A stretch of 63,639 nucleotides of DNA, counting the filler. It is 6 parts of 6 records of this genome, joined end to end, with 100 filler letters (N's around TTAATTAATTAA, not from the genome) between each part and the next. Parts side by side here need not be neighbours in the genome. Positions count along the whole stretch, not along the records: positions 1 to 9,348 come from SRR31156797_9372; 5 more parts are not named here. One strand, 5' to 3'. Every line of letters begins with the position of its first letter. Positions within the stretch are counted from its first letter, which is position 1. Position numbers and translations under genes: made by a program. Below are positions 1-63,639 of the stretch, one piece after another. The notes beneath the pieces were generated by a model. The model worked only from the letters and a program-made list of their open reading frames with translations, ran no database searches and was not told the origin of the DNA.

Positions 1-75
1 GTCAGAAAAAGATGGTACTGGCAGGACATGGCTGATATAGATTATGTCCTGGACACCCTGGAGGTTGCGGAGTGA
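1..75 (+). CDS. 3' end of probable MotA/TolQ/ExbB proton-channel family protein (5'-truncated)
   Basis: Frame 1 reads VRKRWYWQDMADIDYVLDTLEVAE* (TGA 73-75) and overlaps the GTG of the DUF2149 gene. An RxRWYxxD tail directly upstream of DUF2149 is typical of the ExbB-like partner in cobN/hmu clusters. Confidence 0.55.
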   Translation, partial: VRKRWYWQDMADIDYVLDTLEVAE

Positions 76-437
76 AAAGGAGAAGATTCAGGCGAACAGG
101 ACTCATAAATAATGAGGATGAGCAAAATCCCCTCACAGGGGTTGCTAACCTTTTTGATATTGCCATGGTCTTCTCAGTTGCACTTCTGGTTGCACTTGTT
201 ATGTCATACCAGTTGCCGGAACTACTCAGTCCTACAGAGGACATTGTATTGGTCAAGAATCCGGGTGAGAAGGACATGAAAATTATTATCAAGGAAGAAG
301 GACAGCCAATTGAAGTCCTGAACATGACTGACCAGATTGGTGGTGGACAGGGAGAAGCACTTGGTACAGCCTACAAACTGGCCGACGGAAGAGTTGTTTA
401 TGTACCAGAGGATGAAGGTAACACCACCTCTGGATAA
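72..437 (+). CDS. DUF2149 family membrane protein (HmuV-like, ExbD-like topology)
   Basis: Basic N-terminus, NPLTGVANLFDIAMVFSVALL TM segment, KNPG and GxGxxLGTAYKLADGRVVYVPE motifs; adjacent to a cobN-like gene. Confidence 0.85.
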   Translation: MKRRRFRRTGLINNEDEQNPLTGVANLFDIAMVFSVALLVALVMSYQLPELLSPTEDIVLVKNPGEKDMKIIIKEEGQPIEVLNMTDQIGGGQGEALGTAYKLADGRVVYVPEDEGNTTSG

Positions 438-453
438 TTTTTTTATTTTTATG

Positions 454-475
454 AGCAAGTTATCTTGCTTTAAAT
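454..475 (+). promoter_or_regulatory. Palindrome AGCAAG-TTAT-CTTGCT abutting a TATA-like TTTAAAT
   Basis: Perfect 6-bp inverted repeat at 454-469 followed by TTTAAA(T) at 469-475, downstream of a T-rich tract after the DUF2149 stop. Could be a promoter/operator or part of a terminator. Confidence 0.3.
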
Positions 476-529
476 CAAGTTACATTGAGAGCGTGGTTGG
501 TGAATAGAAACGAAACAAAATGATGTGAA

Positions 530-592
530 GGACATTGCGGTACCGCCTGCAAGCATAGTAACCGGAATGCCCACACGTTATCGGGGGATAAC
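530..592 (+). promoter_or_regulatory. Conserved structured leader, copy 1 (stem-loop with GCCnnCAAGCAT loop plus GTTATC-GGGG-GATAAC hairpin abutting ATG)
   Basis: Stem 530-541/561-572 (10 of 12 pairs), loop motif GCCTGCAAGCAT at 545-556, and palindrome 577-592 directly before ATG 593. The same architecture recurs at 6932-7005. Confidence 0.65.
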
Positions 593-3500
593 ATGCAAAC
601 AAAAAGAGGATTGGCATTATTCATAAGCGTATTGTTGTTACTATCGCTAACAACAGTGGTATCGGCAGACGAAAATAATTACGAGATGGTAGCCAGTACA
701 AGCACCGGAACAGATGGCCTGTATGTTTTTGAAGACCTTCCTGATGGTGATTACAGCATTGTAGCTGTGAACTGGTCTGACAAAAAAATGTTATGGTACA
801 CAGGAATAAAGGACGTAACATTACGTGGCACAGATCTTGTGGACCAGAATGTAAAGGTGAACAGCACCACTGGCATTGCCGTCGATTTTATAAATGGATT
901 ATTTAATAGTTCATCCATTACAGGTATGACCTACATCATGAAAACAGACTACCCGAGAGAAAGTTCCATTGTATTGCTGGACCAGAAGACAAAGAAACTG
1001 ATCGCAAATACAAGCTCTGATGAAAATGGATTATACACTTTTGCTGACATTCCCGATGGAGACTACAGTATAGTAGCTTTGAACTATTCAACTGCAAAAG
1101 AAACATGGTACAAGGGAATTATCAATGTAACACTCACAGGCGCTGACATCGCTGACCAGAATATAAAGGTTAGTAGTTCCACAGACCTTGATGAGAATTA
1201 CATACTTGGACTGCTTAGCAGGTCATCAATAACAGGCATGACCTATGTAATGAAAACAGATTACCCAAGAGCAAGTACCGTAGTCCTTCAGGATCTGCAT
1301 ACAAAAGAACTGATCGCAAATACAAGCTCGGATGCCACAGGAATATACACATTTACTGATATTCCCGGTGGAGACTACAGTGTAGTTGCAGTGAACTATT
1401 CCACTGCAAAAGAAACATGGTACAAGGGTATTGTTAACGTAACACTTAATGGCACTGACCTTACGGATCAGAATATTAAGGTTAGCAGTTCCACGGATAT
1501 TGATGAAAATTACATACTGGGTCTGCTCAATAGTTCATCTATCTCAGGTATGACTTACGTGATGAAAACAGATTACCCCAGACAAAGTCTTGTTGTTTTG
1601 CTTCAGACATTGGGTGATGAGGGACACGTGGACCTGCCTTCCGATGAAGAAGATGATACCAGCACTGACGAACCAGCAGATGATACCGACGATTCCTCCG
1701 GGAATACAACAGATGACACTTCGTCAAGCACAGGTTCAGCTTATGAGTATTTCCTAAGCCTGACAACCGACGAGCTGGGTGAGTTTGTACTTGAAAATAT
1801 ACCCAGTGGTGAATACCAGATATCAGCTTTGAACTGGACTTCATCCATGGGCGGAATGTGGCTCACCAATGTAACAGAAGTCACAGTAGGGGGCGACATG
1901 TCCATAGATGTCGGCAATCTTACAGTGAGAAAAAACAGTGACGTAGATCATGAGGCAATCCTCTCAACAATGAATGAAACCTACATCTCAGGAAAGACCA
2001 TTGGTAAAAGAGGTGACAACAAGATTTCAGACCTTGTACTCACAAACCAGTTTGGGGAGTACGTTGCTGATACTACCTGTGACGGTGAAGGAGAATTCAT
2101 ATTTGATGGAATCAGGAATGGAGAGTACACCGTATCTGCTGTTAACTGGAGTTCATCCATGGGTGGAATGTGGCTTATCAATGTAACAGAAGTCACAGTG
2201 GAAAACGGCCTGCCAGTGGAAATTGGCAACCTTTCAGTGAGAAGTAATGATGACATTGACTCTGAGGCAATTCTCTCAATGATAAATGAGACTTACATTG
2301 CTGGCAAAACAATTGGAAAGAGAGGTGACAGCAAGATTTCTGATGTTGCTCTCACAAATCAGTTCGGAGAATACATTGCCAGCACCACAGTAAACATTGA
2401 CGGGGAATTCTTGTTTGAGGGAATAAGGAATGGTGAATACACAGTGTCTGCTGTTAACTGGAGTTCATCAATGGGGGGAATGTGGCTTACCAATGTAACA
2501 AAAGTCACAGTGGACAACGGGTTGCCCACAGAAATTGGCAACATGTCAATGAGAAGCAATAGTGACATCGATCAGGATGCAATCCTGTCAATGATGGATG
2601 TAACTTCCATTTCAGGAAAAACAATTGGAAAAAGGGGTGATAACAAAATCAGTGAGATAGTACTGATGAAAAAGCGTTCTGTTGCCACTTCAAATGAGCC
2701 TCACCTTAACGTTGCCTTTGTGACAGGTTATTCATCATACGAAAATGATTTTATAGCTCTTGAAGAGAGGATCGATAACAACAGTGCATTGAATATCGAC
2801 TTCAGTTACTATGTCACAACAAGTCTTCCTGATGATATCGACCTGAGCAATGAGGATATCATTTACGTTGTCATGGTCACCCAGAGTGCGGATATCCTTG
2901 AGGATGCAGTTCAGGAAGCCATTGATAATGGTGCCGTGGTAATAGGTTCCAACACCTATCTCCCGGAAAGTGATTACACAATTCCTGATGAGTTTGAAGA
3001 TCAGAGTGAATTCAAGACCTATCTTGCAAAATACTGGTCTGGAGGTTCTTCAGATGAATCGAATTTTGACAATCTGATATTCTACCTTGCGCAGGAATAC
3101 TACGGACGTAATGACCTCACAGTGGAGCAGCCAACAGGTCTTGAAAGTGCTATTTACCATCCTGCAATGACAACAATGCCTACGGAATACTTCACCGGCG
3201 ATGCTCATGAGTATTTCAGTTGGTATGCAAACAGGACAGACGGGTATGCATTTGATGCGGATGCCCCAACGGTTGGTATCACATATTATAAGTCCTACTA
3301 CCCTGACGATATGGACCCCATAGACAAGCTCATTGAAGGTTTTGAGGACAATGGAGTCAATGTTGTCACATGTTACGGAAATGCCAACAACTATCTTGAA
3401 GGCTACCTGAATCACAGTAGTGATACAAAGGTTGATGTTGTCGTTTCATTCCACTACCGTGGCAATTACTTCGATCTGGAGGAACTTGATGTTCCAGTGA

Positions 3501-6500
3501 TGAACGCTGTACTTAACGGTTACATGAACACAAGCGAATGGATCGAAACCACAACTCCTCTTCCAGTGACAAACATGCTCAGGATCTACGGTCCTGAAAC
3601 TGAAGGACTCATCGATCCGATTATGATCGGTGCAAAGGAGACAATCACTATTGACAACACCAGTGTGGAGAAATACATTGGTCACGATGAGCAAATTGAT
3701 TGGCTCGTTGAACGTGCTATTGCACAGGCAGAACTTGGAACAAATGAAGAAGTTGACAAGAAAGTTGCAATTATCTACTACAACCACGGTGGCGGTAAGG
3801 ACAATATCGGTGCATCATACCTTGAGGTTACACCAAGTATCGTTAACCTGCTTGAGGGAATGGCAGATGACGGATACGATGTTGACAGCAGCCTCTTACC
3901 CAACAAGACAGAACTTGTGGATCTCATGGTCTACCAGGGAAGGAATGTTGGTACTTGGGCACCGGGAGAACTCGAAGCTCTTGTTGAAACAGGTGAAGTG
4001 AAGCTGATCCCTGAAGTCACATACCTCTCATGGTTTAACGAACTTCCTGAAGAGAGAAGGGAAGAAGTAATCGGAACATGGGGAGAGGCTCCCGGTGAGA
4101 TCATGGTCCACACCGATACCAGTGGAGACAAGTTCATTGTCATACCTACAATCAGTGTCAGTGACAACGTGATACTTGCACCACAGCCCACAAGGGGATG
4201 GCTGCAGGATAGTGAAGTACTCTATCATGACACAGACCTGGCCCCACATCACCAGTACATCGCGTTCTATCTGTGGATGCAACACGAGTTTGATGCTGAT
4301 GTAATGGTGAATATGGGAAGGCACGGAACAGTTGAGTGGCTTCCAGGAAAGGACTTCGGTCTGCTCAGTGATGAATGGCCAGCCATTATGGTTGGTGACA
4401 TACCTGTTGTCTATCCGTATGTAATGGACGGAATGGGCGAAGGTATGCAGGCAAAACGCAGAGGTAACGCCATCATTATTGACCACCTGATACCACCTGT
4501 GGTTTCTGCCGGTCTTTATGGAAACTATAGTCTGCTTAGCAGCGAGATTACCTCCTACCAGACATCAGTTACTGAAGACCAATCCCTGAAAGAAGCACAT
4601 CTGCAGGAAATCGTTAATCTGACACTTGATCTTAACCTGGATGAACAGGTAAATGTAAGTCTGGCACAGGACAATGAGACTGTGGAAGAGTTCCTCGATG
4701 AACTTACAGATGTACTTGAGGATCTCAAGAGCCAGTCCATGCCTTACGGATTGCATATACTTGGAGAAGCACCACAAGGCGACTCTCTTGTCGGAATGGT
4801 AAACTCCATGCTTGGGGATGAGTTCTCAGAGCATGTGGAAACATACAATACCACAGACTCCGCAGCTACCGACCTGCTATCACTTGTGATACTGGACAAC
4901 GTGTCATCGTCCGAAGCACAGATGCAGGTACTTGGAACAAATGACACTGTCATAGATGCAGAACTCAGTACTGCCATCAATTATGCAGAATTACTTGGTG
5001 AAGCTGACAATGAGATAGAGCAGGTACTGGCAGCCATGAATGGTGAATTTATCAGTCCAAAGCTTGGTGGTGACCCGGTACTTAAGAGCGAAACACTTCC
5101 ATCAGGTTCTAATTTCTATGCATTCGATGAGCAGCTCATTCCTACAGAAGAAGCATGGGAACAAGGCAAAGCCCTTGTGGATGAATGGCTTTCTTCCTAC
5201 TACGAAGAGAACGGAGAATACCCAACAAAGGTAGGATATATTCTCTGGGCAGGAGAATCCACACGTCATGAGGGAGTAATGGAAGCACAGGTTCTCTATC
5301 TTATGGGAATTGAACCTGTGTGGAACAAGGACAACAATGAGGTTGAGGACGTACAGATCATAAATTCCAGTGAACTTGGAAGGCCTCGCATTGATGTAAT
5401 TGTCCAGATATCCGGATTGTACAGGGACACCTTCCCAATGAAGGTTGAGCTGATTGACAAAGCTGTAAGGCTTGCATATGCAGAAGGTGACACGGATGAA
5501 TATGAAAACTACGTGACACTGAACACCGATGCATTGCAGGCTACACTTAGTGAAACAATACAGGATGAGAACCTGTCACTTGACATTGCACAGTTCAGGA
5601 TATTCGGTCCGGCTGACGGAGCATATGGCACAGGCATGGCAAATGCTGTCAGTGCCAGTGAGACATGGGAGAATAATACTGAGCTGGCTGAACTCTATAT
5701 TGACAAGATGAGCTATGTTTACGGACAGAACATCTGGGGACAAAGCATAAGCGAATATATTGAACTTCAGACAAGTCAGGCTATTGACATTGACAGCACA
5801 GTTGTCTTTGAAAGTAATCTCAATGAAACACAGGCAATATTCCACAGCAGGAGCTCCAGTACATACGGTTCCCTTGATACTGATGATTTCTATCAGTATA
5901 TGGGAGGACTGTATAATGCTGTCACTTATGTTTCAGGAGAAACACCTGAAGCATATGTAGTGAACCTGCAGGATCTTAGTGACCTGGAAATACAGACGCT
6001 TTCAACTTTCATATCCAATGAGCTTTATGCAAGATATTTCAATCCATCCTGGATAAGTGGAATGCAGCTCCATGGTTACGAGGGTGCCAGGGAAATGGAA
6101 GGTTTCCTTGAGAATCTTTGGGGATGGGAATCGCTTAACCATGATCTTGTCAGTGATGATGTCTGGAACAGTGTCTATGACACCTATTTTGCAGACGCAG
6201 AACTTAGTGACTGGATGAAGGAGACTAATCCATATGCCTATCAGGCAATGGTTTCCAGAATGACAGAAACTGTCAGGAAAGGTAGCTGGGATGCTTCGGA
6301 TGAGGCACTCCAGACCCTTGTTGAAGAACAGATCAAATCTGTAAACGAGAACGGTGCTACCTGTTGTCACCACACATGTGGTAATTTCCTGAATCAGGCA
6401 TTTGTGGATGGAATTGCACAGGCACTGGTTGAAGCCGGTGAGATCAGCCAGTATGAGCTGGACTCATACAGGGAGATTATGGAAGAAGTCACAACTGCTA

Positions 6501-6838
6501 CGGAAATCCCTGCAACAACATCCACTAAATCCAGTTCATCTTCAAGTTCCAGCTCCAGCAACAGTGGGTCAGAGCTTAAGGTAGTTGACAAATCAGGCTC
6601 CGGGAACCAGACCACTGTAAGTGATGCTGGTGCCGGAGAAGATCTTGATACTGAAGCTTCACTGAAATCTCCTTCTGAGGATAGCTATGTGGAAGGTTAT
6701 GAAATGACAAAGGAGAATACAGAACAGAATGCAACAAGCGCAGGACCCTCAATTTCAGGGTCAGATATCCTTGCCTCGATTCTGGTACTTGCCGGAGTTG
6801 GAGTAATGTATCTTGGGTTTATGAGGAGGAAAAAATGA
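593..6838 (+). CDS. cobN: Secreted, C-terminally anchored CobN/HmuS-like chelatase with N-terminal beta-sandwich repeats (2081 aa)
   Basis: Signal peptide; KKVAIIYYNH, NIGASYL, PHHQYIAFYLW, GRHGTVEWLPGK, LGRPRIDV, SGLYRD, ARYFNPSWI-GM-HGYEGA and CCHHTC motifs; Ser/Thr linker, then TM helix and RRKK tail. Confidence 0.9.
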   Translation: MQTKRGLALFISVLLLLSLTTVVSADENNYEMVASTSTGTDGLYVFEDLPDGDYSIVAVNWSDKKMLWYTGIKDVTLRGTDLVDQNVKVNSTTGIAVDFINGLFNSSSITGMTYIMKTDYPRESSIVLLDQKTKKLIANTSSDENGLYTFADIPDGDYSIVALNYSTAKETWYKGIINVTLTGADIADQNIKVSSSTDLDENYILGLLSRSSITGMTYVMKTDYPRASTVVLQDLHTKELIANTSSDATGIYTFTDIPGGDYSVVAVNYSTAKETWYKGIVNVTLNGTDLTDQNIKVSSSTDIDENYILGLLNSSSISGMTYVMKTDYPRQSLVVLLQTLGDEGHVDLPSDEEDDTSTDEPADDTDDSSGNTTDDTSSSTGSAYEYFLSLTTDELGEFVLENIPSGEYQISALNWTSSMGGMWLTNVTEVTVGGDMSIDVGNLTVRKNSDVDHEAILSTMNETYISGKTIGKRGDNKISDLVLTNQFGEYVADTTCDGEGEFIFDGIRNGEYTVSAVNWSSSMGGMWLINVTEVTVENGLPVEIGNLSVRSNDDIDSEAILSMINETYIAGKTIGKRGDSKISDVALTNQFGEYIASTTVNIDGEFLFEGIRNGEYTVSAVNWSSSMGGMWLTNVTKVTVDNGLPTEIGNMSMRSNSDIDQDAILSMMDVTSISGKTIGKRGDNKISEIVLMKKRSVATSNEPHLNVAFVTGYSSYENDFIALEERIDNNSALNIDFSYYVTTSLPDDIDLSNEDIIYVVMVTQSADILEDAVQEAIDNGAVVIGSNTYLPESDYTIPDEFEDQSEFKTYLAKYWSGGSSDESNFDNLIFYLAQEYYGRNDLTVEQPTGLESAIYHPAMTTMPTEYFTGDAHEYFSWYANRTDGYAFDADAPTVGITYYKSYYPDDMDPIDKLIEGFEDNGVNVVTCYGNANNYLEGYLNHSSDTKVDVVVSFHYRGNYFDLEELDVPVMNAVLNGYMNTSEWIETTTPLPVTNMLRIYGPETEGLIDPIMIGAKETITIDNTSVEKYIGHDEQIDWLVERAIAQAELGTNEEVDKKVAIIYYNHGGGKDNIGASYLEVTPSIVNLLEGMADDGYDVDSSLLPNKTELVDLMVYQGRNVGTWAPGELEALVETGEVKLIPEVTYLSWFNELPEERREEVIGTWGEAPGEIMVHTDTSGDKFIVIPTISVSDNVILAPQPTRGWLQDSEVLYHDTDLAPHHQYIAFYLWMQHEFDADVMVNMGRHGTVEWLPGKDFGLLSDEWPAIMVGDIPVVYPYVMDGMGEGMQAKRRGNAIIIDHLIPPVVSAGLYGNYSLLSSEITSYQTSVTEDQSLKEAHLQEIVNLTLDLNLDEQVNVSLAQDNETVEEFLDELTDVLEDLKSQSMPYGLHILGEAPQGDSLVGMVNSMLGDEFSEHVETYNTTDSAATDLLSLVILDNVSSSEAQMQVLGTNDTVIDAELSTAINYAELLGEADNEIEQVLAAMNGEFISPKLGGDPVLKSETLPSGSNFYAFDEQLIPTEEAWEQGKALVDEWLSSYYEENGEYPTKVGYILWAGESTRHEGVMEAQVLYLMGIEPVWNKDNNEVEDVQIINSSELGRPRIDVIVQISGLYRDTFPMKVELIDKAVRLAYAEGDTDEYENYVTLNTDALQATLSETIQDENLSLDIAQFRIFGPADGAYGTGMANAVSASETWENNTELAELYIDKMSYVYGQNIWGQSISEYIELQTSQAIDIDSTVVFESNLNETQAIFHSRSSSTYGSLDTDDFYQYMGGLYNAVTYVSGETPEAYVVNLQDLSDLEIQTLSTFISNELYARYFNPSWISGMQLHGYEGAREMEGFLENLWGWESLNHDLVSDDVWNSVYDTYFADAELSDWMKETNPYAYQAMVSRMTETVRKGSWDASDEALQTLVEEQIKSVNENGATCCHHTCGNFLNQAFVDGIAQALVEAGEISQYELDSYREIMEEVTTATEIPATTSTKSSSSSSSSSSNSGSELKVVDKSGSGNQTTVSDAGAGEDLDTEASLKSPSEDSYVEGYEMTKENTEQNATSAGPSISGSDILASILVLAGVGVMYLGFMRRKK
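683..1606 (+). repeat. Intragenic repeat array A: three 312-nt (104-aa) carboxypeptidase-regulatory/Cna-B-like units
   Basis: MKTDYPR codons start at 938, 1250 and 1562 (period 312). Recurrent GLYTFxDIPxGDYSIVAxN and WYKG motifs. Confidence 0.9.
1741..2676 (+). repeat. Intragenic repeat array B: three 312-nt (104-aa) units with NW(S/T)SSMGGMWL motif
   Basis: NWxSSMGGMW codons start at 1832, 2144 and 2456 (period 312). GKTIGKRGD occurs three times. Confidence 0.9.
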
Positions 6839-6874
6839 AGATTCAGACTTAGACTCAGACTTAAACTTAAATTC
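6839..6874 (+). repeat. Degenerate hexamer tandem repeat (ARAYTY)x6
   Basis: AGATTC AGACTT AGACTC AGACTT AAACTT AAATTC immediately after the cobN stop codon. Confidence 0.8.
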
Positions 6875-6900
6875 AGGCACTTTTCTTTTTTTGTGCCTTT
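6875..6900 (+). terminator. Putative terminator: AGGCAC-(T-rich)-GTGCCT
   Basis: 6-bp inverted repeat enclosing TTTTCTTTTTTT downstream of the first cobN. Oligo-T tracts are typical archaeal termination signals. Confidence 0.45.
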
Positions 6901-6931
6901 AAAAAATATTGAATTGAAAAACAGATAAAAG

Positions 6932-7005
6932 TGTAGGTCGGCCACTCCCCAAAAAAGCCGCCAAGCATGAAAGGGGAGTGCCACTACAAGTTATCGGGGG
7001 ATAAC
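6932..7005 (+). promoter_or_regulatory. Conserved structured leader, copy 2
   Basis: Stem CACTCCCC 6943-6950/GGGGAGTG 6973-6980, outer TGTAG/CTACA, loop motif GCCGCCAAGCAT at 6957-6968, and identical GTTATCGGGGGATAAC at 6990-7005 before ATG 7006. Confidence 0.65.
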
Positions 7006-9348
7006 ATGCAAGCAAAAATTAGATCGATATTAGTATTAAGCATATTGTTGGTATCATTAACAAGTATAGCAGCAGCGGATGAAAATAAAGTAAATATAAT
7101 GTATATAGCATGGATGCCTGATCCGTCACTGGAAATGGCAAGCAGGAATGCATCTTTTGCAGAGGACATTAACTACACGTACATACCGTCCTTTAACACA
7201 ACAACATGGGCTGGACCCAGTGATGAACTCATTGAGGCTGCTGAAAATGGTCTGCTGGAAAGGCAAGACGTGATTTTCTGTGACATGCTCTCCGGCGCTG
7301 TTTACGACCCTATCAATGACTCATTTAAAGCCGCACATGACAGTGGAACATCACTTGTTGATATAAATTCCGCTAACACTCCATCCTACTTTGATTACAT
7401 AAGCGATGGAAATGACAATGAAACTATTGGCAACCTGTATGCTAATATGGGTACGGATACAGAAGCCGGCAGGGAAAATGCAGAGGAGCTTTTGAAACAC
7501 CTGTCTGTTGAATATGCTAACAGGGAAGATATCACTGATCTCTGGGTTGGCAAAATCAATATTCTCTACATTGCCTGGACCCCAAGCGAGGCACTGGAAC
7601 TTGCAAGCCAGATGAGTGAACATGCAGAGAATATTAAGTACACGTATCTGCCATCATACAACACAACAACCTGGGCAGGACCAAGTGATGAACTTATAGA
7701 AGCAGCGGAAAGCGGGTTGCTTGACGAACAGGATGTAATTTTCTGTGACATGCTTGCAGGAAGTATCTACGAACCACTTAACGACTCGTTCTATTCTGCA
7801 CATGAAAATGGAGCTTCACTGGTGGACATCCGTTCAGCTGCTACTCCGGAATATTTCGATTACGCATCTAACGGTTCAATAGATGACCCCATCTGCAACT
7901 ACTACAATGGCATGGGTATTGATACCGAAGTAGAAAGGAAGAATGCTGAGAACCTTTTGACATACCTTGCAAAGGAATATAGCAAGCATCCTGAAATTAC
8001 CGATAACTGGCAAACCATAAAGGTACTTTACATTGCATGGACACCAAGTGATGCCCTTGAAATTGCCAGTCAGACTAATTCGTATAGCCAGAATATCGAG
8101 TATACATACCTGCCTTCATACAACACCACGACATGGGCAGGACCAAGTGATGAACTGCTGACAGCTGCAGAAGGCGGGTTACTGGAAGAGCAGGATCTGA
8201 TATTTACTGACATGGTGACCGGCAGTATCTTTGAACCTATAGATCAGTTCTTCAGCAATGCACATGACAATGGCACAGTGCTTGTAGATATACGCTCGAC
8301 AGATACTCCTGAATATTTTGACCAGATCTACAATGGAAGCGAGAACAACACACTCTGCAACTATTATAATAACATGGGAACTGCAACCAGTGCCCAGCTA
8401 CTTAACGCAGAGAACCTTCTGATACACCTTGCAAAAATAGCTGATTCGGAGCTTACTGATGACTGGGAGTACGCTACCCTTGAAGCTCTTCCGCTACCAG
8501 ATGTTGGTCTTTACCACCCGGATTATGAAGGAAAATACTTTGAAAACACAGAAGAATACCTGGCGTGGTACTCCGATGACAGTGGAAACCATCGTGTATA
8601 CGATCCATCAAAACCGACAATAGGAATGTGGATGCATAGATCCGATGTTAAGGAAGGTCGTACTCAGGTCGCAGAAGCAATTCTAAAGGATATTGAATCA
8701 AAGGATTGCAATGTTATTCTGGGCTTTGATACGTTTGATGATATTGTAAAGTACTACTGTGACGAGAATAACCAGTCTCTGGTACAGTGTGTAATCTCAA
8801 TGAAGAGCTTCAGGCTGAACTATTTCGACAACGACAAAGGACTGCGCGAACTTGAAGCACTGGATGTTCCTGTCTTAAGGGGAATCGTGGTTGAAAAAAC
8901 AAACACCTACGACCCGGCTGACGCAAACAGGGGTATACCAAACGGACAGGTAGTACGCAAGACAATTGGTCCAAATGTCGACGGTATTTTTGAGTTTATA
9001 GTAGTAGGAGACAGCGTATATGACTCAGACTCACAAACAAGTGTACAATCAGCAAGAGACCCACAGGTTGACTGGATTGTCAACAGGTCAATAAACTGGG
9101 CTGAACTTAAGCTCAATGAGAACAAGGACAAGAAAGTAGCTGTAATTTACTACAACTATCCTTCAGGAAAGGACAACATCGGTGCAAGCTACCTCGACAC
9201 CATTTCCAGTATGAGGCTGATGCTTGACAAGATGAACGAGAGTGAATTCACAGTAACTGATATTCCTGAGAATAACAGCGTACTTCTTGAGAAACTATGG
9301 GCACAGGGCATCAATGCAGGTTCATGGGCACCTGGTGTTATGTACGAA
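7006..9348 (+). CDS. cobN: Second secreted CobN-like chelatase with triplicated N-terminal domain (3'-truncated at contig end)
   Basis: Start reassigned to ATG 7006 (same leader as 593; signal peptide MQAKIRSILVLSILLVSLTSIAAA). GLYHPD, KKVAVIYYNYP, DNIGASYLD and GINAGSWAPG motifs. Runs into the N spacer. Confidence 0.85.
7087..8466 (+). repeat. Intragenic array of three ~155-aa alpha/beta domains
   Basis: TTTWAGPSDEL codons at 7198, 7663 and 8125 (periods 465 and 462 nt). YIAW and QD(V/L)IF(C/T)DM motifs occur three times. Confidence 0.9.
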
Positions 9349-9448
9349 NNNNNNNNNNNNNNNNNNNNNNNNNNNNNNNNNNNNNNNNNNNNTTAATTAA
9401 TTAANNNNNNNNNNNNNNNNNNNNNNNNNNNNNNNNNNNNNNNNNNNN
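9349..9448. other. Artificial contig spacer
   Basis: N44-TTAATTAATTAA-N44, which gives stops in all six frames. Confidence 0.99.
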
Positions 9449-9508
9449 ATTGGTCATACGTAAACCAGGCTGATCGCGTGAAGCCCTGGTGCCCGACAAG
9501 CAGTTACC

Positions 9509-11593
9509 CTAAGTCATGGAAATGAACCGCTGCACCTGCCGCTTAAAAAGAGCCAGTGCATCGGGAGAATTATTGCCTGCATAACGAATCGAAACATAAC
9601 GGCCAACTATATCACCAACACCGGCTTCTAGTTCTGGACGTTCCTGACACACACGATTCAAAAAGTTTCGCGGACACTCTCCACGTCCTTTTGCAATCCC
9701 CATTTTTTCCATACGTTTACAGAATACGGCCCAACTTTGGGTCAAGGGTGCAACCGACTCTCTGGTCCGCCACCAGGCAACCAAAAGATACAGCAGCAGC
9801 AGTGCTGTTACGCCTGCGACTGAACCAATCACCATGTCAAGCCAGTTGGTCTCTTTCACTCCCACCCCTTTGAGCAGTTCCACCTGCTTGTCAGGGTTGT
9901 AATTAATTACCCACTTCTGCAGATCACCAAACCAGGTAGACAAATCCGGCATCTGCCAGAACGGCTCTTTCTTTGCCGCTGCAGGTTGTTTTTCCAGTTC
10001 CTGTTTGTCTACAGGATCAGATTCCTTTAAAAACGGCTGTTTTTGCTCTTCCTGCTTGAGCTCAATTGCGGATTCTTCCTGTTTTTCAGGCTTGGCTGCC
10101 GCAGCTTTCTTCCCTGGAGGCAGGACAATATCCTTGGGCTCCACACGGTGCCACCCCTTGTCGTCATCCCAGATCTCCAGCCAGGCATGGGCATTGGTCT
10201 GCTTGACAATTACAAAGTTGGTTAGCGCAATGATGGTACCGCCGCGATACCCACTCACCAGGCGGGAAGGGACACCGGCAGCTCGGAGCAGCATGGCAAT
10301 GCTGCCTGCCAGGTATTCAGCTCCGCCTCTTTTTTCATCAAAAAAATACCTGTCGAGCAGGTCGTACCCCGGCGGGATCACATATCCGGCATCAAAGGTG
10401 AAATCTCCCTTTGCCAGCACACTCAACGCCTTGTGTACTCTATCTGCAGTGGTTGAGTTCTCAGCAGCTATTTTCTCACCCAGCGCCTTTAAGCGCGGAT
10501 TAGTGTTTTCCGGCCATGACAGGGCTAAAGCACGCTGCTGATCAGTGAGGATAGACCCGAATCCGTACTCCAGGTAAGAGGTCATCTGAAATTTTGGTTC
10601 CTTACCGATAATCTTGCGAATACTGAGGAGTTGAAAATCGGAAGTTATGTAGGCTTCCGGTGCTGCAGCGCCTGGTATATCCAGCCCAAAAAGACATTTG
10701 CCGCCATTGGGCATAACCCGCAGGGTATACCGAACAGGTTCAGCCTTATACCGTACTTCGTAATCAAATTTCTTTTTAGAGCGTATGGCTGTACTCATCC
10801 TGCTGTTTCTGTCATCCCACCCATCAGGAAGAGTCCAGTTCTCGCCGTCAAATTCCCAGAACACAGGACCACGCCAGTACAACCGGCTAATAAACGGCGG
10901 GGGACCCTCAAATTCTGCAACCAATACATTCTCGTTCTCTTCAGAAGCCTTATGGAATCCACCTGGCTGCAAGTTCTTAATTTTTCCAAATTCACCGTCC
11001 CCCTTGTTCATCATGGCCTTGACCGGGAGGCCGAAGGCAATCCCTATATCCCATAAGGGTCCGGGAACCCGTGGAAAAACGAGAAAAAGCACCAGGGCCA
11101 GCGGCAGGCCGAGAATAAAGAGGAGTGAGGAACGTTTGAGTAAAAACCTGGCAGTGGTTGCGGCATCTCCGGTGTGTATCCCAATGAGGCTGACAGTAAG
11201 GGCAAAAATCACCACCAGCATATGGATCAGGCTTAACAGGGACTCCCAATACAGTGCCCCCACAGCAGCCAGAATGACAGCGGCAAAAAGAAGGAGCAGG
11301 TAATCCCTTCTTGTTTTGGATTCGCTCCATTTAAGGAAAACCACGGTGATAAAAAAGCTCAGCACTGCTTTGCCTGAAAACCAGCTTTCAAAGCTCAACC
11401 ATATTCCAGCGGCTGCGCCTCCCAGTAAAAGATATAAAATTACTTTGCCAAGCCAGCCCTTTCGCACCCGGGGCAGATAATGCATTACCCCACCTGCAAC
11501 GGCTATCCCAGTCACCCAAAGCGGGAGCTGCCCCAGGCTGGGCGCTGCCGCTAAAATCAATGTTACGAGAACAAGGTTATGAAAACCACTCAT
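9509..11593 (-). CDS. TgpA-like DUF3488 + transglutaminase-like + DUF4129 membrane protein (catalytic Cys absent)
   Basis: N-terminal TM bundle ending LFLVFPRVPGPLW, LYWRGPV, LLRAAGVPSRLVSGYRGG, NAHAWLE. GGAEYLA stands where GxCEHFA is expected. Confidence 0.9.
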   Translation of the reverse strand: MSGFHNLVLVTLILAAAPSLGQLPLWVTGIAVAGGVMHYLPRVRKGWLGKVILYLLLGGAAAGIWLSFESWFSGKAVLSFFITVVFLKWSESKTRRDYLLLLFAAVILAAVGALYWESLLSLIHMLVVIFALTVSLIGIHTGDAATTARFLLKRSSLLFILGLPLALVLFLVFPRVPGPLWDIGIAFGLPVKAMMNKGDGEFGKIKNLQPGGFHKASEENENVLVAEFEGPPPFISRLYWRGPVFWEFDGENWTLPDGWDDRNSRMSTAIRSKKKFDYEVRYKAEPVRYTLRVMPNGGKCLFGLDIPGAAAPEAYITSDFQLLSIRKIIGKEPKFQMTSYLEYGFGSILTDQQRALALSWPENTNPRLKALGEKIAAENSTTADRVHKALSVLAKGDFTFDAGYVIPPGYDLLDRYFFDEKRGGAEYLAGSIAMLLRAAGVPSRLVSGYRGGTIIALTNFVIVKQTNAHAWLEIWDDDKGWHRVEPKDIVLPPGKKAAAAKPEKQEESAIELKQEEQKQPFLKESDPVDKQELEKQPAAAKKEPFWQMPDLSTWFGDLQKWVINYNPDKQVELLKGVGVKETNWLDMVIGSVAGVTALLLLYLLVAWWRTRESVAPLTQSWAVFCKRMEKMGIAKGRGECPRNFLNRVCQERPELEAGVGDIVGRYVSIRYAGNNSPDALALFKRQVQRFISMT

Positions 11594-12546
11594 GGACGGA
11601 TCTCCTGCTCACCACAAAGGGCAAGGGTTTGCAGGCAATGCTGCACGTGTGTTTCGTCTCCTCCCGGTTCTATCACTTCACCGGGCAGCTCCAGTCCAAA
11701 TTCCCTGTTTTCCCGATGGGCATCAACCACCCATCGGCACAACTGCGACAACCGCTCTTCCACACCTGGAGCGTGAACGTCGTCCCATCGCAGCCACAAG
11801 GCTGCATCTCCCTGGGCACCATCGAATTCCTTGGTATACAGCTCATCGAACCTGGCAAAGGCTTTCCATGCTATCCTGGAGAGCGGATCACCGGGAGAGT
11901 AGCGACGCATATCTCTATAACTGCCGGACTCAGAAAAAAGATGGGCCTGCTTATCAGAAGCCGGACTAGGAAGGGGTTGCTCACCAACAGGAGCGGGATA
12001 AACCAGGCATGCGGGTATATCAACAGTTACAAGTCGTGCTTCAAATACCCCCATGGGAAAGCAGCTTCTTATGCTTGCCGGGGCGGATTGAAGCATGCCG
12101 CGGTTGACAGTTTTTCGCTGCAGCTGAAGCTGGGTTTGCCCTTTTCCCTGGAAATGCTTTTCAGAAGAAGATGCCTTTGCGCTGACACCACGCATTCCAT
12201 AACGGATAAAACTCGACCGGTTGGTAACCATTATTTGATACTGGGCGTTTTGCCCGGCAAAGACAGGATCAACCCGCCAGTCAGTAAAACTCAGCTTCTT
12301 TACGTTGCTCCAGGTTTCATAGAGACCGACTATCGCAATGGAAACCAGGAGAAAGGTCATGGCAAAGAGCAGGTTGTTGCTGAAGTTAATCGACATCAGG
12401 AACCCGCATAAAACCAGACCGAAAAAACCATACCCTGAGGGTGTCAGTCGAATACGCACCCCTCCTGGAACAGGTTTGAGAAAATCAAGAGATATCTGTT
12501 TACTCAGTACACCGGTAGTCACCCGGCCCAAACCCATGGCACCCAT
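11590..12546 (-). CDS. DUF58 domain protein
   Basis: N-terminal TM with SINFSNNL, FPMGVF, LVYP, RRYSPGDPLSRIAWKAFAR and LYTKEF; lies between moxR and the transglutaminase gene. Confidence 0.9.
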   Translation of the reverse strand: MGAMGLGRVTTGVLSKQISLDFLKPVPGGVRIRLTPSGYGFFGLVLCGFLMSINFSNNLLFAMTFLLVSIAIVGLYETWSNVKKLSFTDWRVDPVFAGQNAQYQIMVTNRSSFIRYGMRGVSAKASSSEKHFQGKGQTQLQLQRKTVNRGMLQSAPASIRSCFPMGVFEARLVTVDIPACLVYPAPVGEQPLPSPASDKQAHLFSESGSYRDMRRYSPGDPLSRIAWKAFARFDELYTKEFDGAQGDAALWLRWDDVHAPGVEERLSQLCRWVVDAHRENREFGLELPGEVIEPGGDETHVQHCLQTLALCGEQEIRP

Positions 12547-12549
12547 AAT

Positions 12550-13500
12550 TTAATCTACACTCACATTTGAGAGTATCTCTTCACTAATCCGCGAAGAAGA
12601 CATCCTGCCAGCCAATGGCACTAAACGATGGCCAACCACTGCCGGCAGGACCTGTTGAATATCTCCAGGCAGCACAGCTTCCTCATTGTGCAGCAGTGCC
12701 CAGGCCTGGGCAGCACGCAGCAGCCCAATACCTGCCCGGGTAGAAAGACCGGTCTGGAACAATTCGGAATTGCGGGTAAAATCAAGAATGCGGTGGAGGT
12801 ATTCCAGCACTGCCTGGGAGGTGTTAATAGTCTCAACCTTTTTTTGCAGAAGCAGTAACTGCGGCGGTGAGATTAGGGGGGTAAGCGCTTCCAGCATTTC
12901 CCTGCGGTCTTCTCCCCGTAAAATCTCAAGCTCGGCTTCACTGTTGGGGTACCCCATGGATATACGAAGCAGGAACCGGTCAAGCTGCGACTCCGGCAGG
13001 GGGAAAGTCCCCAACTGTTCGGTGGGATTTTGGGTGGCTATAACAAAAAACGGTGCCGGCAGGTTACAGGGTTCGCCTTCAACACTCACCTGCCGTTCTT
13101 CCATGGCCTCAAGCAGCGCACTCTGGCACTTGGGTGTGGCCCGATTGATTTCATCAGCCAGCAGCAGCTGGGTGAAAACAGGCCCCCTGGTAAAATAAAA
13201 TTCTCCTTTGTTGCGGTCATAGATCGAGCTGCCGATAATATCACCTGGCAGCAGGTCACTGGTAAACTGCACCCGCTGGTATTCCAGCCCCAGGCACTTG
13301 CCCAGGGTATGAGCAAGAACCGTTTTGCCAAGTCCGGGCACATCTTCAATCAACAGGTGTCCCTTGGCAAGCAGGCAGGTCAGAGCCATTTTAATCTGCT
13401 CTTCCTTGCCGAGCACAATCCTGCCCAGCTGTTCGTGCACCGGATTGAGCACATCTCCAGCCTGCCACTTATCCACATCAACTTCCGCCATTTTGTTCAT
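12550..13500 (-). CDS. moxR: MoxR family AAA+ ATPase
   Basis: GHLLIEDVPGLGKT, RVQFTSDLLPGD, LLADEINRATPKCQSALLEAMEE, PFFVIATQNP, LPESQLDRF. Start moved to ATG 13500, which has a GGGGG RBS. Confidence 0.93.
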   Translation of the reverse strand: MNKMAEVDVDKWQAGDVLNPVHEQLGRIVLGKEEQIKMALTCLLAKGHLLIEDVPGLGKTVLAHTLGKCLGLEYQRVQFTSDLLPGDIIGSSIYDRNKGEFYFTRGPVFTQLLLADEINRATPKCQSALLEAMEERQVSVEGEPCNLPAPFFVIATQNPTEQLGTFPLPESQLDRFLLRISMGYPNSEAELEILRGEDRREMLEALTPLISPPQLLLLQKKVETINTSQAVLEYLHRILDFTRNSELFQTGLSTRAGIGLLRAAQAWALLHNEEAVLPGDIQQVLPAVVGHRLVPLAGRMSSSRISEEILSNVSVD

Positions 13501-13510
13501 ATATCCCCCA

Positions 13511-14773
13511 TTAAAAATTATATCCGATTCCAAATGTTATGGAGTATGAGTCCCAATCCGCCTCGTTAAACACAGTGTTGTACACCTCATCATCCACGGT
13601 ATAGGTTATCTTTTCCCCATCATCACTACTCATTTTGTGATACGCTGCGCCAAGGGTCCAGAACCAGTTATTGTCTGTGGTGTAACGATAGTACAAAGAG
13701 ACGGTATAGCCTTCTCCGCTGGAATTATGCTGAAAGCTGACAGGCTGCGCCAAATCGGATCGCAGGTTCCACTCGCCATCGGCCTCATAATCGGCCCACT
13801 GATAAGCAAAATTGCCAAACAGGGCATGATGCGTGTTGAACCACAATTCAAGATCAAACCCGACCCAGGGACCTTTCCAGTTCTGCTCGTACCTGGACTG
13901 CAGATCATCAAAGGGTCCCAATGGAGTATCAAAACCATAGGCTGATATAACCTGCTCCCCATCACTCATCTCAAAATCCTGGGAGTGATAACTGTAACCC
14001 ACCAGCGGCATAAAATGGATGCGCCCGCCGTTTGCTGAAAGCGGCGCATCAAAACGATAACCGAAACCAATATTTGTATCGATCAGGGAACCTTCCGAGG
14101 TATCAGCATAGGCACGCGAATACTCCATGGTTCTATTGTCTCCCAGGTAATCGGAATCCTGAACAGTCCCCGACATAATCACCCCCAGATCCACCCCGCC
14201 GCGCAGATAGATTCCACTGGAATTACTCCAGCGAAAGTCTCCGCCAAGTGCAAAGGATTCGATATTATCCCACTGCAGCTCAGACAGAATATTAGGGCTG
14301 TTATCAGGTCCGGCTATATTAAAACTTGCATTATCGTTTCTATAGCCCGCCCTTAAGGTGAAATCAGGACGATACTCAACGAAACAGGGCCGCACCGGTT
14401 CATCCTCTACAATTTCCGGCTTTACTTCACCGCCTGCAACAGGAGATTTTTCGTCCTCTACTGCAGGTAACTCCCCGCCTTCAGCAGTGGCCGCTTTGCC
14501 CTCCTGCAGAGCAGGGGGTTGACCTGGACTTTGTCTTACACCTATTAAAGCGGGCTGTTTGGGCTGCACAGGCTCTGCAGTTTCATCGGTTTGAAACCTG
14601 ATGTTATTAGCTGTCCCTTTCCCGGGATTGATGACCATGTTCAATTCAGTGGGTATCGCGTTGGGATCAGCATTGCTTTCTCCTGCAATACAACTCCCCC
14701 CGCCAGCGTGCAGCAGCACTGCAACAGCTGCAAACTGGAGGCATGGTTTGATTTTCAATTCAACGCTGCTCAT
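13511..14773 (-). CDS. Omptin-like outer-membrane beta-barrel with Pro/Glu-rich N-terminal extension
   Basis: ILSELQW and GTVQDSDY motifs resemble omptin SQLDW and DxDW. Amphipathic strands and terminal aromatic motif GIGYNF. Confidence 0.7.
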   Translation of the reverse strand: MSSVELKIKPCLQFAAVAVLLHAGGGSCIAGESNADPNAIPTELNMVINPGKGTANNIRFQTDETAEPVQPKQPALIGVRQSPGQPPALQEGKAATAEGGELPAVEDEKSPVAGGEVKPEIVEDEPVRPCFVEYRPDFTLRAGYRNDNASFNIAGPDNSPNILSELQWDNIESFALGGDFRWSNSSGIYLRGGVDLGVIMSGTVQDSDYLGDNRTMEYSRAYADTSEGSLIDTNIGFGYRFDAPLSANGGRIHFMPLVGYSYHSQDFEMSDGEQVISAYGFDTPLGPFDDLQSRYEQNWKGPWVGFDLELWFNTHHALFGNFAYQWADYEADGEWNLRSDLAQPVSFQHNSSGEGYTVSLYYRYTTDNNWFWTLGAAYHKMSSDDGEKITYTVDDEVYNTVFNEADWDSYSITFGIGYNF

Positions 14774-17043
14774 TAATTGACCTCCCCGTTAACAACCTTT
14801 TCAAAACTGAAATCCGAAATAAGGTACAGATAGGTAAAATCTCCATCTTCTCCGTTGGGCGCTAATTCCTGACGTTCCAAAGTCGCTGCCCGCCACACAC
14901 CGTTAAGATCCGCAGTATCAATGACACGATTTTTACCTGTCCGGTTAATAACCTTAAGGGCGGTGACAAAATGATAGCCATTGGTCCAGGACGCCACAGG
15001 CTTGGACACAACGCCCTTGTAACTGAACACAGGGACCTCTCCAAGAGCGCGTAAAACAACGGGCCGTACAGCGCCCACCTGTTTTCTCATCAGATATGGG
15101 GTGCGGACCTGTTTCACCGCTATCTTGGTCATTTCCACAAATCCCTGTTCCACTCTGTTTCCACCTGCCATATAAGGCCCCTGGGCAGCGTCAGCTCCAG
15201 CGGCTGCACGTTCCATCTTTTCCCTTCTGCCGCGATCCAGAGAATCAAAATACTGGTCAAGATCACTGGGGTGGGCACTCAGCTCACCAAGTCGCTGCCT
15301 GGTAACTTCCTCACCCTGATCAGGAGCACTGAGAATATGGGGTGTGATGAGCAGCACCAGCTCGGTCTTGATCTCGCTTTTGAGCTGTTCCTTAAAAAAG
15401 AAACCGAGCAGAGGAATATCGCCCAGTACCGGCACCTTATCTTCGCTATCTACTGTTTGAGTACGTATCATCCCGCCAACAGCAATGGTCATGCCGTTCT
15501 GGGCAAGCACTGTTCCTTCAAGCTTGGAGGTATTGATGGTATCAATGGACACATATTCTACGCTATCATCTAATAATACCGGAATCTGGCCCCCTCCTAA
15601 TTCCACTGTTGAGTTCTCATGGACAATACGCATTACCACTGAACGATCAGCATTAATGGAGGGAAGAATAGTCAAGGTGTTGCCTATTTCCGTCACCTCA
15701 GTCACAGGGACAGGCAGCGTGCTGACAGAAACATTTGTACCGCTGGAAACCTCTACCTGCTGGGCCTCGAACCCGGTGGTCAGCACTGTTTCCTCACCGA
15801 TAAACAATTTGGCAGGATGGTTATTGGCCGCCATCAGCATGGGAGTGGCAAGAGACTTTATGTTGTCATTTTGCTCCAGCAGCTGGATGCGAACCCGTAG
15901 ATTTTCACTTAAGGACTGGAACACCAATGTTGGGTCTTCAATCAATCCAAAATTGCCCAAGCCCAGAAGAGAGCTGCCAACGCTTCCGGATTCAGGATTA
16001 AGCGGATTGACAATTTGTCCATCATCGGGTCCGGTCTGATCACTGCCGCTGATGTTGGATATATCAAAGGCAGACTGAAACTGGTCAGTCAGCTGTATCT
16101 CAAGTACCTTCATCTCTAAAAGCACCTCCGGCACCTGCTGGTCGGAATCTTCTATGATCTTGGAGATTTCATCCATGGCCTTTTCGTCTGAAGTCCGGAC
16201 AAAAAGCATGTTGTGGAGCCGGTTCACCGTAATATAGATTTGTGCCTCAGTCCGCTGGGAGACCTGGCTCACCTGGCCGTCGGTGACCGCCAGGATCTGC
16301 TCATTCATCCTTTCTTCCAACATATTCAGCATGGTCGGGGTGAGACTGCCAGTCTCCAGACTCGGCCGCTCCCTGCTTCTGCTGCTGGAGCTGCTGCTTC
16401 TATAGCTTGTACTCCGCGTGGTTGAATTTGAACTACTGGAACTGCTGGAACTGCTGAATTCATCACCGTCATCAATATCCTCTGTAAAAGGATCGTCAGC
16501 AATACTGTCTATCTGGAAGTCATCTCCATAATGGCGGTCTGCCTTGCCAAGCAACTCAACCCTCTCGCCGAACAGGTCGGCAATGGTTCGGGCAGCGATA
16601 CCAACATTGAGATATTTGAGTTGAAACTTTCTGGTGGGTTCATAGCGAAAGACCACTATGTCGCGCTGATACTCGGCAGTGGTCATCACAATAAAAATAC
16701 CGGTCTTCTGGTTGTAACGGTACCAGAGCCCGGAAATCCGGCACATGGAATCCACCACATCGCTTACGGTGAGATCACGGACAAAAAAGGTCACCTTCTT
16801 TTCCCCGGCGGCCTGCGTGGCAACAATATTAACGCCGCTCAACTCAGAAATAACGCGCACTGCATCCTGCACTCTTGTCTTTTTAAATTCCAGCTCCTTT
16901 ACAATAAACTCTTCCGCTCTGTCGCGACCTCTTAATTCATCAGCAAGGGAGGCGCTGCAGCATAAAAAAAACATGAGCAGCACTCCAGCAGCTGCCAGGT
17001 ACAGGGTTATATATATTGGTGGTTCTATCTGTTTCTTCATCAA
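14773..17043 (-). CDS. Secretin (GspD/PilQ family) with DUF3438-like C-terminal extension
   Basis: N0-like domain, Ser-rich insert, EVLLEMKVLEI, LATPMLMAANNHPAKLFIG, KVPVLGDIPLLGFFFK and KTELVLLITPHI, followed by ~190 extra residues. Confidence 0.9.
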   Translation of the reverse strand: MMKKQIEPPIYITLYLAAAGVLLMFFLCCSASLADELRGRDRAEEFIVKELEFKKTRVQDAVRVISELSGVNIVATQAAGEKKVTFFVRDLTVSDVVDSMCRISGLWYRYNQKTGIFIVMTTAEYQRDIVVFRYEPTRKFQLKYLNVGIAARTIADLFGERVELLGKADRHYGDDFQIDSIADDPFTEDIDDGDEFSSSSSSSSSNSTTRSTSYRSSSSSSRSRERPSLETGSLTPTMLNMLEERMNEQILAVTDGQVSQVSQRTEAQIYITVNRLHNMLFVRTSDEKAMDEISKIIEDSDQQVPEVLLEMKVLEIQLTDQFQSAFDISNISGSDQTGPDDGQIVNPLNPESGSVGSSLLGLGNFGLIEDPTLVFQSLSENLRVRIQLLEQNDNIKSLATPMLMAANNHPAKLFIGEETVLTTGFEAQQVEVSSGTNVSVSTLPVPVTEVTEIGNTLTILPSINADRSVVMRIVHENSTVELGGGQIPVLLDDSVEYVSIDTINTSKLEGTVLAQNGMTIAVGGMIRTQTVDSEDKVPVLGDIPLLGFFFKEQLKSEIKTELVLLITPHILSAPDQGEEVTRQRLGELSAHPSDLDQYFDSLDRGRREKMERAAAGADAAQGPYMAGGNRVEQGFVEMTKIAVKQVRTPYLMRKQVGAVRPVVLRALGEVPVFSYKGVVSKPVASWTNGYHFVTALKVINRTGKNRVIDTADLNGVWRAATLERQELAPNGEDGDFTYLYLISDFSFEKVVNGEVN

Positions 17044-17056
17044 TATGGTTTGTCCT

Positions 17057-17590
17057 TTAACGCACTATAATTACCTGGCCTAATTGCCCTGATTCTACAA
17101 CAACATGGAGCCGGCTGATCTCCTTTACCCGGATAACCGTGTCATACCCAATATCATGCAACCCCACGGTATCTCCCTGGCGAACAATATGCACAGGGCC
17201 GCCGCCAATCTCGAGCAGCGCCACGATCTCGTCATTTTCCCCTTTCAAATGCCCCCGTAAACGCATTTTGGGGATTTCCTTCACCTCTTTGGCCGGGGTA
17301 AAAACAGTGCTCCCCTGCCTAACCTGCGGTTGAGGTTTGGGTTTATCTTTTTCAATCACCATTTTCCTGGTTATGGAAAATGGATCTCTCTGCTCCGGCA
17401 CCATGGCGATCAGCTTTTCTTTAGCCAGATTGACCGTATTCCCAAGGTCTTCCATAACCTCCCCTAAGGGATTTGGTTCGACTACGACACCATCAGGAAT
17501 TGCAGCTGTTACTTGAACAGGCAGCACCATTATTCCGGCAATAACAAATACAGTTCTCAAGCCCACTTTCCGCAACCGCAAATACCGCAT
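17057..17590 (-). CDS. PilP/GspC-like accessory protein
   Basis: N-terminal hydrophobic segment, RDPF motif, MRLRG...ALLE...HIVRQGD beta domain; immediately upstream of the secretin. Confidence 0.6.
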   Translation of the reverse strand: MRYLRLRKVGLRTVFVIAGIMVLPVQVTAAIPDGVVVEPNPLGEVMEDLGNTVNLAKEKLIAMVPEQRDPFSITRKMVIEKDKPKPQPQVRQGSTVFTPAKEVKEIPKMRLRGHLKGENDEIVALLEIGGGPVHIVRQGDTVGLHDIGYDTVIRVKEISRLHVVVESGQLGQVIIVR

Positions 17591-18837
17591 TACATCCCTC
17601 CTTTGGACACCGCCATTACTGCCTGGAAAAAAGCATAATAGACAAACCCCACCATACCCCCGACCAACAAAATAAGTGTTGGTTCCACCATAACGGCGAT
17701 GAGCTTTACCTTGGCGGCAAGTTCTTTTTGATAATATTCCCCGACCCCGAACATGACCGTATCCAACTGGCCGCTGCTCTCCCCCACTGCAGCCATATGG
17801 CGCATCATCACCGGAATATGTGGTTGATCGAAGGTTTTAGAAAGGGCTCGTCCTGCCAGAAGGCCTTTAGCAGCACGGGTAAAACAATCGCTGACAGCAA
17901 GATTGGGGATAATTCTGGAGGTGACACGTAAAGACTCCAATGCGGTAACACCACTCTGCAACAGCATGGCCAGGCTCCACCCGGCCTGGGCCATGGAGGC
18001 ATACAGTACTGCGGTGCCGATTATAGGGATGCTGAGAATACAACGATCAATAACCCGTTTCCCGGGTTTGGTGGTATAGGCCGCTAGTATGCAAAAAACA
18101 GTGACTCCGGTGGAAACAGCTATAATTTTACCGTAATCAAGCGCCAGTGCGGACACGTCCATTAGCATCTGGGTAGAGGCGGGCAAATCAACACTACGGG
18201 CAGAAAGAAACCTGGCAAAACGTGGAATAACACCCAGTACTAAAAAAACAACCACGCCCACAGCAGACAGCATTACAAAGGCAGGATAGACAAGGGCTGA
18301 AATTAGTTGTCGTTTAAGCTCCTTGGTCCTCTCCATGGATTCTGCCAGCCGTTCCAGGATGGTGTCCAGGTTGCCGCTCTGTTCCCCGCTTGCGATCAGG
18401 TTGGCGACTATGGGAGTAAACATTTTTTTCTCTTTAGCCAGCATTGCGGAAAAACTGTTACCGCGCCTTATCTCGTTACTCATCCGCACAACTGCACGTT
18501 TGAGCCGAAAATTATTAATCATCTCGTTACAGGCATCAAGAGTGGTCACCAGGGTATAGCCGGCCCTAAGCATGAGGGCAAGCTGACGGAAAAACAAGAC
18601 CAGGTCGCCAGTGCCAACAGGAGCGTACTGGAAAGGTTTGAGATACCCGGCAATCACTTTTATCCTTGCCCTGATGCCCCTGTTAAAGGCCAAATTTTCA
18701 CCCTCACGAACCTTAACCACGAAAATCGACCGTTCGCGGAGCAGCCGGACCACTTCCCGCTCACTTTCTGCCTCAATCTGCCCCTGCTGCTCCTGCCCGC
18801 GTTCGTCAAGCCCCAGGTAAGAGTATACCTGCGCCAT
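17590..18837 (-). CDS. pilC: PilC/GspF inner-membrane platform protein
   Basis: FFRQLALMLRAG, GEQSGNLD, SALVYP, GESSGQLD and VEP motifs; three TM segments. Confidence 0.93.
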   Translation of the reverse strand: MAQVYSYLGLDERGQEQQGQIEAESEREVVRLLRERSIFVVKVREGENLAFNRGIRARIKVIAGYLKPFQYAPVGTGDLVLFFRQLALMLRAGYTLVTTLDACNEMINNFRLKRAVVRMSNEIRRGNSFSAMLAKEKKMFTPIVANLIASGEQSGNLDTILERLAESMERTKELKRQLISALVYPAFVMLSAVGVVVFLVLGVIPRFARFLSARSVDLPASTQMLMDVSALALDYGKIIAVSTGVTVFCILAAYTTKPGKRVIDRCILSIPIIGTAVLYASMAQAGWSLAMLLQSGVTALESLRVTSRIIPNLAVSDCFTRAAKGLLAGRALSKTFDQPHIPVMMRHMAAVGESSGQLDTVMFGVGEYYQKELAAKVKLIAVMVEPTLILLVGGMVGFVYYAFFQAVMAVSKGGM

Positions 18838-18838
18838 C

Positions 18839-20464
18839 TCAGCTGTCCTCCGGTTTTAAGTGGAGGACTTCATGCAGATACACATCACCTTTAACTACCT
18901 TGTCACAACAATCCTGCCACAAGGTCTTCATATCACCAGCCATTTCACGTATCCGCCGCTCTCCAGCGCCCTCTGAGATAGCCATTCCAATTTCAGGTGT
19001 AATCCAAAACATTTCAAACAATCCGATTCGGCCGCGGAAACCGCTCCCTACACAAAACGAGCAGCCTCCGGGTTCGTAAATCTCGACCCCGGCATCTACA
19101 CTCAAGCCAAGCAGTGCAAGTTCTCCCGGCTCAGCGGTTCTCTTTTTTCGACAATTACTGCATAATTTTCTGCCAAGCCGCTGGGCAAGGACACCGATAA
19201 CAGTTGAACCGATAAGAAACCGCTCTACCCCGATATCGGCAAGTCGCGTGATTGCACCAATGGAATCGTTAGTATGGAGGGTGGAGAGCACCAGGTGCCC
19301 GGTCATGGCAGAGCGCAGCCCAATTTCAGCGGTTTCCTGGTCCCGGATCTCGCCAACAAGAATAACATCCGGATCGTGACGAAGAAAAGAACGGAGCGCC
19401 TGGGCAAAATTAACCTTGGCACTCACCTGTACCTGGCTGACGCCGTCAACGGTTTGCTCCACCGGATCTTCCACGGTGAGGATATTCATCTCATTAATAT
19501 CCAGCTCACGGATGGCGGCATACAAGGTGGTTGACTTACCACTCCCTGTGGGACCGGTGACCAGGATCATCCCATACGGTTTGTTGATCGCTCCCTGGAA
19601 GTCAGAGAGCATTTCACGGGGCATACCCAGTTGCTTAAGGGAGAAATCACCGGTTTCCTGGCCAAGGATTCGCATGGTTGCCCTTTCCCCCCAACGGGTG
19701 GGGATGGTGGCAACCCTGATATCCATTTCCGGAACATCCCAGTCAATAACAGTGTATTTCAGCGCACCGTCCTGGGCCATGCGCTGCTCAGCAATATCAA
19801 GGGAGGACAACACCTTGATCCGATTCATGAGCGCTTCTTCATCAGCTCCACTCAAAACAAGGCTATACTCCTGCATATGACCATCAACCCGCATCCGGAT
19901 GCGCATTCCATCTTCACGGGGTTCAAAATGAATATCAGAAGCACGGCGGATATAGACTTCCTTCATGATCGCATCAAGCAGCTGCACAGGATCCTGTTCA
20001 TCACCTGTTTCCTGATGACTCCTGACACCACCAGCCTGACTGCATTTTCGGATGGCGGCCTTAAGGGTATCCGGAGCAGCCAGAGCGGGTTGATACCGCT
20101 CCCCGGTGGCCCGTTCAATTCTGTCCAGACTTATCCGGTCGTCCGGATCAGCAAGGGCAATAAATCGTTCCCCGTCCTTCTGCTCCAACGGCAGCAGCAG
20201 GCGCTGCTGCCTGGTACTGCGCGGCAGAAGTTCGTATGCTTCTTTGTCTGCCCGCAACGCTGCAGGCTGCAGAAAGGGCATCCCTCTTATATCAGCCAGC
20301 GCCTGGTACAGGGCCGCCTCGGGAAAACGACCGGCACGGGTGACTATTTCAAGCAGACGTAAGCGCTCCCTCTTTGCCTGGAGCCTGAGCGGTTTTAAAT
20401 CTGCTTCCGCCAGCAGTCCTACCTGAATGCCGGCTTCAATAAGCGCTGTCTCTGTTACCGCCAT
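18839..20464 (-). CDS. pilB: PilB/GspE extension ATPase
   Basis: ASDIHFEP, GPTGSGKSTT, TVEDPVE, LRHDPDVILVGEIRD, TGHLVLSTLHTND and a tetracysteine motif (CSNC...CSFC). Confidence 0.93.
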   Translation of the reverse strand: MAVTETALIEAGIQVGLLAEADLKPLRLQAKRERLRLLEIVTRAGRFPEAALYQALADIRGMPFLQPAALRADKEAYELLPRSTRQQRLLLPLEQKDGERFIALADPDDRISLDRIERATGERYQPALAAPDTLKAAIRKCSQAGGVRSHQETGDEQDPVQLLDAIMKEVYIRRASDIHFEPREDGMRIRMRVDGHMQEYSLVLSGADEEALMNRIKVLSSLDIAEQRMAQDGALKYTVIDWDVPEMDIRVATIPTRWGERATMRILGQETGDFSLKQLGMPREMLSDFQGAINKPYGMILVTGPTGSGKSTTLYAAIRELDINEMNILTVEDPVEQTVDGVSQVQVSAKVNFAQALRSFLRHDPDVILVGEIRDQETAEIGLRSAMTGHLVLSTLHTNDSIGAITRLADIGVERFLIGSTVIGVLAQRLGRKLCSNCRKKRTAEPGELALLGLSVDAGVEIYEPGGCSFCVGSGFRGRIGLFEMFWITPEIGMAISEGAGERRIREMAGDMKTLWQDCCDKVVKGDVYLHEVLHLKPEDS

Positions 20465-21561
20465 TACGATCGCCCATCCACCCGTGCAGCATTGACATGA
20501 CGATCAAATCCCTGCTGATCACTGCACAGCTCCATGGCCACATCACGACCAATCTTGCCGCTTTTCACCAACCGTGCCAGGTCCTGGTCCAGGGTCCACA
20601 TCCCATCCCTGGCTCCGGATTCCATCATTGAGTATATCTGCATGGACTTGGACGATTGAATAAGATTAGCTACAGCAGTGTTGACCCGCAGCAGCTCGAC
20701 CACCGGTATTCTGCCTTTATCATCAACCCGTGGCACCAGCCGCTGGGCAATAACCGCCTGCAGCACCATGGAGAGACGATGCCGGGCGGTGGCCTGTTCA
20801 GCCCCCGGGAAATGACCAATAAAACGCTCCACAGCACCAATGGCCTCGCCGGTGTGGAGGGTGGAGAAAACCAGATGCCCGGTTTCTGCGGCGGTGATGG
20901 AGGCCTGCATGGTCTCAAGATCGCGCATCTCACCCACCATCAACACATCTGGATCTTCGCGCATGGCAGCACGGACAGCGTCCGCATAGGTCGGGACATC
21001 GGTGTGCACCTCCCGGTGGTGGACCAGACTTTTTTTACTCGCATGCACAAATTCCACAGGATCTTCCACTGTCAGAATATGACAATCCCTGGTCTGGTTA
21101 ATCTCATTGAGCAGCACGGCCAGGGTTGACGACTTTCCGCTTCCGGTTGCCCCGGTTATAAGCACCAGCCCTGATTTGAGCATGGCAAGCTCACGCAGGG
21201 ATGTGGGCAGATCAAGATCTTTCAGCGACATCATCTGCTGGTTCAGATGCCGTACCGCCAAAGCGGTTTTTCCCATTTCCCGGTAACAGTTAACCCTGAA
21301 CCGCTCTCCAGCTGCAGATGAATAGCCCATATCCACCGTGAGCTGATCCAGAAACTCCTGGTACTGCTTTCCGCTTAAGATGGACTCGGCCATGGAAGAC
21401 AACGTTACACTGGAGAGAATCTCCTCACCCTGTGGCTGCAACCGACCGTCAATCCTGAAACGGACAGGCCCCCCGGCAGAGAAATGAATATCTGAGCCGC
21501 CCAGTGCAACACAAGCCCCCAAATACTGCTCAAAGCTGTTTCTAAATTTTGTCAACGGCAT
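20464..21561 (-). CDS. pilT: PilT/PilU-type retraction ATPase
   Basis: GSDIHFSAG, GATGSGKSST, EDPVEF, REDPDVLMVGEMRD, AETGHLVFSTLHT and AVANLIQ (AIRNLIRE-like). No N-terminal GspE domain or Zn motif. Start set at ATG 21561. Confidence 0.9.
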   Translation of the reverse strand: MPLTKFRNSFEQYLGACVALGGSDIHFSAGGPVRFRIDGRLQPQGEEILSSVTLSSMAESILSGKQYQEFLDQLTVDMGYSSAAGERFRVNCYREMGKTALAVRHLNQQMMSLKDLDLPTSLRELAMLKSGLVLITGATGSGKSSTLAVLLNEINQTRDCHILTVEDPVEFVHASKKSLVHHREVHTDVPTYADAVRAAMREDPDVLMVGEMRDLETMQASITAAETGHLVFSTLHTGEAIGAVERFIGHFPGAEQATARHRLSMVLQAVIAQRLVPRVDDKGRIPVVELLRVNTAVANLIQSSKSMQIYSMMESGARDGMWTLDQDLARLVKSGKIGRDVAMELCSDQQGFDRHVNAARVDGRS

Positions 21562-21562
21562 G

Positions 21563-22243
21563 TTATATGGATACCTCCAGGTCAATATAGAGATAGCCCG
21601 GAGGCACATCTTTGATCCTGCCCTTTCTATTGTCGGATTGTCCCGCCCCGGAAGACATCTCCCCGGAATACACCTTGAGTTTCATCACCGCCATGTGGAA
21701 AGACAGGTCCTTTAAACCACGAAGGAAATCCTGTAAATTGACAAATGGCGCCTGGGCAGTAACGGAAAGCAACGGCCGATCGATGAGCGGGTCAAGGATG
21801 GACCGCCCGCCCACCTTCCCTGTTTTATCGACGCTAAAACCTTTCCGGCGGGCAGTGAGAATTTCCAGTCCGGTTCTATCTGCAAGTTTGGATACCTCCA
21901 GCATGAGCTGCTGTCTGATTGCGCTGGAATCTTCAGGGGCAAAGCCGCTATCCAGTTCATCAAAAGAGGCATTGACCTCGGCTATCTGCTCTTCCACCCT
22001 GGCAATCTTTTTTTGTACCACCTTGGGGGTAACAATATTGTCGCCAAGGTTCTCTATGGATGCCCGCTTCTCCATCCTGTCCTGTTTTCGATGGACCAAT
22101 TTCCCCGCTTCAAAGTAGCGTTTATATGTCCGCGGAAAGACCAGGCCGCCGTATAAAGCAACTATCAGCAACCCCATGACCGCCTGATACTTAAACCGTT
22201 CTTCACGGGAGAGTTTTCTCCACCTGGCAAGCAACCTGATCAT
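21563..22243 (-). CDS. PilO/GspM-like protein
   Basis: LSREER plus single TM, coiled coil and ferredoxin-like C-terminus; follows the PilMN-like gene. Confidence 0.6.
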   Translation of the reverse strand: MIRLLARWRKLSREERFKYQAVMGLLIVALYGGLVFPRTYKRYFEAGKLVHRKQDRMEKRASIENLGDNIVTPKVVQKKIARVEEQIAEVNASFDELDSGFAPEDSSAIRQQLMLEVSKLADRTGLEILTARRKGFSVDKTGKVGGRSILDPLIDRPLLSVTAQAPFVNLQDFLRGLKDLSFHMAVMKLKVYSGEMSSGAGQSDNRKGRIKDVPPGYLYIDLEVSI

Positions 22244-24042
22244 TTCACTGCTCCTGCGGCGAGTTTACTTTTGGTCAACCATATCTTAAGGCCGAAACCT
22301 TCCATACCAAACGGTCCAGCCCCTTTCACAAGCTGCATTTCTAAAACTTTGTATTTCAACGGAGTTAACATTTTATTGAGTTGGGTAATAAAAATCTGCC
22401 CATGGGTGTCATTGACAGCCCACCCCTCCAAGTAAAACCCCTGGCGATCATTGCTTTCTTCCAGCAAATCTATCATCACGTATTCATTTACAGCCTTTCG
22501 AACCACATCAAGTATGCCCGGAGCCAGCTCCTGGCGATAGTAAATGACATTGTTAAGGATGTTCCGGAAGTGCTTAGCCTTTTCCAGTTCTTCCTCTTTT
22601 GCCATCAGCTGCCTTTTCAACTCATTGGTCTCTTGCACTGTTTGCTGCACCTGGGTTTTCATTTCAGTACGCTTTTTGTACTCGATCTGGATCAACTCCA
22701 GCGCCCACTCTTTTTCATCGGCCTGCTTACGCAGATAGGTCTCCCCGCAAACAACTGCAACAAGGAGGACAGCCAGCCCGGCCCACGGCCACAGTTCCTT
22801 ATTTTTCCAGACCGGTGGCCTGCCCTGTTGAGCCTGAATGCCAACCAGGGTAAAGGATTTTACCCGACCAAGTGCATGCAGGGCGGTTCCATAAAGAGCT
22901 GCGCTGCTTTCAGGACCGCACTCATCCAGGCCAGGGAACATTGTATCCTGACTCAACAGGACAACCGGACAGCGCAGTTCTTCAGCCAGCTCTTCAAGGT
23001 GGGTGTTGAATTCGGGTGCAGCACAAACATAGATGGTTTCCGTATCTGTATGGAGGATGGACCGGATATTACGGCCCAGCTCTGCCAGATCAACAGGGCC
23101 CGGGGTACGGCTATGGAAGGCAGAACTTTTTAATCTGCCTTCCTTGCCCTGGTACAGGCCATATTGTTCCTGGCGGATATCAACCAGTATCCATCCTTTT
23201 TTTTCACCTGCGAGTATGGGCAACCCTGCACCCAGCTGCGGATAAACAGCCTTGAGCTGGACTCCGTTTTTTTGCAATGCGGTTGTCCACTGGCTGCAGA
23301 CCGACTCGTTTATGCCGCCGCCCCACCAGGTAAACTGGTCGTACTGTTCGTCGTCGGCCAGGGCTACAGCTCCGGGAAGCAGTTCCCCGTCCTCGCCAAG
23401 CACCTGCTCCTGAATTTCGAGACACTGGTCAATGTCATCCCGGGAAGCGTATTGTTCATAGGCTGCATTAAGAGAGCCGCGACCGCTGGCGGCATCTTCA
23501 ATCTCCATGCGCTGAGCCGGGGTAATTTTACCGCGCCCCATGAGCAGCGCACCCAGCGACCAGATATCGTTCTGGCTGACAAAGAGCTCTTCCAGCTCCC
23601 AGCGCACCATCTCCGATATTTGCTTGACAGCCTTTTTGTTTTTGGGATCAACAGGGAGGTAGAGCAGGTCTGAAGCGCAGCAGGGGGTTATAAGCACTGC
23701 CTTTTTCGGTACCTTGCGTTTGGACTCAGCCCGTAGTTTATCCAGCACTTCGCCGGCGGCATCGTTGAAATTGGCTGCCGAGGAGGTTGCAGCAGTGGAG
23801 AATTGGAAACCACCGAAAGGAGTACTCTTGGCTACAACACCTCTCAATTCGAATCCGGTGGTCTCCAAAACAAGCAGACGGCCTGGGATAGAGGGTTTTG
23901 TGAATCCTTTTTTTGCAGCACCTTTTTTAGCAGGTGTATCAGTTGCTGCCTTCTTGCCCTTTTTGTTGAGAAAAGGGATTTTCTCTATAATGAAGGAAAT
24001 GGAGCTTAATTTTTGAAGAGGATTTAACTTAGCCATTTTCAT
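22240..24042 (-). CDS. Fused PilM-PilN/GspL-like alignment protein
   Basis: Actin-like cytoplasmic N-part (VRWELE), one TM (LWPWAGLAVLLVAVV), coiled coil and PilN-like C-terminus (LEGWA). Confidence 0.6.
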   Translation of the reverse strand: MKMAKLNPLQKLSSISFIIEKIPFLNKKGKKAATDTPAKKGAAKKGFTKPSIPGRLLVLETTGFELRGVVAKSTPFGGFQFSTAATSSAANFNDAAGEVLDKLRAESKRKVPKKAVLITPCCASDLLYLPVDPKNKKAVKQISEMVRWELEELFVSQNDIWSLGALLMGRGKITPAQRMEIEDAASGRGSLNAAYEQYASRDDIDQCLEIQEQVLGEDGELLPGAVALADDEQYDQFTWWGGGINESVCSQWTTALQKNGVQLKAVYPQLGAGLPILAGEKKGWILVDIRQEQYGLYQGKEGRLKSSAFHSRTPGPVDLAELGRNIRSILHTDTETIYVCAAPEFNTHLEELAEELRCPVVLLSQDTMFPGLDECGPESSAALYGTALHALGRVKSFTLVGIQAQQGRPPVWKNKELWPWAGLAVLLVAVVCGETYLRKQADEKEWALELIQIEYKKRTEMKTQVQQTVQETNELKRQLMAKEEELEKAKHFRNILNNVIYYRQELAPGILDVVRKAVNEYVMIDLLEESNDRQGFYLEGWAVNDTHGQIFITQLNKMLTPLKYKVLEMQLVKGAGPFGMEGFGLKIWLTKSKLAAGAVK

Positions 24043-24233
24043 TATTCATCTGCACCGCCCACCGGGGTCATGAGTCACTCGTTTTATTATAATTGATTAA
24101 ATATGCCTGTCCCTGCTGACAGGACGTTGATTTTGCTTCACTTTTCAAACCCGGGAGACAGATCGAAGCCTCCGCTATCTTATTTTCATAAACGGCCATG
24201 AAAAAAGTCAGTCCCCTACCACTATTATCAAAA

Positions 24234-25442
24234 TCAATGTAATTCCCAATACAGGGGGTGCATTACTGTGCCAGGGACAACAGAGAAAACTTGCCAGTCT
24301 GAATTTTTGGGGACTGACCTAGTGATATCACAGGTGTCATCAGAGGGGTCGCTGTTACCTTGATCGTTCCCAACAAAAATTCGATAGGCATATTGCCCTA
24401 ATGCAAGGTACCGGTCCGCATCGGGGTTACTAGAATCTTCAAATGAAAAAATCACTGACTTGCTGTTCCCGTCATACGTCAAGGTCTGTACTCCCTTACT
24501 ACCGTCAGAGGTAATCGGGCTCCCTGAGAAAGTGCCCTTTTCACGTACTGCGATAGACATACAAAGAGTTTCCGCAGATTCCCACAGTCCATTGTGCAAA
24601 GCAGTACAGGTCGAGCTATCAAGAATATTTGGGTCATCAAACCAACTTTCATTGTTATCTTCACAGGCAACACGCTTGTTGTGGGAGGGATCAGAACATC
24701 GCCAACATGAAGCAAGTCTTCCGAAATGTACCCTAATTCCACCTGTTTCATCATTTTCAGCAATATTTTCCCCGTCAGTTATTTTGATTCTATATTGACT
24801 TTCTGCTACAAGGACATCTGAACCTGACGGGGGGTAGTCCGCTTCATAATTCCCTCCACCTGTTGCCCCTGCAAGACCATCAGCACCATAACTTTGAAGT
24901 GTTACAGAGGAGCCAACATTCAAGTTCCATCCAAAATTATTGCTAGAATTACCTACGTTCCCCCAACCATCCTTGAATTTTGGATAACCAATAAGCTCCT
25001 TAGCCTTCAGATAAGGCCCATTCCATCCGTGCCAAAGCCCATACGTTGGATCGTAAGCCCAATCTGGCTGTTCATTAGCAGAGCCAACACTCCATGTACC
25101 GCCAGCACTTGCACAGTTAGAAATATCCTTGTCAGGGTATCCGACACAATACTCTTGACTTACAAGTGCCTGCAGATTCGGCGGCAATGACCCCATATCA
25201 GCCACATATCCGCTAATCTCGGGTGACCCGTTAATGGTCCGTGACGTATCACCGATGATAGCCCTGCGGATTTTTGCAAGCCGATTCCGGGTTTCCTCAA
25301 AGCGAATCTGGTCGCTGTTGTTGTTGACCACGTCCAGGGACATCCAGGCGATGCCGGAGATGATAGTGACCACCAGCAGCAGTTCCAGCAGGGTGAATCC
25401 CTGTTGGTTGTGCAGGGTATGGGAAAGGCTGGGAGCTCGCAT
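24234..25442 (-). CDS. Large GspG-like prepilin/pseudopilin (402 aa)
   Basis: QQG|FTLLELLLVV class III signal; WNGPYL, DGWGN and SYGADG motifs; Cys-rich C-terminal part. Confidence 0.88.
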   Translation of the reverse strand: MRAPSLSHTLHNQQGFTLLELLLVVTIISGIAWMSLDVVNNNSDQIRFEETRNRLAKIRRAIIGDTSRTINGSPEISGYVADMGSLPPNLQALVSQEYCVGYPDKDISNCASAGGTWSVGSANEQPDWAYDPTYGLWHGWNGPYLKAKELIGYPKFKDGWGNVGNSSNNFGWNLNVGSSVTLQSYGADGLAGATGGGNYEADYPPSGSDVLVAESQYRIKITDGENIAENDETGGIRVHFGRLASCWRCSDPSHNKRVACEDNNESWFDDPNILDSSTCTALHNGLWESAETLCMSIAVREKGTFSGSPITSDGSKGVQTLTYDGNSKSVIFSFEDSSNPDADRYLALGQYAYRIFVGNDQGNSDPSDDTCDITRSVPKNSDWQVFSVVPGTVMHPLYWELH

Positions 25443-25448
25443 GGTTGT

Positions 25449-25895
25449 TTACAGGGTGTAATCCACCACCAGAATGGCTGGTCCTTTGGAGTAGTTATAG
25501 ATATGGTAGCCGAGGAAATGGGCCTGTTCCTCTTCCTTGAGCCCTTTTTGCAGCTTTTCCACGGTATTCTTTTCTACATAGACCGGGATTATACGCCCTT
25601 CCCTGGTTTCAATGAACATGCGGTGCTCAACAACCGGCAGCGGATCAACCCCTGCCACCTGAAGCGCCTCGTAGACATAAGTCATCTTTTTCTCTTCGGG
25701 AAAACGCTTCATCTTGGCTTCAAAGGTGATGGGGTCTGCCATCTTGATCAGCTTCTTGCCTTTGCCGATGGTCTTTTTTTCCTGTTCAATAAAGGAGTCC
25801 AAGGTGATCTCTTTAAACGGCTTTTCCTCAGCATGGATACAGTTGGCCGCCATCAATAGGGCCAGGGTAAGTATCAGTAATTTTGCAACTCGCAT
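25449..25895 (-). CDS. Exported hypothetical protein
   Basis: Signal peptide (…NCIHA|EEK), 148 aa, tightly packed between the two pilin genes. Confidence 0.75.
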   Translation of the reverse strand: MRVAKLLILTLALLMAANCIHAEEKPFKEITLDSFIEQEKKTIGKGKKLIKMADPITFEAKMKRFPEEKKMTYVYEALQVAGVDPLPVVEHRMFIETREGRIIPVYVEKNTVEKLQKGLKEEEQAHFLGYHIYNYSKGPAILVVDYTL

Positions 25896-25902
25896 TCGTG
25901 TC

Positions 25903-26778
25903 TCACTCGATGATCAATTGAATGTCATCTTCATTTTCATCTAAATTATCAAAGCGCCCATTAGGCCCCATACTAACGAGAGATATTTCGCGATCATCAG
26001 AAGCATCCTGTAAAAAATACAGATAAGGCCTGCCCCAACTGACGATTTCACCTCTTTCTGGTTCTCCGGTCGCCATTGGTCTATGAATCCTGGACCAGTC
26101 CAACAAATCATCTTCAACACTGGAACTAACAACACCCTCAGCTCGGTGCTCATACGGATCTGCAACACCAAAAACGTCAGGAACAGGTGGAACATTGTGG
26201 GACGCCGAAAGATCTATCTCCAAGGGGTCTCCACCAATTCCTTCATTATGGATATACCCAGTAGTACTAACCTCATTAATTTCACTGCCTATATCGACAT
26301 AACCGTCATTAAAATCCTTCAGATATGGCCCGCGCCATCCACGGCCAGTTTCCTCATCCCAGCTATCACCATCAGTTCCCACTTGGACCAAAAACCCAAG
26401 AGAAGAACCGCCAAAAAACTCCGGCCTTACATAAAGCTGAATAAAATTGGCTGGTGAATTGAACCATCGCGTTTTTTCTGAGTCATTACTCCCAGCGTAC
26501 GCCTTAAATTTACTGACATCCACCTGCCCAGGACTTACTCCATCGTAAACAGCAAACGGCCCTTCCTTAGGGTAATAACCAGTATCCCGTTTGAACTGAC
26601 GAATAGCATCCGCCAGCTGCTGCATCTCTGCATAGGCGAGGCGATCGTCGGAGTCTTCAATTACACCGCGGTACGCACCCATCGCTACCACCGAAATGGC
26701 AGCCAAGACGCTGACCACCACCAGCAGCTCAAGCAAGGTGAAGCCGTGGGAGCTATATCCTTTCACACCCGTGCTCAT
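25903..26778 (-). CDS. GspG-like prepilin/pseudopilin (291 aa)
   Basis: HG|FTLLELLVVV, AIRQFKRDTGYYP, GWRGPYL, WGRPY, VSMGPNG and DDI motifs. Confidence 0.9.
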   Translation of the reverse strand: MSTGVKGYSSHGFTLLELLVVVSVLAAISVVAMGAYRGVIEDSDDRLAYAEMQQLADAIRQFKRDTGYYPKEGPFAVYDGVSPGQVDVSKFKAYAGSNDSEKTRWFNSPANFIQLYVRPEFFGGSSLGFLVQVGTDGDSWDEETGRGWRGPYLKDFNDGYVDIGSEINEVSTTGYIHNEGIGGDPLEIDLSASHNVPPVPDVFGVADPYEHRAEGVVSSSVEDDLLDWSRIHRPMATGEPERGEIVSWGRPYLYFLQDASDDREISLVSMGPNGRFDNLDENEDDIQLIIE

Positions 26779-26797
26779 GGCGCACCCTTACCAATAA

Positions 26798-27109
26798 CTA
26801 TTTTACACACGCCTGACGTGCTTCCTTGAGCCCTGTTTTAAAATCAGCGCCGTATTTTCTCCGGGCACGGCTAACGGCCTCATTTTCCACCATACCTTCG
26901 TTCATCAGCTTGGCAATAAAGTTGTAAATATCGCTTTTAACGCTGTCGCCCATCTCCTCTGCCAGGCATTTTGCCTGGGCAGCATCGTGGCCGGAACGTA
27001 CCAGTCCCTGCTCCATCATCTCCTTGTCCGGTGAACCACAGCCAACCAAAGCAAATACTGTCAACAGTGCTAACCCCATCCAAATTTTTTGTGTTGTTAT
27101 CCGTGTCAC
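26798..27109 (-). CDS. Small lipoprotein
   Basis: GTG 27109 preceded by AAGGAG; lipobox LVG|C; two further Cys residues. Confidence 0.7.
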   Translation of the reverse strand: MTRITTQKIWMGLALLTVFALVGCGSPDKEMMEQGLVRSGHDAAQAKCLAEEMGDSVKSDIYNFIAKLMNEGMVENEAVSRARRKYGADFKTGLKEARQACVK

Positions 27110-27288
27110 GTTCACTCCTTTTTCAAAAAAGTTCTCACTTGATTTCCTGTGAAACCCAAACCCTTCCAGCATCCTGAAACGGTGCACACTTCACAACCAA
27201 CCACCTAACCCTCCTGGTCAGCGGATTTTTCCGCAGACTCTTTACTGCAGGCCATTTGCGGTAGCTAACTACCGGAGTCTTCGCTACC

Positions 27289-27388
27289 NNNNNNNNNNNN
27301 NNNNNNNNNNNNNNNNNNNNNNNNNNNNNNNNTTAATTAATTAANNNNNNNNNNNNNNNNNNNNNNNNNNNNNNNNNNNNNNNNNNNN
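27289..27388. other. Artificial contig spacer
   Basis: N44-TTAATTAATTAA-N44. Confidence 0.99.
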
Positions 27389-28778
27389 AAAAGATTCTTT
27401 GAGGAACTGGAGCATCAATTTTTCCACCAGCTGTAATACTATCAATTACTAGTGATCCTGAATCAGAAGAAGTAATAAAAAACACTAATACTAACACAAT
27501 TCCAAGAAACGAAGTAATAGAGGCTAATGGAAGATTCTCTAACATTTGAAACATTGCTATAGATACATCACTGATCCCATTTGTTAATTGTCCTACTCCA
27601 TTATTTACTTGTTCTAGTGCTGATCCTCCAAAAGTACTCATCCAAACTATTGTAATAATTGTAGGGATAATAAGAACTGCTGACATAAACTCTCTTACAC
27701 TTCTTCCTTTTGAAATTCTAGCTATAAACATCCCAACAAATGGTGACCATGAGATCCACCATGCCCAGTAAAACACTGTCCATCCATGAAACCAATCAGT
27801 ATCTTCACGACCTATCCAATTACTCAGAGGAATAATATGGGTAAGATAATCTCCTGTTGTTTTAAATATTCCACTAAAAATATTCATTGTTGATCCAGCA
27901 ATAAGAACAAATACTAAAAGAGCTAAAGCGATAAGCATATTGATATTACTTAAAAGTTTTACTCCACCATCTACACCTCTTACAACTGAGAAGATCGCTA
28001 TAGTAGTTACAAATATTATGATTGCTATTTGTGTAGAAGTTCCCGCATCTATTCCAAAAAGAAAATTCAAACCTCCACTTGCTTGTTGTGCTCCAAGTCC
28101 TAAAGAGGTCGCAAGTCCAAATATAGTTGCAAGTACTGCTAAAAGATCAATCAAATGCCCAGGCCAACCCCAAATTCTATCTCCTAAAAGAGGATAAAAC
28201 ACTGATCTTACAGTTAAAGGAAGTCCTTTATTGTATGTAAAAAACGCAAGAGATAATCCTACAATCCCATATATAGCCCATGGATGTAAGCCCCAATGAT
28301 ACATAGTTGCGCCCATTGCTGCACTTGCAGCTTCTGGAGTATTTGCAGCAACGCCTAGTGGAGTTTTATACCAAGCTGTATAGTATGCAACTGGTTCAGC
28401 TACACTCCAAAACATCAGTCCTATCCCCATTCCTGCAGCAAAAAGCATTGCAAACCAAGAGATTCTTGAAAATTCAGGTTTTGCATCAGCTCCACCAAGC
28501 CTTATCTTACCCACTGGTAAAAAAATAAGTGCTATACAAAATACAACAAAAATATTTGCTGATATCATAAAAAGCCAATCAAAATTATTAATTGTCCACC
28601 ATTTTGCACCATCAAGAACCTCTTTAGCTCCTGCTGGAAAGATTAAAGTCAATATTACAAACCCTAAAATCAATACGGCACTTATTGCAAAAACGGGATT
28701 GTGGATATCCATCCCAAATACACTTACATTGTCTTGACCAATCTCATAATCGGTCTCATAATCTACTGTTTTTTCCAT
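27389..28778 (-). CDS. BCCT family compatible-solute transporter (3'-truncated)
   Basis: SWFAMLFAAGMGIGLMFW, HWGLHPWAIY, WTVFYWAWWISWSPFVGMFIARISKGR and FFITSSDS. Confidence 0.93.
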
Positions 28779-28796
28779 TTTCTTCCTTTATAAATT

Positions 28797-30134
28797 TTAT
28801 TCACTAAACGCTAAATCTCTTCCATATAATGCAATTTCTGGAAAGATCACAACTAACACTGCAACACTTAATAATATAAAGATAAAAGGTGGTGTCCCTT
28901 TTATCACTTCAATATAGGGTCTTTTAAATACAGCAATCGCTGTAAAAATATCACATCCAAAAGGTGGGGTTGCAGAACCGATGGCCACTTGAAGTGTAAT
29001 AATTGTCCCTACTAAAACAGGATCAAGCCCTACCATATCAACTACTGGTGCAAAAATAGGTACCAGTACCAAGATCACAACGATTGGATCAACAAACATA
29101 CACCCTATAAAAAATGCAATGGAGATAACTGCAAGAACTCCATATGGTCCCATCTGATCAATCCCAATAGAAGCTAATACTTCATTTGGAATTTGAGCAA
29201 ATGAAAGCACCCAAGCAAATGCTGATCCAGCTCCAACAAGGATAAAAACAACGGCTGTGATAAGTCCTGTTGATTTTGCTGTATCATAAAAATCAGATAG
29301 CTTCATTGTTTTAAAAACTATCCCTTCTAAAAAAGCTGCATATGCAACACTTACTGCTGCTGCTTCAGTTGGACTAAATATACCTGTAAAAATCCCTCCA
29401 ATAATAATTACTGGAAAACCAATTGGCCAAAGGGCTTTATAGATAGCGATTCCTCTTTCTTTCCAAGTTGCTTTTGGCTCAGTTGGGATCTTGTTTATAT
29501 ACGCATATATCATACTGTAGATTGAAAAAAGAGCTAAGATCAAAAGTCCTGGTCCAATCCCTGCAATAAAAAGTTCAGGAATAGATGTTTTAGAGACAAT
29601 TCCATAAATGATCATCCCAATACTTGGAGGGATTAAAAAAGCGATATCACTACTATTTACAATTAAAGCTAAAATAAATGAATCTTTATATCCCCCTTTT
29701 TGTAGTCTTGGACGAAGTGGAGATCCTACAGCTACAACAGTAGCTTGGGTAGAACCTGAAACCGCACCAAAAAGAGTACATGCCCCAGCTGTACTAATAG
29801 CAAGTCCCCCTTTTATATGTTTTACAAAGGCCATTACTAGATCGATAAGCTTTTCTGCTGATTTTCCTCTGGTCATAATATCGGCTGAGAGGATAAACAT
29901 AGGAACTGCTATGAGCGCTGCTGGTCTAATCCCTGCCATCATCTGCTGTATCATAAACTGCATCCGCTCAAAATCACCAAAAAGTGCTAAAAATCCAACC
30001 GTTGCTCCAATGATCAATGGGATCATCATAGGAAATCCTAAAAGTAACAACACTATCATAATTAAAAAGATAGTCCATGCTAGATCGATAGGATTCATAC
30101 TTAGATAGTTTAATATTTCACTTAAAAACTCCAT
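28797..30134 (-). CDS. TRAP transporter large permease (DctM/TeaC-like)
   Basis: AVPMFIL, FGAVSGS, LIPPSI, GIFSPTEAA and TPPFG motifs. Confidence 0.93.
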   Translation of the reverse strand: MEFLSEILNYLSMNPIDLAWTIFLIMIVLLLLGFPMMIPLIIGATVGFLALFGDFERMQFMIQQMMAGIRPAALIAVPMFILSADIMTRGKSAEKLIDLVMAFVKHIKGGLAISTAGACTLFGAVSGSTQATVVAVGSPLRPRLQKGGYKDSFILALIVNSSDIAFLIPPSIGMIIYGIVSKTSIPELFIAGIGPGLLILALFSIYSMIYAYINKIPTEPKATWKERGIAIYKALWPIGFPVIIIGGIFTGIFSPTEAAAVSVAYAAFLEGIVFKTMKLSDFYDTAKSTGLITAVVFILVGAGSAFAWVLSFAQIPNEVLASIGIDQMGPYGVLAVISIAFFIGCMFVDPIVVILVLVPIFAPVVDMVGLDPVLVGTIITLQVAIGSATPPFGCDIFTAIAVFKRPYIEVIKGTPPFIFILLSVAVLVVIFPEIALYGRDLAFSE

Positions 30135-30142
30135 GTCTACTC

Positions 30143-30697
30143 CTATAACTCTATAGACTTATCAATATCACAATAAGTATCTGTCACTGTTGTAGAGATA
30201 TACACTTCATCTTCTTGGAAGTTTTTAATAGCTGTAAAAGCATATTGTAAAGCAGTAATAAAAAATCCAATAGGAACCCATAAATAGATATAAAACACAG
30301 GTATCCCTAAAGCTGGAAGTATCCTTCCACTCTCATAAATATCTATAATATATACCACACTAAAGTATGAAAGAAAAAACATACATATCGAGGTGATACT
30401 TACTATAAATATCATCAACACTTTTCTAAAGCTTGGCTTAAATGTATCATAAATGGCAGACATACGGATATGTCTGCCGTTTCTTGCTGCATAACTAATA
30501 CCTGCAAAGGTAACAATTACAATAAATATCATATTAAGCTCATCAGTCACTATAATCGCATCATTAAATACAAATCTACTAATAACGGCTAAAATAGTAT
30601 TTATAGCCATAGCTATGACACCAAAAGCTAACATAAACCCTTCAAATTTACTGATTTGAAGGTCTATATAATCGACTATATTAAAAAAATGTCTCAT
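30143..30697 (-). CDS. TRAP transporter small permease (DctQ/TeaB-like)
   Basis: Four TM segments, VISRFVFN and YAARNGRHIRM; located between the SBP and DctM genes. Confidence 0.9.
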   Translation of the reverse strand: MRHFFNIVDYIDLQISKFEGFMLAFGVIAMAINTILAVISRFVFNDAIIVTDELNMIFIVIVTFAGISYAARNGRHIRMSAIYDTFKPSFRKVLMIFIVSITSICMFFLSYFSVVYIIDIYESGRILPALGIPVFYIYLWVPIGFFITALQYAFTAIKNFQEDEVYISTTVTDTYCDIDKSIEL

Positions 30698-30709
30698 TTT
30701 AGATATCTA

Positions 30710-31714
30710 TTATTTTGTTGCTGCTTTAAGATCTTTTTTCATCTGAGAGATGATCTCTTCACCACTTTTTCCAGCTTTTTTAATAAACTCTTTTTCCACA
30801 TGTGAAGCTTTTTTTCTAAATGCTTCTCTTTCTTTTTTACTAAGAGTTACTACTTTATATGTAGGATTTGTTCGAATAATTCTTCCTAATCCATATGCAT
30901 CAAGTTTTTGTGCTTCTTTTAAAATAGTTTTATGAGCATACGCTGCTGCTTTTTGGATAAGTTTTTTATCTGAGTCTTTTAATCTATCATAAAACTTCTT
31001 ATTTGCAACTGCAACTGCTGTAAAGTGATTGTGTCCCATATATGTAAGAACTTTCGTAAGCTCATCTAAACCATATGCTTCGATCCAAACTGTAGGATTC
31101 TCTTGTCCATCAACCATATTTGTTTTCAGCGCACCAATAAGATCACCCCAACTCATAGGAACTGGTGAAGCACCAAATGCTTTATAAGTTTCTACTAAAA
31201 GTGGAGATCCTGGCATTACTCTTATCTTTTTTCCTTTTAGATCACTAGGTTTGTGAAACTCTTCAAAAGTTGTTACAGCTTGTTCACCTTCAGGAAAAAT
31301 CCCTAAAAGTTCAAGATTGTGTTTTTGTAAAATATCAGGGAACATCTTATTAATAGCAACTGAGTTTTTAAAGAATTTATCTAAAGCTTTTGTATCTGTT
31401 GGCATAAGATATGGTACAAAAAAAGCATCCATCTCTGGAATCGTTCCACCCATATATCCAGTTGATTGTCCAAGAAACTGTAAAAGACCTGCTTGAGTTT
31501 GTTCCATCATATCAGTCTCTTCCCCTAAACTTCCCACTGGATAGATCTTGATCTTGTGTTTAGAGTTTGATTCGATATACTCTTTAAATGCTGTTGCATA
31601 GATCCCTTGTGGATCATTCACACCTTCACCCATTGCATATTTCCATGTTGATGCATTTAAACTGATAGAGAATAGTGTTAAAAAAAACACAACTATGTTT
31701 ATTTTTTTACTCAT
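30710..31714 (-). CDS. TRAP substrate-binding protein (DctP/TeaA-like, probably ectoine)
   Basis: Signal peptide, DLKGKKIRVM, FGASPVPM and VDGQENP; divergent from ectA. Confidence 0.88.
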   Translation of the reverse strand: MSKKINIVVFFLTLFSISLNASTWKYAMGEGVNDPQGIYATAFKEYIESNSKHKIKIYPVGSLGEETDMMEQTQAGLLQFLGQSTGYMGGTIPEMDAFFVPYLMPTDTKALDKFFKNSVAINKMFPDILQKHNLELLGIFPEGEQAVTTFEEFHKPSDLKGKKIRVMPGSPLLVETYKAFGASPVPMSWGDLIGALKTNMVDGQENPTVWIEAYGLDELTKVLTYMGHNHFTAVAVANKKFYDRLKDSDKKLIQKAAAYAHKTILKEAQKLDAYGLGRIIRTNPTYKVVTLSKKEREAFRKKASHVEKEFIKKAGKSGEEIISQMKKDLKAATK

Positions 31715-31945
31715 TATATGTCTCCTTTTAAAGTAAAATTTCGTAACTAAAATAACATATATACTATTAATATAAAATTTAATAGTGTATTTTTACTACA
31801 TTCTTTACGTAAATAAATTACATATTATTACAATGCTTTAAGAATAAATTAAAACTATTATGTTATAAATCTACATACTTTATGTATATTTTTTACATTT
31901 TTTATGTAATTTATAAACATTTAGTCTGTTTTAAAAGGAGAAAAT

Positions 31946-32425
31946 TTGGATATAAAGCTAAGAGTACCAACAAAAGATGATGCTAAAGAGATTTATAATC
32001 TTGTAAAAGATACCAATGTTTTAGATGTAAACTCAGAATATTTATATCTTTTACAAACAACTCACTTTAAAGAGTATTGTTGTGTTGCTACTATGGATGA
32101 TTGTGTTGTAGGATTTACCTCAGGATATCTTATTCCAGATCAACAAGATACTTTATTTATCTGGCAAGTTGCAGTTGATAGTAAAGCACGTGGAAATGGT
32201 CTTGCAGGAAAGATGATCGTTGAACTTTTACAAAGAGAATCTTTAAAAGATGTACAAACGATACATACAACTATCAGTCCAAGCAATAGCTCATCAAAAA
32301 GACTCTTTGAAAAACTATCGAAACAATATGGTGTTTCATTTAATAGTGAAACAATGTTTGAAATTAATGATTTTAATAATGCTCATGAAGATGAAGTATT
32401 ATATAAAATTCAATTAAAAAAATAA
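31946..32425 (+). CDS. ectA: Diaminobutyrate acetyltransferase
   Basis: LDVNSEYLYLL, TLFIWQVAV, TTISPSN and HEDE motifs; TTG start with AGGAG RBS; followed by ectB. Confidence 0.93.
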   Translation: MDIKLRVPTKDDAKEIYNLVKDTNVLDVNSEYLYLLQTTHFKEYCCVATMDDCVVGFTSGYLIPDQQDTLFIWQVAVDSKARGNGLAGKMIVELLQRESLKDVQTIHTTISPSNSSSKRLFEKLSKQYGVSFNSETMFEINDFNNAHEDEVLYKIQLKK

Positions 32426-32439
32426 AAGGAAAATATAAA

Positions 32440-32493
32440 ATGCGAATATTTGAAAACCTAGAATCTGAAGTAAGAGGATATATTAGAAGTTTC
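32440..32493 (+). CDS. ectB: N-terminus of diaminobutyrate--2-oxoglutarate transaminase (truncated)
   Basis: MRIFENLESEVRGYIRSF matches the EctB start (FExxESEVRxYxRSF). Not in the ORF track because it runs into the spacer. Confidence 0.85.
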
Positions 32494-32593
32494 NNNNNNN
32501 NNNNNNNNNNNNNNNNNNNNNNNNNNNNNNNNNNNNNTTAATTAATTAANNNNNNNNNNNNNNNNNNNNNNNNNNNNNNNNNNNNNNNNNNNN
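32494..32593. other. Artificial contig spacer
   Basis: N44-TTAATTAATTAA-N44. Confidence 0.99.
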
Positions 32594-34033
32594 TATATCA
32601 CTAATGACCCCTGGGCACTGGCCGGCCACCTTAACGACGTCTGCGTAATGAGCCCCATATTTTACAAAGGAAAATTGGTCGGTTTCACGGCCTGCGTCTT
32701 TCATCATTCCGATATTGGCGGGCGCGTTTCTTCGGACAACAAGGATGTTTTTGAAGACGGCCTGTTCATACCCCTGATAAAGCTTTACGACGGCGGGGTT
32801 CTTAATGAGCCGGTAATGGATATGATCCGCTGGAACGTGCGCACGCCCGACGAGGTCATTGGAGACATACGTTCCCAAATAGCGGCCAATCACGTCTGCC
32901 AGGAAAAAGTAAACCTTATGCTGGATGAATATAATCTGCCGGATTTGGAAGACCTGGCCGACGAGATAATCGGACGTACGGATCAGAGCATGCGCGAGGC
33001 CATTGCCAAAGTTCCGGATGGCGTCTACCGGTCCGAAGGGATTATTGAACAGATGGAAGGCAAGGAAGATGTGGTCATCAAGGCCGCGGTTCATGTTAAG
33101 GGCGATTTGATTGAAGTGGATCTGGACGGCTCGTCGCCCCAGGTAAATTGGGGCGGCAACGTGGTTTACAATTTTACATACGCCTATGTTTTCATGGCCA
33201 TGAAAAGCATGTTCGATCCGGAAATACCCAATAACGAAGGATCAACCCTGCCCATGTCCATGAAAGCCCCCGAAGGCTCGGTCGTTAATTGCCGGTTTCC
33301 GGCCGCGGTGGCCGCCAGAATGCAGATTGGTCATTTTTTAACGGAAATAGTTTATAAAGCCATGGCCGAGGTGCTCCCCGACCGCGTAATCGCCGGCAGC
33401 GGTGGCACCCCGGCCGCCATGAACGTGTTTTACGGCGTCAGAAACAACGGGTCCCGTTTTCATTCAGTGGTGATTCGGGGCGGAGGCATGGGGGCGGCCG
33501 CCAATGAAGACGGCGCCTACGTTTATATTTTTCCGGCCAACGGCGCCAATACGCCGGTGGAAATTTTCGAAAGCGACACCCCCTTGATTGTAGAAAAAAG
33601 AGAGTTGCTGATCGATTCCAGCGGTCCCGGGCGCATGCGGGGCGGGTTGGGAAAAAGAGAAGTATTTAAAGCGCCGGATGATGAATATGCAACTCACGGC
33701 CCGGTCAGCCTGGGCATACAGGCCGGCCGTTATCAATATCCGCCTGAAGGCCTTTTTGGAGGAAAAGACGGCGCCAAGGCCCGGTTCATGGTCAACGACT
33801 CTGTTGGAAATCCATATGGCTTGACCCTGCTCAATCCGGGAGACCGGGTGACTATAGACGCCGCCGGCGGCGGGGGGTATGGCGATCCTTTCACCCGGGA
33901 CCCCGAATCGGCGGCCCATGATGTCGCCCAAGGCTATATCAGTGTTGAAGGGGCAAAAAGGGATTACGGCGTAGTAGTGGATTCAGAAACAATTGAAGTG
34001 GATGCAGAGGCTACCAAGCGGATCAGAGGCTGA
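32594..34033 (+). CDS. Hydantoinase B/oxoprolinase family protein (5'-truncated)
   Basis: Frame open from the contig edge: ITNDPWALAGHLND, HHSDIGG, NTPVEIFE, DSSGPGRMRGG and GGGGYGDP. Confidence 0.9.
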   Translation, partial: YITNDPWALAGHLNDVCVMSPIFYKGKLVGFTACVFHHSDIGGRVSSDNKDVFEDGLFIPLIKLYDGGVLNEPVMDMIRWNVRTPDEVIGDIRSQIAANHVCQEKVNLMLDEYNLPDLEDLADEIIGRTDQSMREAIAKVPDGVYRSEGIIEQMEGKEDVVIKAAVHVKGDLIEVDLDGSSPQVNWGGNVVYNFTYAYVFMAMKSMFDPEIPNNEGSTLPMSMKAPEGSVVNCRFPAAVAARMQIGHFLTEIVYKAMAEVLPDRVIAGSGGTPAAMNVFYGVRNNGSRFHSVVIRGGGMGAAANEDGAYVYIFPANGANTPVEIFESDTPLIVEKRELLIDSSGPGRMRGGLGKREVFKAPDDEYATHGPVSLGIQAGRYQYPPEGLFGGKDGAKARFMVNDSVGNPYGLTLLNPGDRVTIDAAGGGGYGDPFTRDPESAAHDVAQGYISVEGAKRDYGVVVDSETIEVDAEATKRIRG

Positions 34034-34194
34034 GGGAAGCAGGGCGGTAAACAGGATTATAAAGGCGTTATTAAAAATTCTAATAGTTGATAATTGATGA
34101 AAAATGACACTCGTTAAAAAAAAGACGCTATAGAAATGAACAGGTTATATTTTGGCAAACCCAAGAGGGGCGAACAAACGATCATACCCGCTTG

Positions 34195-36462
34195 TTATGA
34201 ATGTATCTGCATGATGCCTTCGGGCGCCGGGTCCTTGTCGAAACAACATTTTTTATACTTTTTCCCGCTGCCGCAAGGGCAGGGTTGGTTTCGGCCCGGC
34301 CGGCTAAAATGGGCGGCTGCGTCCGCCGATATTTGTGTTGATCCCGAACGTATGCCGAACCGGGCTTGCACTTCTTTCAGACGCTCCATAGCGGATGTGT
34401 TGCCGGGATTTTTCGCCATGAAGGTCAGCAATGCCTTTTCCAACACCGGCCATCGTTCCAGTTTTTTACCCAGATCGAACATAGCCTCCAGTCGGATAAC
34501 GTTTCCTGGGTCGAGTTCCCAGGCCTTGTACAGACATTTAAAGGCCAAGTCGTCTTCACCCTTTCGCAGGCAGATATCAGCCAATACGGCATGCACTTCG
34601 GGATTGTCCTTACCATCTAATCCGGCAAGGCGTTGAACCGCGTTTTCTGCCAAATCCACTCTTCCTTTGGCCAGGAACAATTTTGCCATTCCCAGCAATG
34701 GTCGATGACTGTCGGCAAGCAGGCGGGCGGCCGCTGCGAACATCCTCTCGGCTTCGTCCGGTTTTGCCATTTCAATAAAACAATCGCCAATTCCCATGAT
34801 GCAATTGAAAGCATCCGGCTCAACGGAAAGCTTGCAAGGAAAAATGTCTGAGGAGAGGTCTTCGGGTTTAAACCCGATTTGGTTCAAACAGGTTGAAAAA
34901 GCATGGCTCGCCAGCGAGTATGCGCCCTTTTCCATGAGAAGAAGGCCTAATAAATAGTAATTCCTATGCCCATACCCCTGATGGATCAACTGCTCACATA
35001 CCTCGATGGCTCTGTCATAATCTCCTGTTTTCCTAGCTGCGTGGACAAAGTATGCTGCCGTGTATTGGGGGCGTGGAGCGCCTGGGCCTGGTTTGGTTAC
35101 TATATCAAAGGCGATGTCGGCGGCGCGGTCATAGGCGCCGTTTTCCAAAAATGCCAACATGTCATCTTTCATCTTGTCCGTTTTTAATAAATCAACAGCG
35201 CCAAAATCGCTTTTACTTATCAGTCTGAATTCAGATTTTGAATTCGACCAGCCGTTATTAAGGAAAGTCTCCCTGTTGATCAGCACATCATAGGGCGAGT
35301 CGACCTCGTCATTAACATTCCATTTAACAGCGTTTTTACTGCTTTCTTTAAGGAAAAACAATCCGCTGTAAAGTCTATACGGAACTGCTTCGGCCTTTAA
35401 TCTTTGAGTAGCCAGGAGAATGTAATCAGCATCGCTTGAACGGGCGGCTTCCTGAAAGGCCAATGAAAGATCTTTTCTTTGTCGGGAGTGGATAAACCGC
35501 AGGCGCCTGTAGTATCCAAAGAAGCCAAGATCTTTCCGGAATTGTTCCTCGCTCAGATCTAAACCATTATTATAAATGGCCGCCCATGCGGGATACTGCA
35601 TTTTCTCAAACAGAGTTATGACTCTTTCAATTGTTTTCTTATCCCACCGAATTACCGGAACGATGATCTCAATACTGTCTTTTTCAGGCCATGGCAACGG
35701 CGGCGTGTCCGCTAGAATCGCCTGCACCTTTTCCCGCAGACGATTCGGGTCGCTCCTTTCGTCTTGAGTAATCTTATTAAACAGGGGCTTGTTGTCGCTC
35801 TCCTTTCTGTTCAAATTAACCATGTCGCTGCTGCTAACCATGTATTCCCCGGTTAATTTGTTCACATGACGTATTTGGTATAGAAAGGCTAGTTTCCGAA
35901 CAATACTCCAGTCAATGAAAACAGCGACCTGCTCGTTGTATCCTCCCACACGAAGAGCGGCTTCCTTTGTGTGCATCAGGCTGATATGTAATATGGGATT
36001 AACTTCATAAATGGTAACTGGATTAAAATCCCTGGAGACTAGAACCTGTTTTTGTAGAGGAACTCGCTGTCTTGTATTATTATCAAAGGCGTAGATCACC
36101 GAATTCATGTCCGAGTAAACAGCTCCGAGTTCGGGCAAGTTGTCCAACTCTCTGGAAAGCACGGCCAAATGGTTCGGGTACCATTTGTCATCGTCATCAA
36201 TATAAGCAATGTAGCGTCCGGACGCCTCTGCCAGTCCCTGGTTGCAACAGGCCGCCTTTCCCACGTTCGCCTTGTTGTTGAAATACCGAATTCTCGGGTC
36301 TTTATACCTGGCGGCGATGTCGCCGACATCAATGCCCCCGTCGTTGATGAGAAGCAGCTCCCAATCAGTAAAATCTTGCCGGATAACGCTTTCAATGGCC
36401 TCGCCAAGATAATACGGCCGGTTGTAGGTGCATAGGATAACTGTAACTTTAGGTGATCCCAT
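34195..36462 (-). CDS. GT2 glycosyltransferase with TPR repeats and C-terminal SEC-C motif
   Basis: VILCTYNR, INDGG, YIAYIDDDD; helical TPR-like C-half; PGRNQPCPCGSGKKYKKCC. Confidence 0.9.
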   Translation of the reverse strand: MGSPKVTVILCTYNRPYYLGEAIESVIRQDFTDWELLLINDGGIDVGDIAARYKDPRIRYFNNKANVGKAACCNQGLAEASGRYIAYIDDDDKWYPNHLAVLSRELDNLPELGAVYSDMNSVIYAFDNNTRQRVPLQKQVLVSRDFNPVTIYEVNPILHISLMHTKEAALRVGGYNEQVAVFIDWSIVRKLAFLYQIRHVNKLTGEYMVSSSDMVNLNRKESDNKPLFNKITQDERSDPNRLREKVQAILADTPPLPWPEKDSIEIIVPVIRWDKKTIERVITLFEKMQYPAWAAIYNNGLDLSEEQFRKDLGFFGYYRRLRFIHSRQRKDLSLAFQEAARSSDADYILLATQRLKAEAVPYRLYSGLFFLKESSKNAVKWNVNDEVDSPYDVLINRETFLNNGWSNSKSEFRLISKSDFGAVDLLKTDKMKDDMLAFLENGAYDRAADIAFDIVTKPGPGAPRPQYTAAYFVHAARKTGDYDRAIEVCEQLIHQGYGHRNYYLLGLLLMEKGAYSLASHAFSTCLNQIGFKPEDLSSDIFPCKLSVEPDAFNCIMGIGDCFIEMAKPDEAERMFAAAARLLADSHRPLLGMAKLFLAKGRVDLAENAVQRLAGLDGKDNPEVHAVLADICLRKGEDDLAFKCLYKAWELDPGNVIRLEAMFDLGKKLERWPVLEKALLTFMAKNPGNTSAMERLKEVQARFGIRSGSTQISADAAAHFSRPGRNQPCPCGSGKKYKKCCFDKDPAPEGIMQIHS

Positions 36463-36599
36463 TATCGTTTTTTCTCCGTTAAGGCGGTCAACAATGGATT
36501 CGATCCCGGCACTTCTTGCGGAGGCTCCATCCGATCCGCGTAATTAACACAAACCTCACTCTGCACTGATTTTCCATATCATTGCACACAGTGATATTA

Positions 36600-36615
36600 A
36601 GCAACATGCATGCCA
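36600..36615 (-). promoter_or_regulatory. sigma54 (-24/-12) promoter for the GT2-TPR gene
   Basis: Minus strand TGGCATGCATGTTGCT = GG-N10-GC, ~140 nt upstream of the start codon. Confidence 0.7.
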
Positions 36616-36950
36616 ATGTTAGGGCGTTTTGGCGGGGCGTGCATGGGCCTGCTAATCATGGTTTTCCAGGTAAATCAGCCTTTCATCTTGGACGGGCTAT
36701 TTTGTAAAAAACTACGGGATAATTGCGGCAGACTGAAAAAAATTCCGACTTTTTTGAGTATCATTTTGAGAATAAATATAGAATAAATATGACATCCATA
36801 TTTCATAGATTTAATAAGCCCCTAGATGTTATCAGGATAGTGCAATTGGTAACGCCAGTGATTCGATGAATTGACGGGAACTGTGGAATTCGTTTATATG
36901 CCTTTGATTTTTCAATAAAACATGGAGGTCATTTATTAATGATTTACTGC

Positions 36951-36979
36951 TTGACAAGAGTTTTAGGACAAGATATATT
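36951..36979 (+). promoter_or_regulatory. sigma70 promoter of tetR
   Basis: TTGACA (36951-36956), 17-nt spacer, TATATT (36974-36979). Confidence 0.7.
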
Positions 36980-36998
36980 TAGTTGAACGTTCGGCTAA
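36979..36998. promoter_or_regulatory. Putative TetR operator 1
   Basis: Imperfect palindrome TTAGTTGAACGTTCGGCTAA at the transcription start; repeated at 37663. Confidence 0.7.
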
Positions 36999-37015
36999 AA
37001 AAAAGAAGATGCAAA

Positions 37016-37636
37016 ATGCCAAAAACAGACGGATATAAAACCAAGGAAAAGATACTGGCGGTAGCGGAACAGCTTTTTGCGGAAAAAGGATTCAATGGCG
37101 CCAGCATTGACAAGATAGCCAGGGCCGCCGGAGTAAATAAAGGGCTTATCTATTATCACTTTAAAGATAAAAAGGACATTATCGTTTCCATCTTTAAAAA
37201 CATCATCAGCGAAATAGAGCAGTCTGTCCTTTTAACCGGGGAGGCTGATAATTCCGGGCTTGAAGATCATCAATTACAGCAGAAAATCAGGGCTGAGATT
37301 GAATATTGCCGTCAGCGCAGAAAAATTATTGCCGTCATGATGATGGAGGCTCTTAAAGCGGACGGTGATGCGGATTTTTTATTTCAATGCGCTGAAATGG
37401 TTATTCAACAGGAAATGGACGGCATCGGAAAAAAAATGCAGGGCGCTGATCCGTTAAACGCCGAAGATCGAGTCCGATTTCTGTTGCACGAGTTTTTTAC
37501 CGGTTTTATTCCGATTATTTCTTTTGTATCGCTGCAGGAGAAATGGTGTGAATACTTTGACTGTGATAAGGATAAGGCTCTTGATTATTTTATCGAGTCC
37601 TTTTCCCAAACCCATATTAAAGGTCATTTGATGTAA
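37016..37636 (+). CDS. TetR/AcrR family transcriptional regulator
   Basis: ILAVAEQLFAEKGFNGASIDKIARAAGVNKGLIYYHFKDK HTH; start moved to ATG 37016. Confidence 0.93.
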   Translation: MPKTDGYKTKEKILAVAEQLFAEKGFNGASIDKIARAAGVNKGLIYYHFKDKKDIIVSIFKNIISEIEQSVLLTGEADNSGLEDHQLQQKIRAEIEYCRQRRKIIAVMMMEALKADGDADFLFQCAEMVIQQEMDGIGKKMQGADPLNAEDRVRFLLHEFFTGFIPIISFVSLQEKWCEYFDCDKDKALDYFIESFSQTHIKGHLM

Positions 37637-37662
37637 GAGGCTAAAAAAATTTAGCCTTATAT

Positions 37663-37682
37663 TTAGTCGAACGTTCAGTTAA
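37663..37682. promoter_or_regulatory. Putative TetR operator 2
   Basis: TTAGTCGAACGTTCAGTTAA, preceded by hairpin AGGCTAAA-AAAA-TTTAGCCT (37638-37657). Confidence 0.7.
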
Positions 37683-37703
37683 AAAACCTTTTAGAGGTGC
37701 ATC

Positions 37704-38218
37704 ATGAAAGAAATCAGTTTGGTGCTTGGAGCGAACGGCCATTTGGGCAATAACATATTAAGAGAGCTTTTAAACAGTGGATGTCCGGTGCGGGCAAGTG
37801 TGAGGAACCTTTCAAATACAATTCCCTTTCAAGGTTTGGACTGTGAGATCGTCAAGGCGGATCTGATGGATAAAAGCTCTCTGAAAGCCGCCATGAATTG
37901 CGTCGATGTCCTGTATCTGGCGGCTGCTGTTTACAGGCAGTGGGCTGTGGATGTTGAAAAAGAGATTATCAACGTCAATATCCAGGGAACTCGAAATGCC
38001 ATCGAAGCGGCTGTTGAAGAAGGAGTAAAAAAGGTTGTCTATGTAAGCACTTCTTTAGCAACGGATCATAACCAGAACCCGATTAATGCTGAAGGATGGA
38101 ATACTATGGTTTCGGACCCGTATCGAATGTCAAAAACCGAATCGGAAAAACTGGCCTGGAGCCTGGCCTGGAAGCATAAATTATGGATGGTTTCCATCCT
38201 GCCTTCCGCGCTGATCGG
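37704..38218 (+). CDS. NAD-dependent epimerase/dehydratase (dihydroflavonol-reductase-like SDR), 3'-truncated
   Basis: VLGANGHLG Rossmann motif, NIQGTRN and YRMSK (YxxxK). Confidence 0.88.
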
Positions 38219-38318
38219 NNNNNNNNNNNNNNNNNNNNNNNNNNNNNNNNNNNNNNNNNNNNTTAATTAATTAANNNNNNNNNNNNNNNNNNNNNNNNNN
38301 NNNNNNNNNNNNNNNNNN
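38219..38318. other. Artificial contig spacer
   Basis: N44-TTAATTAATTAA-N44. Confidence 0.99.
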
Positions 38319-39350
38319 AACAATTGAATCCACTAATTGTAGTTTTCTGCCGCAACTGCATGTTTTTGAAGAAGGGACAGCATAATCTCCCACCCTGTAC
38401 CTTAAGATTGGCATTGCATAATTATCCAGATTGGTTACAACCACTTCCTTTAAATTGCTATCTTTTATCATTTCTTCGGGTCTGATAAACTCAACGACAC
38501 AGCAATCTTCCATTAAATGATCAGAACCTGACTCGCATTGAAATGAAATCAGCCCGGTTTCTGCAGCACCGTATTCACTGACAAGAGGACAACCGAATAC
38601 ACTCTCAACAATCTCTCTATCTTTATCACGGATACCCTCGGAGGTGCATTTCACCATTTTCAGCCTGAACTCCTTGCCATTGTAACCGTTACTCTCCAGA
38701 AAGTTTGCGTACTGAGTAACCATACTCGTATATCCCATAAGATATTCAGGCTTCGATCTTTTAATTTTTTGGGTAAAAGAATTCAGTGTTTTGGGCTGTA
38801 AATTATATTCGGATTCTCTGAACCGATTCAGTAAGATATCCTTCAGAATCATTTGGTATCTTGAAAGCTTATTAACATGAACCCCCCACAAGCGAGCTTC
38901 CTTTGCACCGGGTTCAACACCATGCCACCGGTGCCCTCTGTACATGGCACCAAGCTGTAGAGCTGATGAAGTCAAGCTCTTGGGAAAATGAAGAGGAATT
39001 CCCGTGGAGCCTGATGTTTTAGCCTGCTCAACAGCACCATTGTAGTTGTCAGCAGTGAACTGATCAAGATTTTGACGTAAAAACGATTTACTGATTGTTG
39101 GGAGCAATGTAAGATTCTGCAAACCAACATCAGATGGTTTATAACCTTTTTCTTTGAACCACTTGCGATAGAAAGGCACGTTCTGGCTGCAATGCTGAAT
39201 CAACATAGATAGCTTTTCTTCCTGAAATTTGACGATCATTTTATGATCCCACCACTGACTTTCTTCCAGAAAACCCAAAGCATCCCATAATGGCTGTCCC
39301 CTAAAATGAGTTATAGTGCGTAAGATATTTCTGGCAAGGGTTCTGTTCAT
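38319..39350 (-). CDS. Phenylacetate-CoA ligase-like (CapK-type) adenylate-forming enzyme, 3'-truncated
   Basis: NVPFYR, KTSGSTG, EYGAAE, TNLDNYAMPILRYRVGD and CSCGR. Confidence 0.88.
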
Positions 39351-39394
39351 AATGAGTTTATCCTTTTCCTGTTTTCAAGTAAGCATATTTTCCA

Positions 39395-40201
39395 TTAAAA
39401 TGGTTCTTCAATATTTAAGTATTTCCTGTAAAGTTTTCTGTAATTATCGATACCGATTATCTTTTTCAACAGATTCTTACTTCCTTTAATAAGTTTTCCC
39501 TTGGAGATTTCGTATCGATCGCATTCAACAAGCTTTGAAAACCGATCAGAAGGCATATTTGATGTCATAGTAATTCTCCCAACCACTAAAGGCTCTTCCA
39601 CTGAACGGGTATCATACAAGGATTTCAAATCTGAACAGCATACGACCTTATACCCTGCCTTGCCGGCCATCTTTACAATGCTCTTGTCATAGCTGCCATG
39701 AGGAAAGCTGAATGCGATCACTTTTCGATTGAGCCTTTTCTCGATCTCTTGTTTTGACCCCATAAAAGCATCGACTATTTCTGAAGATTTCAACATTTGA
39801 AGAGGGTGATGGGTCATAGCGTGGGATTGAATAGACATTCCTTCCTTAGCCAGTTTTTCAACTTCATCCCAGTTCATATACCCCTTTGATCCGATGTATT
39901 CAATAGTTATAAAAAAAGTCGCTTTAAAACCGTATTTCCTTAAAATGGGAAGGGCGTATAAGTAATTACCGACCCATCCATCATCAAATGTTATCACCAC
40001 ATATTTAACATCATCTGAGACATTAGGTATATCTTCGAAAGTTATACTTTTATAACCATTCTCAGAGAGGGTTCTAAGCTGTTCATCGAACTTTTGCTTG
40101 GGCATAAAATAGGAGGGGGTCATTGAAAAAGTCGCATTCCTGGAAATATACTCACCTTCCAATTCATGATACATGAGGACCGGAATTATTTTATTTTTCA
40201 T
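39395..40201 (-). CDS. Polysaccharide deacetylase (CE4/IcaB-like)
   Basis: PVLMYH, ITFDDG, ATFF, IQSHAMTH and FSFPHG. Confidence 0.9.
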   Translation of the reverse strand: MKNKIIPVLMYHELEGEYISRNATFSMTPSYFMPKQKFDEQLRTLSENGYKSITFEDIPNVSDDVKYVVITFDDGWVGNYLYALPILRKYGFKATFFITIEYIGSKGYMNWDEVEKLAKEGMSIQSHAMTHHPLQMLKSSEIVDAFMGSKQEIEKRLNRKVIAFSFPHGSYDKSIVKMAGKAGYKVVCCSDLKSLYDTRSVEEPLVVGRITMTSNMPSDRFSKLVECDRYEISKGKLIKGSKNLLKKIIGIDNYRKLYRKYLNIEEPF

Positions 40202-40202
40202 A

Positions 40203-40748
40203 CTATCTCGCTTGAGTTTTTTTTCTCATTTTGATAACTTTAGCAGGATTTCCAACCGCTATTCCGTAATCTGGTATATCTTTGGTGACAACGGCACCGG
40301 CGCCTATAATTGCATGGTGACCGATGCTCACTCCTGGCAATACAATAATACGATGACCAAACCACACATGGTTGCCGACCGTTATGTCCTTTATCTCATA
40401 TCCATCATAGCCTTCTTCATTATATTTATGGTTCTGTGTGATAAACATACAATCGCGTCCCATAGAAACATGTTCACCAAAAGATAGATTTCCCGAACCC
40501 GTCAGAGAAAAATAAGGCCCGATATTGGTATGTTCACTAATTTTTAAACAGCACCCGTTTCCAAAATCGGCTTTAGATCCGATACTAAAAGTACTTGCCG
40601 ATTTTTGCAGCAATGGGCCACATAATATTTTTCGCAACCATGTTGAAAATACACCAATATACCCCAGACCAGAGGGTAGATGAGCGGCTACCAGTTTGTA
40701 CATCAGATAACAAATGATTTTTTTCACTGTCCATGTTTGTCTGTTCAA
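40203..40748 (-). CDS. Hexapeptide-repeat O-acetyltransferase
   Basis: VGNHVWFG, VLPGVSIG and GAGAVVTKDIPDYGIAVGNPAKVI. Confidence 0.9.
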   Translation of the reverse strand: MNRQTWTVKKIICYLMYKLVAAHLPSGLGYIGVFSTWLRKILCGPLLQKSASTFSIGSKADFGNGCCLKISEHTNIGPYFSLTGSGNLSFGEHVSMGRDCMFITQNHKYNEEGYDGYEIKDITVGNHVWFGHRIIVLPGVSIGHHAIIGAGAVVTKDIPDYGIAVGNPAKVIKMRKKTQAR

Positions 40749-40792
40749 AACGTTCCCCTGTAATCATGATTTCCATAGATGGATCTCCCGTA

Positions 40793-42085
40793 TTATTCTG
40801 CAAGCAGAAGCCCTCTATCTACTAACCCCCATAACAACCAGAAATAACTACCTACGACAAAATACGTAAAGCGATCGCCAAACATATTAGTTGCCATACA
40901 GGCTAATACCGTACCCATGAAGCAAAAGCCTAATCCTTTTTGAAATTGGCTGTTGCCGATTCTGTATAATTTCAAGCCGCTGAAAAAAGCCTTAAAAAAT
41001 ATTATACCCAATAATAATAAACCAATTATCCCCCGATCACATAGGACTTTAATATAGTAATTATGAGTATCATGTAAACCGTGAATTCTATCTTCAGGTG
41101 GGACACTAAGGCCAAAACTTTCCCATCCGGACCCGAACAGCGGACTTTTGGATATAATATTACCAGCTTGGTCCCAAATTAGAAATCTTTGACCTGCAGA
41201 ACCTTCAAGTTCACCACTTTCTGTTTTGGTACCGCTAATTCGATCGACAACAGATTCAGGCAATAGAACTTTCCAACCGATTATGATTACAAAAAGTCCG
41301 ATCAATAATATTGGTTTTTTAATTAGACCATAGAATACAAGGACTAACGCAATCGCTAAATAGGCTCCCCTTGAATAGGAAAAAAAGAGCGGATGTAAAC
41401 ATATACAAAATGTTGCTATGTATAATGCATATTTTTTTTTGTCCTGCTCAAAAAACGACATTCCTAAAAACGCAGCTTGCAAATGCGCTATAAAAGCACC
41501 GTAATGCGTTGCCCCAAGACCAACAAATTCGAAGGGGCCGCCCACTCTTTTTTCATAAGTGAAAGAGCTCCCACCTGAAAAATTCCTGTAATTTCTTAAC
41601 GCAATAAAGAATAGGATTGAAGACATGATAATAAAAACTTGTTTTTGTTGATCCTCATCAGTGACAATAGCTATTGTAAGAAAATAAATAATTATCATTT
41701 GAGCATAATTTTTCCATTCCATTAATTGCCAACTACTTGTTGTTGCAGGCATCGGCAAATGAAAGAACAGGCTGCTTACCCATAACGAAAAGTAAGAATT
41801 TATGAGAAATATAACAATGATAATCGTGTTTGATGTTTTGGGAATTTTCCGTCTTTGAATAAAGACGCCCAAAAAAACTGAAAAAAAAAGGATATCCATG
41901 AAATCCTTACCCAAGGGCAATTCATGAAACTTATACCATATATTGGGCTGAGGAATTAATGCAATATATATAATAAACCCCCACCATGCATTTTTAAAAA
42001 GAGAATATATTGCAACAACAAAACCACCGAAGTATATGGTCGGGAACAAAATGGCACGAAGCATTTTTTTTATGGCGGTAATCAT
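40793..42085 (-). CDS. O-antigen ligase/Wzy-like polymerase
   Basis: Multi-TM protein with SYSRGAY, SAGQRFLIW, PLFGSG and HNYY. Start uncertain (42103, 42085 or 42064). Confidence 0.85.
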   Translation of the reverse strand: MITAIKKMLRAILFPTIYFGGFVVAIYSLFKNAWWGFIIYIALIPQPNIWYKFHELPLGKDFMDILFFSVFLGVFIQRRKIPKTSNTIIIVIFLINSYFSLWVSSLFFHLPMPATTSSWQLMEWKNYAQMIIIYFLTIAIVTDEDQQKQVFIIMSSILFFIALRNYRNFSGGSSFTYEKRVGGPFEFVGLGATHYGAFIAHLQAAFLGMSFFEQDKKKYALYIATFCICLHPLFFSYSRGAYLAIALVLVFYGLIKKPILLIGLFVIIIGWKVLLPESVVDRISGTKTESGELEGSAGQRFLIWDQAGNIISKSPLFGSGWESFGLSVPPEDRIHGLHDTHNYYIKVLCDRGIIGLLLLGIIFFKAFFSGLKLYRIGNSQFQKGLGFCFMGTVLACMATNMFGDRFTYFVVGSYFWLLWGLVDRGLLLAE

Positions 42086-42209
42086 AAACTCATATCCAAG
42101 CATGCAAGGAAATCATAACGTTGAGTGAAGGAAGCTCCCAAAGAACAGGATTTTATTTATCCCAAGAGATATCATGATATCTGGAGGCGTATAGATGGCG
42201 AACCAGCGA

Positions 42210-43691
42210 TTAATCCAAATAGTCCGGATTATGTAATCCGGCTATTTTTGTTTTAAGAAACAACATTATCTCTTTTTCCTTAAATAGTATCCCCGGAATT
42301 ACAATAACGATTCCGGTCATAATTTTCACTATTACATTAGCAGGGAGGCCGATCATATGGATCTGGTTCACTGCAGCAAACATCATTAAGGATAAGCATA
42401 TATAGTATGCGACATGCTTAACGCTCACCCTGATCGCAATATACTTGAAGGATAACGATATGGTTAAGACGGAACTTAGCACACATGATATCAATGTTGC
42501 CATAGCAGCACCCATAATACTAAACCTTGGAAGTAGAATAACATTTAATACTATATTCACAACAACAGAGATTAGCATGATACTGAAAATCGTTGTAGAT
42601 TTCCTTTTGATATAAAGTCCTGCATTAAAAAAGTTATTCATTTCCAATAGAAATGTGCCTAATAGTATGATTGGAGAAAATGATGCAGCCGTTTCATATT
42701 TAGTTGAGGCTAACAACACAAAAAGATCCTCCACAATAGCAAAATATCCGAAGCATATTGGAATAACAGCAACGATAAGATAGTGAAACACCTTTTTTAA
42801 GAACTCTTCTGTTTTCTCTTTCCCTTCAGTTTCATACACTTCGACATAAACAGGGATCACGGCATATGCCAAAGAGAATGTCAAAATATTGGTTAAGTAC
42901 ATTGGGAGGTTATAGCCTACCGAGTATATACCAAGAACACCTTCCCCATACCAAGCAACAAGCATATAACGATCAGCATATGATAAAAGGAGATAGGCCA
43001 TTTCTGTCATCAAAAGAGGCGCTCCAAATTTTATCAAATTGACTGTAAGATCGACAGATTGTTTTTTCAAATCGATTCTATAATTCAAAAAAAACCAATA
43101 GAACAGTACACTTGCAATCAGATACTCAACGACAATCACTCCGATAAAATAACCGGAAATAGTTTTTATAAGATATACAAATATAGACAAGGAAAGAATT
43201 ATTGTAATTATCTTTGAAACCAGCCCTAACACGTTGAGGAATAAAGTCTTATCATTGACCCGCAGCATAGTTAACACTATAATATTCAAGGGTCGAACAA
43301 AAAGATAAGCCGCCATAATTATAAAACATTTTTTAAACTTCTCATCAATTCCCATATAATTGCTAAGGAATGGAAAGATAGCGAGATACAGGATGGTTAC
43401 GACAACGGCTATTAGGCATCCCCTGAAAATTACTGTGGAGGCAAATACAGTCTTTTGTTCTTCACTGTTCCGGTATTGTTGATAAAATCTTATTATTCCA
43501 TTAGACAAGCCAGCCTTCGAAAGCACCACAAAGAAGCTCATTGTTGCCGTAACTATTCCCAAGATTCCATATTGTTCGGTAGAAAGGATTCGGGTGAGTA
43601 TAGGAAATGTAATAAGACCGAGTAGGAGAGAAAGCGAACCTCCCGTTACAAAATGGCTAAACTGGGTGTAAAATTTTTTAAAAAAGGACAT
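42210..43691 (-). CDS. wzx: Wzx-type oligosaccharide flippase
   Basis: PILTRILSTEQYG, ADRYML, LGIYSVG and NVILLPRFSIMGAAMAT; about 12-14 TM segments. Confidence 0.88.
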   Translation of the reverse strand: MSFFKKFYTQFSHFVTGGSLSLLLGLITFPILTRILSTEQYGILGIVTATMSFFVVLSKAGLSNGIIRFYQQYRNSEEQKTVFASTVIFRGCLIAVVVTILYLAIFPFLSNYMGIDEKFKKCFIIMAAYLFVRPLNIIVLTMLRVNDKTLFLNVLGLVSKIITIILSLSIFVYLIKTISGYFIGVIVVEYLIASVLFYWFFLNYRIDLKKQSVDLTVNLIKFGAPLLMTEMAYLLLSYADRYMLVAWYGEGVLGIYSVGYNLPMYLTNILTFSLAYAVIPVYVEVYETEGKEKTEEFLKKVFHYLIVAVIPICFGYFAIVEDLFVLLASTKYETAASFSPIILLGTFLLEMNNFFNAGLYIKRKSTTIFSIMLISVVVNIVLNVILLPRFSIMGAAMATLISCVLSSVLTISLSFKYIAIRVSVKHVAYYICLSLMMFAAVNQIHMIGLPANVIVKIMTGIVIVIPGILFKEKEIMLFLKTKIAGLHNPDYLD

Positions 43692-43937
43692 TTAAATGTA
43701 TCCTGCCGGTCTCAAGATCTGATAGAGGTTGATGCGTAGAATTGTTCGCAAGAAGATGCAAAAACAGGTCATACACTACAATAAATTTTCAGAATATAAA
43801 TCAGTTGCGAATTCAAAAGAGTCTTCATTCAGTGTTTTTTTTACGTGATTACCGTCAGGGGCTTTGGAATGAAGATCAGATAGTTGCTTTAGCCCCTTTT
43901 GTATAAACTTATTCGCAAACATTACAAAAAAAGAAAA

Positions 43938-44723
43938 TCACATTATTTTTTTCCCTTTTTTCTTAAATTTTTTCATATCTTTTTTACCAGGAAATGAAAA
44001 ATAGCTGCCGGCACCTTGCATTTTTCGGTAACGAACCCTGTTTTTCCTAAAATCCTCAATAACATTCATGGCCATCCAGGCATTTTTCTTTTTTGTTTTA
44101 AGAATCAACTCATTTAGTGTTTCGGTGGGATGAATCGGCATAAAACACTGCGTTATAATATCTCCGGTATCGATACCCGTTTCAATTCTGTGAACAGTAA
44201 TGCCGGACTCGATTTCATCATGATACAGCTGCCAAAAATTTGGCAGCATTCCACGATAATTGGGCAGTGGGGCATTATGAATATTAATGCATTCCATCTG
44301 GGGTGTATTAATCAATTGTTCTTTAAAAATAATTGGGGATGCCACTGAAATAAACAGGTCTGCCTCATATTTATCTATTAATTCAATAAAAGATTTGCTA
44401 TTAAGATCGTTTCTCTCTATGACCTCTACACCATATAAAGTAGCCGTTTGTTTTACGGAATACGTTTTTCCAGAATTACCTTTGGCAACTTTCTTTTTAC
44501 TCATAATTTCGTAAAAAACGTATCTAAACCCCACCCGAATAAAATCAACAAAACCATAAAATGCGTACATTTGGTACGCGAGTGCAACTAAAGATTTTTT
44601 CCCCATGGGGCGAGAAATCACCACCGCCTTGATTTCATCCGTAGATTTGTAATTTTTAAAAAATTCGTCAAAAAACACCTTTACATAAAATGGATCTTCC
44701 TGCGTAAAAAAAATGATCTTCAT
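43938..44723 (-). CDS. Formyltransferase family protein
   Basis: INIHNAPLPNYRG and GITVHRIETGIDTGDII (N/H/D triad). Confidence 0.88.
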   Translation of the reverse strand: MKIIFFTQEDPFYVKVFFDEFFKNYKSTDEIKAVVISRPMGKKSLVALAYQMYAFYGFVDFIRVGFRYVFYEIMSKKKVAKGNSGKTYSVKQTATLYGVEVIERNDLNSKSFIELIDKYEADLFISVASPIIFKEQLINTPQMECINIHNAPLPNYRGMLPNFWQLYHDEIESGITVHRIETGIDTGDIITQCFMPIHPTETLNELILKTKKKNAWMAMNVIEDFRKNRVRYRKMQGAGSYFSFPGKKDMKKFKKKGKKIM

Positions 44724-44801
44724 TGGGTATTTTCCTCAGCATCATTTCAAAATGCACAAAAAGCGTTTAACTTTTTTGTTAGTTACTTATCAATCCGCAC
44801 A

Positions 44802-45953
44802 CTATCGTTTCGTCTGCCAAGTAACTATATTTTCTTTTCGTATCACCTTAACCATGCTAATCAGAGAAGCTAAGTTGAGAGTACAAAAATATAAAGGCAA
44901 ATAAAAAATCATTTTGTTGATACCCTTTTTTTCATAATATAAACCGATTAAGGCATGCCCATAAAACATAAGCTGACAAAAAAACATAACACAGTAAAAA
45001 AGAGACTCTTGTATAAGAACAGCATTTAGGGCAAATACGATAATTGCAAAAACGGGCACTAACCATCTTAACAGTTTATGTGAAATCAGCTGGAAGGCTA
45101 CAAAAGGGTACTTTATAGGATTAAATAACTCTGGCACAAACAACATGCCATTCATGCCTCTTACAATTACCCGGATTCGCATCTTAAATTCATCTTTTGT
45201 ATCTCCGGCGGTCTCTTCGACAGCAAGTGCATCTGGTTCAAACACAATCCGGTAACCTTTTCGGAGTATTGTCAAAGGTTCAACCAGATCACTTATAATT
45301 TCAGGAGGAAGCTCCGTATATAGCTCTTTACGCAGAGAATAAATACATCCACAGCACCCGGTTATAGTTTTGATTTTTGTCTGCCTGCTTTTTATAAAAT
45401 TTTCCAGTTTCCAAAAAAGGATAGTGGCTAAACCGGTGGAGCTATTGTCATTATGAACATAATGATACATACCACTTACAGCTCCAACCTTTGGATCAGC
45501 ATAGTTCTTGACCAACGCCCGAATGGCCGAAGGCGTATACAGGGATGCTGCATCGGAAAATATTATGATATTCCCTTTACATATTTTAACAGCACTGTTT
45601 TGTGCGGCTGTTTTTCCAAGGCGCCCTTCAACACGATGCAGAACGACTCGAATCCTATCTTCATTATTTACATATTTTTTTACAATTTCATCGGTTGCAT
45701 CGGTAGAACCATCAGACGCAACAACTATTTCAAGCTTATCTTTCGGATAATCCAACGTGAAACAGTTTTTGAGTTTTTCTTCAATATCTTTTTCTTCATT
45801 GTACGCAGTGATCAGAAGAGAAACGGGAGGCTCAATATCAGCGCAATAAACACGATTTTTACTGAACAATGAAAGTAAAACAATAATCAGTGGATAACCG
45901 GCATAGGCATATACAATCATAACTATTGACAACCATAACAACATTTCAATCAT
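44802..45953 (-). CDS. GT2 glycosyltransferase (membrane-anchored)
   Basis: LITAYNEE, ASDGSTD, GKTAAQN, FSDA and RIRVIVRG; start estimated at the Met overlapping the upstream stop. Confidence 0.9.
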   Translation of the reverse strand: MIEMLLWLSIVMIVYAYAGYPLIIVLLSLFSKNRVYCADIEPPVSLLITAYNEEKDIEEKLKNCFTLDYPKDKLEIVVASDGSTDATDEIVKKYVNNEDRIRVVLHRVEGRLGKTAAQNSAVKICKGNIIIFSDAASLYTPSAIRALVKNYADPKVGAVSGMYHYVHNDNSSTGLATILFWKLENFIKSRQTKIKTITGCCGCIYSLRKELYTELPPEIISDLVEPLTILRKGYRIVFEPDALAVEETAGDTKDEFKMRIRVIVRGMNGMLFVPELFNPIKYPFVAFQLISHKLLRWLVPVFAIIVFALNAVLIQESLFYCVMFFCQLMFYGHALIGLYYEKKGINKMIFYLPLYFCTLNLASLISMVKVIRKENIVTWQTKR

Positions 45954-47070
45954 ACGACATCTTTTCCTCATTCATTAGTTCTCGATAAACTTTTATATAT
46001 TCTTCAGCCATTCTGGATGAAGAATATTTGTTTTTCACCTCTTCGTATCCGAAGAGGCCCATCATCTTAGCATTATCAATATTTTTCAATAAAGATAATA
46101 AGGCTTGCTTTAATTCGGATGAACTGCCTGGCGATACGAGCAAGCCAGACTCCTTATCTTTGACAACAGCTGGGATTTGACCCACTTTTGTAGATACAAC
46201 AGGCAAACCAGCAGCCATTGCTTCAAGCAATACCATCGGCAATCCTTCAGTTAACGAAGGTAGTACGAACATATCCATAGAGAGATACAATTCCGCGACA
46301 TCTTTGCGTAAGCCGGCAAAAATAATATGAGATGATCTGTATTCTTTTTCAAATTTTTCCTTTAAGTCCCCATCGCCGACAATCAAAAAATATGTATTTG
46401 GATATTGATTGATAATGTCAGATGCTACGGCTAACAAATATTGAAGACCTTTTTCTTTTGAGATACGGCCGACACTCCCAATAATAACGGCATCGGACCC
46501 AAGCCCAAAACTGTTTTTTAGATTCGATTTGGATTTGTTTTCTTTTAGGGGACGGACATTTATACCATTATTGATTTTTTTAATTTTTGCATTATTAATT
46601 CCCGCTTTTGCAATTTTGAACAAAACATCATCTGAAACCCCCACAATGTAATTGAATTTACGAAGAAACATTTTATCTAAAGAAGAATACACCCTCATTT
46701 TAAGACTGTTGCCGACCCAATTATGACAAGTAGCAACCCGCTTAACTGGAAGCCCGACAGTTGCGAAAAAGATATAAATATTGGACTTGTAACCATGACT
46801 GTGAACGATGTCAATCTTATTTGATATTATGTATTTTCGTATTGTTTTTATGGTGTTAAAATCAAACTTTTTCCGACTTTCAAACTTGGCCGTTTTGATT
46901 CCTCTTCCAGCGCAGGCTTCTAATACTTCTCTGTGAGGAGTGGCCACATTTTCTATGACACCTACAACGGGTGTACAGTTTGCATGTTTATACAATTCCG
47001 CGACGAGCTGAACCAAAACATTTTCAGCACCAAAGAATCCTTTGCTGCTTATTAATTGAAAAATTTTCAT
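45946..47070 (-). CDS. GT4 glycosyltransferase
   Basis: GAENV, VHSHGYK, VGRISKEKG and EGLPMVLLEAMAAG (Ex7E). Confidence 0.92.
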   Translation of the reverse strand: MKIFQLISSKGFFGAENVLVQLVAELYKHANCTPVVGVIENVATPHREVLEACAGRGIKTAKFESRKKFDFNTIKTIRKYIISNKIDIVHSHGYKSNIYIFFATVGLPVKRVATCHNWVGNSLKMRVYSSLDKMFLRKFNYIVGVSDDVLFKIAKAGINNAKIKKINNGINVRPLKENKSKSNLKNSFGLGSDAVIIGSVGRISKEKGLQYLLAVASDIINQYPNTYFLIVGDGDLKEKFEKEYRSSHIIFAGLRKDVAELYLSMDMFVLPSLTEGLPMVLLEAMAAGLPVVSTKVGQIPAVVKDKESGLLVSPGSSSELKQALLSLLKNIDNAKMMGLFGYEEVKNKYSSSRMAEEYIKVYRELMNEEKMSYD

Positions 47071-47263
47071 ACAATGTACACTCCGCACTTCAAATTCAAC
47101 GAGTAGTATTTTTCATCGAAACAACATCAATACATAAGAATGGGAAATGACAAGTCTATAGGGATCGTCTTCAGACGATTTGAAGCTTCATACAGGGAAC
47201 GGAAAATAAAAAGCAATCTGTCGTAAGCCTCCTTGACTGAACTCCGGAAGCAGCCGAATTTAA

Positions 47264-48286
47264 TTACATAACCTTATCTATTGCGGATGTGGAAACATTC
47301 ATATGTTCCAAGAACGATCTCATCTTGACAAGATCAATTTCTTGATTTATCTGTTCGACCTTTTTGATAGCCTCCTCGCGATCCATCTTACCGCTTCTTA
47401 CCATATTGCTGAAGCCCAATTCGATTTTACTAACGCCATATTCCTTCATAGTCAAATAATTAACAATAGGAACCAACTTACAATCTGTTCGCCATGTGGT
47501 AGCAGTCTTCTTTGGAACCGACCATCCCATTTCCCCTTGAATTGTATCATCAATTAGTTTTGGATCCCACAGAATATAATCATACAGATGAATTTCTTTG
47601 AGTCCATCTGGTGAATCCGAACCATACTCATCTTTCAACTTCTTAAAGTAATACTTATATTTCAAATAATTTAACACTGACGGCTTAAACAATCTTTGCA
47701 TCCTCGAAGGGGTCACATGCCCCACCAACTTGTGATACGGCGCTGTTGATTCATATACAGAGTCACCCCAAAAAATAACTTTTATGCCTTTTTCTCGTGC
47801 AATGTTGTATGTTGCAGATTCAAAACCATACTTGCAAGCCTCACAGGTTTGAAATACAACAAGACCAGTACTAAAAGGAGCATTCATTTTGAATTTTTCA
47901 GCTACAATTTTTCTATGTAAATTTGTTTTTGAAGCAACTCGAATCAAAGGCACCTTTGTATTTTTTGTTATTGCTTCAAGATTTTTAGTTGCCACTTCTG
48001 TTTCGAAATCGTTATCGCTATGAATGGCAATAGGTTTTAAACCAAGTACCTTTTTAACGTAATACAATGCATATGAACTGTCTCGACCGCCACTAACCGG
48101 AACAATACAGTTGTATTCAGCATTTTTATCCACAGCTCCTCTCAATTCATTTTTTAACGCGTCCTCTCCTTTCAGTGTGTTTTTCTTATAGTCTCTGCAC
48201 AAATCACACAAACCATTGTCATCAAAAGATATTCCTTTCGCAGTTTCTGGCATTATACATTTTGAACAACGATTCATAGTACTCAC
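47264..48286 (-). CDS. N-acetyl-sugar amidotransferase-like PP-loop ATPase (WbuX/WbpG-like)
   Basis: CSKC...CDLC N-terminus, VPVSGGRDSSY PP-loop and VRSGKMDREEA C-terminus. Confidence 0.8.
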   Translation of the reverse strand: MSTMNRCSKCIMPETAKGISFDDNGLCDLCRDYKKNTLKGEDALKNELRGAVDKNAEYNCIVPVSGGRDSSYALYYVKKVLGLKPIAIHSDNDFETEVATKNLEAITKNTKVPLIRVASKTNLHRKIVAEKFKMNAPFSTGLVVFQTCEACKYGFESATYNIAREKGIKVIFWGDSVYESTAPYHKLVGHVTPSRMQRLFKPSVLNYLKYKYYFKKLKDEYGSDSPDGLKEIHLYDYILWDPKLIDDTIQGEMGWSVPKKTATTWRTDCKLVPIVNYLTMKEYGVSKIELGFSNMVRSGKMDREEAIKKVEQINQEIDLVKMRSFLEHMNVSTSAIDKVM

Positions 48287-48954
48287 CTTTGAATTTGATT
48301 ATAATATTCATGCCCATCAAGTTTTAAACATTTGTAAAGCCAGCAAATAGCTTTAAGTTCCAATGGTTTCGATCACTATATGGATTTTTTAGCTGTGGGG
48401 CTTCGTAATTGTTACAGCTCAAACCTTTAAGAAAATTTATGTAGCATTTGTAACTGCTTTCCAATTTGTCCAGAATTAGATTTCTCAAGTTCTGGGGGAT
48501 ACCCTTTTCCTGGCCCCGTCAAAGCCGAAATAATCAGTTTCAAAAGCGACCTTGACGGGAACCGAAAAAAAATACCGGATTCGATTGATCCACAAAACGG
48601 ATTTGAGGCGAACTGGAAGGCTGATCATTCGTCTCTTACGCCCTCTAATCGACAATACTTTATTACAGCAGCAGGGAAGCGGCTTATGCAATTTTTTTAT
48701 TCATGCGTTATAATTATCCCTTCAGGTTGATTTTGAGCTTGCCATTAATCTGTTGGTCCTATCCATTGGCATATTCTCAAGATTGGCCCCATTGCAGAAC
48801 CGTTCAAGGGATTATGCTGTTCTTGGGGTGACTGTGGATTATTTAGGACAGCCGAAAACAATCCGGTCTCAGCAACTTGTTTAGATAGTTGTGAGGGGTT
48901 TTGCATCCCCCCCCACAGATCGATTTCATCCAAGTTCTCCGCTAATAACTTCTT

Positions 48955-49293
48955 TTAAGAGAGACATAAACTATCTCCTTTATGTCCGAGTGATAAACAA
49001 TTGTGATCTCCACTATCGCCGAGATTATCAAACACAATAAATGGACAGAAAATGTTATCACTTGTTATGGGAACAATTCCATTAGGCCCATATGATTTTA
49101 ACTTAAGGTCCAATGATATTTTACTAAATAAATTTGATTTATTCCCAGGCGGATCTGAAGATAAAGTTACACCGTTTGAAAGATTTGAATTTGTAATAGC
49201 CTCTTTGTTAAAAATTGAGGCTCCTTCATGATTTGGATTCGAATCATCTACACTACAATAGAAAGAACGCGCTGTGTTGACAAAGATATCATT
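48955..49293 (-). CDS. 5'-truncated hypothetical protein
   Basis: Open frame from the contig edge (NDIFVNTARSFYCSVDD…GHKGDSLCLS*) to TAA 48957-48955; no recognisable motif. Confidence 0.35.
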   Translation of the reverse strand, partial: NDIFVNTARSFYCSVDDSNPNHEGASIFNKEAITNSNLSNGVTLSSDPPGNKSNLFSKISLDLKLKSYGPNGIVPITSDNIFCPFIVFDNLGDSGDHNCLSLGHKGDSLCLS

Positions 49294-49294
49294 T

Positions 49295-49394
49295 NNNNNN
49301 NNNNNNNNNNNNNNNNNNNNNNNNNNNNNNNNNNNNNNTTAATTAATTAANNNNNNNNNNNNNNNNNNNNNNNNNNNNNNNNNNNNNNNNNNNN
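49295..49394. other. Artificial contig spacer
   Basis: N44-TTAATTAATTAA-N44. Confidence 0.99.
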
Positions 49395-49421
49395 CGATTC
49401 ATCTATTTTTAAACAGGCTCT
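49395..49421. mobile_element. Possible IS terminus at contig edge (IS5-family-like)
   Basis: TTTAAACAGGCTCT (reverse complement AGAGCCTGTTTAAA) resembles IS5-family terminal repeats and lies at an assembly break. No transposase is visible. Confidence 0.3.
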
Positions 49422-49535
49422 TAAAATAAGGTTTTCCACCCAACAAACACAGGTATTTACTGGATCATCTATATTGAATCAAAAAAACAGCGTTACAGGG
49501 CAATTCAGCCTCAAAAATCAATTTGGGCAATTAAA

Positions 49536-49907
49536 TTATACACTTCCATCAAAAATAAGTCCCGTCAGCTCCGCCATTTTTTCCTTTATCGTCACCAGTT
49601 CCTCGGCGGGAATTTGTTTTATAAGCTCATGTGTCTTCCTATTTTTGATCTCCACTATCACCTGATGATTCAATTCTTCATGCATGAAAAAACCCAGATC
49701 GGTTTGAAGATCATCCATATATTCATTCAGGGTATCTGCAAGTTCTTTTATCTCTTCGGCAGAAAAGGAGTCTTCCTTTTTTTGTTCGGTTGCCTGGGAC
49801 CGATCCGGTGCCATATTTTCGCTTTTATTGGCAGATTCTGTTTCAATGGGGCCGACCCCTGATATTTCAGCCGCCTCGGTGGCTGGGGAAACGGTCTTTA
49901 TATTCAT
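49536..49907 (-). CDS. flaG: Flagellar protein FlaG
   Basis: LGFFMHEE…VIVEIKNRKTHELIKQIPAEE…LTGLIFD signature. Confidence 0.9.
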   Translation of the reverse strand: MNIKTVSPATEAAEISGVGPIETESANKSENMAPDRSQATEQKKEDSFSAEEIKELADTLNEYMDDLQTDLGFFMHEELNHQVIVEIKNRKTHELIKQIPAEELVTIKEKMAELTGLIFDGSV

Positions 49908-50330
49908 GATAATTTTTCCCTTTTCAACAGTTCATCGGTTTCCATAATCTCTTCTATTTAAGTTTGATAATGGATTATTACTTCCATATCAGCTTCATAA
50001 TGAATGATGGTTGAAAAGTGGTCAAGATTATTTTTCAGATCCGCAAAAGCAGCCGCTTGTTCTAAATTGAGCCACACCGATTAATTTTATGCTTGTATCC
50101 CGGTTTTTTTTAATGCGTTTACCCTGAGACATCCGGCATAAACATTGCCAATTGCATATAATGAGACTATTATCAAACATCATCGGCGGTGACCATAACA
50201 ACACGGCCCCAATGGCAGGGTCATCGCATGTAAAATTGGCGTGATTTTGATTCAAATAAATTCAAATAGTTAACAAATCACGCGAAGACAAAACTTGAAA
50301 CATCGTCCCATAAGGATACTAGGATTTTAA

Positions 50331-50957
50331 ATGAACGTACTGGCCATCGGGGCCCACTATGACGATATTGAATTAGGATGTGCGGGCGCCCTCATCAAAC
50401 ATGTGCAGAACAATGACAGAGTCACTATTTTTGTGGCTACGGATTCCTCCTACACAACCCCCGACAACAGGCTCGTAAGGGAAAAGACGAAAGCAGCAGC
50501 CGAGGGAGATGCGGCGGCTAAAATTATCGGGGCGGATCTTGTCCGCTTCAACCTGGAAACCTTCCATGTTTTTTTTAACGAGGAGCTGACCGCTGGCATA
50601 TTGCACCAGGTTGAAATCCTTAAAATAGACACCATCTACGCCCCCTGGCTCCATGACATCCACAGGGACCACCAGAATGCAGGAAAAGCGGCCATGATGG
50701 CCGGCAGGCATGTCCCCCGTTTCCTCATGTACCCGCCCAACTGGTACAACTCCGACCAGACCTTTAAAAAACAGATCTTCCAGGATATCTCCGATGTATT
50801 TCAACTAAAATTAAAGGCTGTGAAAGCCCACAAATCGGAAATCAAACGAACGGGAAACAAATGGATCGACTATGTCACCCATACCAACCGGCTGGACGGC
50901 CTTAAAATCGGGGTTGAATATGCAGAATCCTTTGAAGTGATTCGGTATCTGATTTAA
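50331..50957 (+). CDS. PIG-L/LmbE family deacetylase
   Basis: AIGAHYDDIELGC, DIHRDH, AHKSE and YAESFE. Confidence 0.9.
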   Translation: MNVLAIGAHYDDIELGCAGALIKHVQNNDRVTIFVATDSSYTTPDNRLVREKTKAAAEGDAAAKIIGADLVRFNLETFHVFFNEELTAGILHQVEILKIDTIYAPWLHDIHRDHQNAGKAAMMAGRHVPRFLMYPPNWYNSDQTFKKQIFQDISDVFQLKLKAVKAHKSEIKRTGNKWIDYVTHTNRLDGLKIGVEYAESFEVIRYLI

Positions 50958-50984
50958 AATTATAATAAAAGGAAAAAGCGACGG

Positions 50985-52145
50985 ATGTGGAAAATCCCCC
51001 TGTTTGATCTAAATTACGATGCAGAAGAGCTTGATGCCGTTGCACAGGTTCTCAAAAGCAAGTGGCTGAGTGCCGGAGAGAAAACCGCAGAATTTGAAGA
51101 AAATTTCAGTAATTACCTGGGAGAAGGCGTACATTGCTGTGCCGTATCCAATGGAACGGCAGCGCTTCACCTGGCGTTGCTGAGCCAAAACATAGGACCG
51201 GGGGACGAAGTGATCATCTCCGGGTTGACATTTGTTGCAGACCTGAACGTAGTAACACTCACCGGTGCCAAACCGGTTTTAGCCGACATTAAATCCTTGG
51301 ATGACTGGAATGTAGACCCAAGAGACATAGAAAAAAAAATCAGCAAAAAGACCAAAGTGGTGATCGTTGTCCATTATGCAGGATGGCCCTGTGATATGGA
51401 TGAAATCCAAGCATTGTGCAAAAAAAATGGGGTGATCCTGATTGAGGATGCGGCACATGCTCCCGGCGCGGAATATAAGAATCGTAAATGCGGCACATTG
51501 GGCGATATTGGCTGTTTCAGTTTTTTTTCCAATAAAAATCTCTCAACTGGAGAGGGGGGCATGGTGACGTCCCGCGACATAGATCTGATTCAGAAGGTCA
51601 AGCTGATGCGCTCCCACGGGATGACCAGCATGACCATCGACCGCCACCGTGGCAGAGCCATATCTTATGATGTAGTCACACCAGGTTTAAACTACCGAAT
51701 TGACGAAATAAAATCCGCCATCGGCATTGCCCAACTCCAAAAACTGGATAAAACGAACCAAAAGCGAAGAAAACTAATTACATATTATATCAAGCAGTTA
51801 AACAAAACAGAGGGATTAATTATTCCATGGAAAATTCTACCCCAAGACCGGATAACCTCCGGGCATATTTTCCCTATTCTCTTGCCTCTTGGAATAGATC
51901 GGACGGAGTTTGTGGAAAAATTAAAGTCCGAGGGAATCCAGACCAGTATACATTATCCGGCCATGGATAAATTCTCGTATTATCGGAAGAGATTACGCCC
52001 TTCTCCCGAAAAAGCGAACCAAATCTCTGACAGAGTGGTGACCCTTCCATTATACCCGGACTTGTCCAGGGCAGAAATTGATATTATATGCCGGGAAATC
52101 AATCATTTCCTTTTTGCCAAAGCGGGCTCCTCAATACCAGAATAG
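50985..52145 (+). CDS. DegT/DnrJ/EryC1/StrS sugar aminotransferase
   Basis: SNGTAALHLA, IEDAAHAPG, FSFFSNKNLSTGEGG and GLNYR. Confidence 0.93.
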   Translation: MWKIPLFDLNYDAEELDAVAQVLKSKWLSAGEKTAEFEENFSNYLGEGVHCCAVSNGTAALHLALLSQNIGPGDEVIISGLTFVADLNVVTLTGAKPVLADIKSLDDWNVDPRDIEKKISKKTKVVIVVHYAGWPCDMDEIQALCKKNGVILIEDAAHAPGAEYKNRKCGTLGDIGCFSFFSNKNLSTGEGGMVTSRDIDLIQKVKLMRSHGMTSMTIDRHRGRAISYDVVTPGLNYRIDEIKSAIGIAQLQKLDKTNQKRRKLITYYIKQLNKTEGLIIPWKILPQDRITSGHIFPILLPLGIDRTEFVEKLKSEGIQTSIHYPAMDKFSYYRKRLRPSPEKANQISDRVVTLPLYPDLSRAEIDIICREINHFLFAKAGSSIPE

Positions 52146-52207
52146 ATTTGCTATAACTAACAATAAACACCTAAAATTTATTTTCAGCGGCCAAAGTAGA
52201 TGGGACA

Positions 52208-52223
52208 TGGCATTTTTTTTGCT
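52208..52223 (+). promoter_or_regulatory. sigma54 promoter upstream of the nucleotidyltransferase operon
   Basis: TGGCATTTTTTTTGCT = GG-N10-GC. Confidence 0.6.
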
Positions 52224-52346
52224 TACTTAATCTGAAATATCTATTAAATCAATTGGCGACAATTCGGATAATTAAAGTCTTCAACAGGGAGTTCCGATTA
52301 GATATTATAATTAAACAAACCGCTTACAAATTTTAGGAGAAACAGC

Positions 52347-53402
52347 ATGGAAAATTGGGAATCGGTTCTAATCAGACCAGATACCAGAATCATTGACACT
52401 ATTAGAATCATTGATTCCAGCAATCCACTGCTGATCGCTCTAGTTGTCGATAAAGATAAAAAACTTTTGGGAACAGTAACTGACGGAGATATCAGACGCG
52501 GTATACTGCACAATACACACATGGACGCACCCGCCGAACAGATAATGAACCCGAATCCGGTTTTCCTGTCAGTCAATGATTCTGAAAAGAAATTCAAACA
52601 GGTGATCGCTCAAAACAAAGAATGCAGGATCATCCCTGTCCTAGATGAAGAACTGCGGGTGGTTGATATCAAAAGAAATAACCCTTTTTTCAGGACCCAT
52701 CCTCCGAACCCAATCCTGATCATGGCAGGCGGCTTAGGAACAAGACTCAGACCCCTCACTAATGATTGCCCCAAACCATTGCTCAAGGTAGGCACAAAAC
52801 CCATCCTTGAAATTATAATGGACAACTTTACCGACCATGGATTCCATGATTTTTACATATCCATCAATTACAAGGGGGAAATGATCGAAGACTATTTTGG
52901 AGACGGGTCAAAAAAAGACATTTCAATCAAATATATCAAGGAAACAAAGCAACTGGGTACTGCAGGAGCCCTGAGTCTGATGGAAACCATTCCAAACAAA
53001 CCCATTATAGTAATGAACGGAGACCTTCTCACAAAGGTTAATTTTCTGCAGCTTCTCGACTTTCACAATTCAAGTAATGCCCCCGCGACCCTTTGCGTCA
53101 GGGAGCATGATTTTACAATCCCCTTTGGCGTCGCCCGTGTAAATGACTGCAAATTAATCGACCTTGAAGAAAAACCGGTAAATAAAATGTTTGTGAATGC
53201 CGGTATTTACGTTTTGAATCCAGATACCATCCAAATGATCCCCACAAACGAATACTACGATATGACAGATCTATTTTCTGTCCTGCTAAAAAAAGAAAGC
53301 AAGCCAGCAGTTTTCCCTGTAAGAGAATACTGGATGGACATTGGAAAAATGAGTGAATATGAAAAAGCAGGCCGGGTATACGCAACTCTTTTTGAATCAT
53401 AA
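52347..53402 (+). CDS. CBS-domain sugar-phosphate nucleotidyltransferase (PtmE/LegX-like)
   Basis: GTVTDGDIRRG CBS pair, MAGGLGTRLRPLT, PKPLL, LGTAGAL and MNGDLLT. Confidence 0.92.
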   Translation: MENWESVLIRPDTRIIDTIRIIDSSNPLLIALVVDKDKKLLGTVTDGDIRRGILHNTHMDAPAEQIMNPNPVFLSVNDSEKKFKQVIAQNKECRIIPVLDEELRVVDIKRNNPFFRTHPPNPILIMAGGLGTRLRPLTNDCPKPLLKVGTKPILEIIMDNFTDHGFHDFYISINYKGEMIEDYFGDGSKKDISIKYIKETKQLGTAGALSLMETIPNKPIIVMNGDLLTKVNFLQLLDFHNSSNAPATLCVREHDFTIPFGVARVNDCKLIDLEEKPVNKMFVNAGIYVLNPDTIQMIPTNEYYDMTDLFSVLLKKESKPAVFPVREYWMDIGKMSEYEKAGRVYATLFES

Positions 53403-54091
53403 TGACCCTGAAAAATAAAAATTACGTATTCAATCCATCTGAATCCAAAAGAGGATACAAGGTTACGTTGTTCGTTGATTCCTATGAATCATGGATTCAT
53501 CCCTGGGTAGCCAAGTTACAGGATATTATATCTCCATTCCATACAGTTTTCCTTGTTACGGATAAAAATGAAATTCCTGAGGGGGATCTTAATTTCATGC
53601 TGGGGTGCACAAAAATCTTGGAAGAGCGCTATCTTTCATTAAACAAACTCAATCTGGTTATTCATGAAAGCGACCTGCCCTCAGGAAAAGGGTGGTCCCC
53701 CGTTTCCTGGCAGGTACTTGAGGGGTGTAATATAATTCCGGTAGTGCTTTTTGAGGCAGAACCCGGACTGGATTCCGGCCAAATTTTCTTAAGGGGCCAC
53801 ATCAGACTTGACGGCAGCGAACTTTTACCTGAAATCAAGCGCAAACAGGGCCAGAAGACCCTTGAACTGGTTTTAAAATTTTTGGAACAATGGCCGGATA
53901 TGGATGGAACCCCCCAAAAAGGAGAAGGCTCCTTTTTTCCCCGGAGGACCCGAAAAGATGATATGCTTAACCCGAATAAAACCATTGGCGAAAATTTCAA
54001 TCACCTGAGAATAGCAGATAACGAAAATTACCCGGCCTGGTTTGAGCACAAGGGCAAAAAGTTTGTATTAAAAATCTATCCCTTTGAATAA
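53402..54091 (+). CDS. Formyltransferase-like protein of nonulosonate clusters
   Basis: NLVIHESDLPSGKGWSP, LDSG and FNHLRIADNENYPAWF. Confidence 0.8.
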   Translation: MTLKNKNYVFNPSESKRGYKVTLFVDSYESWIHPWVAKLQDIISPFHTVFLVTDKNEIPEGDLNFMLGCTKILEERYLSLNKLNLVIHESDLPSGKGWSPVSWQVLEGCNIIPVVLFEAEPGLDSGQIFLRGHIRLDGSELLPEIKRKQGQKTLELVLKFLEQWPDMDGTPQKGEGSFFPRRTRKDDMLNPNKTIGENFNHLRIADNENYPAWFEHKGKKFVLKIYPFE

Positions 54092-54110
54092 CCGATTTTG
54101 GAGAAATTAA

Positions 54111-55142
54111 ATGAAAGAAATTAAAATTGGAGACAAAACCATCAGCCCTCAAAACGAGTGTTTTGTCATTGCCGAAATCGGGGCCATGTATGAAAACATC
54201 GAAGGGATGAAAACACTGATCCAAAAATGCTCAGATGCCGGTGCTGATGCCGTCAAAATCCAGACGTTCAGAGCAAAAACATTGGCGCTTCCGGGTTCCG
54301 AATTCGAACTGGAAGACGGTTCAAAAATTTCCCAATACGATTTTTTTAAAAAATACGAAATTTCCAGACAGAATCATAAAATCCTGTTTGATCATGCCAG
54401 GGCCAATGATATTATCATGTTTTCAACCCCCAGCCATTATGACGATGTGAATTTTCTAGAAAAACTGAATACACCCGTGTATAAAACAGGATCAGATGAT
54501 CTGACCAACTATCCATTCCTTAGATATATAGGCAAAAAGAATAAACCTGTGATCCTTTCCACAGGCATGTCCACGCTATGGGAAATAGAAAAGGCCATTG
54601 AGGCTGTGACCGGTGCCGGAAATAAGCAAATCATTCTGCTCCAGTGCACCACGTCCTACCCAGCCCGCCCCGAGTTTGCAAACCTATCTGTCATGGAAAC
54701 ACTGGAAAAAACCTTTGGATTGCCGGCCGGCTATTCGGATCATGTACCCGGACTTTTCCCCTCCGTGATGGCCGCAGCCATGGGAGCCTGTGTGGTTGAA
54801 AAACATGTCACCCTCGACCGGAACCTTAAACGGCCGGATTATGAAGTGTCCATAGAACCCCATAAACTAAAAGAAATGGTAGACCAGATCCGGATGATTC
54901 CGGTGCTCAAAGGCTCTCCCGTTAAAAGAATCTGCCCTTCTGAAAAAAAATGGCGGAAAAATGCCAGGAAAAGCCTGGTGGCCTCCAAAGATATAAAAGC
55001 CGGAGATCTTCTGAGCAAAGAGAATATCGGCATCATGCGCCCGGGCACCGGAATACATCCCTGTCACATGGAAATGATTCGGGGCAGAAAAGCCCTGAAA
55101 AATATTACCAAAAATCAGATTCTTGACGGGAATATGTTCTAA
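54111..55142 (+). CDS. neuB: NeuB/PseI/LegI-family nonulosonic acid synthase with SAF domain
   Basis: GADAVKIQT, KTGSDD, PVILSTGMS, CTTSYP, GYSDH, VEKHVT, RKSL and RPGTG. Confidence 0.92.
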   Translation: MKEIKIGDKTISPQNECFVIAEIGAMYENIEGMKTLIQKCSDAGADAVKIQTFRAKTLALPGSEFELEDGSKISQYDFFKKYEISRQNHKILFDHARANDIIMFSTPSHYDDVNFLEKLNTPVYKTGSDDLTNYPFLRYIGKKNKPVILSTGMSTLWEIEKAIEAVTGAGNKQIILLQCTTSYPARPEFANLSVMETLEKTFGLPAGYSDHVPGLFPSVMAAAMGACVVEKHVTLDRNLKRPDYEVSIEPHKLKEMVDQIRMIPVLKGSPVKRICPSEKKWRKNARKSLVASKDIKAGDLLSKENIGIMRPGTGIHPCHMEMIRGRKALKNITKNQILDGNMF

Positions 55143-55147
55143 AAACG

Positions 55148-56191
55148 ATGAAAGTGCTGATTCGGCTGGATGCCGGCCATGAAAAAGGCATGGGGCATCT
55201 TTTCAGAATGCTGGTCTTAAAAAGGACTTTTGAGCGGCATCATATAGACTGCTGTTTTGTAATCAAATCAAATCAAGTTGCCCAGGACCTGCTGGATAAT
55301 GAAAATGTTACTTATTTGAATTTTGCCTCCGGTCTTCATGAAAATGAAATTGTTGATAACACCCTATCCCGGATACAGGATCCATTGGTTTGGATTTTTG
55401 ACCTTTTGGATACCAAACCCGGCTGGATATCATCGGTTAAGGCGCATGGCATCCCGGTTGTCAGCCTGGATGATCTTGGAGCAGGCCCCCGGGAAGCAGA
55501 TCTGGTGATCAATCCCATCTTTGGATGCTGGGAAAAGGTCCGAAACCGTTTCAAAGATTTATGTCACATTAAAAACGGACCGGGATATGCCATCCTTGAT
55601 CCGGGTCTATCGGAATTTTCACCGCCGCCGGAGCCGGAAAACATTTTTAGTTTAGGCATCAGCATGGGAGGCAGCGACACCTACGGTGCAACGGTTGCCC
55701 TTGCTGAACTATTGGCCCGGTTAAAGATACAAAAAGTAAAAATTCATTTTTTCCTGGGCCCCCATTTTATGCACCACAAAGAATTAAAGAAGATAGTCAA
55801 CGGTTTTGAGCGCCCTTATCTGATCCGCAAGGCGGTTCAGGACCTCCCCCGAGAACTGACCCGGATGAACATGGTAATATGCTCAGGGGGACAGACTCTT
55901 TTTGAAATGCTCGCAACAGGAATGCCGGTTCTGGCCCTTGCCAATGAAAAACATGAAGAAAATACCATTGATTGTTTTGTCCGGAAAACGGCATGCCTTT
56001 CCCTGGGCTCCATTCATAAAAGAATCCGGAAAGATATCCTCGCGGAGGCATTGAAAACCATGATACACTCATACTCCAGTTTATCTGTGATGGGTCGGAC
56101 CGCAAAAAAAATATTAGATGGACAGGGTGCGGCCAGATGTGCTGAATTGGTATTATCCCTTCTCCACCAGAGGAATAACGATGACAAATAA
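55148..56191 (+). CDS. PseG/SpsG-like nucleotide-sugar hydrolase (GT-B fold)
   Basis: IRLDAGHEKGMGHLFR, GPGYAIL, SMGGSD, SGGQTLFE and LDGQGA. Confidence 0.85.
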   Translation: MKVLIRLDAGHEKGMGHLFRMLVLKRTFERHHIDCCFVIKSNQVAQDLLDNENVTYLNFASGLHENEIVDNTLSRIQDPLVWIFDLLDTKPGWISSVKAHGIPVVSLDDLGAGPREADLVINPIFGCWEKVRNRFKDLCHIKNGPGYAILDPGLSEFSPPPEPENIFSLGISMGGSDTYGATVALAELLARLKIQKVKIHFFLGPHFMHHKELKKIVNGFERPYLIRKAVQDLPRELTRMNMVICSGGQTLFEMLATGMPVLALANEKHEENTIDCFVRKTACLSLGSIHKRIRKDILAEALKTMIHSYSSLSVMGRTAKKILDGQGAARCAELVLSLLHQRNNDDK

Positions 56192-57056
56192 TCTTCCCGA
56201 TGCTGTTTTCATTGAACCCACCAACTATTGCAACCTGAAGTGCACCATGTGTCCCCAGGGACATGACCTGATTAACAAAAAAGGATGGCTTGATTATTCC
56301 TTATTCGAAAAAATAATGGACGAAATTGCCTCCATTCCCGATTTCAAACCGTTGATCGGACTTCACATGCACGGGGAGCCTTTGATGCATAAAAGGCTGA
56401 CAGATATGATCGCCCATGCCGGCAGACAGGAATTACAAACCCAGCTCCATACCAATGGTGTATTGTTAACTCCGGAGAAATCAAAAAAAATCATTGAAGC
56501 CGGGCTTTCTGAAATTACTTTCAGTTTTGAGGGGGAAGACAAAAACCGTTACAAAAACCTTAGAATAAATAGCGATTATGATCTAGTCCGGAAAAACATT
56601 AAAAATTTTTTAGAACGTAAACGACAGACCAAGGTTATTATTGAGATTCTAAAATTCAGGGGCCTGGATTCCCTAAAAATAAATGATTCCTTTAAATCGG
56701 ATTTCCCCGGTGCGGAATTTAAAAGTTATTATGCCAGCGATTGGCATGGAAACATTGATGATCCAGAACTGGGTGAAAAACAAATATATACCTCCCAGCC
56801 TGGTATGTGCAAAACCGCCCAGACCGTATTCGCAATTTCATGGGACGGCCTTGTCCACCCCTGCTGTCTGGATTTTAATAACGAACTGATTATCGGAGAT
56901 ATAAACACCCAGTCCATTCTTGAGGTATGGCATGGCACTCAACGCAAAGAGGTGTTACACAAAATGAAAAAAGGGTTGTATAAAAAATTCTCCCTTTGCC
57001 GTCATTGTGGTGCGCCGTACACACTGACAACCAAAGAACGGAACATTGAACAATAG
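56181..57056 (+). CDS. Radical SAM/SPASM(twitch) protein 1
   Basis: IEPTNYCNLKCTMC, GEPLMH, C…ISWDGLVHPCCLD…IGD…CRHC. Start moved to ATG 56181 (AGAGG RBS). Confidence 0.9.
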   Translation: MTNNLPDAVFIEPTNYCNLKCTMCPQGHDLINKKGWLDYSLFEKIMDEIASIPDFKPLIGLHMHGEPLMHKRLTDMIAHAGRQELQTQLHTNGVLLTPEKSKKIIEAGLSEITFSFEGEDKNRYKNLRINSDYDLVRKNIKNFLERKRQTKVIIEILKFRGLDSLKINDSFKSDFPGAEFKSYYASDWHGNIDDPELGEKQIYTSQPGMCKTAQTVFAISWDGLVHPCCLDFNNELIIGDINTQSILEVWHGTQRKEVLHKMKKGLYKKFSLCRHCGAPYTLTTKERNIEQ

Positions 57057-57152
57057 ATCTGGGGCTAAGAGCTCTTTCATCTCAAACCGGCCAACCGTAC
57101 CGGATATTTTCTTTTTGTACCGGTTTGTGATTTTTCAACGGAAGGAATAAAA

Positions 57153-58148
57153 ATGACAGAAATAAAAGTAAACCATCGATATCAGGAAATTGAACTGGAT
57201 GACTCGTGGAAAGCGGCCTATGGTGACGACTATTGGAGCTATAGAGACAAATGGCATCAGGTCCCCCTCAAAAAAATGAAAACAGACTTTCCCATGCACC
57301 TGGACATTGAAATCACAAACCACTGCAACCTGTTGTGCCCAATGTGCCCCAGAACACTGATGGTCAAAGAAGGGAAAAAAATAACTCCCTATTATGTTGA
57401 TTTTAAGGTTTTCAAAACCGCCATCGACCAGGGGAAAAACAAAGGCCTCTATGCCGTTAACCTGAATGCTGCAGGCGAGACCCTGTTCCACAAAGATATT
57501 GTCAAAATGGTACGGTATGCAAAAGAAAACGGTGTTCTTGATATCATGTTTCATACCAACGCAACCCTGCTTACAGAAAAAATTTCCAGTGAATTAATTG
57601 ATGCCGGCCTTGATAAGCTCATCGTTTCTTTTGATTCTCCAGTGAAAGACCACTATGAAAAAATCAGGATCAATGCCAGGTTCGACTCTGTGGTCCGAAA
57701 TGTAAACAAAGTTGCCGAGTTGAAAGAACAACTTGAAAAAAAAATCCCACAATTACGAATCAATATGGTCGTGATGAAGGAAAATGAACATGAAAAACAG
57801 ATGATGATTGACTTTTGGAATGGAAAGGTAAACGGCATCGGATTCCTTGGATGTATCAATCCATTGTCACTGGATCAGGACGATCGAAGTATTAAAGGAG
57901 CAAAATACGACAATAACTTTTGTTGCGAAAAGCTTTGGCAACGACTGACCATTGCATACAATGGAGATATCAAACTATGTCATATGGATGAATATAATCA
58001 GATCAGCCTTGGGAATATATTCGATGACGATATTGCAGATGTATGGAACGGGGATCAGATCAATTCCATCCGGCAAAAACATTTAACAGGAAAAATCCAC
58101 CAAATCGGCCCCTGTAAAATTTGCGGTCTGCCGGCATCCCGGGAATAA
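57153..58148 (+). CDS. Radical SAM/SPASM(twitch) protein 2
   Basis: FPMHLDIEITNHCNLLCPMC, C..LWQRLTIAYNGDIKLC and CKIC. Confidence 0.9.
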   Translation: MTEIKVNHRYQEIELDDSWKAAYGDDYWSYRDKWHQVPLKKMKTDFPMHLDIEITNHCNLLCPMCPRTLMVKEGKKITPYYVDFKVFKTAIDQGKNKGLYAVNLNAAGETLFHKDIVKMVRYAKENGVLDIMFHTNATLLTEKISSELIDAGLDKLIVSFDSPVKDHYEKIRINARFDSVVRNVNKVAELKEQLEKKIPQLRINMVVMKENEHEKQMMIDFWNGKVNGIGFLGCINPLSLDQDDRSIKGAKYDNNFCCEKLWQRLTIAYNGDIKLCHMDEYNQISLGNIFDDDIADVWNGDQINSIRQKHLTGKIHQIGPCKICGLPASRE

Positions 58149-58151
58149 ACA

Positions 58152-58847
58152 ATGACATTAGGTATCATTATACAGGCCCGGATGGGATCCAGGCGGCTTC
58201 CTGGAAAAGTGTTAAAAAACATCGGAGAGCAGCCCCTGTTAGGTCATATTCTGACCCGGCTGAAAAGACTGGAACATGATGCCACAACCATAGTCGCCAC
58301 CAGTTCATTGATTCAAGATGCCCCCATTGAGAGCTTCTGCCGGGAAAACCGCGTCCACTGTTTCCGGGGAGCCCATGAAAATGTTCTCCAGCGTTATTAT
58401 GATTGTGCCCTTGAAAACAAATTCAAACAGATCCTGAGACTTACTGGGGATGACCCATTTTTCGACATTGAGGAAATCGACAGATTGATTGATCTTCATC
58501 TATACTCAAATTCGGATCTGACACACTCTTATCCGGTCCTTCCTTTTGGCGTGGGGGCTGAAATATTTACTTTTGAGGCCTTAGAAAAAAGTATACTATC
58601 AACCAAAGATCCCTTTCACCTTGAACATGTAGATGAATTCATCCTTCAGAACCCCGGCATTTTTAAGATCTCGGTTCTGGATGTGCCGGTTAAAAAAAAT
58701 AGGCCGGATATCAGACTGACAGTTGATACAGAAGATGATTACAAAAGGGCATGTTTCATAATTAAAAACGCATCCCGGCAATATATCACAACATTGTCCG
58801 CAATTGAACTTGCCATGGCCTATGATAAAAGAATGAAAGCCCAATGA
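58152..58847 (+). CDS. SpsF-like cytidylyltransferase (CMP-nonulosonate synthetase family)
   Basis: IIQARMGSRRLPGKVL, RLTGDDP, EHV and RLTVDTEDD. Confidence 0.88.
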   Translation: MTLGIIIQARMGSRRLPGKVLKNIGEQPLLGHILTRLKRLEHDATTIVATSSLIQDAPIESFCRENRVHCFRGAHENVLQRYYDCALENKFKQILRLTGDDPFFDIEEIDRLIDLHLYSNSDLTHSYPVLPFGVGAEIFTFEALEKSILSTKDPFHLEHVDEFILQNPGIFKISVLDVPVKKNRPDIRLTVDTEDDYKRACFIIKNASRQYITTLSAIELAMAYDKRMKAQ

Positions 58848-59548
58848 AAAACAAAAGAGTCGTCATTCATCAACCCGATTTTCTCCCTTACCTGGGATTC
58901 TTCCACAGGCTGCTCCATTGCGACACCCTTGTCTTCCTTGACAATGTTCAATTCAATCAAGGCGGCAGCAGGACATGCTGGCATAATAGAGATAAAATTA
59001 AAACCACGGGCGGGGAAAAATGGGTAACGGTATCTGTCAGAAAAGCAAGTCTTGGAACCCTGATTAATGAAATCAAATTATCCGACCATACAGCCTGGCG
59101 AAAAAACAATTTGAATCTGATCAGGGAGAATTATAAAAAGGCAGGCTTTTTTAAAGAAATTTTTCCATATATTGAAACAATTTATGCCAATGACACCGAT
59201 TCCCTATGTCAATTCAACATCAGGGGCCTCCATATTCTCATGGAGCTTTTCGACCTAAAAATTGAAACAAGTCTTGCCAGTGAATTGAATTGCAGAGGGA
59301 AAGCCAACGACCTTGTTGTCGATATTTTAAAACAGTTAGGTGCAGACACTTATATTTCAGGTGTGGGAGCAAAAGATTATTTTAAGCCCGAGCCCTTTGA
59401 AAAAGCTGGAATCAAAATTGCTTGGCAAAATTTCACCCATCCGCTATACACCCAATGCCATGGGGAATTTATCCCTTTTCTCAGCAGCATTGATCTACTT
59501 TTCAACTGTGGAATTAAGCATTCAAGAAAAATATTACAACAAATTTAA
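58844..59548 (+). CDS. WbqC family protein
   Basis: IHQPDFLPYLGFF, NRDKI, YISG, Y.Q..GEFIPFLSSIDLLFNCG. Confidence 0.9.
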   Translation: MKNKRVVIHQPDFLPYLGFFHRLLHCDTLVFLDNVQFNQGGSRTCWHNRDKIKTTGGEKWVTVSVRKASLGTLINEIKLSDHTAWRKNNLNLIRENYKKAGFFKEIFPYIETIYANDTDSLCQFNIRGLHILMELFDLKIETSLASELNCRGKANDLVVDILKQLGADTYISGVGAKDYFKPEPFEKAGIKIAWQNFTHPLYTQCHGEFIPFLSSIDLLFNCGIKHSRKILQQI

Positions 59549-59576
59549 CGGGTAGCGTCAACTTTTTCGACAAAAG

Positions 59577-62500
59577 CTATTTTTGTCCGCTTTCCAGTAT
59601 TGCTTTTCCTTTTTCCGTTTCGCCCAGTTTAATCAACAAATTCCCCATATTCTGGCAGGCAGGCCCAAACCCGGGGCGACATTTTATTGCTTTGCCATAA
59701 TATTCCAATGCCTTCCCATACTCTCCCAGAAGTTCCAGGAGCTCCCCTTTATTGTATATGGCTTCCACATAATCCGAATCAATAGAAAGGGCCTGATCAT
59801 AGAATGACAAGGCCTGATCATATTGCCCCATGTTTTTCAGGGCAGACCCCTTGTTATTGTATAGATGGACCTTTATCGACGACTCCTCTGGACAAATATC
59901 AATTCCATTTTCATAAAATAGCAACGCCTGATCAAATCGTTTTTGATTATGTGAGAGGTTTCCTTTTTGAAGACAGTATTGTCCAATTTTTTCCTTGATA
60001 TCCTCCTTTTCAGGATAATAATGCAATGCCTGCTCATATGCGGTAATACCTTCGTCATACTTGCCGTTTTGGAAAAGAAAATCTCCGTATTTTCCCCAAT
60101 AGGCTGCATTGCCGGAATCAAGCTCAATGGCTTTTTGTAAAAAATGCAATCCGCTGTCATACTCAAAAGAACAAAGAAGCAGATCAGCCATCTGAATAAC
60201 AAGCCAGGGATCTGGTGAATCACATTCCATGCAGCGGCCAAAAAAAGTGACGGCCACCTCTTTATCGTTTTCTTTCAAAGCGTTTTTTCCGCAATAGAAA
60301 TAAGCCATACACCGTAAATTTGCCGGGAGAAAATCTTTGGAACCGGGAAATTCCTCCATGAATGCCAACCAGCTTGTAAGAAGATTGCCGTGAGGTTCAA
60401 TATTTTCTTGACCATTCTGACCAGTCATTTTTTCCATGTCCGAAGCTAACAATTCCGCCAACCCGGATTGAATTTTCTCATGAAAAGGGCAGGCTTTGAA
60501 TCCCTTAATAAAAAGACTTTTTGCCACCATTGAGTCATATTTTAAAAAAACATTGGCAGACTCCAGATGAATATCACCCTGCCCGATCCTAAATGCTTTA
60601 ATCTCTTTTCCATATCCCGGTTTTACTGAAAGTGTTTTGTTGAAAAAAAAATCCATTGCGTCATAATCATGCTCTCTGGCCTTCAGGCAACCCATAAAAA
60701 AATTTGCCCGGGCGGAATCAGGATCTGATGTTATGAGCTTCTCAATAAAAGGGGCGGCTAAAACATTCTCACCGTTTTTCATGTATAGTTCGGCCAGTTT
60801 CCTATCCGATTCAAGGTCAGGATTCGCTTGTAACAGTTTGAGTTCATTTCTGATATACCCGACAACATTTTCGACACCATTTTTTAAAAAATTCAAGGAA
60901 TTCATCCTGACTGTATTGACATACGTCAACCGGTCAATATTTTTTTCAAGCCACTCGGGGAACCGGCGCAAATCACCTTCTATTTCTCTTATTTCAAAAG
61001 CCATCTGCTCGCTTTTCTGCAACCCCTCAGAGGTCATTTCTTCAAGAATTTTCCAGAGTCTCCCATAATCGTCGATCTGCCCATTCAATCTATCAATGTC
61101 CGCCAATTTCTTTTTACACCCCTGGGAGATATGGGTACGATTTTTCGCCCACAATCTTCTTATTCCGGGAAGTTCTTTTCTGATATTTTTTAAAACACGC
61201 TCGACCTTCTTCCCCTTTCCACATACCTGCTCAATAATTTTCAGATCCTTCTCCAGCATGTCGACAATACCTTGAGTACCAATTCTGTTCTCAGGGATGC
61301 AAACCGTGTTTATAATCTGGGACACATCTGCAGATTCAGAACGGTATTCGTCAACAACACTTTCTATGGGTAAGTAACGGGTACCCTTAATATGCGCCCC
61401 TCCTTTACTACAATTGATATAGTCACCGGGGGTGTCACGGATTAAGTTTTCAAAAAAATGCTTCATATTCACCAGGTCCCTTGTGGCAGACACGACCCCT
61501 GTCTCAACACCGTCCACCCACACAAGGTCTTTGCCGGTTTCAAGCTGTTTTTTTACACTGTCCTGCTGGGTCAGCACAGCACTTTTCGAATGGGTCCGTT
61601 CAGCACCGTAGCATAGATCCTGTCCCACAAAAATAATGGGTGAACACCCCATGGCCCTGGCCGTTATAAAATTAATATTCGCCACACTGGGACCGTTTCC
61701 AAAAATGCGCTCGGCCCCGGCTAAAATGCGGACCCATTGTTCAATGCCTGAATGGGAAAAAATATAAAATTTACGGTTTCCAGGAAAATTTTTCTGTACA
61801 AGGGGAGCAGAAGCGCTTGAGACAATCAACCCCGTTTGTTCAGGGATTTTAGTTATAGTGTGAGAAAACTTTTCATAGGTGACATCCTTAAAATCAATGG
61901 AAGTTACAAAATCAGGGGTAATTCCATTGTCTATAAACGCCGGCAAAGCGGAATCCACACAGATAATCATCGCTTTGTTCTGAACTTTTTTTAAGAATTG
62001 AATCGATTTATCCAGTGATGGGCCGCCCGCGACAATATAGGCAGGAAGTCCCTCCATAACCCCCACCAGCTTTTCAAACGCAAAACAATGACCCATGCTT
62101 TTTAAATGCTCAAGCCGGTTAGAGACCATTTTTTCCCCATATCTCACACGTGTGGCACCGGCAATATTGAACATATTAATGTATTCATAAACCGAATCAT
62201 GAATTTCTTGGTAGGACTGGCCGAAACACTTTTCAATTCCTGGATGTTTTAAAATCTGGGTGTGTTCAAAAGCAATGGCATTATTAACCGGTCCCATAAA
62301 GTCATCTGCCGATTCCGGACACAGGCCCCAGATTACCTTGGCGTTGCTGAGAAGGTCTCCTAAGTCTGCGTGCCTGAGTGCCTGCAGAAAAATACCGGGA
62401 TTATTTTCAATGATAACTAAATAGCGGATGGAGGGCCGTTGCCGTAATATTTCTTGAACCCCGTAGCCAAGCCCCATACCGAAAATAACCTCCACGCCGG

Positions 62501-62744
62501 CAAAATCCTCGGAGATACTATTTAAAAAAAACTGGCTGTCCGTTTCAGGGTTATGCTCCGGATGAATGAAAATTGATTTCCCTTCGCATTTTACCCTGAG
62601 ATTAACAATTGATTCAGAAAAACGAATGGGTTCACCACAGGGCTCTGGATCCATTTTTTCCAAACGTTCCAACAAAATCGGATGATTTTGTCTTAAAATG
62701 TCCAGATTCTTTTTTGTAATATATTCTCTCACGGCAGATGCCAT
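59577..62744 (-). CDS. maf: Maf-type flagellin glycosyltransferase (DUF115/MptE-like) with C-terminal TPRs
   Basis: FGMGLGY, IVAGGPSL, GITPDFVTSID, MGCSPIIFVGQDL and INCSKGGAHIKG; TPR array; adjacent to flagellin. Confidence 0.85.
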   Translation of the reverse strand: MASAVREYITKKNLDILRQNHPILLERLEKMDPEPCGEPIRFSESIVNLRVKCEGKSIFIHPEHNPETDSQFFLNSISEDFAGVEVIFGMGLGYGVQEILRQRPSIRYLVIIENNPGIFLQALRHADLGDLLSNAKVIWGLCPESADDFMGPVNNAIAFEHTQILKHPGIEKCFGQSYQEIHDSVYEYINMFNIAGATRVRYGEKMVSNRLEHLKSMGHCFAFEKLVGVMEGLPAYIVAGGPSLDKSIQFLKKVQNKAMIICVDSALPAFIDNGITPDFVTSIDFKDVTYEKFSHTITKIPEQTGLIVSSASAPLVQKNFPGNRKFYIFSHSGIEQWVRILAGAERIFGNGPSVANINFITARAMGCSPIIFVGQDLCYGAERTHSKSAVLTQQDSVKKQLETGKDLVWVDGVETGVVSATRDLVNMKHFFENLIRDTPGDYINCSKGGAHIKGTRYLPIESVVDEYRSESADVSQIINTVCIPENRIGTQGIVDMLEKDLKIIEQVCGKGKKVERVLKNIRKELPGIRRLWAKNRTHISQGCKKKLADIDRLNGQIDDYGRLWKILEEMTSEGLQKSEQMAFEIREIEGDLRRFPEWLEKNIDRLTYVNTVRMNSLNFLKNGVENVVGYIRNELKLLQANPDLESDRKLAELYMKNGENVLAAPFIEKLITSDPDSARANFFMGCLKAREHDYDAMDFFFNKTLSVKPGYGKEIKAFRIGQGDIHLESANVFLKYDSMVAKSLFIKGFKACPFHEKIQSGLAELLASDMEKMTGQNGQENIEPHGNLLTSWLAFMEEFPGSKDFLPANLRCMAYFYCGKNALKENDKEVAVTFFGRCMECDSPDPWLVIQMADLLLCSFEYDSGLHFLQKAIELDSGNAAYWGKYGDFLFQNGKYDEGITAYEQALHYYPEKEDIKEKIGQYCLQKGNLSHNQKRFDQALLFYENGIDICPEESSIKVHLYNNKGSALKNMGQYDQALSFYDQALSIDSDYVEAIYNKGELLELLGEYGKALEYYGKAIKCRPGFGPACQNMGNLLIKLGETEKGKAILESGQK

Positions 62745-62840
62745 CCGTTCCTCCAGGGTTTATTCATTCAATTTTAGATTATTTTCAATCTAATTAAGAT
62801 ATTTTTATATTTCAAGTTAAGTTTTTTTACATGACAACTC

Positions 62841-62867
62841 TCAAGGTTCAGCAACTTGTTCCGATAC
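62841..62867 (+). promoter_or_regulatory. sigma28 (FliA) promoter of flagellin
   Basis: TCAA-N15-TCCGATAC, matching the TAAA-N15-GCCGATAA spacing. Confidence 0.75.
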
Positions 62868-62917
62868 TTCTCTTAAACAGGTTTTGGCATCAACCAGACC
62901 CTCACAAAAAAGAAGGT

Positions 62918-62987
62918 AAAACAAGGGGATGTTTTTTTTGTCAAATTGAATAGGGAAAGGATTCCCGAAAACAAAAAACATGGAGGA
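62918..62987 (+). promoter_or_regulatory. Putative CsrA-binding GGA hairpins in the flagellin 5' UTR
   Basis: AAAACA-AGGGGA-TGTTTT (62918-62935), GGGAA-AGGA-TTCCC (62953-62966) and ATGGAGGA over the RBS. Confidence 0.6.
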
Positions 62988-62994
62988 TTAACTA

Positions 62995-63639
62995 ATGACA
63001 CTTAGAATCAACACCAATGTGGCTTCGCTGAACGCTCACAAAAACATGGTAAAAACCGACAACTCCCTTTCAAGCTCTCTTGAAAGACTGTCATCGGGCT
63101 TAAGAATCAACAAGGCGGCAGACGATGCCTCAGGCATGTCCATTGCCGACTCGCTTAAATCCCAGGTCAATGGATTGGGTCAGGCCATCAGAAATGCCAA
63201 CGACGGTATCAATATCGTTCAAACGGCAGATGCCGCTCTGGAAGAATCCATTAACATTATTAATACAATTAAAACCAAATCAATCCAGGCCGCTCAAGAC
63301 GGACAGACCACAGAATCAAGGGCCGCCATCCAGTCAGACGTCAACAAGTTGATGGAAGAGCTGGACATCATCGCAAACACAACTTCATTCAACAACCAGA
63401 AACTGCTTTCGGGTTCATTCACCAACAAACAGTTCCAGATCGGTGCATACTCCGGGGAAACCGTGGGGATTTCCATTTCATCCTCGGAATCCACAAAAAT
63501 CGGTCATACCACTACATCCGAACTATCCCTGGCCGACGGCAAAGCCGGAACCGTTGACTTAAGCGTATACTCTAACCAGTTAAACCAGAGCTTCAACGTT
63601 AAATCCGTTGAAGTGGCCTATGACAACTCCAGCGAGCAT
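62995..63639 (+). CDS. fliC: Flagellin (3'-truncated by window end; missing from ORF track)
   Basis: [15 protein letters not shown]…[20 protein letters not shown]…[10 protein letters not shown]…TSFNNQKLL; frame open to the window end. Confidence 0.97.

Follow-up and report, generated by a model that had tools for sequence, protein, structure and literature searches.

An apparently undescribed structured leader on the ribosome-binding site of secreted CobN-like chelatase genes in a family of methane-producing archaea

Two CobN-like genes in a stretch of 63,639 nucleotides made of several contigs joined by N linkers (the window) are each preceded by a structured leader, which raises the question of whether this leader controls them and, if so, whether it acts as RNA or as DNA. 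Each leader consists of a hairpin, P1, followed by a short linker and a palindrome, P2 (Table 1). The P1 arms of copy 1, GGACATTGCGGT and ACCGGAATGCCC, pair at 10 of 12 positions, with one A-C and one G-G mismatch, while the core arms of copy 2, CACTCCCC and GGGGAGTG, pair at 8 of 8 and are extended by RNAfold to the full hairpin. The two leaders, at 530-592 and 6940-7005, thus bear out the description in an earlier note on this DNA of unlike stem sequences with the pairing kept. Direct reading also confirmed its observations that both stems enclose the loop motif GCCnnCAAGCAT and that an identical 16-nt palindrome, GTTATC-GGGG-GATAAC, begins 20 nt (copy 1) or 21 nt (copy 2) past the motif and ends at the ATG. 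The G-rich Shine-Dalgarno sequence occupies the palindrome loop. Exact matches to the P2 16-mer and to the loop 12-mer occur in the window at the two leader sites only. The 12-mer at one mismatch is not rare (7 found vs 4.76 expected), and a third palindrome-like site, with two mismatches, lies within coding-like sequence at 41025-41040 on the minus strand; allowing up to three mismatches to the 16-mer, shuffles averaged 0.49 matches and reached 3 in 2 of 100 cases. Folding z-scores in the window were -1.95 on the plus and -3.36 on the minus strand for copy 1, and -3.84 and -3.41, respectively, for copy 2.

Table 1. Features of the two leaders and their surroundings, in window coordinates.
Feature	Position	Strand	Details
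DUF2149 gene	72..437	+	Pfam PF09919, E 2.2e-34
T-run, terminator-like, just past the DUF2149 stop codon	438..450	+	kept in 19/20 aligned type-1 upstream regions
Promoter-like conserved block	455..476	+	inverted repeat GCAAGTTATCTTGC, then TATA-like TTTAAATC; alignment of 20 upstream regions
Hairpin P1, copy 1	530..572	+	arms 530-541 and 561-572, loop 542-560
Loop motif, copy 1	545..556	+	GCCTGCAAGCAT; direct sequence reading
Linker ACAC and palindrome P2, copy 1	573..592	+	palindrome GTTATCGGGGGATAAC = 577-592 (GTTATC 577-582, Shine-Dalgarno loop 583-586, GATAAC 587-592); ATG at 593
CobN-like gene 1	593..6838	+	2081 aa
Codons 11-14 of gene 1	623..634	+	ATAAGCGTATTG, where the family has the nucleotide motif TTAAGYNTATTG
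GGCAC / T-rich / GTGCC hairpin past gene 1, terminator-like	6876..6897	+	sequence reading
TATA-like TTTAAAAAATATT	6898..6910	+	sequence reading
Hairpin P1, copy 2	6940..6982	+	core arms 6943-6950 and 6973-6980
Loop motif, copy 2	6957..6968	+	GCCGCCAAGCAT; direct sequence reading
Linker ACTACAA and palindrome P2, copy 2	6983..7005	+	palindrome = 6990-7005; ATG at 7006
CobN-like gene 2	7006..9348	+	781 aa seen; cut at 9348 by contig join
Codons 11-14 of gene 2	7036..7047	+	TTAAGCATATTG, conserved in-gene motif

The DUF2149 gene upstream of gene 1 is the last of a DUF2162 / MotA-ExbB / DUF2149 module, and the order of these three genes followed by a CobN-like gene recurs in L004, L062 and L063. 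The GGCAC / T-rich / GTGCC feature is also present in the upstream regions of other type-2 leaders. Gene 1 encodes a signal peptide, CarboxypepD_reg-type repeats, a CobN/Mg-chelatase domain and a C-terminal membrane anchor, and gene 2 a signal peptide, three repeats of about 150 aa and the start of a CobN domain, the CobN domains being 30% identical over 401 aa. The encoded N-terminal domains had been described as unrelated beyond the first codons; the domains do differ, but the signal peptides of about 25 residues are similar and nucleotides 1-90 of the coding sequences are 67% identical, against 53% for nucleotides 91-390. The two leaders are identical at 47 of 71 positions, compared with about 50% for the upstream DNA and 30% for the CobN domains at the protein level, which upholds the view that a recent duplication is an unlikely explanation. 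Judged from these comparisons, the leader is much better conserved than its surroundings.

Of 151 genomes from the same family of methane-producing archaea, 72 gave covariance-model hits to the element, with one to five copies each; there were no hits in the genomes that first appeared in a class-wide sample. Of 115 ORFs (30 aa or longer) lying downstream of 120 leaders, 108 match one of the two window genes, and in an extra check of 15 loci CobN-like sequence lay just downstream in 8. A signal-peptide CobN-like gene is nearly always found downstream of the element, and the leader and the conserved signal-peptide start of this gene family are without exception inherited as a unit. The Rfam search gave no match, in agreement with the claim that no known riboswitch class is represented, and the element looks like an apparently undescribed gene-control element on the ribosome-binding site of secreted CobN-like chelatase genes.

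In an alignment of 105 matches (A5; 96 distinct sequences) 90.2% of the cells pair, compared with 76.8% in shuffles, none of 500 of which reached the observed value, and with 31-48% when the partners were slid. Two-sided changes affect 12 of 12 P1 pairs and 3 of 6 P2 pairs (11 of 12 and 1 of 6 in the first set), and the P1 arms differ among copies within one genome with their complementarity kept. The compensatory changes across the 96 distinct sequences extend to the family the earlier claim that stem pairing is kept despite sequence change; covariation and loop conservation are both present among the homologous leaders, supporting the association of a conserved, structured element with cobN-like genes, and the alignment indicates that base pairing is under selection. 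Of 114 distinct leaders, 94 have the core of the P1 loop, GCCGCCAAGC, in forward and 7 in inverted orientation (GCTTGGCGGC), while 13 contain no core within two substitutions. The inverted-core leaders belong to 7 genomes and lie upstream of at least three paralogue types, and their core is still conserved with differing flanks. In every one of the 114 distinct leaders P2 runs up to the start codon; it carries an SD-like loop (GGGG, GGAG, GGGT, GAGG and similar) and is directly preceded by CA+N in 110. It is a weak helix: all six pairs are Watson-Crick in 57 leaders, five in 51 and four in 6, and in 57 of 114 the left arm carries changes that the right arm does not compensate.

With a probability of roughly 0.4, we favour a reading in which the element is a cis-regulatory leader that gates, at the RNA level and with a putative partner, translation initiation of the secreted CobN-like (HmuS/BtuS-like) chelatase genes. 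The mRNA would start some 10-35 nt upstream of P1 and fold into the two hairpins. Since the P2 loop would carry the Shine-Dalgarno sequence and the P2 3′ arm the entire spacer to the AUG, ribosome access would depend on P2 opening. P1, with its stem of 10-13 bp and its loop core, may be the hairpin at which a trans-acting partner docks to set the translation level of the genes or the lifetime of the mRNA. The best candidate would be an opposite-strand RNA of the same locus kissing the P1 loop, followed by an RNA-binding protein and then by a small ligand, and the signal would most likely be metal or tetrapyrrole status because of the genes controlled. In type-1 leaders a conserved TATA-like block precedes P1 by about 55 nt and, given the box-to-start spacing of 19-22 nt reported for Methanolobus (PMC5378194), would place P1 inside the transcript. 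By the same spacing, transcript starts are predicted near 495-498 for copy 1, from the TATA-like block, and near 6929-6932 for copy 2, from TTTAAAAAATATT. In one genome, L062, the upstream gene ends about 30 nt before P1, which thus lies between two co-oriented genes. Contigs of two RNA libraries cover a relative's leader to at least 57 nt upstream of P1 (L063:6460-6610 and 6549-6662), only a weak hint of P1 transcription, with a depth of about 2 and possible DNA carry-over; these contigs are unstranded.

In the animal IRE/IRP system a conserved-loop hairpin in the 5′ leader of metal-related genes is bound by a factor that blocks translation initiation. The archaeal element is similarly a conserved-loop hairpin in the 5′ leader of metal-related genes, but it displays neither the CAGUGN loop nor the C bulge of the iron-responsive element, its core also occurs inverted and its partner protein is hypothetical. 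Like the Shine-Dalgarno-occluding hairpins of translational riboswitch expression platforms and RNA thermometers, P2 encloses the Shine-Dalgarno sequence and the spacer to the AUG. In contrast to them, the Shine-Dalgarno sequence lies in the loop rather than the stem of P2, the helix has only 6 bp, often with an A-C mismatch, and a sensor mechanism would be hypothetical.

The absent G-U preference, the better folding of the reverse strand and the weakness of P2 count against an RNA-level gate, and an inverted core should not survive if a sense-strand loop were read by a protein or ligand. The last point also weighs on a riboswitch, in which the P1 loop, with P2, would bind a metal ion, a corrinoid or another tetrapyrrole directly and switch Shine-Dalgarno access. 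Such an RNA is very unlikely, although it would suit an element with two hairpins and a conserved loop core of 10-12 nt on the ribosome-binding site of chelatase-like genes and, with known families unmatched, would form a new class. The guanidine-II (mini-ykkC) riboswitch is likewise small, with two adjacent hairpins beside the ribosome-binding site, but the archaeal element has no Rfam match, its two loops do not resemble one another and that of P1 spans 18-22 nt rather than being a tetraloop. Loop variants are many, including the 13 leaders devoid of a core, and no alternative pairing or pseudoknot conserved across types was found, the loop and the Shine-Dalgarno sequence being compared by eye only. 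Three results disfavour a simple sense-strand riboswitch: 7 of 114 leaders keep a conserved core in inverted orientation; A-C mismatches are more frequent than G-U, and the reverse strand folds better; and codons 11 and 14 hardly vary at their synonymous sites. The earlier proposal that the loop senses a ligand directly is improbable in view of these inverted cores and because the surplus of G-U pairs that a sense-strand RNA helix should show is missing.

Mismatches in the P1 interior comprise 25 A-C vs 10 G-T, and those in P2 with its CAN/ATG extension 73 A-C vs 0 G-T; at the outer P2 pair, 39 leaders have G-C, 15 A-T, 23 A-C and none G-T. On the reverse strand CAC...ATG reads CAU...GUG, lengthening P2 to 9 bp, and the sense A-C mismatches become G-U. 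This strand gives the more stable P1 fold in 90 of 114 leaders and the more stable P2 fold in 104 of 114, the rows being related and not independent. Within the gene, the third codon positions at +33 and +42 hardly vary among 113 sequences (A and G, respectively, each at 0.96), C occupies +4 in 0.97 of them and no indel separates the ATG from the in-gene motif. Read in reverse, this motif is CAATA-N-RCTTAA-TAC, TATA-like and about 24 nt before a T|G at +4. All these features would fit a putative small antisense RNA as the functional structured RNA, a somewhat unlikely alternative in which transcription from a promoter in codons 9-14 of the CobN-like gene starts near codon 2, proceeds back across the AUG, the Shine-Dalgarno sequence and P1 and stops in a U-rich stretch beyond P1. 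Adenine makes up 46% and cytosine 6% of the 25 nt preceding P1, and 81 of 114 leaders have a run of at least four A there; the reverse strand would show a hairpin followed by a U-tract, but A-rich 5′ leaders are common anyway. In Methanolobus psychrophilus 1110 antisense starts were reported in 908 ORFs (PMC5378194). The antisense RNA would pair with the sense leader, first by loop-loop contact at P1 and then with translation block or decay, and the sense hairpins would exist because both strands must fold, a constraint that leaves Watson-Crick pairs only and fits the rarity of G-U and A-C alike. Loop inversion would only swap two kissing loops and hence be tolerable. Kissing-loop control as in plasmid CopA/CopT and hok/sok, with complementary hairpins on both strands over the translation start, would similarly explain the strict Watson-Crick pairing and the tolerated inversion; in contrast to those systems, the archaeal genes are chromosomal, the element is conserved family-wide and the antisense transcript is putative. 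Against the antisense RNA, the in-gene motif matches the archaeal TATA box only moderately, and the synonymous-site constraint may have another cause. Moreover, cis-antisense loops are complementary whatever their sequence, leaving the conservation of the core in single-leader genomes unexplained.

Conservation of the core in either orientation is also what double-stranded DNA recognition would produce. The element may thus work as DNA, with GCCGCCAAGC as the site of a DNA-binding regulator or with P1 and P2 as extruded hairpins, and a factor bound in the early transcribed region would block RNA polymerase; template-switch repair would keep the palindromes perfect and also yield loop inversions. 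We regard this as unlikely, although it would accommodate the lack of a G-U preference, the narrow motif-to-ATG distance (47-51 nt in 88 of 94 leaders) and the stem positions kept in sequence (C-G in 82, A-U in 89 and C-G in 90 of 96), and P2, as a palindrome of 16-22 bp most conserved at its inner ATC...GAT, has a size typical of dimeric regulators. A sequence-reading protein, and with it the operator suggested in the earlier note, does not explain P1 arms that differ within one genome yet remain complementary. The symmetric double changes in P2 (ATTACC/GGTAAT, ATTGTC/GACAAT, ATTATC/GATAAT) also count against a DNA-level role, under which it would be mere chance that the palindrome has its centre right at the Shine-Dalgarno sequence. 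Extrusion of a cruciform with a 19-nt loop is unfavourable, and no regulator gene adjoins the cluster in L004. In five genomes the 11-mer core occurs at 12 places, 4 at a leader, 7 inside long ORFs and 1 intergenic, with no copy found at another promoter.

The least probable explanation is a structural 5′ feature with no regulatory role, for instance a hairpin that protects the mRNA end or a site of processing, passed on with the signal-peptide start that it always accompanies. In Methanolobus 5′-terminal stem-loops and leader processing affect translation and stability (PMC5499594), but protection alone would require no conserved loop core and no conserved palindrome over the Shine-Dalgarno sequence. 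The combination of a CobN-like gene with a MotA/ExbB-type and DUF2149 module is shared with the hmu operon of Bacteroidota (HmuS de-chelatase, HmuT/U/V; PMC12583661), for which, in contrast, the available text of that source describes no such leader; the role of archaeal HmuS homologues is called unclear there. As regards the signal that an RNA-level gate would answer to, the abundance of the CobN-like BtuS proteins of Methanosarcina barkeri shifts with the iron/sulfur source (PMC10846266), and in M. mazei cobN is cited as an example of ORFs significantly down at the RNA level under nitrogen limitation (PMC11456600).

The two leaders of the window lie on its first contig, copy 1 between a DUF2149 gene and gene 1 and copy 2 directly before gene 2, both genes being CobN-like. 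The window comprises at least six contigs, and its features are not readable across the linkers that join them. The element spans ~75 nt and displays two simple hairpins, an upstream one with a conserved loop core (P1) and a palindromic one located on the Shine-Dalgarno sequence (P2). As the earlier note had described, the P1 stem differs in sequence between the two copies while its pairing is kept, both leaders contain the same loop motif, and an identical 16-nt palindrome, GTTATC-GGGG-GATAAC, lies 20-21 nt past this motif and abuts the ATG. The exact palindrome is found only at these two sites in the whole window. A near copy, GTGATCGGGGGATAAT, at 41025-41040 (-) is located in coding-like sequence with neither hairpin nor motif close by, and its resemblance is probably due to chance. 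Within the loop motif of copy 2, an upstream ATG in frame with gene 2 (6967) was considered and dismissed, as it is not conserved and most leaders display AAGCAA at this place.

Coordinates of the leaders, neighbouring genes and linkers in the window
Feature	Position	Description
First contig	1-9348	
DUF2149 gene, 3' end	72-437	First in contig order
Type-1 upstream region	455-476	Promoter-like: small inverted repeat, then TTTTAAAT-like box; type-1 upstream regions share a stop codon, a T-run and these two features, in this order (upstream-region alignment)
P1 stem, copy 1	530-541/561-572	10 of 12 pairs
Loop motif, copy 1	545-556	GCCnnCAAGCAT
Gene 1	593-6838	CobN-like, secreted, 2081 aa; second in contig order
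P1 stem, copy 2	6943-6950/6973-6980	8 of 8 pairs
Loop motif, copy 2	6957-6968	GCCnnCAAGCAT
Gene 2	7006 onwards	CobN-like; cut at 9348 by contig end
Contig-joining linkers	9349-9448, 27289-27388, 32494-32593, 38219-38318, 49295-49394	N44-TTAATTAATTAA-N44

The Pfam domain PF02514 (CobN/Mg-chelatase superfamily) is recognised above cut-off in gene 1 at residues 813-1905 (E 0) and in gene 2 at residues 467-774 (E 4.5e-53), the latter extending up to the contig end. The two CobN domains are 30% identical. The N-terminal unrelatedness previously proposed for the encoded proteins holds for the N-terminal domains, which differ, but not for the signal peptide, which is similar in both. In gene 1 at least six transthyretin-like repeats (CarboxypepD_reg, SdrD_B, NOMO) are positioned N-terminal to the CobN domain, and the C-terminal end consists of a Ser-rich linker and a membrane anchor. 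Because of this terminal arrangement, the gene 1 product looks like a chelatase-like protein tethered to the surface.

A protein-based search retrieved 16 archaeal loci (Methanolobus, Methanomethylovorans and one Methanosarcinaceae MAG) and 3 bacterial loci, and at most of the 16 archaeal loci the same leader precedes one to three CobN-like genes. Alignment of 27 leaders with MAFFT and RNAalifold placed the arms wrongly and recovered no more than 3 pairs for this reason; a covariance model was used instead, built on 8 gap-free leaders of type 1, the kind found at copy 1, and followed by re-alignment. This model identified 26 leaders in 15 sources and gave matches in 72 of 151 sampled genomes of the Methanosarcinaceae, the family of Methanolobus sp. 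WCC5 (NCBI taxonomy), with 1-5 matches per genome. A broader model applied to 151 genomes of the class matched 42, all already known from the family search, and the leader was not found in those of the newly drawn class genomes that were searched. The resulting collection contains 120 leaders, 114 of them distinct.

Base pairing in the leader is under selection. In the covariance-model alignments, which are biased towards the structure of the model, pairing cells reach 90.2% (105 matches, 96 distinct) versus 76.8% in shuffled and 31-48% in slid controls, and none of 500 shuffles attains the observed pairing. Two-sided changes affect all 12 pairs of P1 and 3 of the 6 pairs of P2, and the covariation that the earlier note had suggested seeking among homologous leaders is thus present. 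This count leaves aside nineteen loci (L080, L107, L112, L116, L121, L124, L126, L128, L129 and L131-L140) as well as L034, a duplicate of L023. The same hairpins are obtained with an ungapped strand-neutral stem finder and with single-sequence folds, which predict P1 in essentially all leaders. In many leaders, not all, P1 is extended by the pairing of an upstream GTG with the CAC linker. The P2 loop is Shine-Dalgarno-like in every leader, its 3' arm doubles as the spacer before the start codon, and CA+N directly precedes the hairpin in 110 of 114 leaders.

Rfam 15 (4227 models) returned no match in the whole window at gathering thresholds; at E up to 10, the region 400-7100 returned 5 weak matches, all within gene 1 (1610-5171) and none at either leader, in line with the initial view that the leader matches no recognised riboswitch class. 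Cobalamin riboswitches carry a B12 box and form multi-helix aptamers of roughly 200 nt, in contrast to the shorter, two-hairpin leader, and this candidate, also without an Rfam match, was rejected. NiCo and other metal riboswitches were likewise discarded, as no match to their Rfam models was observed. It is improbable that the leader acts directly as a riboswitch. To our knowledge, few cis-regulatory RNA or leader elements have been characterised in archaea, and a description of this one was found neither in the open-access literature searched nor in Rfam. In Weinberg 2010 (PMC2864571), a term look-up revealed no mention of Methanosarcina or chelatase. The leader displays the compensatory base-pair changes of structured cis-regulatory RNAs and would belong to the known kind of structured cis-regulatory leaders, its strand-symmetric features being unusual.

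A dimeric operator would present the same half-site at all sites of one genome and would not require complementarity. In contrast, the P1 arms differ among copies within one genome and stay complementary, a combination that selection can maintain only through base pairing, so that P1 cannot be a simple operator bound by a protein. In P2 the half-sites are conserved, and symmetric double changes are also present. A palindromic element operating at the DNA level is unlikely. The placement of the leader on the Shine-Dalgarno sequence and AUG points to translation, and this placement combined with base-pair selection makes an RNA-level gate the best explanation, with a probability of roughly 0.4. 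The leader would in this case control translation initiation. A structural role without regulation is highly improbable.

Several features run counter to a plain RNA switch on the sense strand. The loop core is replaced by its reverse complement, GCTTGGCGGC, in 7 of 114 leaders, which belong to 7 genomes and have at least 3 paralogue types downstream; in these leaders the stem persists, and the core is conserved in its inverted form between flanks that differ. Mismatches located by the strand-neutral stem finder comprise 25 A-C versus 10 G-T in the P1 interior and 73 A-C versus 0 G-T in P2 and its extension. The outer P2 pair is G-C in 39 leaders and A-T in 15, with the intermediate A-C in 23 and G-T never observed. 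In addition, P1 folds more stably on the reverse strand in 90 of 114 leaders and P2 in 104 of 114, although the rows are related and the counts overstate independence. A generic cis-regulatory RNA would display more G-U than A-C and a sense strand that folds no worse than its reverse, neither of which is observed here. The plain sense-strand switch is also at odds with near-invariant sites within the coding sequence, namely C at +4 and the third positions of codons at +33 and +42, with the lack of indels from the ATG to the in-gene motif, and with the composition of the 25 nt upstream of P1 (46% A, 6% C). No sense-RNA pairing partner was found for the in-gene motif over 113 sequences, the top partner probability being <=0.08.

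These features would be best absorbed by a cis-antisense partner, the opposite strand being also transcribed and folded; as a separate rival to the RNA-level gate, this arrangement is rather unlikely. Such a pair would include an opposite-strand transcript over the leader, and the RNA contigs found are unstranded. A further, unlikely proposal is a methanogen-native element read in either orientation, in which the sense leader and a conserved antisense RNA would kiss via GCCGCCAAGC/GCTTGGCGGC loops, gating translation of secreted PMF-linked CobN-like (de)chelatases by metal or tetrapyrrole supply. If true, no cis-antisense or riboregulatory switch conserved across a family would have been described before it for archaeal trace-metal/tetrapyrrole acquisition. 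With its inverted yet conserved loop and strict Watson-Crick pairing, the leader is a useful test case for distinguishing a sense RNA from an antisense RNA and both from hairpins at the DNA level.

Methanolobus promoters are placed 19-22 nt from the start in PMC5378194. From the upstream box and this spacing, the copy 1 transcript is predicted to start near 495-498, 30-35 nt before P1, and the copy 2 transcript would start near 6929-6932, as predicted from a box at 6898-6910. RNA contigs of two libraries cover the leader of one relative and extend 57 nt or more beyond P1 on its upstream side, with coverage that is thin and unstranded and may include DNA carry-over. The RNA data comprise 5 metatranscriptome runs of 2 studies, holding 0.05-0.22 of the words; four runs were used, and their unstranded contigs have a depth of ~2-7 and display no ends or starts, uncovered stretches being uninformative.

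The leader is firmly associated with CobN-like genes. Downstream ORFs of at least 30 aa match gene 1 or gene 2 in 108 of 115 cases, 77 of the 108 within the CobN domain. Among 15 re-checked cases with short or contig-end-cut downstream ORFs, CobN-like sequence is located further on in 8, and the others are contig ends or decayed copies in which, for example, TAA directly follows the ATG. Such decayed leader copies, with TAA immediately 3' of the ATG, are observed at L017:18016-18106 and in L126. In several genomes (L074, L075, L076, L080 and L083) a short ORF of 36-121 aa with a signal peptide comes after the leader, with CobN-like sequence 0.9-1.2 kb downstream, in the same frame in L074 and in a different frame in the other four; this could reflect a frameshift, a pseudogene or a split gene. 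Some CobN-like genes, later members of some clusters, have no leader. The usual gene order is DUF2162 / MotA-ExbB / DUF2149 / leader / CobN-like gene, a set of genes reminiscent of the hmu operon of bacteria. According to PMC12583661, the CobN-like HmuS of that operon takes iron out of heme, and the role of the archaeal homologues is called unclear there. Methanosarcina CobN-like proteins are reported to respond to the iron/sulfur source (PMC10846266), and for M. mazei cobN is cited as having lower RNA levels when nitrogen is limiting (PMC11456600).

The leader is small, readily recognised and strongly covarying. Roughly half of the genomes sampled from a major family of methanogens contain it, and it goes with a single enigmatic family of genes, the secreted CobN-like proteins beside an ExbB/DUF2149-type motor. 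Identifying the signal of the switch would indicate the substrate or metal handled, the candidates being iron, nickel, cobalt, heme, corrinoid and F430.

A metagenome scan for inverted-loop leaders matched at least 119 stretches and was too loose; among the 80 loci listed, the model confirms 2 leaders, L202 and L211. Used as a regulon probe in five genomes, the 11-mer core revealed no other promoter sites. At L148 (G132:C1:1979673-1979683, -) a single 11-mer core is part of GCCGCCAAGCAAGCTGGCGG, a GC-rich palindrome that lies between genes and has no relation to a CobN-like gene. In the relative genome L063, an HTH protein of the ArsR type that weakly matches DUF4430 (3669-4214, -) is encoded divergently from the DUF2162 / MotA / DUF2149 / CobN cluster and is a possible regulator; no ArsR-type HTH gene is found beside the cluster in L004. 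A different palindrome, GGTAAYAATCGTTACC, is located at L063:4596-4611 and L063:11964-11979; it precedes the DUF2162 operon as well as a second CobN-like gene that has no leader, and a DNA-binding regulator may use it as its operator.

Follow-up and report, generated by a model that had tools for sequence, protein, structure and literature searches.

Among the systems closest to the locus described here, MSH loci are not known to contain a prepilin peptidase gene, and the clusters of clostridial and other Gram-positive T4P, which are monoderm and not known to have a secretin, combine a pilMN fusion with pilT. MoxR-DUF58-TgpA triads stand alone in many bacteria, Pseudomonas aeruginosa TgpA being an example. 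According to Denise 2019, T2SSs are without PilT and T4aP genes are spread over several loci; PomS and PomT are described in PMC3561449 as Pom porins of Protochlamydia.

The window, i.e. the whole stretch of 63,639 nucleotides that was analysed (filler included), consists of several contigs concatenated, and the gene cluster of interest (the cassette, Table 1) spans one entire assembly contig (9449-27288, 17.8 kb). Since the cassette is one whole contig of this concatenation, the genes flanking it in the window are not linked to it. Its assignment to this genome rests on binning. The G + C content was 0.506 in the cassette contig, compared with 0.434 in the part of the window to its left and 0.399 in the part to its right. 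The cassette forms one minus-strand operon (9509-27187), and all 15 ORFs in the window were open. The minus-strand ORF map agreed with the sequence-only reading that the genes from 24042 down to 9509 overlap or abut, and the eleven gene identities proposed there proved real in ORF, Pfam, NCBIfam, fold and hhalign checks. The gene cluster is a complete and self-contained one for a pilus-like machine of the type IV filament superfamily.

Table 1. Features of the cassette contig, with positions counted along the window
Feature	Position	Strand	Evidence or remark
Artificial contig joiner	27289..27388	.	N44 + 12 nt + N44; upstream end of cassette contig
Small lipoprotein (lipo129)	26798..27187	-	ORF as listed begins at GTG 27187
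Prepilin, 291 aa	25903..26778	-	N_methyl + T2SSG N-terminus; GspG-like core with insertions
Secreted 148-aa protein (sp148)	25449..25895	-	Sec-type signal peptide; encoded between both pilins
Prepilin, 402 aa	24234..25442	-	N_methyl motif
Intergenic gap, 191 nt	24043..24233	-	Hairpin 24106-24123; promoter-like site 24113-24086
PilM-PilN fusion, 600 aa	22240..24042	-	Actin-like domain ~54-400; TM + coiled-coil helix 415-517; ferredoxin-like domain 522-591
PilO/GspM/MshJ-like bitopic protein, 226 aa	21563..22243	-	hhalign to MshJ-position cluster
PilT-family retraction ATPase, 381 aa	20464..21609	-	TIGR01420 395 bits, cut-off 319
Extension ATPase (PilB/GspE-like), 541 aa	18839..20464	-	T2SSE 384 bits + MshEN 59 bits
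Platform protein (PilC/GspF-like, inner membrane), 415 aa	17590..18837	-	T2SSF
PilP/GspC-HR-like periplasmic protein (tentative), 177 aa	17057..17590	-	PilP 17.6 bits, E 0.0038
Secretin, 756 aa	14773..17043	-	Secretin 127 bits; Ser-rich linker; C-terminal DUF3438/TraK_C-like domain ~626-747
Outer-membrane beta-barrel, Pom (chlamydial porin) family, 420 aa	13511..14773	-	Pom PF17251 204.8 bits; Omptin 24.1 bits
MoxR-type AAA+ ATPase, 327 aa	12550..13533	-	AAA_3 204.8 bits + AAA_lid_2
DUF58-like membrane protein, 318 aa	11590..12546	-	DUF58 22.3 bits, weak, cut-off 23.4
TgpA-like inner-membrane protein, 694 aa	9509..11593	-	TgpA_N 163.9 bits, Transglut_core 61.7 bits, DUF4129
Artificial contig joiner	9349..9448	.	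N44 + 12 nt + N44; downstream end of cassette contig

The two unusually large pilins noted earlier upstream of the machinery genes both carry the N_methyl motif. The GspG motifs claimed for them found modest support: sequence matches cover the N-terminal helix only (the one part of the 402-aa prepilin matched in a PDB profile search), and the 291-aa prepilin scored 44 bits with TIGR01710, under the cut-off of 88.85, whereas EpsG (Z 5.6, rmsd 3.0, 104 aligned, 25% identity) and PulG (Z 5.1) were the first and second structural neighbours of its predicted structure (pLDDT 68.5) among 48,161 chains. Foldseek with the same model gave no significant match. In alignments of orthologues, RGWRGPY was invariant and WGRPYL and SMGPDG..DD near-conserved in the 291-aa prepilin, while the 402-aa prepilin had invariant GW.GPY and DGWG and a Cys-rich C-terminal part. 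Relatives have a third pilin gene upstream, beyond the point where the cassette contig stops (27288), which is why the window copy does not show one. Prepilin peptidases were found on contigs other than that of the cassette in all of the 4 carriers examined.

For the PilM-PilN fusion, which had no Pfam match, the predicted structure (pLDDT 80.4) combines an actin domain like that of PilM with a long helix and a small alpha/beta domain. Foldseek matched this model to PilM (5eox, 5eou and 2ych; E 4.5e-12 to 2e-11), and also to FtsA and, at E 2.7e-7, to the cytoplasmic domain of EpsL/GspL. The C-terminal part matched the PilN-position protein of MSH loci in hhalign (69%). The fusion belongs to a discrete family, for which 353 representatives at E<=1e-10 were counted out of 1.84 billion and a word search gave 26 clusters, and in L010, L011, L016 and L017 the protein is split into two ORFs. 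The 226-aa protein had no Pfam match in the ORF scan and direct Pfam matches that were weak at best; its family alignment matched the MshJ-position cluster (11 MSH-context proteins) with an hhalign probability of 95.8% (E 8e-9, 180 columns), and one member of that cluster scored 28.7 bits with T2SSM (cut-off 27.8).

PilT was the only cassette protein over an NCBIfam cut-off; the GspE, PilB, GspF, GspD, MshL, PilQ and GspG models all stayed far under theirs on cassette proteins. The extension ATPase, which has an MshEN-type domain at its N-terminus and also a CxxC...CxxC motif, scored 459 bits with GspE and 457 bits with PilB, each under its own cut-off (675 for PilB), and matched PilF (352 bits), PilB (335 bits) and GspE (328 bits) in the PDB, while the platform protein reached 270 bits with GspF (cut-off 424). 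The PilT translation contains Walker A (GATGSGKS), the Walker B-type VGEMRD and the His box, its top PDB match was Aquifex PilT (298 bits), and of the 23 loci covering its position 21 have the gene; Methylotenera has variants of the cassette without it. Of the retractile filament proposed in the sequence-only reading, the intact in-operon PilT was borne out, and it is from this gene only that retraction, which we consider probable, is deduced.

The 177-aa protein is tentatively regarded as PilP/GspC-HR-like: a PilP match, weak in every case, recurred in 6 of 13 orthologues, and the position of the gene ahead of the secretin gene is conserved. With NCBIfam the secretin scored 150.7 bits for GspD, 121 for MshL (cut-off 250) and 97 for PilQ (cut-off 284), all under the cut-offs, and its top PDB match was GspD (66 bits). 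Its C-terminal domain matched DUF3438 (40.6 bits), a match found in 9 of 19 orthologues, with TraK_C in 2 of 19. The protein earlier called omptin-like is indeed a beta-barrel, but is better placed in the Pom porin family than among the omptins (Table 1). The Pom match extends across the whole barrel; the protein differs from the Protochlamydia porins PomS and PomT by an N-terminal extension of ~140 aa and by being encoded, outside the chlamydiae, in a pilus operon, where the slot that it occupies is variable. It is the sole Pom gene of genomes G001 and G004. The barrel also occurs in L002, L005 and L010, and other loci have different genes or nothing in that slot; because of this variation the barrel, although present here, is not a core part of the system.

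The gene order pilin-sp148-pilin-PilMN-O-PilT-PilB-PilC-P-secretin was found in 27 loci, and these belong to no fewer than six phyla (Thermodesulfobacteriota, Verrucomicrobiota, Planctomycetota, Nitrospinota, Pseudomonadota and Omnitrophota). Cassette PilB proteins were 65-70% identical across phyla, compared with 31-43% identity to the other paralogues that these genomes encode, and in the trees the Verrucomicrobiota and Planctomycetota copies were nested among those of Thermodesulfobacteriota and Pseudomonadota. We read these data as movement of the cassette between phyla by horizontal transfer. The carriers are unrelated to one another and are mostly marine or sediment bacteria.

Trees were made by quick searches with SH-aLRT support only, using few and mostly unnamed references, for most of which the identity came from an NCBIfam cut-off or from gene context, with Gram-positive T4P, Com and Tad references left out. 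The extension ATPases of the cassette, 20 in all (one from the window and 19 from other loci), formed one clade (SH-aLRT 100, stem 0.83), as did the 20 platform proteins (SH-aLRT 98, stem 0.87). Both clades lay outside the PilB-equivalog, GspE-equivalog, TfpB-equivalog, MshE/MshG-by-context, EtpE/F, HofB/C and IncI T4bP references. The deep node split three ways, into the cassette proteins, one of the two MSH-context clades and a group of T4aP, T2SS and TfpB, so that a sister relation of the cassette to MSH or T2SS is possible. Conserved synteny and separate ATPase and platform clades thus support the distinct type IV filament subtype proposed beforehand, and on these sequence grounds we read the cassette as an uncharacterised lineage in none of the named subtypes of the superfamily. 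The label 'hybrid' fits its gene content and makes no claim about its origin.

We think it likely that contig 9449-27288 holds one operon for a diderm T4F machine of a lineage apart from T4aP, T4bP, MSH, T2SS, Com and Tad, with the MoxR triad as envelope chaperone or scaffold and with horizontal transfer between phyla. In the mechanism, which is derived from homology of the parts, prepilins would be cleaved by a prepilin peptidase encoded outside the cassette and polymerised from the inner membrane by a PilB/GspE-like hexamer via the PilC/GspF-like platform. The PilM-PilN fusion and the GspM/MshJ-like and PilP-like proteins would form the link between platform and secretin, and the fibre would pass out through the latter and presumably become surface-exposed. 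The in-operon PilT would depolymerise the fibre, which would make the filament dynamic and retractile, and the lipoprotein, sp148 and the variable-slot barrel may be lineage-specific accessories. Adhesion or uptake by these mostly marine or sediment bacteria is our guess at its function.

The MoxR module pointed out earlier is real and frequent in the cassette but not universal: of 14 assessable loci, 8 have MoxR after the secretin, deep-branching L025 included, and 6 have no MoxR. A MoxR-DUF58-TgpA operon end was confirmed in full in D. elongatus, a Desulfotalea MAG and C. maritimus, and in C. frondis with a TgpA that runs off the locus end; the triad travels between genomes with the cassette. 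MoxR (Walker A GLGKT, Walker B DEINR in translation) is 70-77% identical to cassette copies of other phyla, and the DUF58 orthologues are 53-61% identical in the four carriers just named and 27% identical in L025. MoxR-DUF58-TgpA operons (e.g. the P. aeruginosa tgpA locus) and Bat-type MoxR/vWA operons have these three families in this order as well, and the TgpA_N membrane domain and periplasmic transglutaminase-like core are shared too. In contrast to these, the cassette triad is tightly packed behind a filament machine and co-transferred with it, and 4 of 4 full-length copies of its TgpA have Ala or Val where the catalytic Cys should be and Glu at the Asp position, while the non-cassette copy L090 has kept GWCEH and DP. 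Judged by these residues, the cassette TgpA is catalytically dead.

Such a triad might also be an independent envelope module that hitch-hikes beside the pilus genes and has no role in the filament machine, a possibility to which we give some weight but do not favour. It would fit the stand-alone triads of other bacteria, the cassettes that lack MoxR and the second TgpA that C. maritimus has outside its cassette, but fits poorly with triad genes that overlap or abut the preceding genes in the window, with copies 57-77% identical across phyla that have lost the catalytic Cys in common, with a cassette copy that is the sole TgpA_N gene of G001 and G004, and with the presence of the triad in both L025 and the crown group. 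Most likely, the three proteins of the triad, its dead TgpA included, would help the machine to assemble by acting as envelope chaperone or scaffold.

Since a number of components resemble those of T2SS or MSH (a pilin like GspG, a fusion like GspL, a protein like MshJ/GspM and a secretin with its best match in GspD), the machine could be a secretion piston and not a pilus. A short periplasmic pseudopilus of the GspG-like pilin would then drive folded substrates through the secretin, PilT would reset the piston, and sp148 or variable-slot proteins such as di-haem peroxidases might be the substrates. We regard this as unlikely. The cassette does share with T2SS (Gsp/Eps/Pul/Etp) a GspE/F-like motor and platform, all in a single operon, a fusion whose whole layout resembles GspL with a GspM-like partner, the best secretin and platform scores (GspD and GspF) and the structural neighbours EpsG and PulG, and it encodes exported proteins itself. 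However, none of the models reached a T2SS equivalog cut-off, the clades are separate from the GspE/EtpE and GspF/EtpF references, the GspH-K set is absent, the pilins (290-400 aa) are 2-3 times pseudopilin size, and the fusion has a cytoplasmic domain with an actin fold as large as that of PilM. Gene order differs as well, with the lipoprotein, sp148, the TraK_C-like secretin tail and the MoxR triad as extras, and an intact PilT is encoded inside the operon, whereas T2SS is without PilT according to Denise 2019.

With T4aP (PilABCD, PilMNOPQ, PilT), the cassette of the proposed separate lineage shares the PilT-family ATPase, the PilM-like fold, a PilB/PilC-type motor and platform, a secretin and presumed extension and retraction, but its genes lie in one operon with PilM and PilN fused, its pilins are not PilA-like in sequence and it has no FimU-PilVWXE/PilY1 set. 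Clostridial and other Gram-positive T4P, which were outside the trees, likewise have the fusion and pilT in one cluster, but the cassette is diderm and has a secretin. It would be rather improbable for the cassette to be merely a divergent MSH-type or T4aP member with no separate status: the MshJ-like protein, the MshEN domain, a locus that lacks a peptidase gene as in MSH, the three-way deep node with MSH as one branch, and PilT, a hallmark of T4aP, speak for this, and against it stand the low MshL, PilQ and PilB scores, the long-stemmed ATPases and platforms outside both MSH-context clades and the PilB-equivalog clade, the absence of MshM and MshN genes, a gene order unlike that of the MSH loci compared, with PilT in the operon, and the canonical PilB, GspE and MSH-context systems that carriers hold in addition.

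The 191-nt gap that separates the pilin genes from those of the machinery may act as an attenuator or as an internal promoter; site counts for this region showed no excess over shuffled controls, which makes this regulatory reading weak. Two small conserved genes of the operon had been left unnamed in the sequence-only reading. The secreted protein sp148 matched no Pfam or NCBIfam family and gave unnamed clusters only in the ESM Atlas; it is kept at its position between the pilins in 21 of 27 loci. The lipoprotein, also matching no Pfam or NCBIfam family, is likely to start at ATG 27079, giving a precursor of 93 aa in which the lipobox Cys is invariant; its orthologues in 8 loci are 39-56% identical, and all have Cys14.

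The cassette consisted of 15 open reading frames on the minus strand, which together occupied the whole of their contig (see table). From position 24042 downwards the genes were as tightly packed as had been claimed from the sequence alone, with overlaps of 1–47 nt and gaps of 1–13 nt between reading frames; a single gap of 191 nt in the operon followed the second pilin gene. Pfam and NCBIfam bore out most of the earlier gene list: TgpA (TgpA_N, Transglut_core and DUF4129), MoxR (AAA_3), a beta-barrel, the secretin, the platform protein (T2SSF), the extension ATPase (T2SSE and MshEN), a PilT-family ATPase and prepilins of 402 and 291 aa. The DUF58 protein was present with a borderline score and the PilP-like protein gave a weak match. 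Two small genes had gone unnamed, one for a lipoprotein (likely start 27079) and one for a secreted 148-aa protein (sp148) between the pilins; in the ESM Atlas the latter found unnamed clusters only, plus an OB-fold lead at 0.86. No Rfam family reached its gathering score in the window, so there is no riboswitch upstream, and promoter and terminator scans gave site counts not above those of shuffled controls.

The window contains five artificial spacers (N44 + 12 nt + N44) and thus strings together at least six contigs, so that genes on either side of a spacer are not true neighbours. Because spacers intervene, the CobN-like and BCCT/TRAP transporter genes are no physical neighbours of the cassette, and contig ends cut reading frames that run into the spacers. 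The G + C content of the cassette contig was 0.506, versus 0.434 and 0.399 in the parts of the window to the left and right of it, respectively. At third positions it was 0.19–0.23 in the BCCT and DctM genes, 0.43–0.61 in the cassette genes and 0.42–0.53 in the other genes measured. The cassette contig was assigned to its source genome by binning, and the contrast in composition between the joined contigs indicates either a very mosaic genome or a bin of mixed organisms. Among public sequencing runs no RNA run matched the stretch; one DNA run contains it and may be where it came from.

Features of the window and of related loci (L numbers denote loci fetched from other genomes)
Feature	Sequence	Position (strand)	Remark
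Cassette contig	window	9449–27288	
Cassette operon	window	27187–9509 (−)	15 reading frames
Artificial join	window	9349–9448	
Artificial join	window	27289–27388	
Artificial join	window	32494–32593	
Artificial join	window	38219–38318	
Artificial join	window	49295–49394	
2081-aa protein	window	593–6838 (+)	CarboxypepD_reg-type repeats fused to CobN/Mg-chelatase domain
Second CobN-like ORF	window	6967–9348 (+)	cut by contig end; frame runs into spacer to 9396
BCCT ORF	window	27333–28778	frame begins in spacer
BCCT and DctM genes	window	27389–31714	
Polysaccharide/nonulosonic-acid cluster	window	38319–63639	
PilP-like gene and secretin upstream of pilin genes	L022	1036–10199	
PilT and PilB, each in two overlapping pieces	L016	12448–14935	Candidatus Thiodiazotropha MAG
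Di-haem oxidoreductase	L016	19623–21158	variable slot, with small ORF (family-less, ~180 aa)
Di-haem oxidoreductase	L021	13334–14878	variable slot, with small ORF (family-less, ~180 aa)
Di-haem oxidoreductase	L022	3895–5406	variable slot, with small ORF
Pom barrel	window, L002, L005, L010		variable slot
Phenol_MetA_deg-type barrel	L009		variable slot
Sel1 protein	L025		variable slot
Empty	Cerasicoccus loci, L007		variable slot

The PilMN protein proved rare: a word search yielded 26 clusters among 5.8 billion proteins (best identity 56%), and a profile search 353 representatives at E ≤ 1e-10 among 1.84 billion. It had no match in 72,556 plasmid records, so the cassette does not correspond to any known plasmid module. 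Scanning a single genome for each species gave 27 loci, from Desulfobulbus elongatus DSM 2908, MAGs of Desulfotalea, Desulfobulbus and Geobacteraceae, Cerasicoccus maritimus and C. frondis, Phycisphaeraceae and other Planctomycetota, Nitrospinaceae, Emcibacter, Chromatiales/Chromatiaceae, Sedimenticolaceae/Thiodiazotropha, Thiosulfatimonas, Methylotenera and an Omnitrophota MAG. The sequence-only reading had seen in the cassette a distinct filament subtype, and the same gene order was indeed found throughout the 27 loci when the 15 window proteins were compared with the locus ORFs by BLAST. PilT followed the O protein, a 226-aa PilO/GspM/MshJ-like protein, in 21 of the 23 loci covering that point, both exceptions being Methylotenera. 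Copies from Verrucomicrobiota and Planctomycetota nested among those from Thermodesulfobacteriota and Pseudomonadota in the ATPase and platform trees, and the cassette PilB was 65–70% identical across phyla versus 31–43% identical to paralogues of the same genome, as horizontal transfer would predict. The operon is a complete type IV filament (T4F) cassette, conserved and mobile by horizontal transfer, and forms a compact single-operon lineage transferring between phyla.

Some loci departed from this layout. In L022 the PilP-like gene and secretin precede the pilin genes rather than following them, showing that the cassette order is permutable. Methylotenera mobilis 13 and a Methylotenera MAG (L019 and L020) carry a distant variant with a PilMN of 25–26% identity and extra pilin genes, lacking PilT, sp148 and the MoxR-DUF58-TgpA genes; M. 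mobilis 13 also has a canonical PilB and two MSH-context loci, defined here by an adjacent MshL over its cut-off. The split PilT and PilB of L016 are intact in the related L017 and reflect either a decaying copy or assembly errors.

None of the equivalog models for known systems claimed the extension ATPase, platform or secretin. The ATPase scored 459.3 bits against the GspE model (TIGR02533, cut-off 630.25) and 457.5 bits against PilB (TIGR02538, cut-off 675.65); the platform protein scored 270.4 bits against GspF (TIGR02120, cut-off 424); and the secretin reached 150.7 bits for GspD (TIGR02517, cut-off 351.35), 121.4 bits for MshL (TIGR02519, cut-off 250.2) and 97.1 bits for PilQ (TIGR02515, cut-off 284.35). 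Matches of the ATPase in a PDB sequence search were split evenly between PilF/PilB and GspE, and by eye its MshEN domain matched the c-di-GMP-binding motif only in part. The C-terminal tail of the secretin was DUF3438-like in 9 of 19 orthologues and TraK_C-like in 2 of 19. Each of four carrier genomes contained 9–14 T2SSE matches, among them paralogues that pass the PilB, GspE or TfpB cut-offs.

Trees were built by quick searches with SH-aLRT support only, on a small reference set that leaves out Gram-positive T4P, Com and Tad rows; it included MSH-context loci and, as named references, EtpE/F (pO157), HofB/C (E. coli K-12) and the ATPase and platform of the IncI type IVb pilus (T4bP). The ATPase tree comprised 53 rows after removal of truncated cassette copies (L008, L013, L016), two rows on very long branches (L052, L047), one duplicate (L056), L053 (a divergent 519-aa T2SSE-like paralogue that no NCBIfam model matched) and six loci re-fetching cassette genes already included. 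In this tree the window PilB and 19 other cassette PilBs formed one clade of 20 rows (SH-aLRT 100, stem 0.83). It was one of three branches at a three-way split, the others being one clade from MSH contexts and another uniting PilB, GspE, TfpB, EtpE and HofB; the T4bP ATPase and a further pair from MSH contexts branched deeper. An earlier tree of 51 rows agreed. The 20 cassette PilCs likewise formed one clade (support 98) in a platform tree of 34 rows. In line with the separate subtype claimed from the sequence, the cassette ATPases fell outside the GspE-equivalog/EtpE and PilB-equivalog/HofB clades and the platforms outside the EtpF/GspF pair, and neither belonged to either of the two MSH-context clades (supports 99 and 100). 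The MSH pilus is defined by the accessory genes MshM (ATPase) and MshN (TPR); in the Pfam search neither turned up among the 15 genes of the cassette. Motor and platform thus form clades of their own, and the cassette carries a characteristic accessory set.

The 600-aa protein had no Pfam match. Modelled from 26 relatives (pLDDT 80.4), it showed an actin-like domain at about 54–400, a long helix at 415–517 comprising a membrane span and coiled coil, and a small alpha/beta domain at 522–591. The best Foldseek matches were PilM structures (E 4.5e-12 to 2e-11), followed by FtsA and by the EpsL/GspL cytoplasmic domain (E 2.7e-7). The protein is a fusion of PilM and PilN arranged as in GspL; four loci (L010, L011, L016, L017) encode its two parts as separate ORFs. 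In type IVa pili (T4aP) PilM, PilN, PilO and PilP are separate proteins; the PilM-like fold is present in the cassette but fused to a PilN-like part. Direct Pfam matches of the 226-aa O protein were weak, and the protein matches GspM/MshJ rather than PilO. By hhalign, its orthologue alignment matched the MshJ-position protein of MSH-context loci (probability 95.8%, E 8e-9, 180 columns), one member of whose cluster carries T2SSM above its cut-off; the same method found no match between the 226-aa protein and the PilMN alignment. The 177-aa protein gave a weak PilP-like match in 6 of 13 orthologues. PilT, at 395 bits against 319.1 for TIGR01420, belongs to the PilT/PilU retraction ATPases, is the only cassette protein over an NCBIfam cut-off and has PilT structures as its best PDB matches. 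The T2SS has no dedicated retraction ATPase, whereas the cassette has a PilT-family gene within the operon.

For the 291-aa pilin the GspG model (TIGR01710) gave 44.1 bits against a cut-off of 88.85, the match being limited to the N-terminal helix, and sequence matches of the 291-aa pilin to known pilins were confined to the same helix, as were the matches in PDB profile searches with both pilin alignments. When the model of the 291-aa pilin (pLDDT 68.5) was compared with 48,161 chains, EpsG (Z 5.6; rmsd 3.0, 104 residues aligned, 25% identity) and PulG (Z 5.1) ranked first, both under the caution line of Z 8; Foldseek found nothing at E ≤ 0.001 for this model (E > 2). The 291-aa pilin probably has a GspG-like core into which insertions have been added. 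The T2SS minor pseudopilin set GspH, I, J and K was not recovered, the GspH and GspJ models scoring 18–22 bits against cut-offs of 65–80. Two prepilins were counted on the cassette contig and three in relatives, where a further large prepilin adjoined the lipoprotein gene in all 21 loci reaching far enough upstream; the six loci without it start inside the cassette. No third pilin was found in the window by tblastn or profile search, an absence from which no safe conclusion follows because the contig ends 100–200 nt upstream of the lipoprotein gene. The cassette has no prepilin peptidase; one was present on other contigs in 4 of 4 carriers.

The barrel had been called omptin-like, which held for its fold class and probably not for its family. 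Pom (PF17251) gave 204.8 bits (gathering score 22.4) over profile positions 2–285 of 285, which places the barrel in that family, versus 24.1 bits (cut-off 22.6), 180 bits weaker, for Omptin (PF01278), with PMC3561449 as the reference for the Pom family. The cassette copy is the only Pom in two carrier genomes (G001 and G004). The barrel gene occupies a slot between secretin and MoxR whose contents vary by locus. In three gammaproteobacterial loci a DHOR-family di-haem oxidoreductase (322–338 bits) was found at the Pom position, directly after the secretin; in L016 and L021 the family-less ORF of about 180 aa precedes it.

MoxR (AAA_3, 204.8 bits) is a family member with Walker A (GLGKT) and Walker B (DEINR) kept. 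The secretin was found in 19 loci and was followed by MoxR in eight (L002–L005, L007, L009, L016, L025) and by unrelated genes or another arrangement in six (L015, L018, L019, L020, L022, L026), while five ended too early to judge. After extension of the loci, MoxR-DUF58-TgpA closed the cassette in D. elongatus, and in the Desulfotalea MAG and C. maritimus DUF58-TgpA followed on from MoxR to make up the triad. Proteins of these three genomes were 53–76% identical to those of the window. As with Pom, the cassette holds the only TgpA_N copy of G001 and G004. The triad behaves as part of the cassette.

TgpA carries both of its domains (TgpA_N, 163.9 bits; Transglut_core, 61.7 bits). Its catalytic positions were assigned from the family's usual G-x-C and H-x-W...D-P motifs, which we take to mark the Cys-His-Asp triad. 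In all four full-length cassette proteins Cys was replaced by Ala or Val and Asp by Glu, with His kept; a second, non-cassette TgpA of C. maritimus (L090) kept both Cys and Asp. Given the missing Cys and altered Asp, the transglutaminase fold is probably a binding scaffold rather than an enzyme. Cross-linking of pilins by TgpA was considered and is unlikely, as the catalytic Cys is missing.

From the gene content, the filament would be extended by the PilB/PilC-like pair and the secretin and retracted by PilT, PilMN with the O and P proteins would form the alignment complex, and the MoxR-DUF58-TgpA module may help assembly. A fibre working as a T2SS-like piston, towards which the EpsG and PulG ranking would point, appears less favoured beside the PilT gene; a surface pilus is the preferred reading. 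By combining structural parts of T2SS type with a retraction motor of T4aP type, this single operon is relevant to the divergence of secretion pistons and retractile pili. Further distinctive traits of this pilus-like operon are its three giant pilins (the third seen in relatives) and its tight, co-transferred link to the MoxR-DUF58-pseudo-TgpA module, which ties the module to a defined machine. MoxR-DUF58-TgpA modules are widespread and their function is unexplained. Type IV filaments serve in adhesion, motility, DNA uptake and protein secretion, and their classification is built on few model systems.

The cassette is a real, ordinary-looking but unclassified lineage of this well-known superfamily. 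A bolder proposal, which we advance tentatively and with the balance leaning somewhat against it, is that it represents an unnamed T4F branch on a par with MSH and T2SS, whose assembly or turnover depends on a dedicated MoxR AAA+ ATPase acting with the DUF58 protein and with a transglutaminase-fold protein that is anchored in the membrane and catalytically dead. If true, this would make it the first type IV filament machine coupled to a chaperone and would supply a concrete client for the triad. These ideas are open to testing since the carriers Desulfobulbus elongatus DSM 2908, Cerasicoccus maritimus and C. frondis are in culture and non-pathogenic.

No published description of the cassette was found in the literature searched. 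Denise et al. 2019 (PMC6668835) left 884 'generic' type IV filament systems unassigned, and these may include relatives of the cassette.

Elsewhere in the window, the CobN/Mg-chelatase domain of the 2081-aa protein is full (1080 bits), an unusual architecture with its fused repeats, and the second CobN-like ORF follows it. CobN-like proteins were dropped as MoxR partners beside TgpA, as they lie on another contig and counterparts are absent near the cassette in 10 loci. The large polysaccharide/nonulosonic-acid cluster encodes NeuB, a DegT-type aminotransferase, CTP_transf_3, WbqC, two radical-SAM/SPASM proteins, Wzy_C, a flippase, glycosyltransferases and a 1055-aa MptE-like/Maf-like TPR protein, which suggests surface or flagellin glycosylation.
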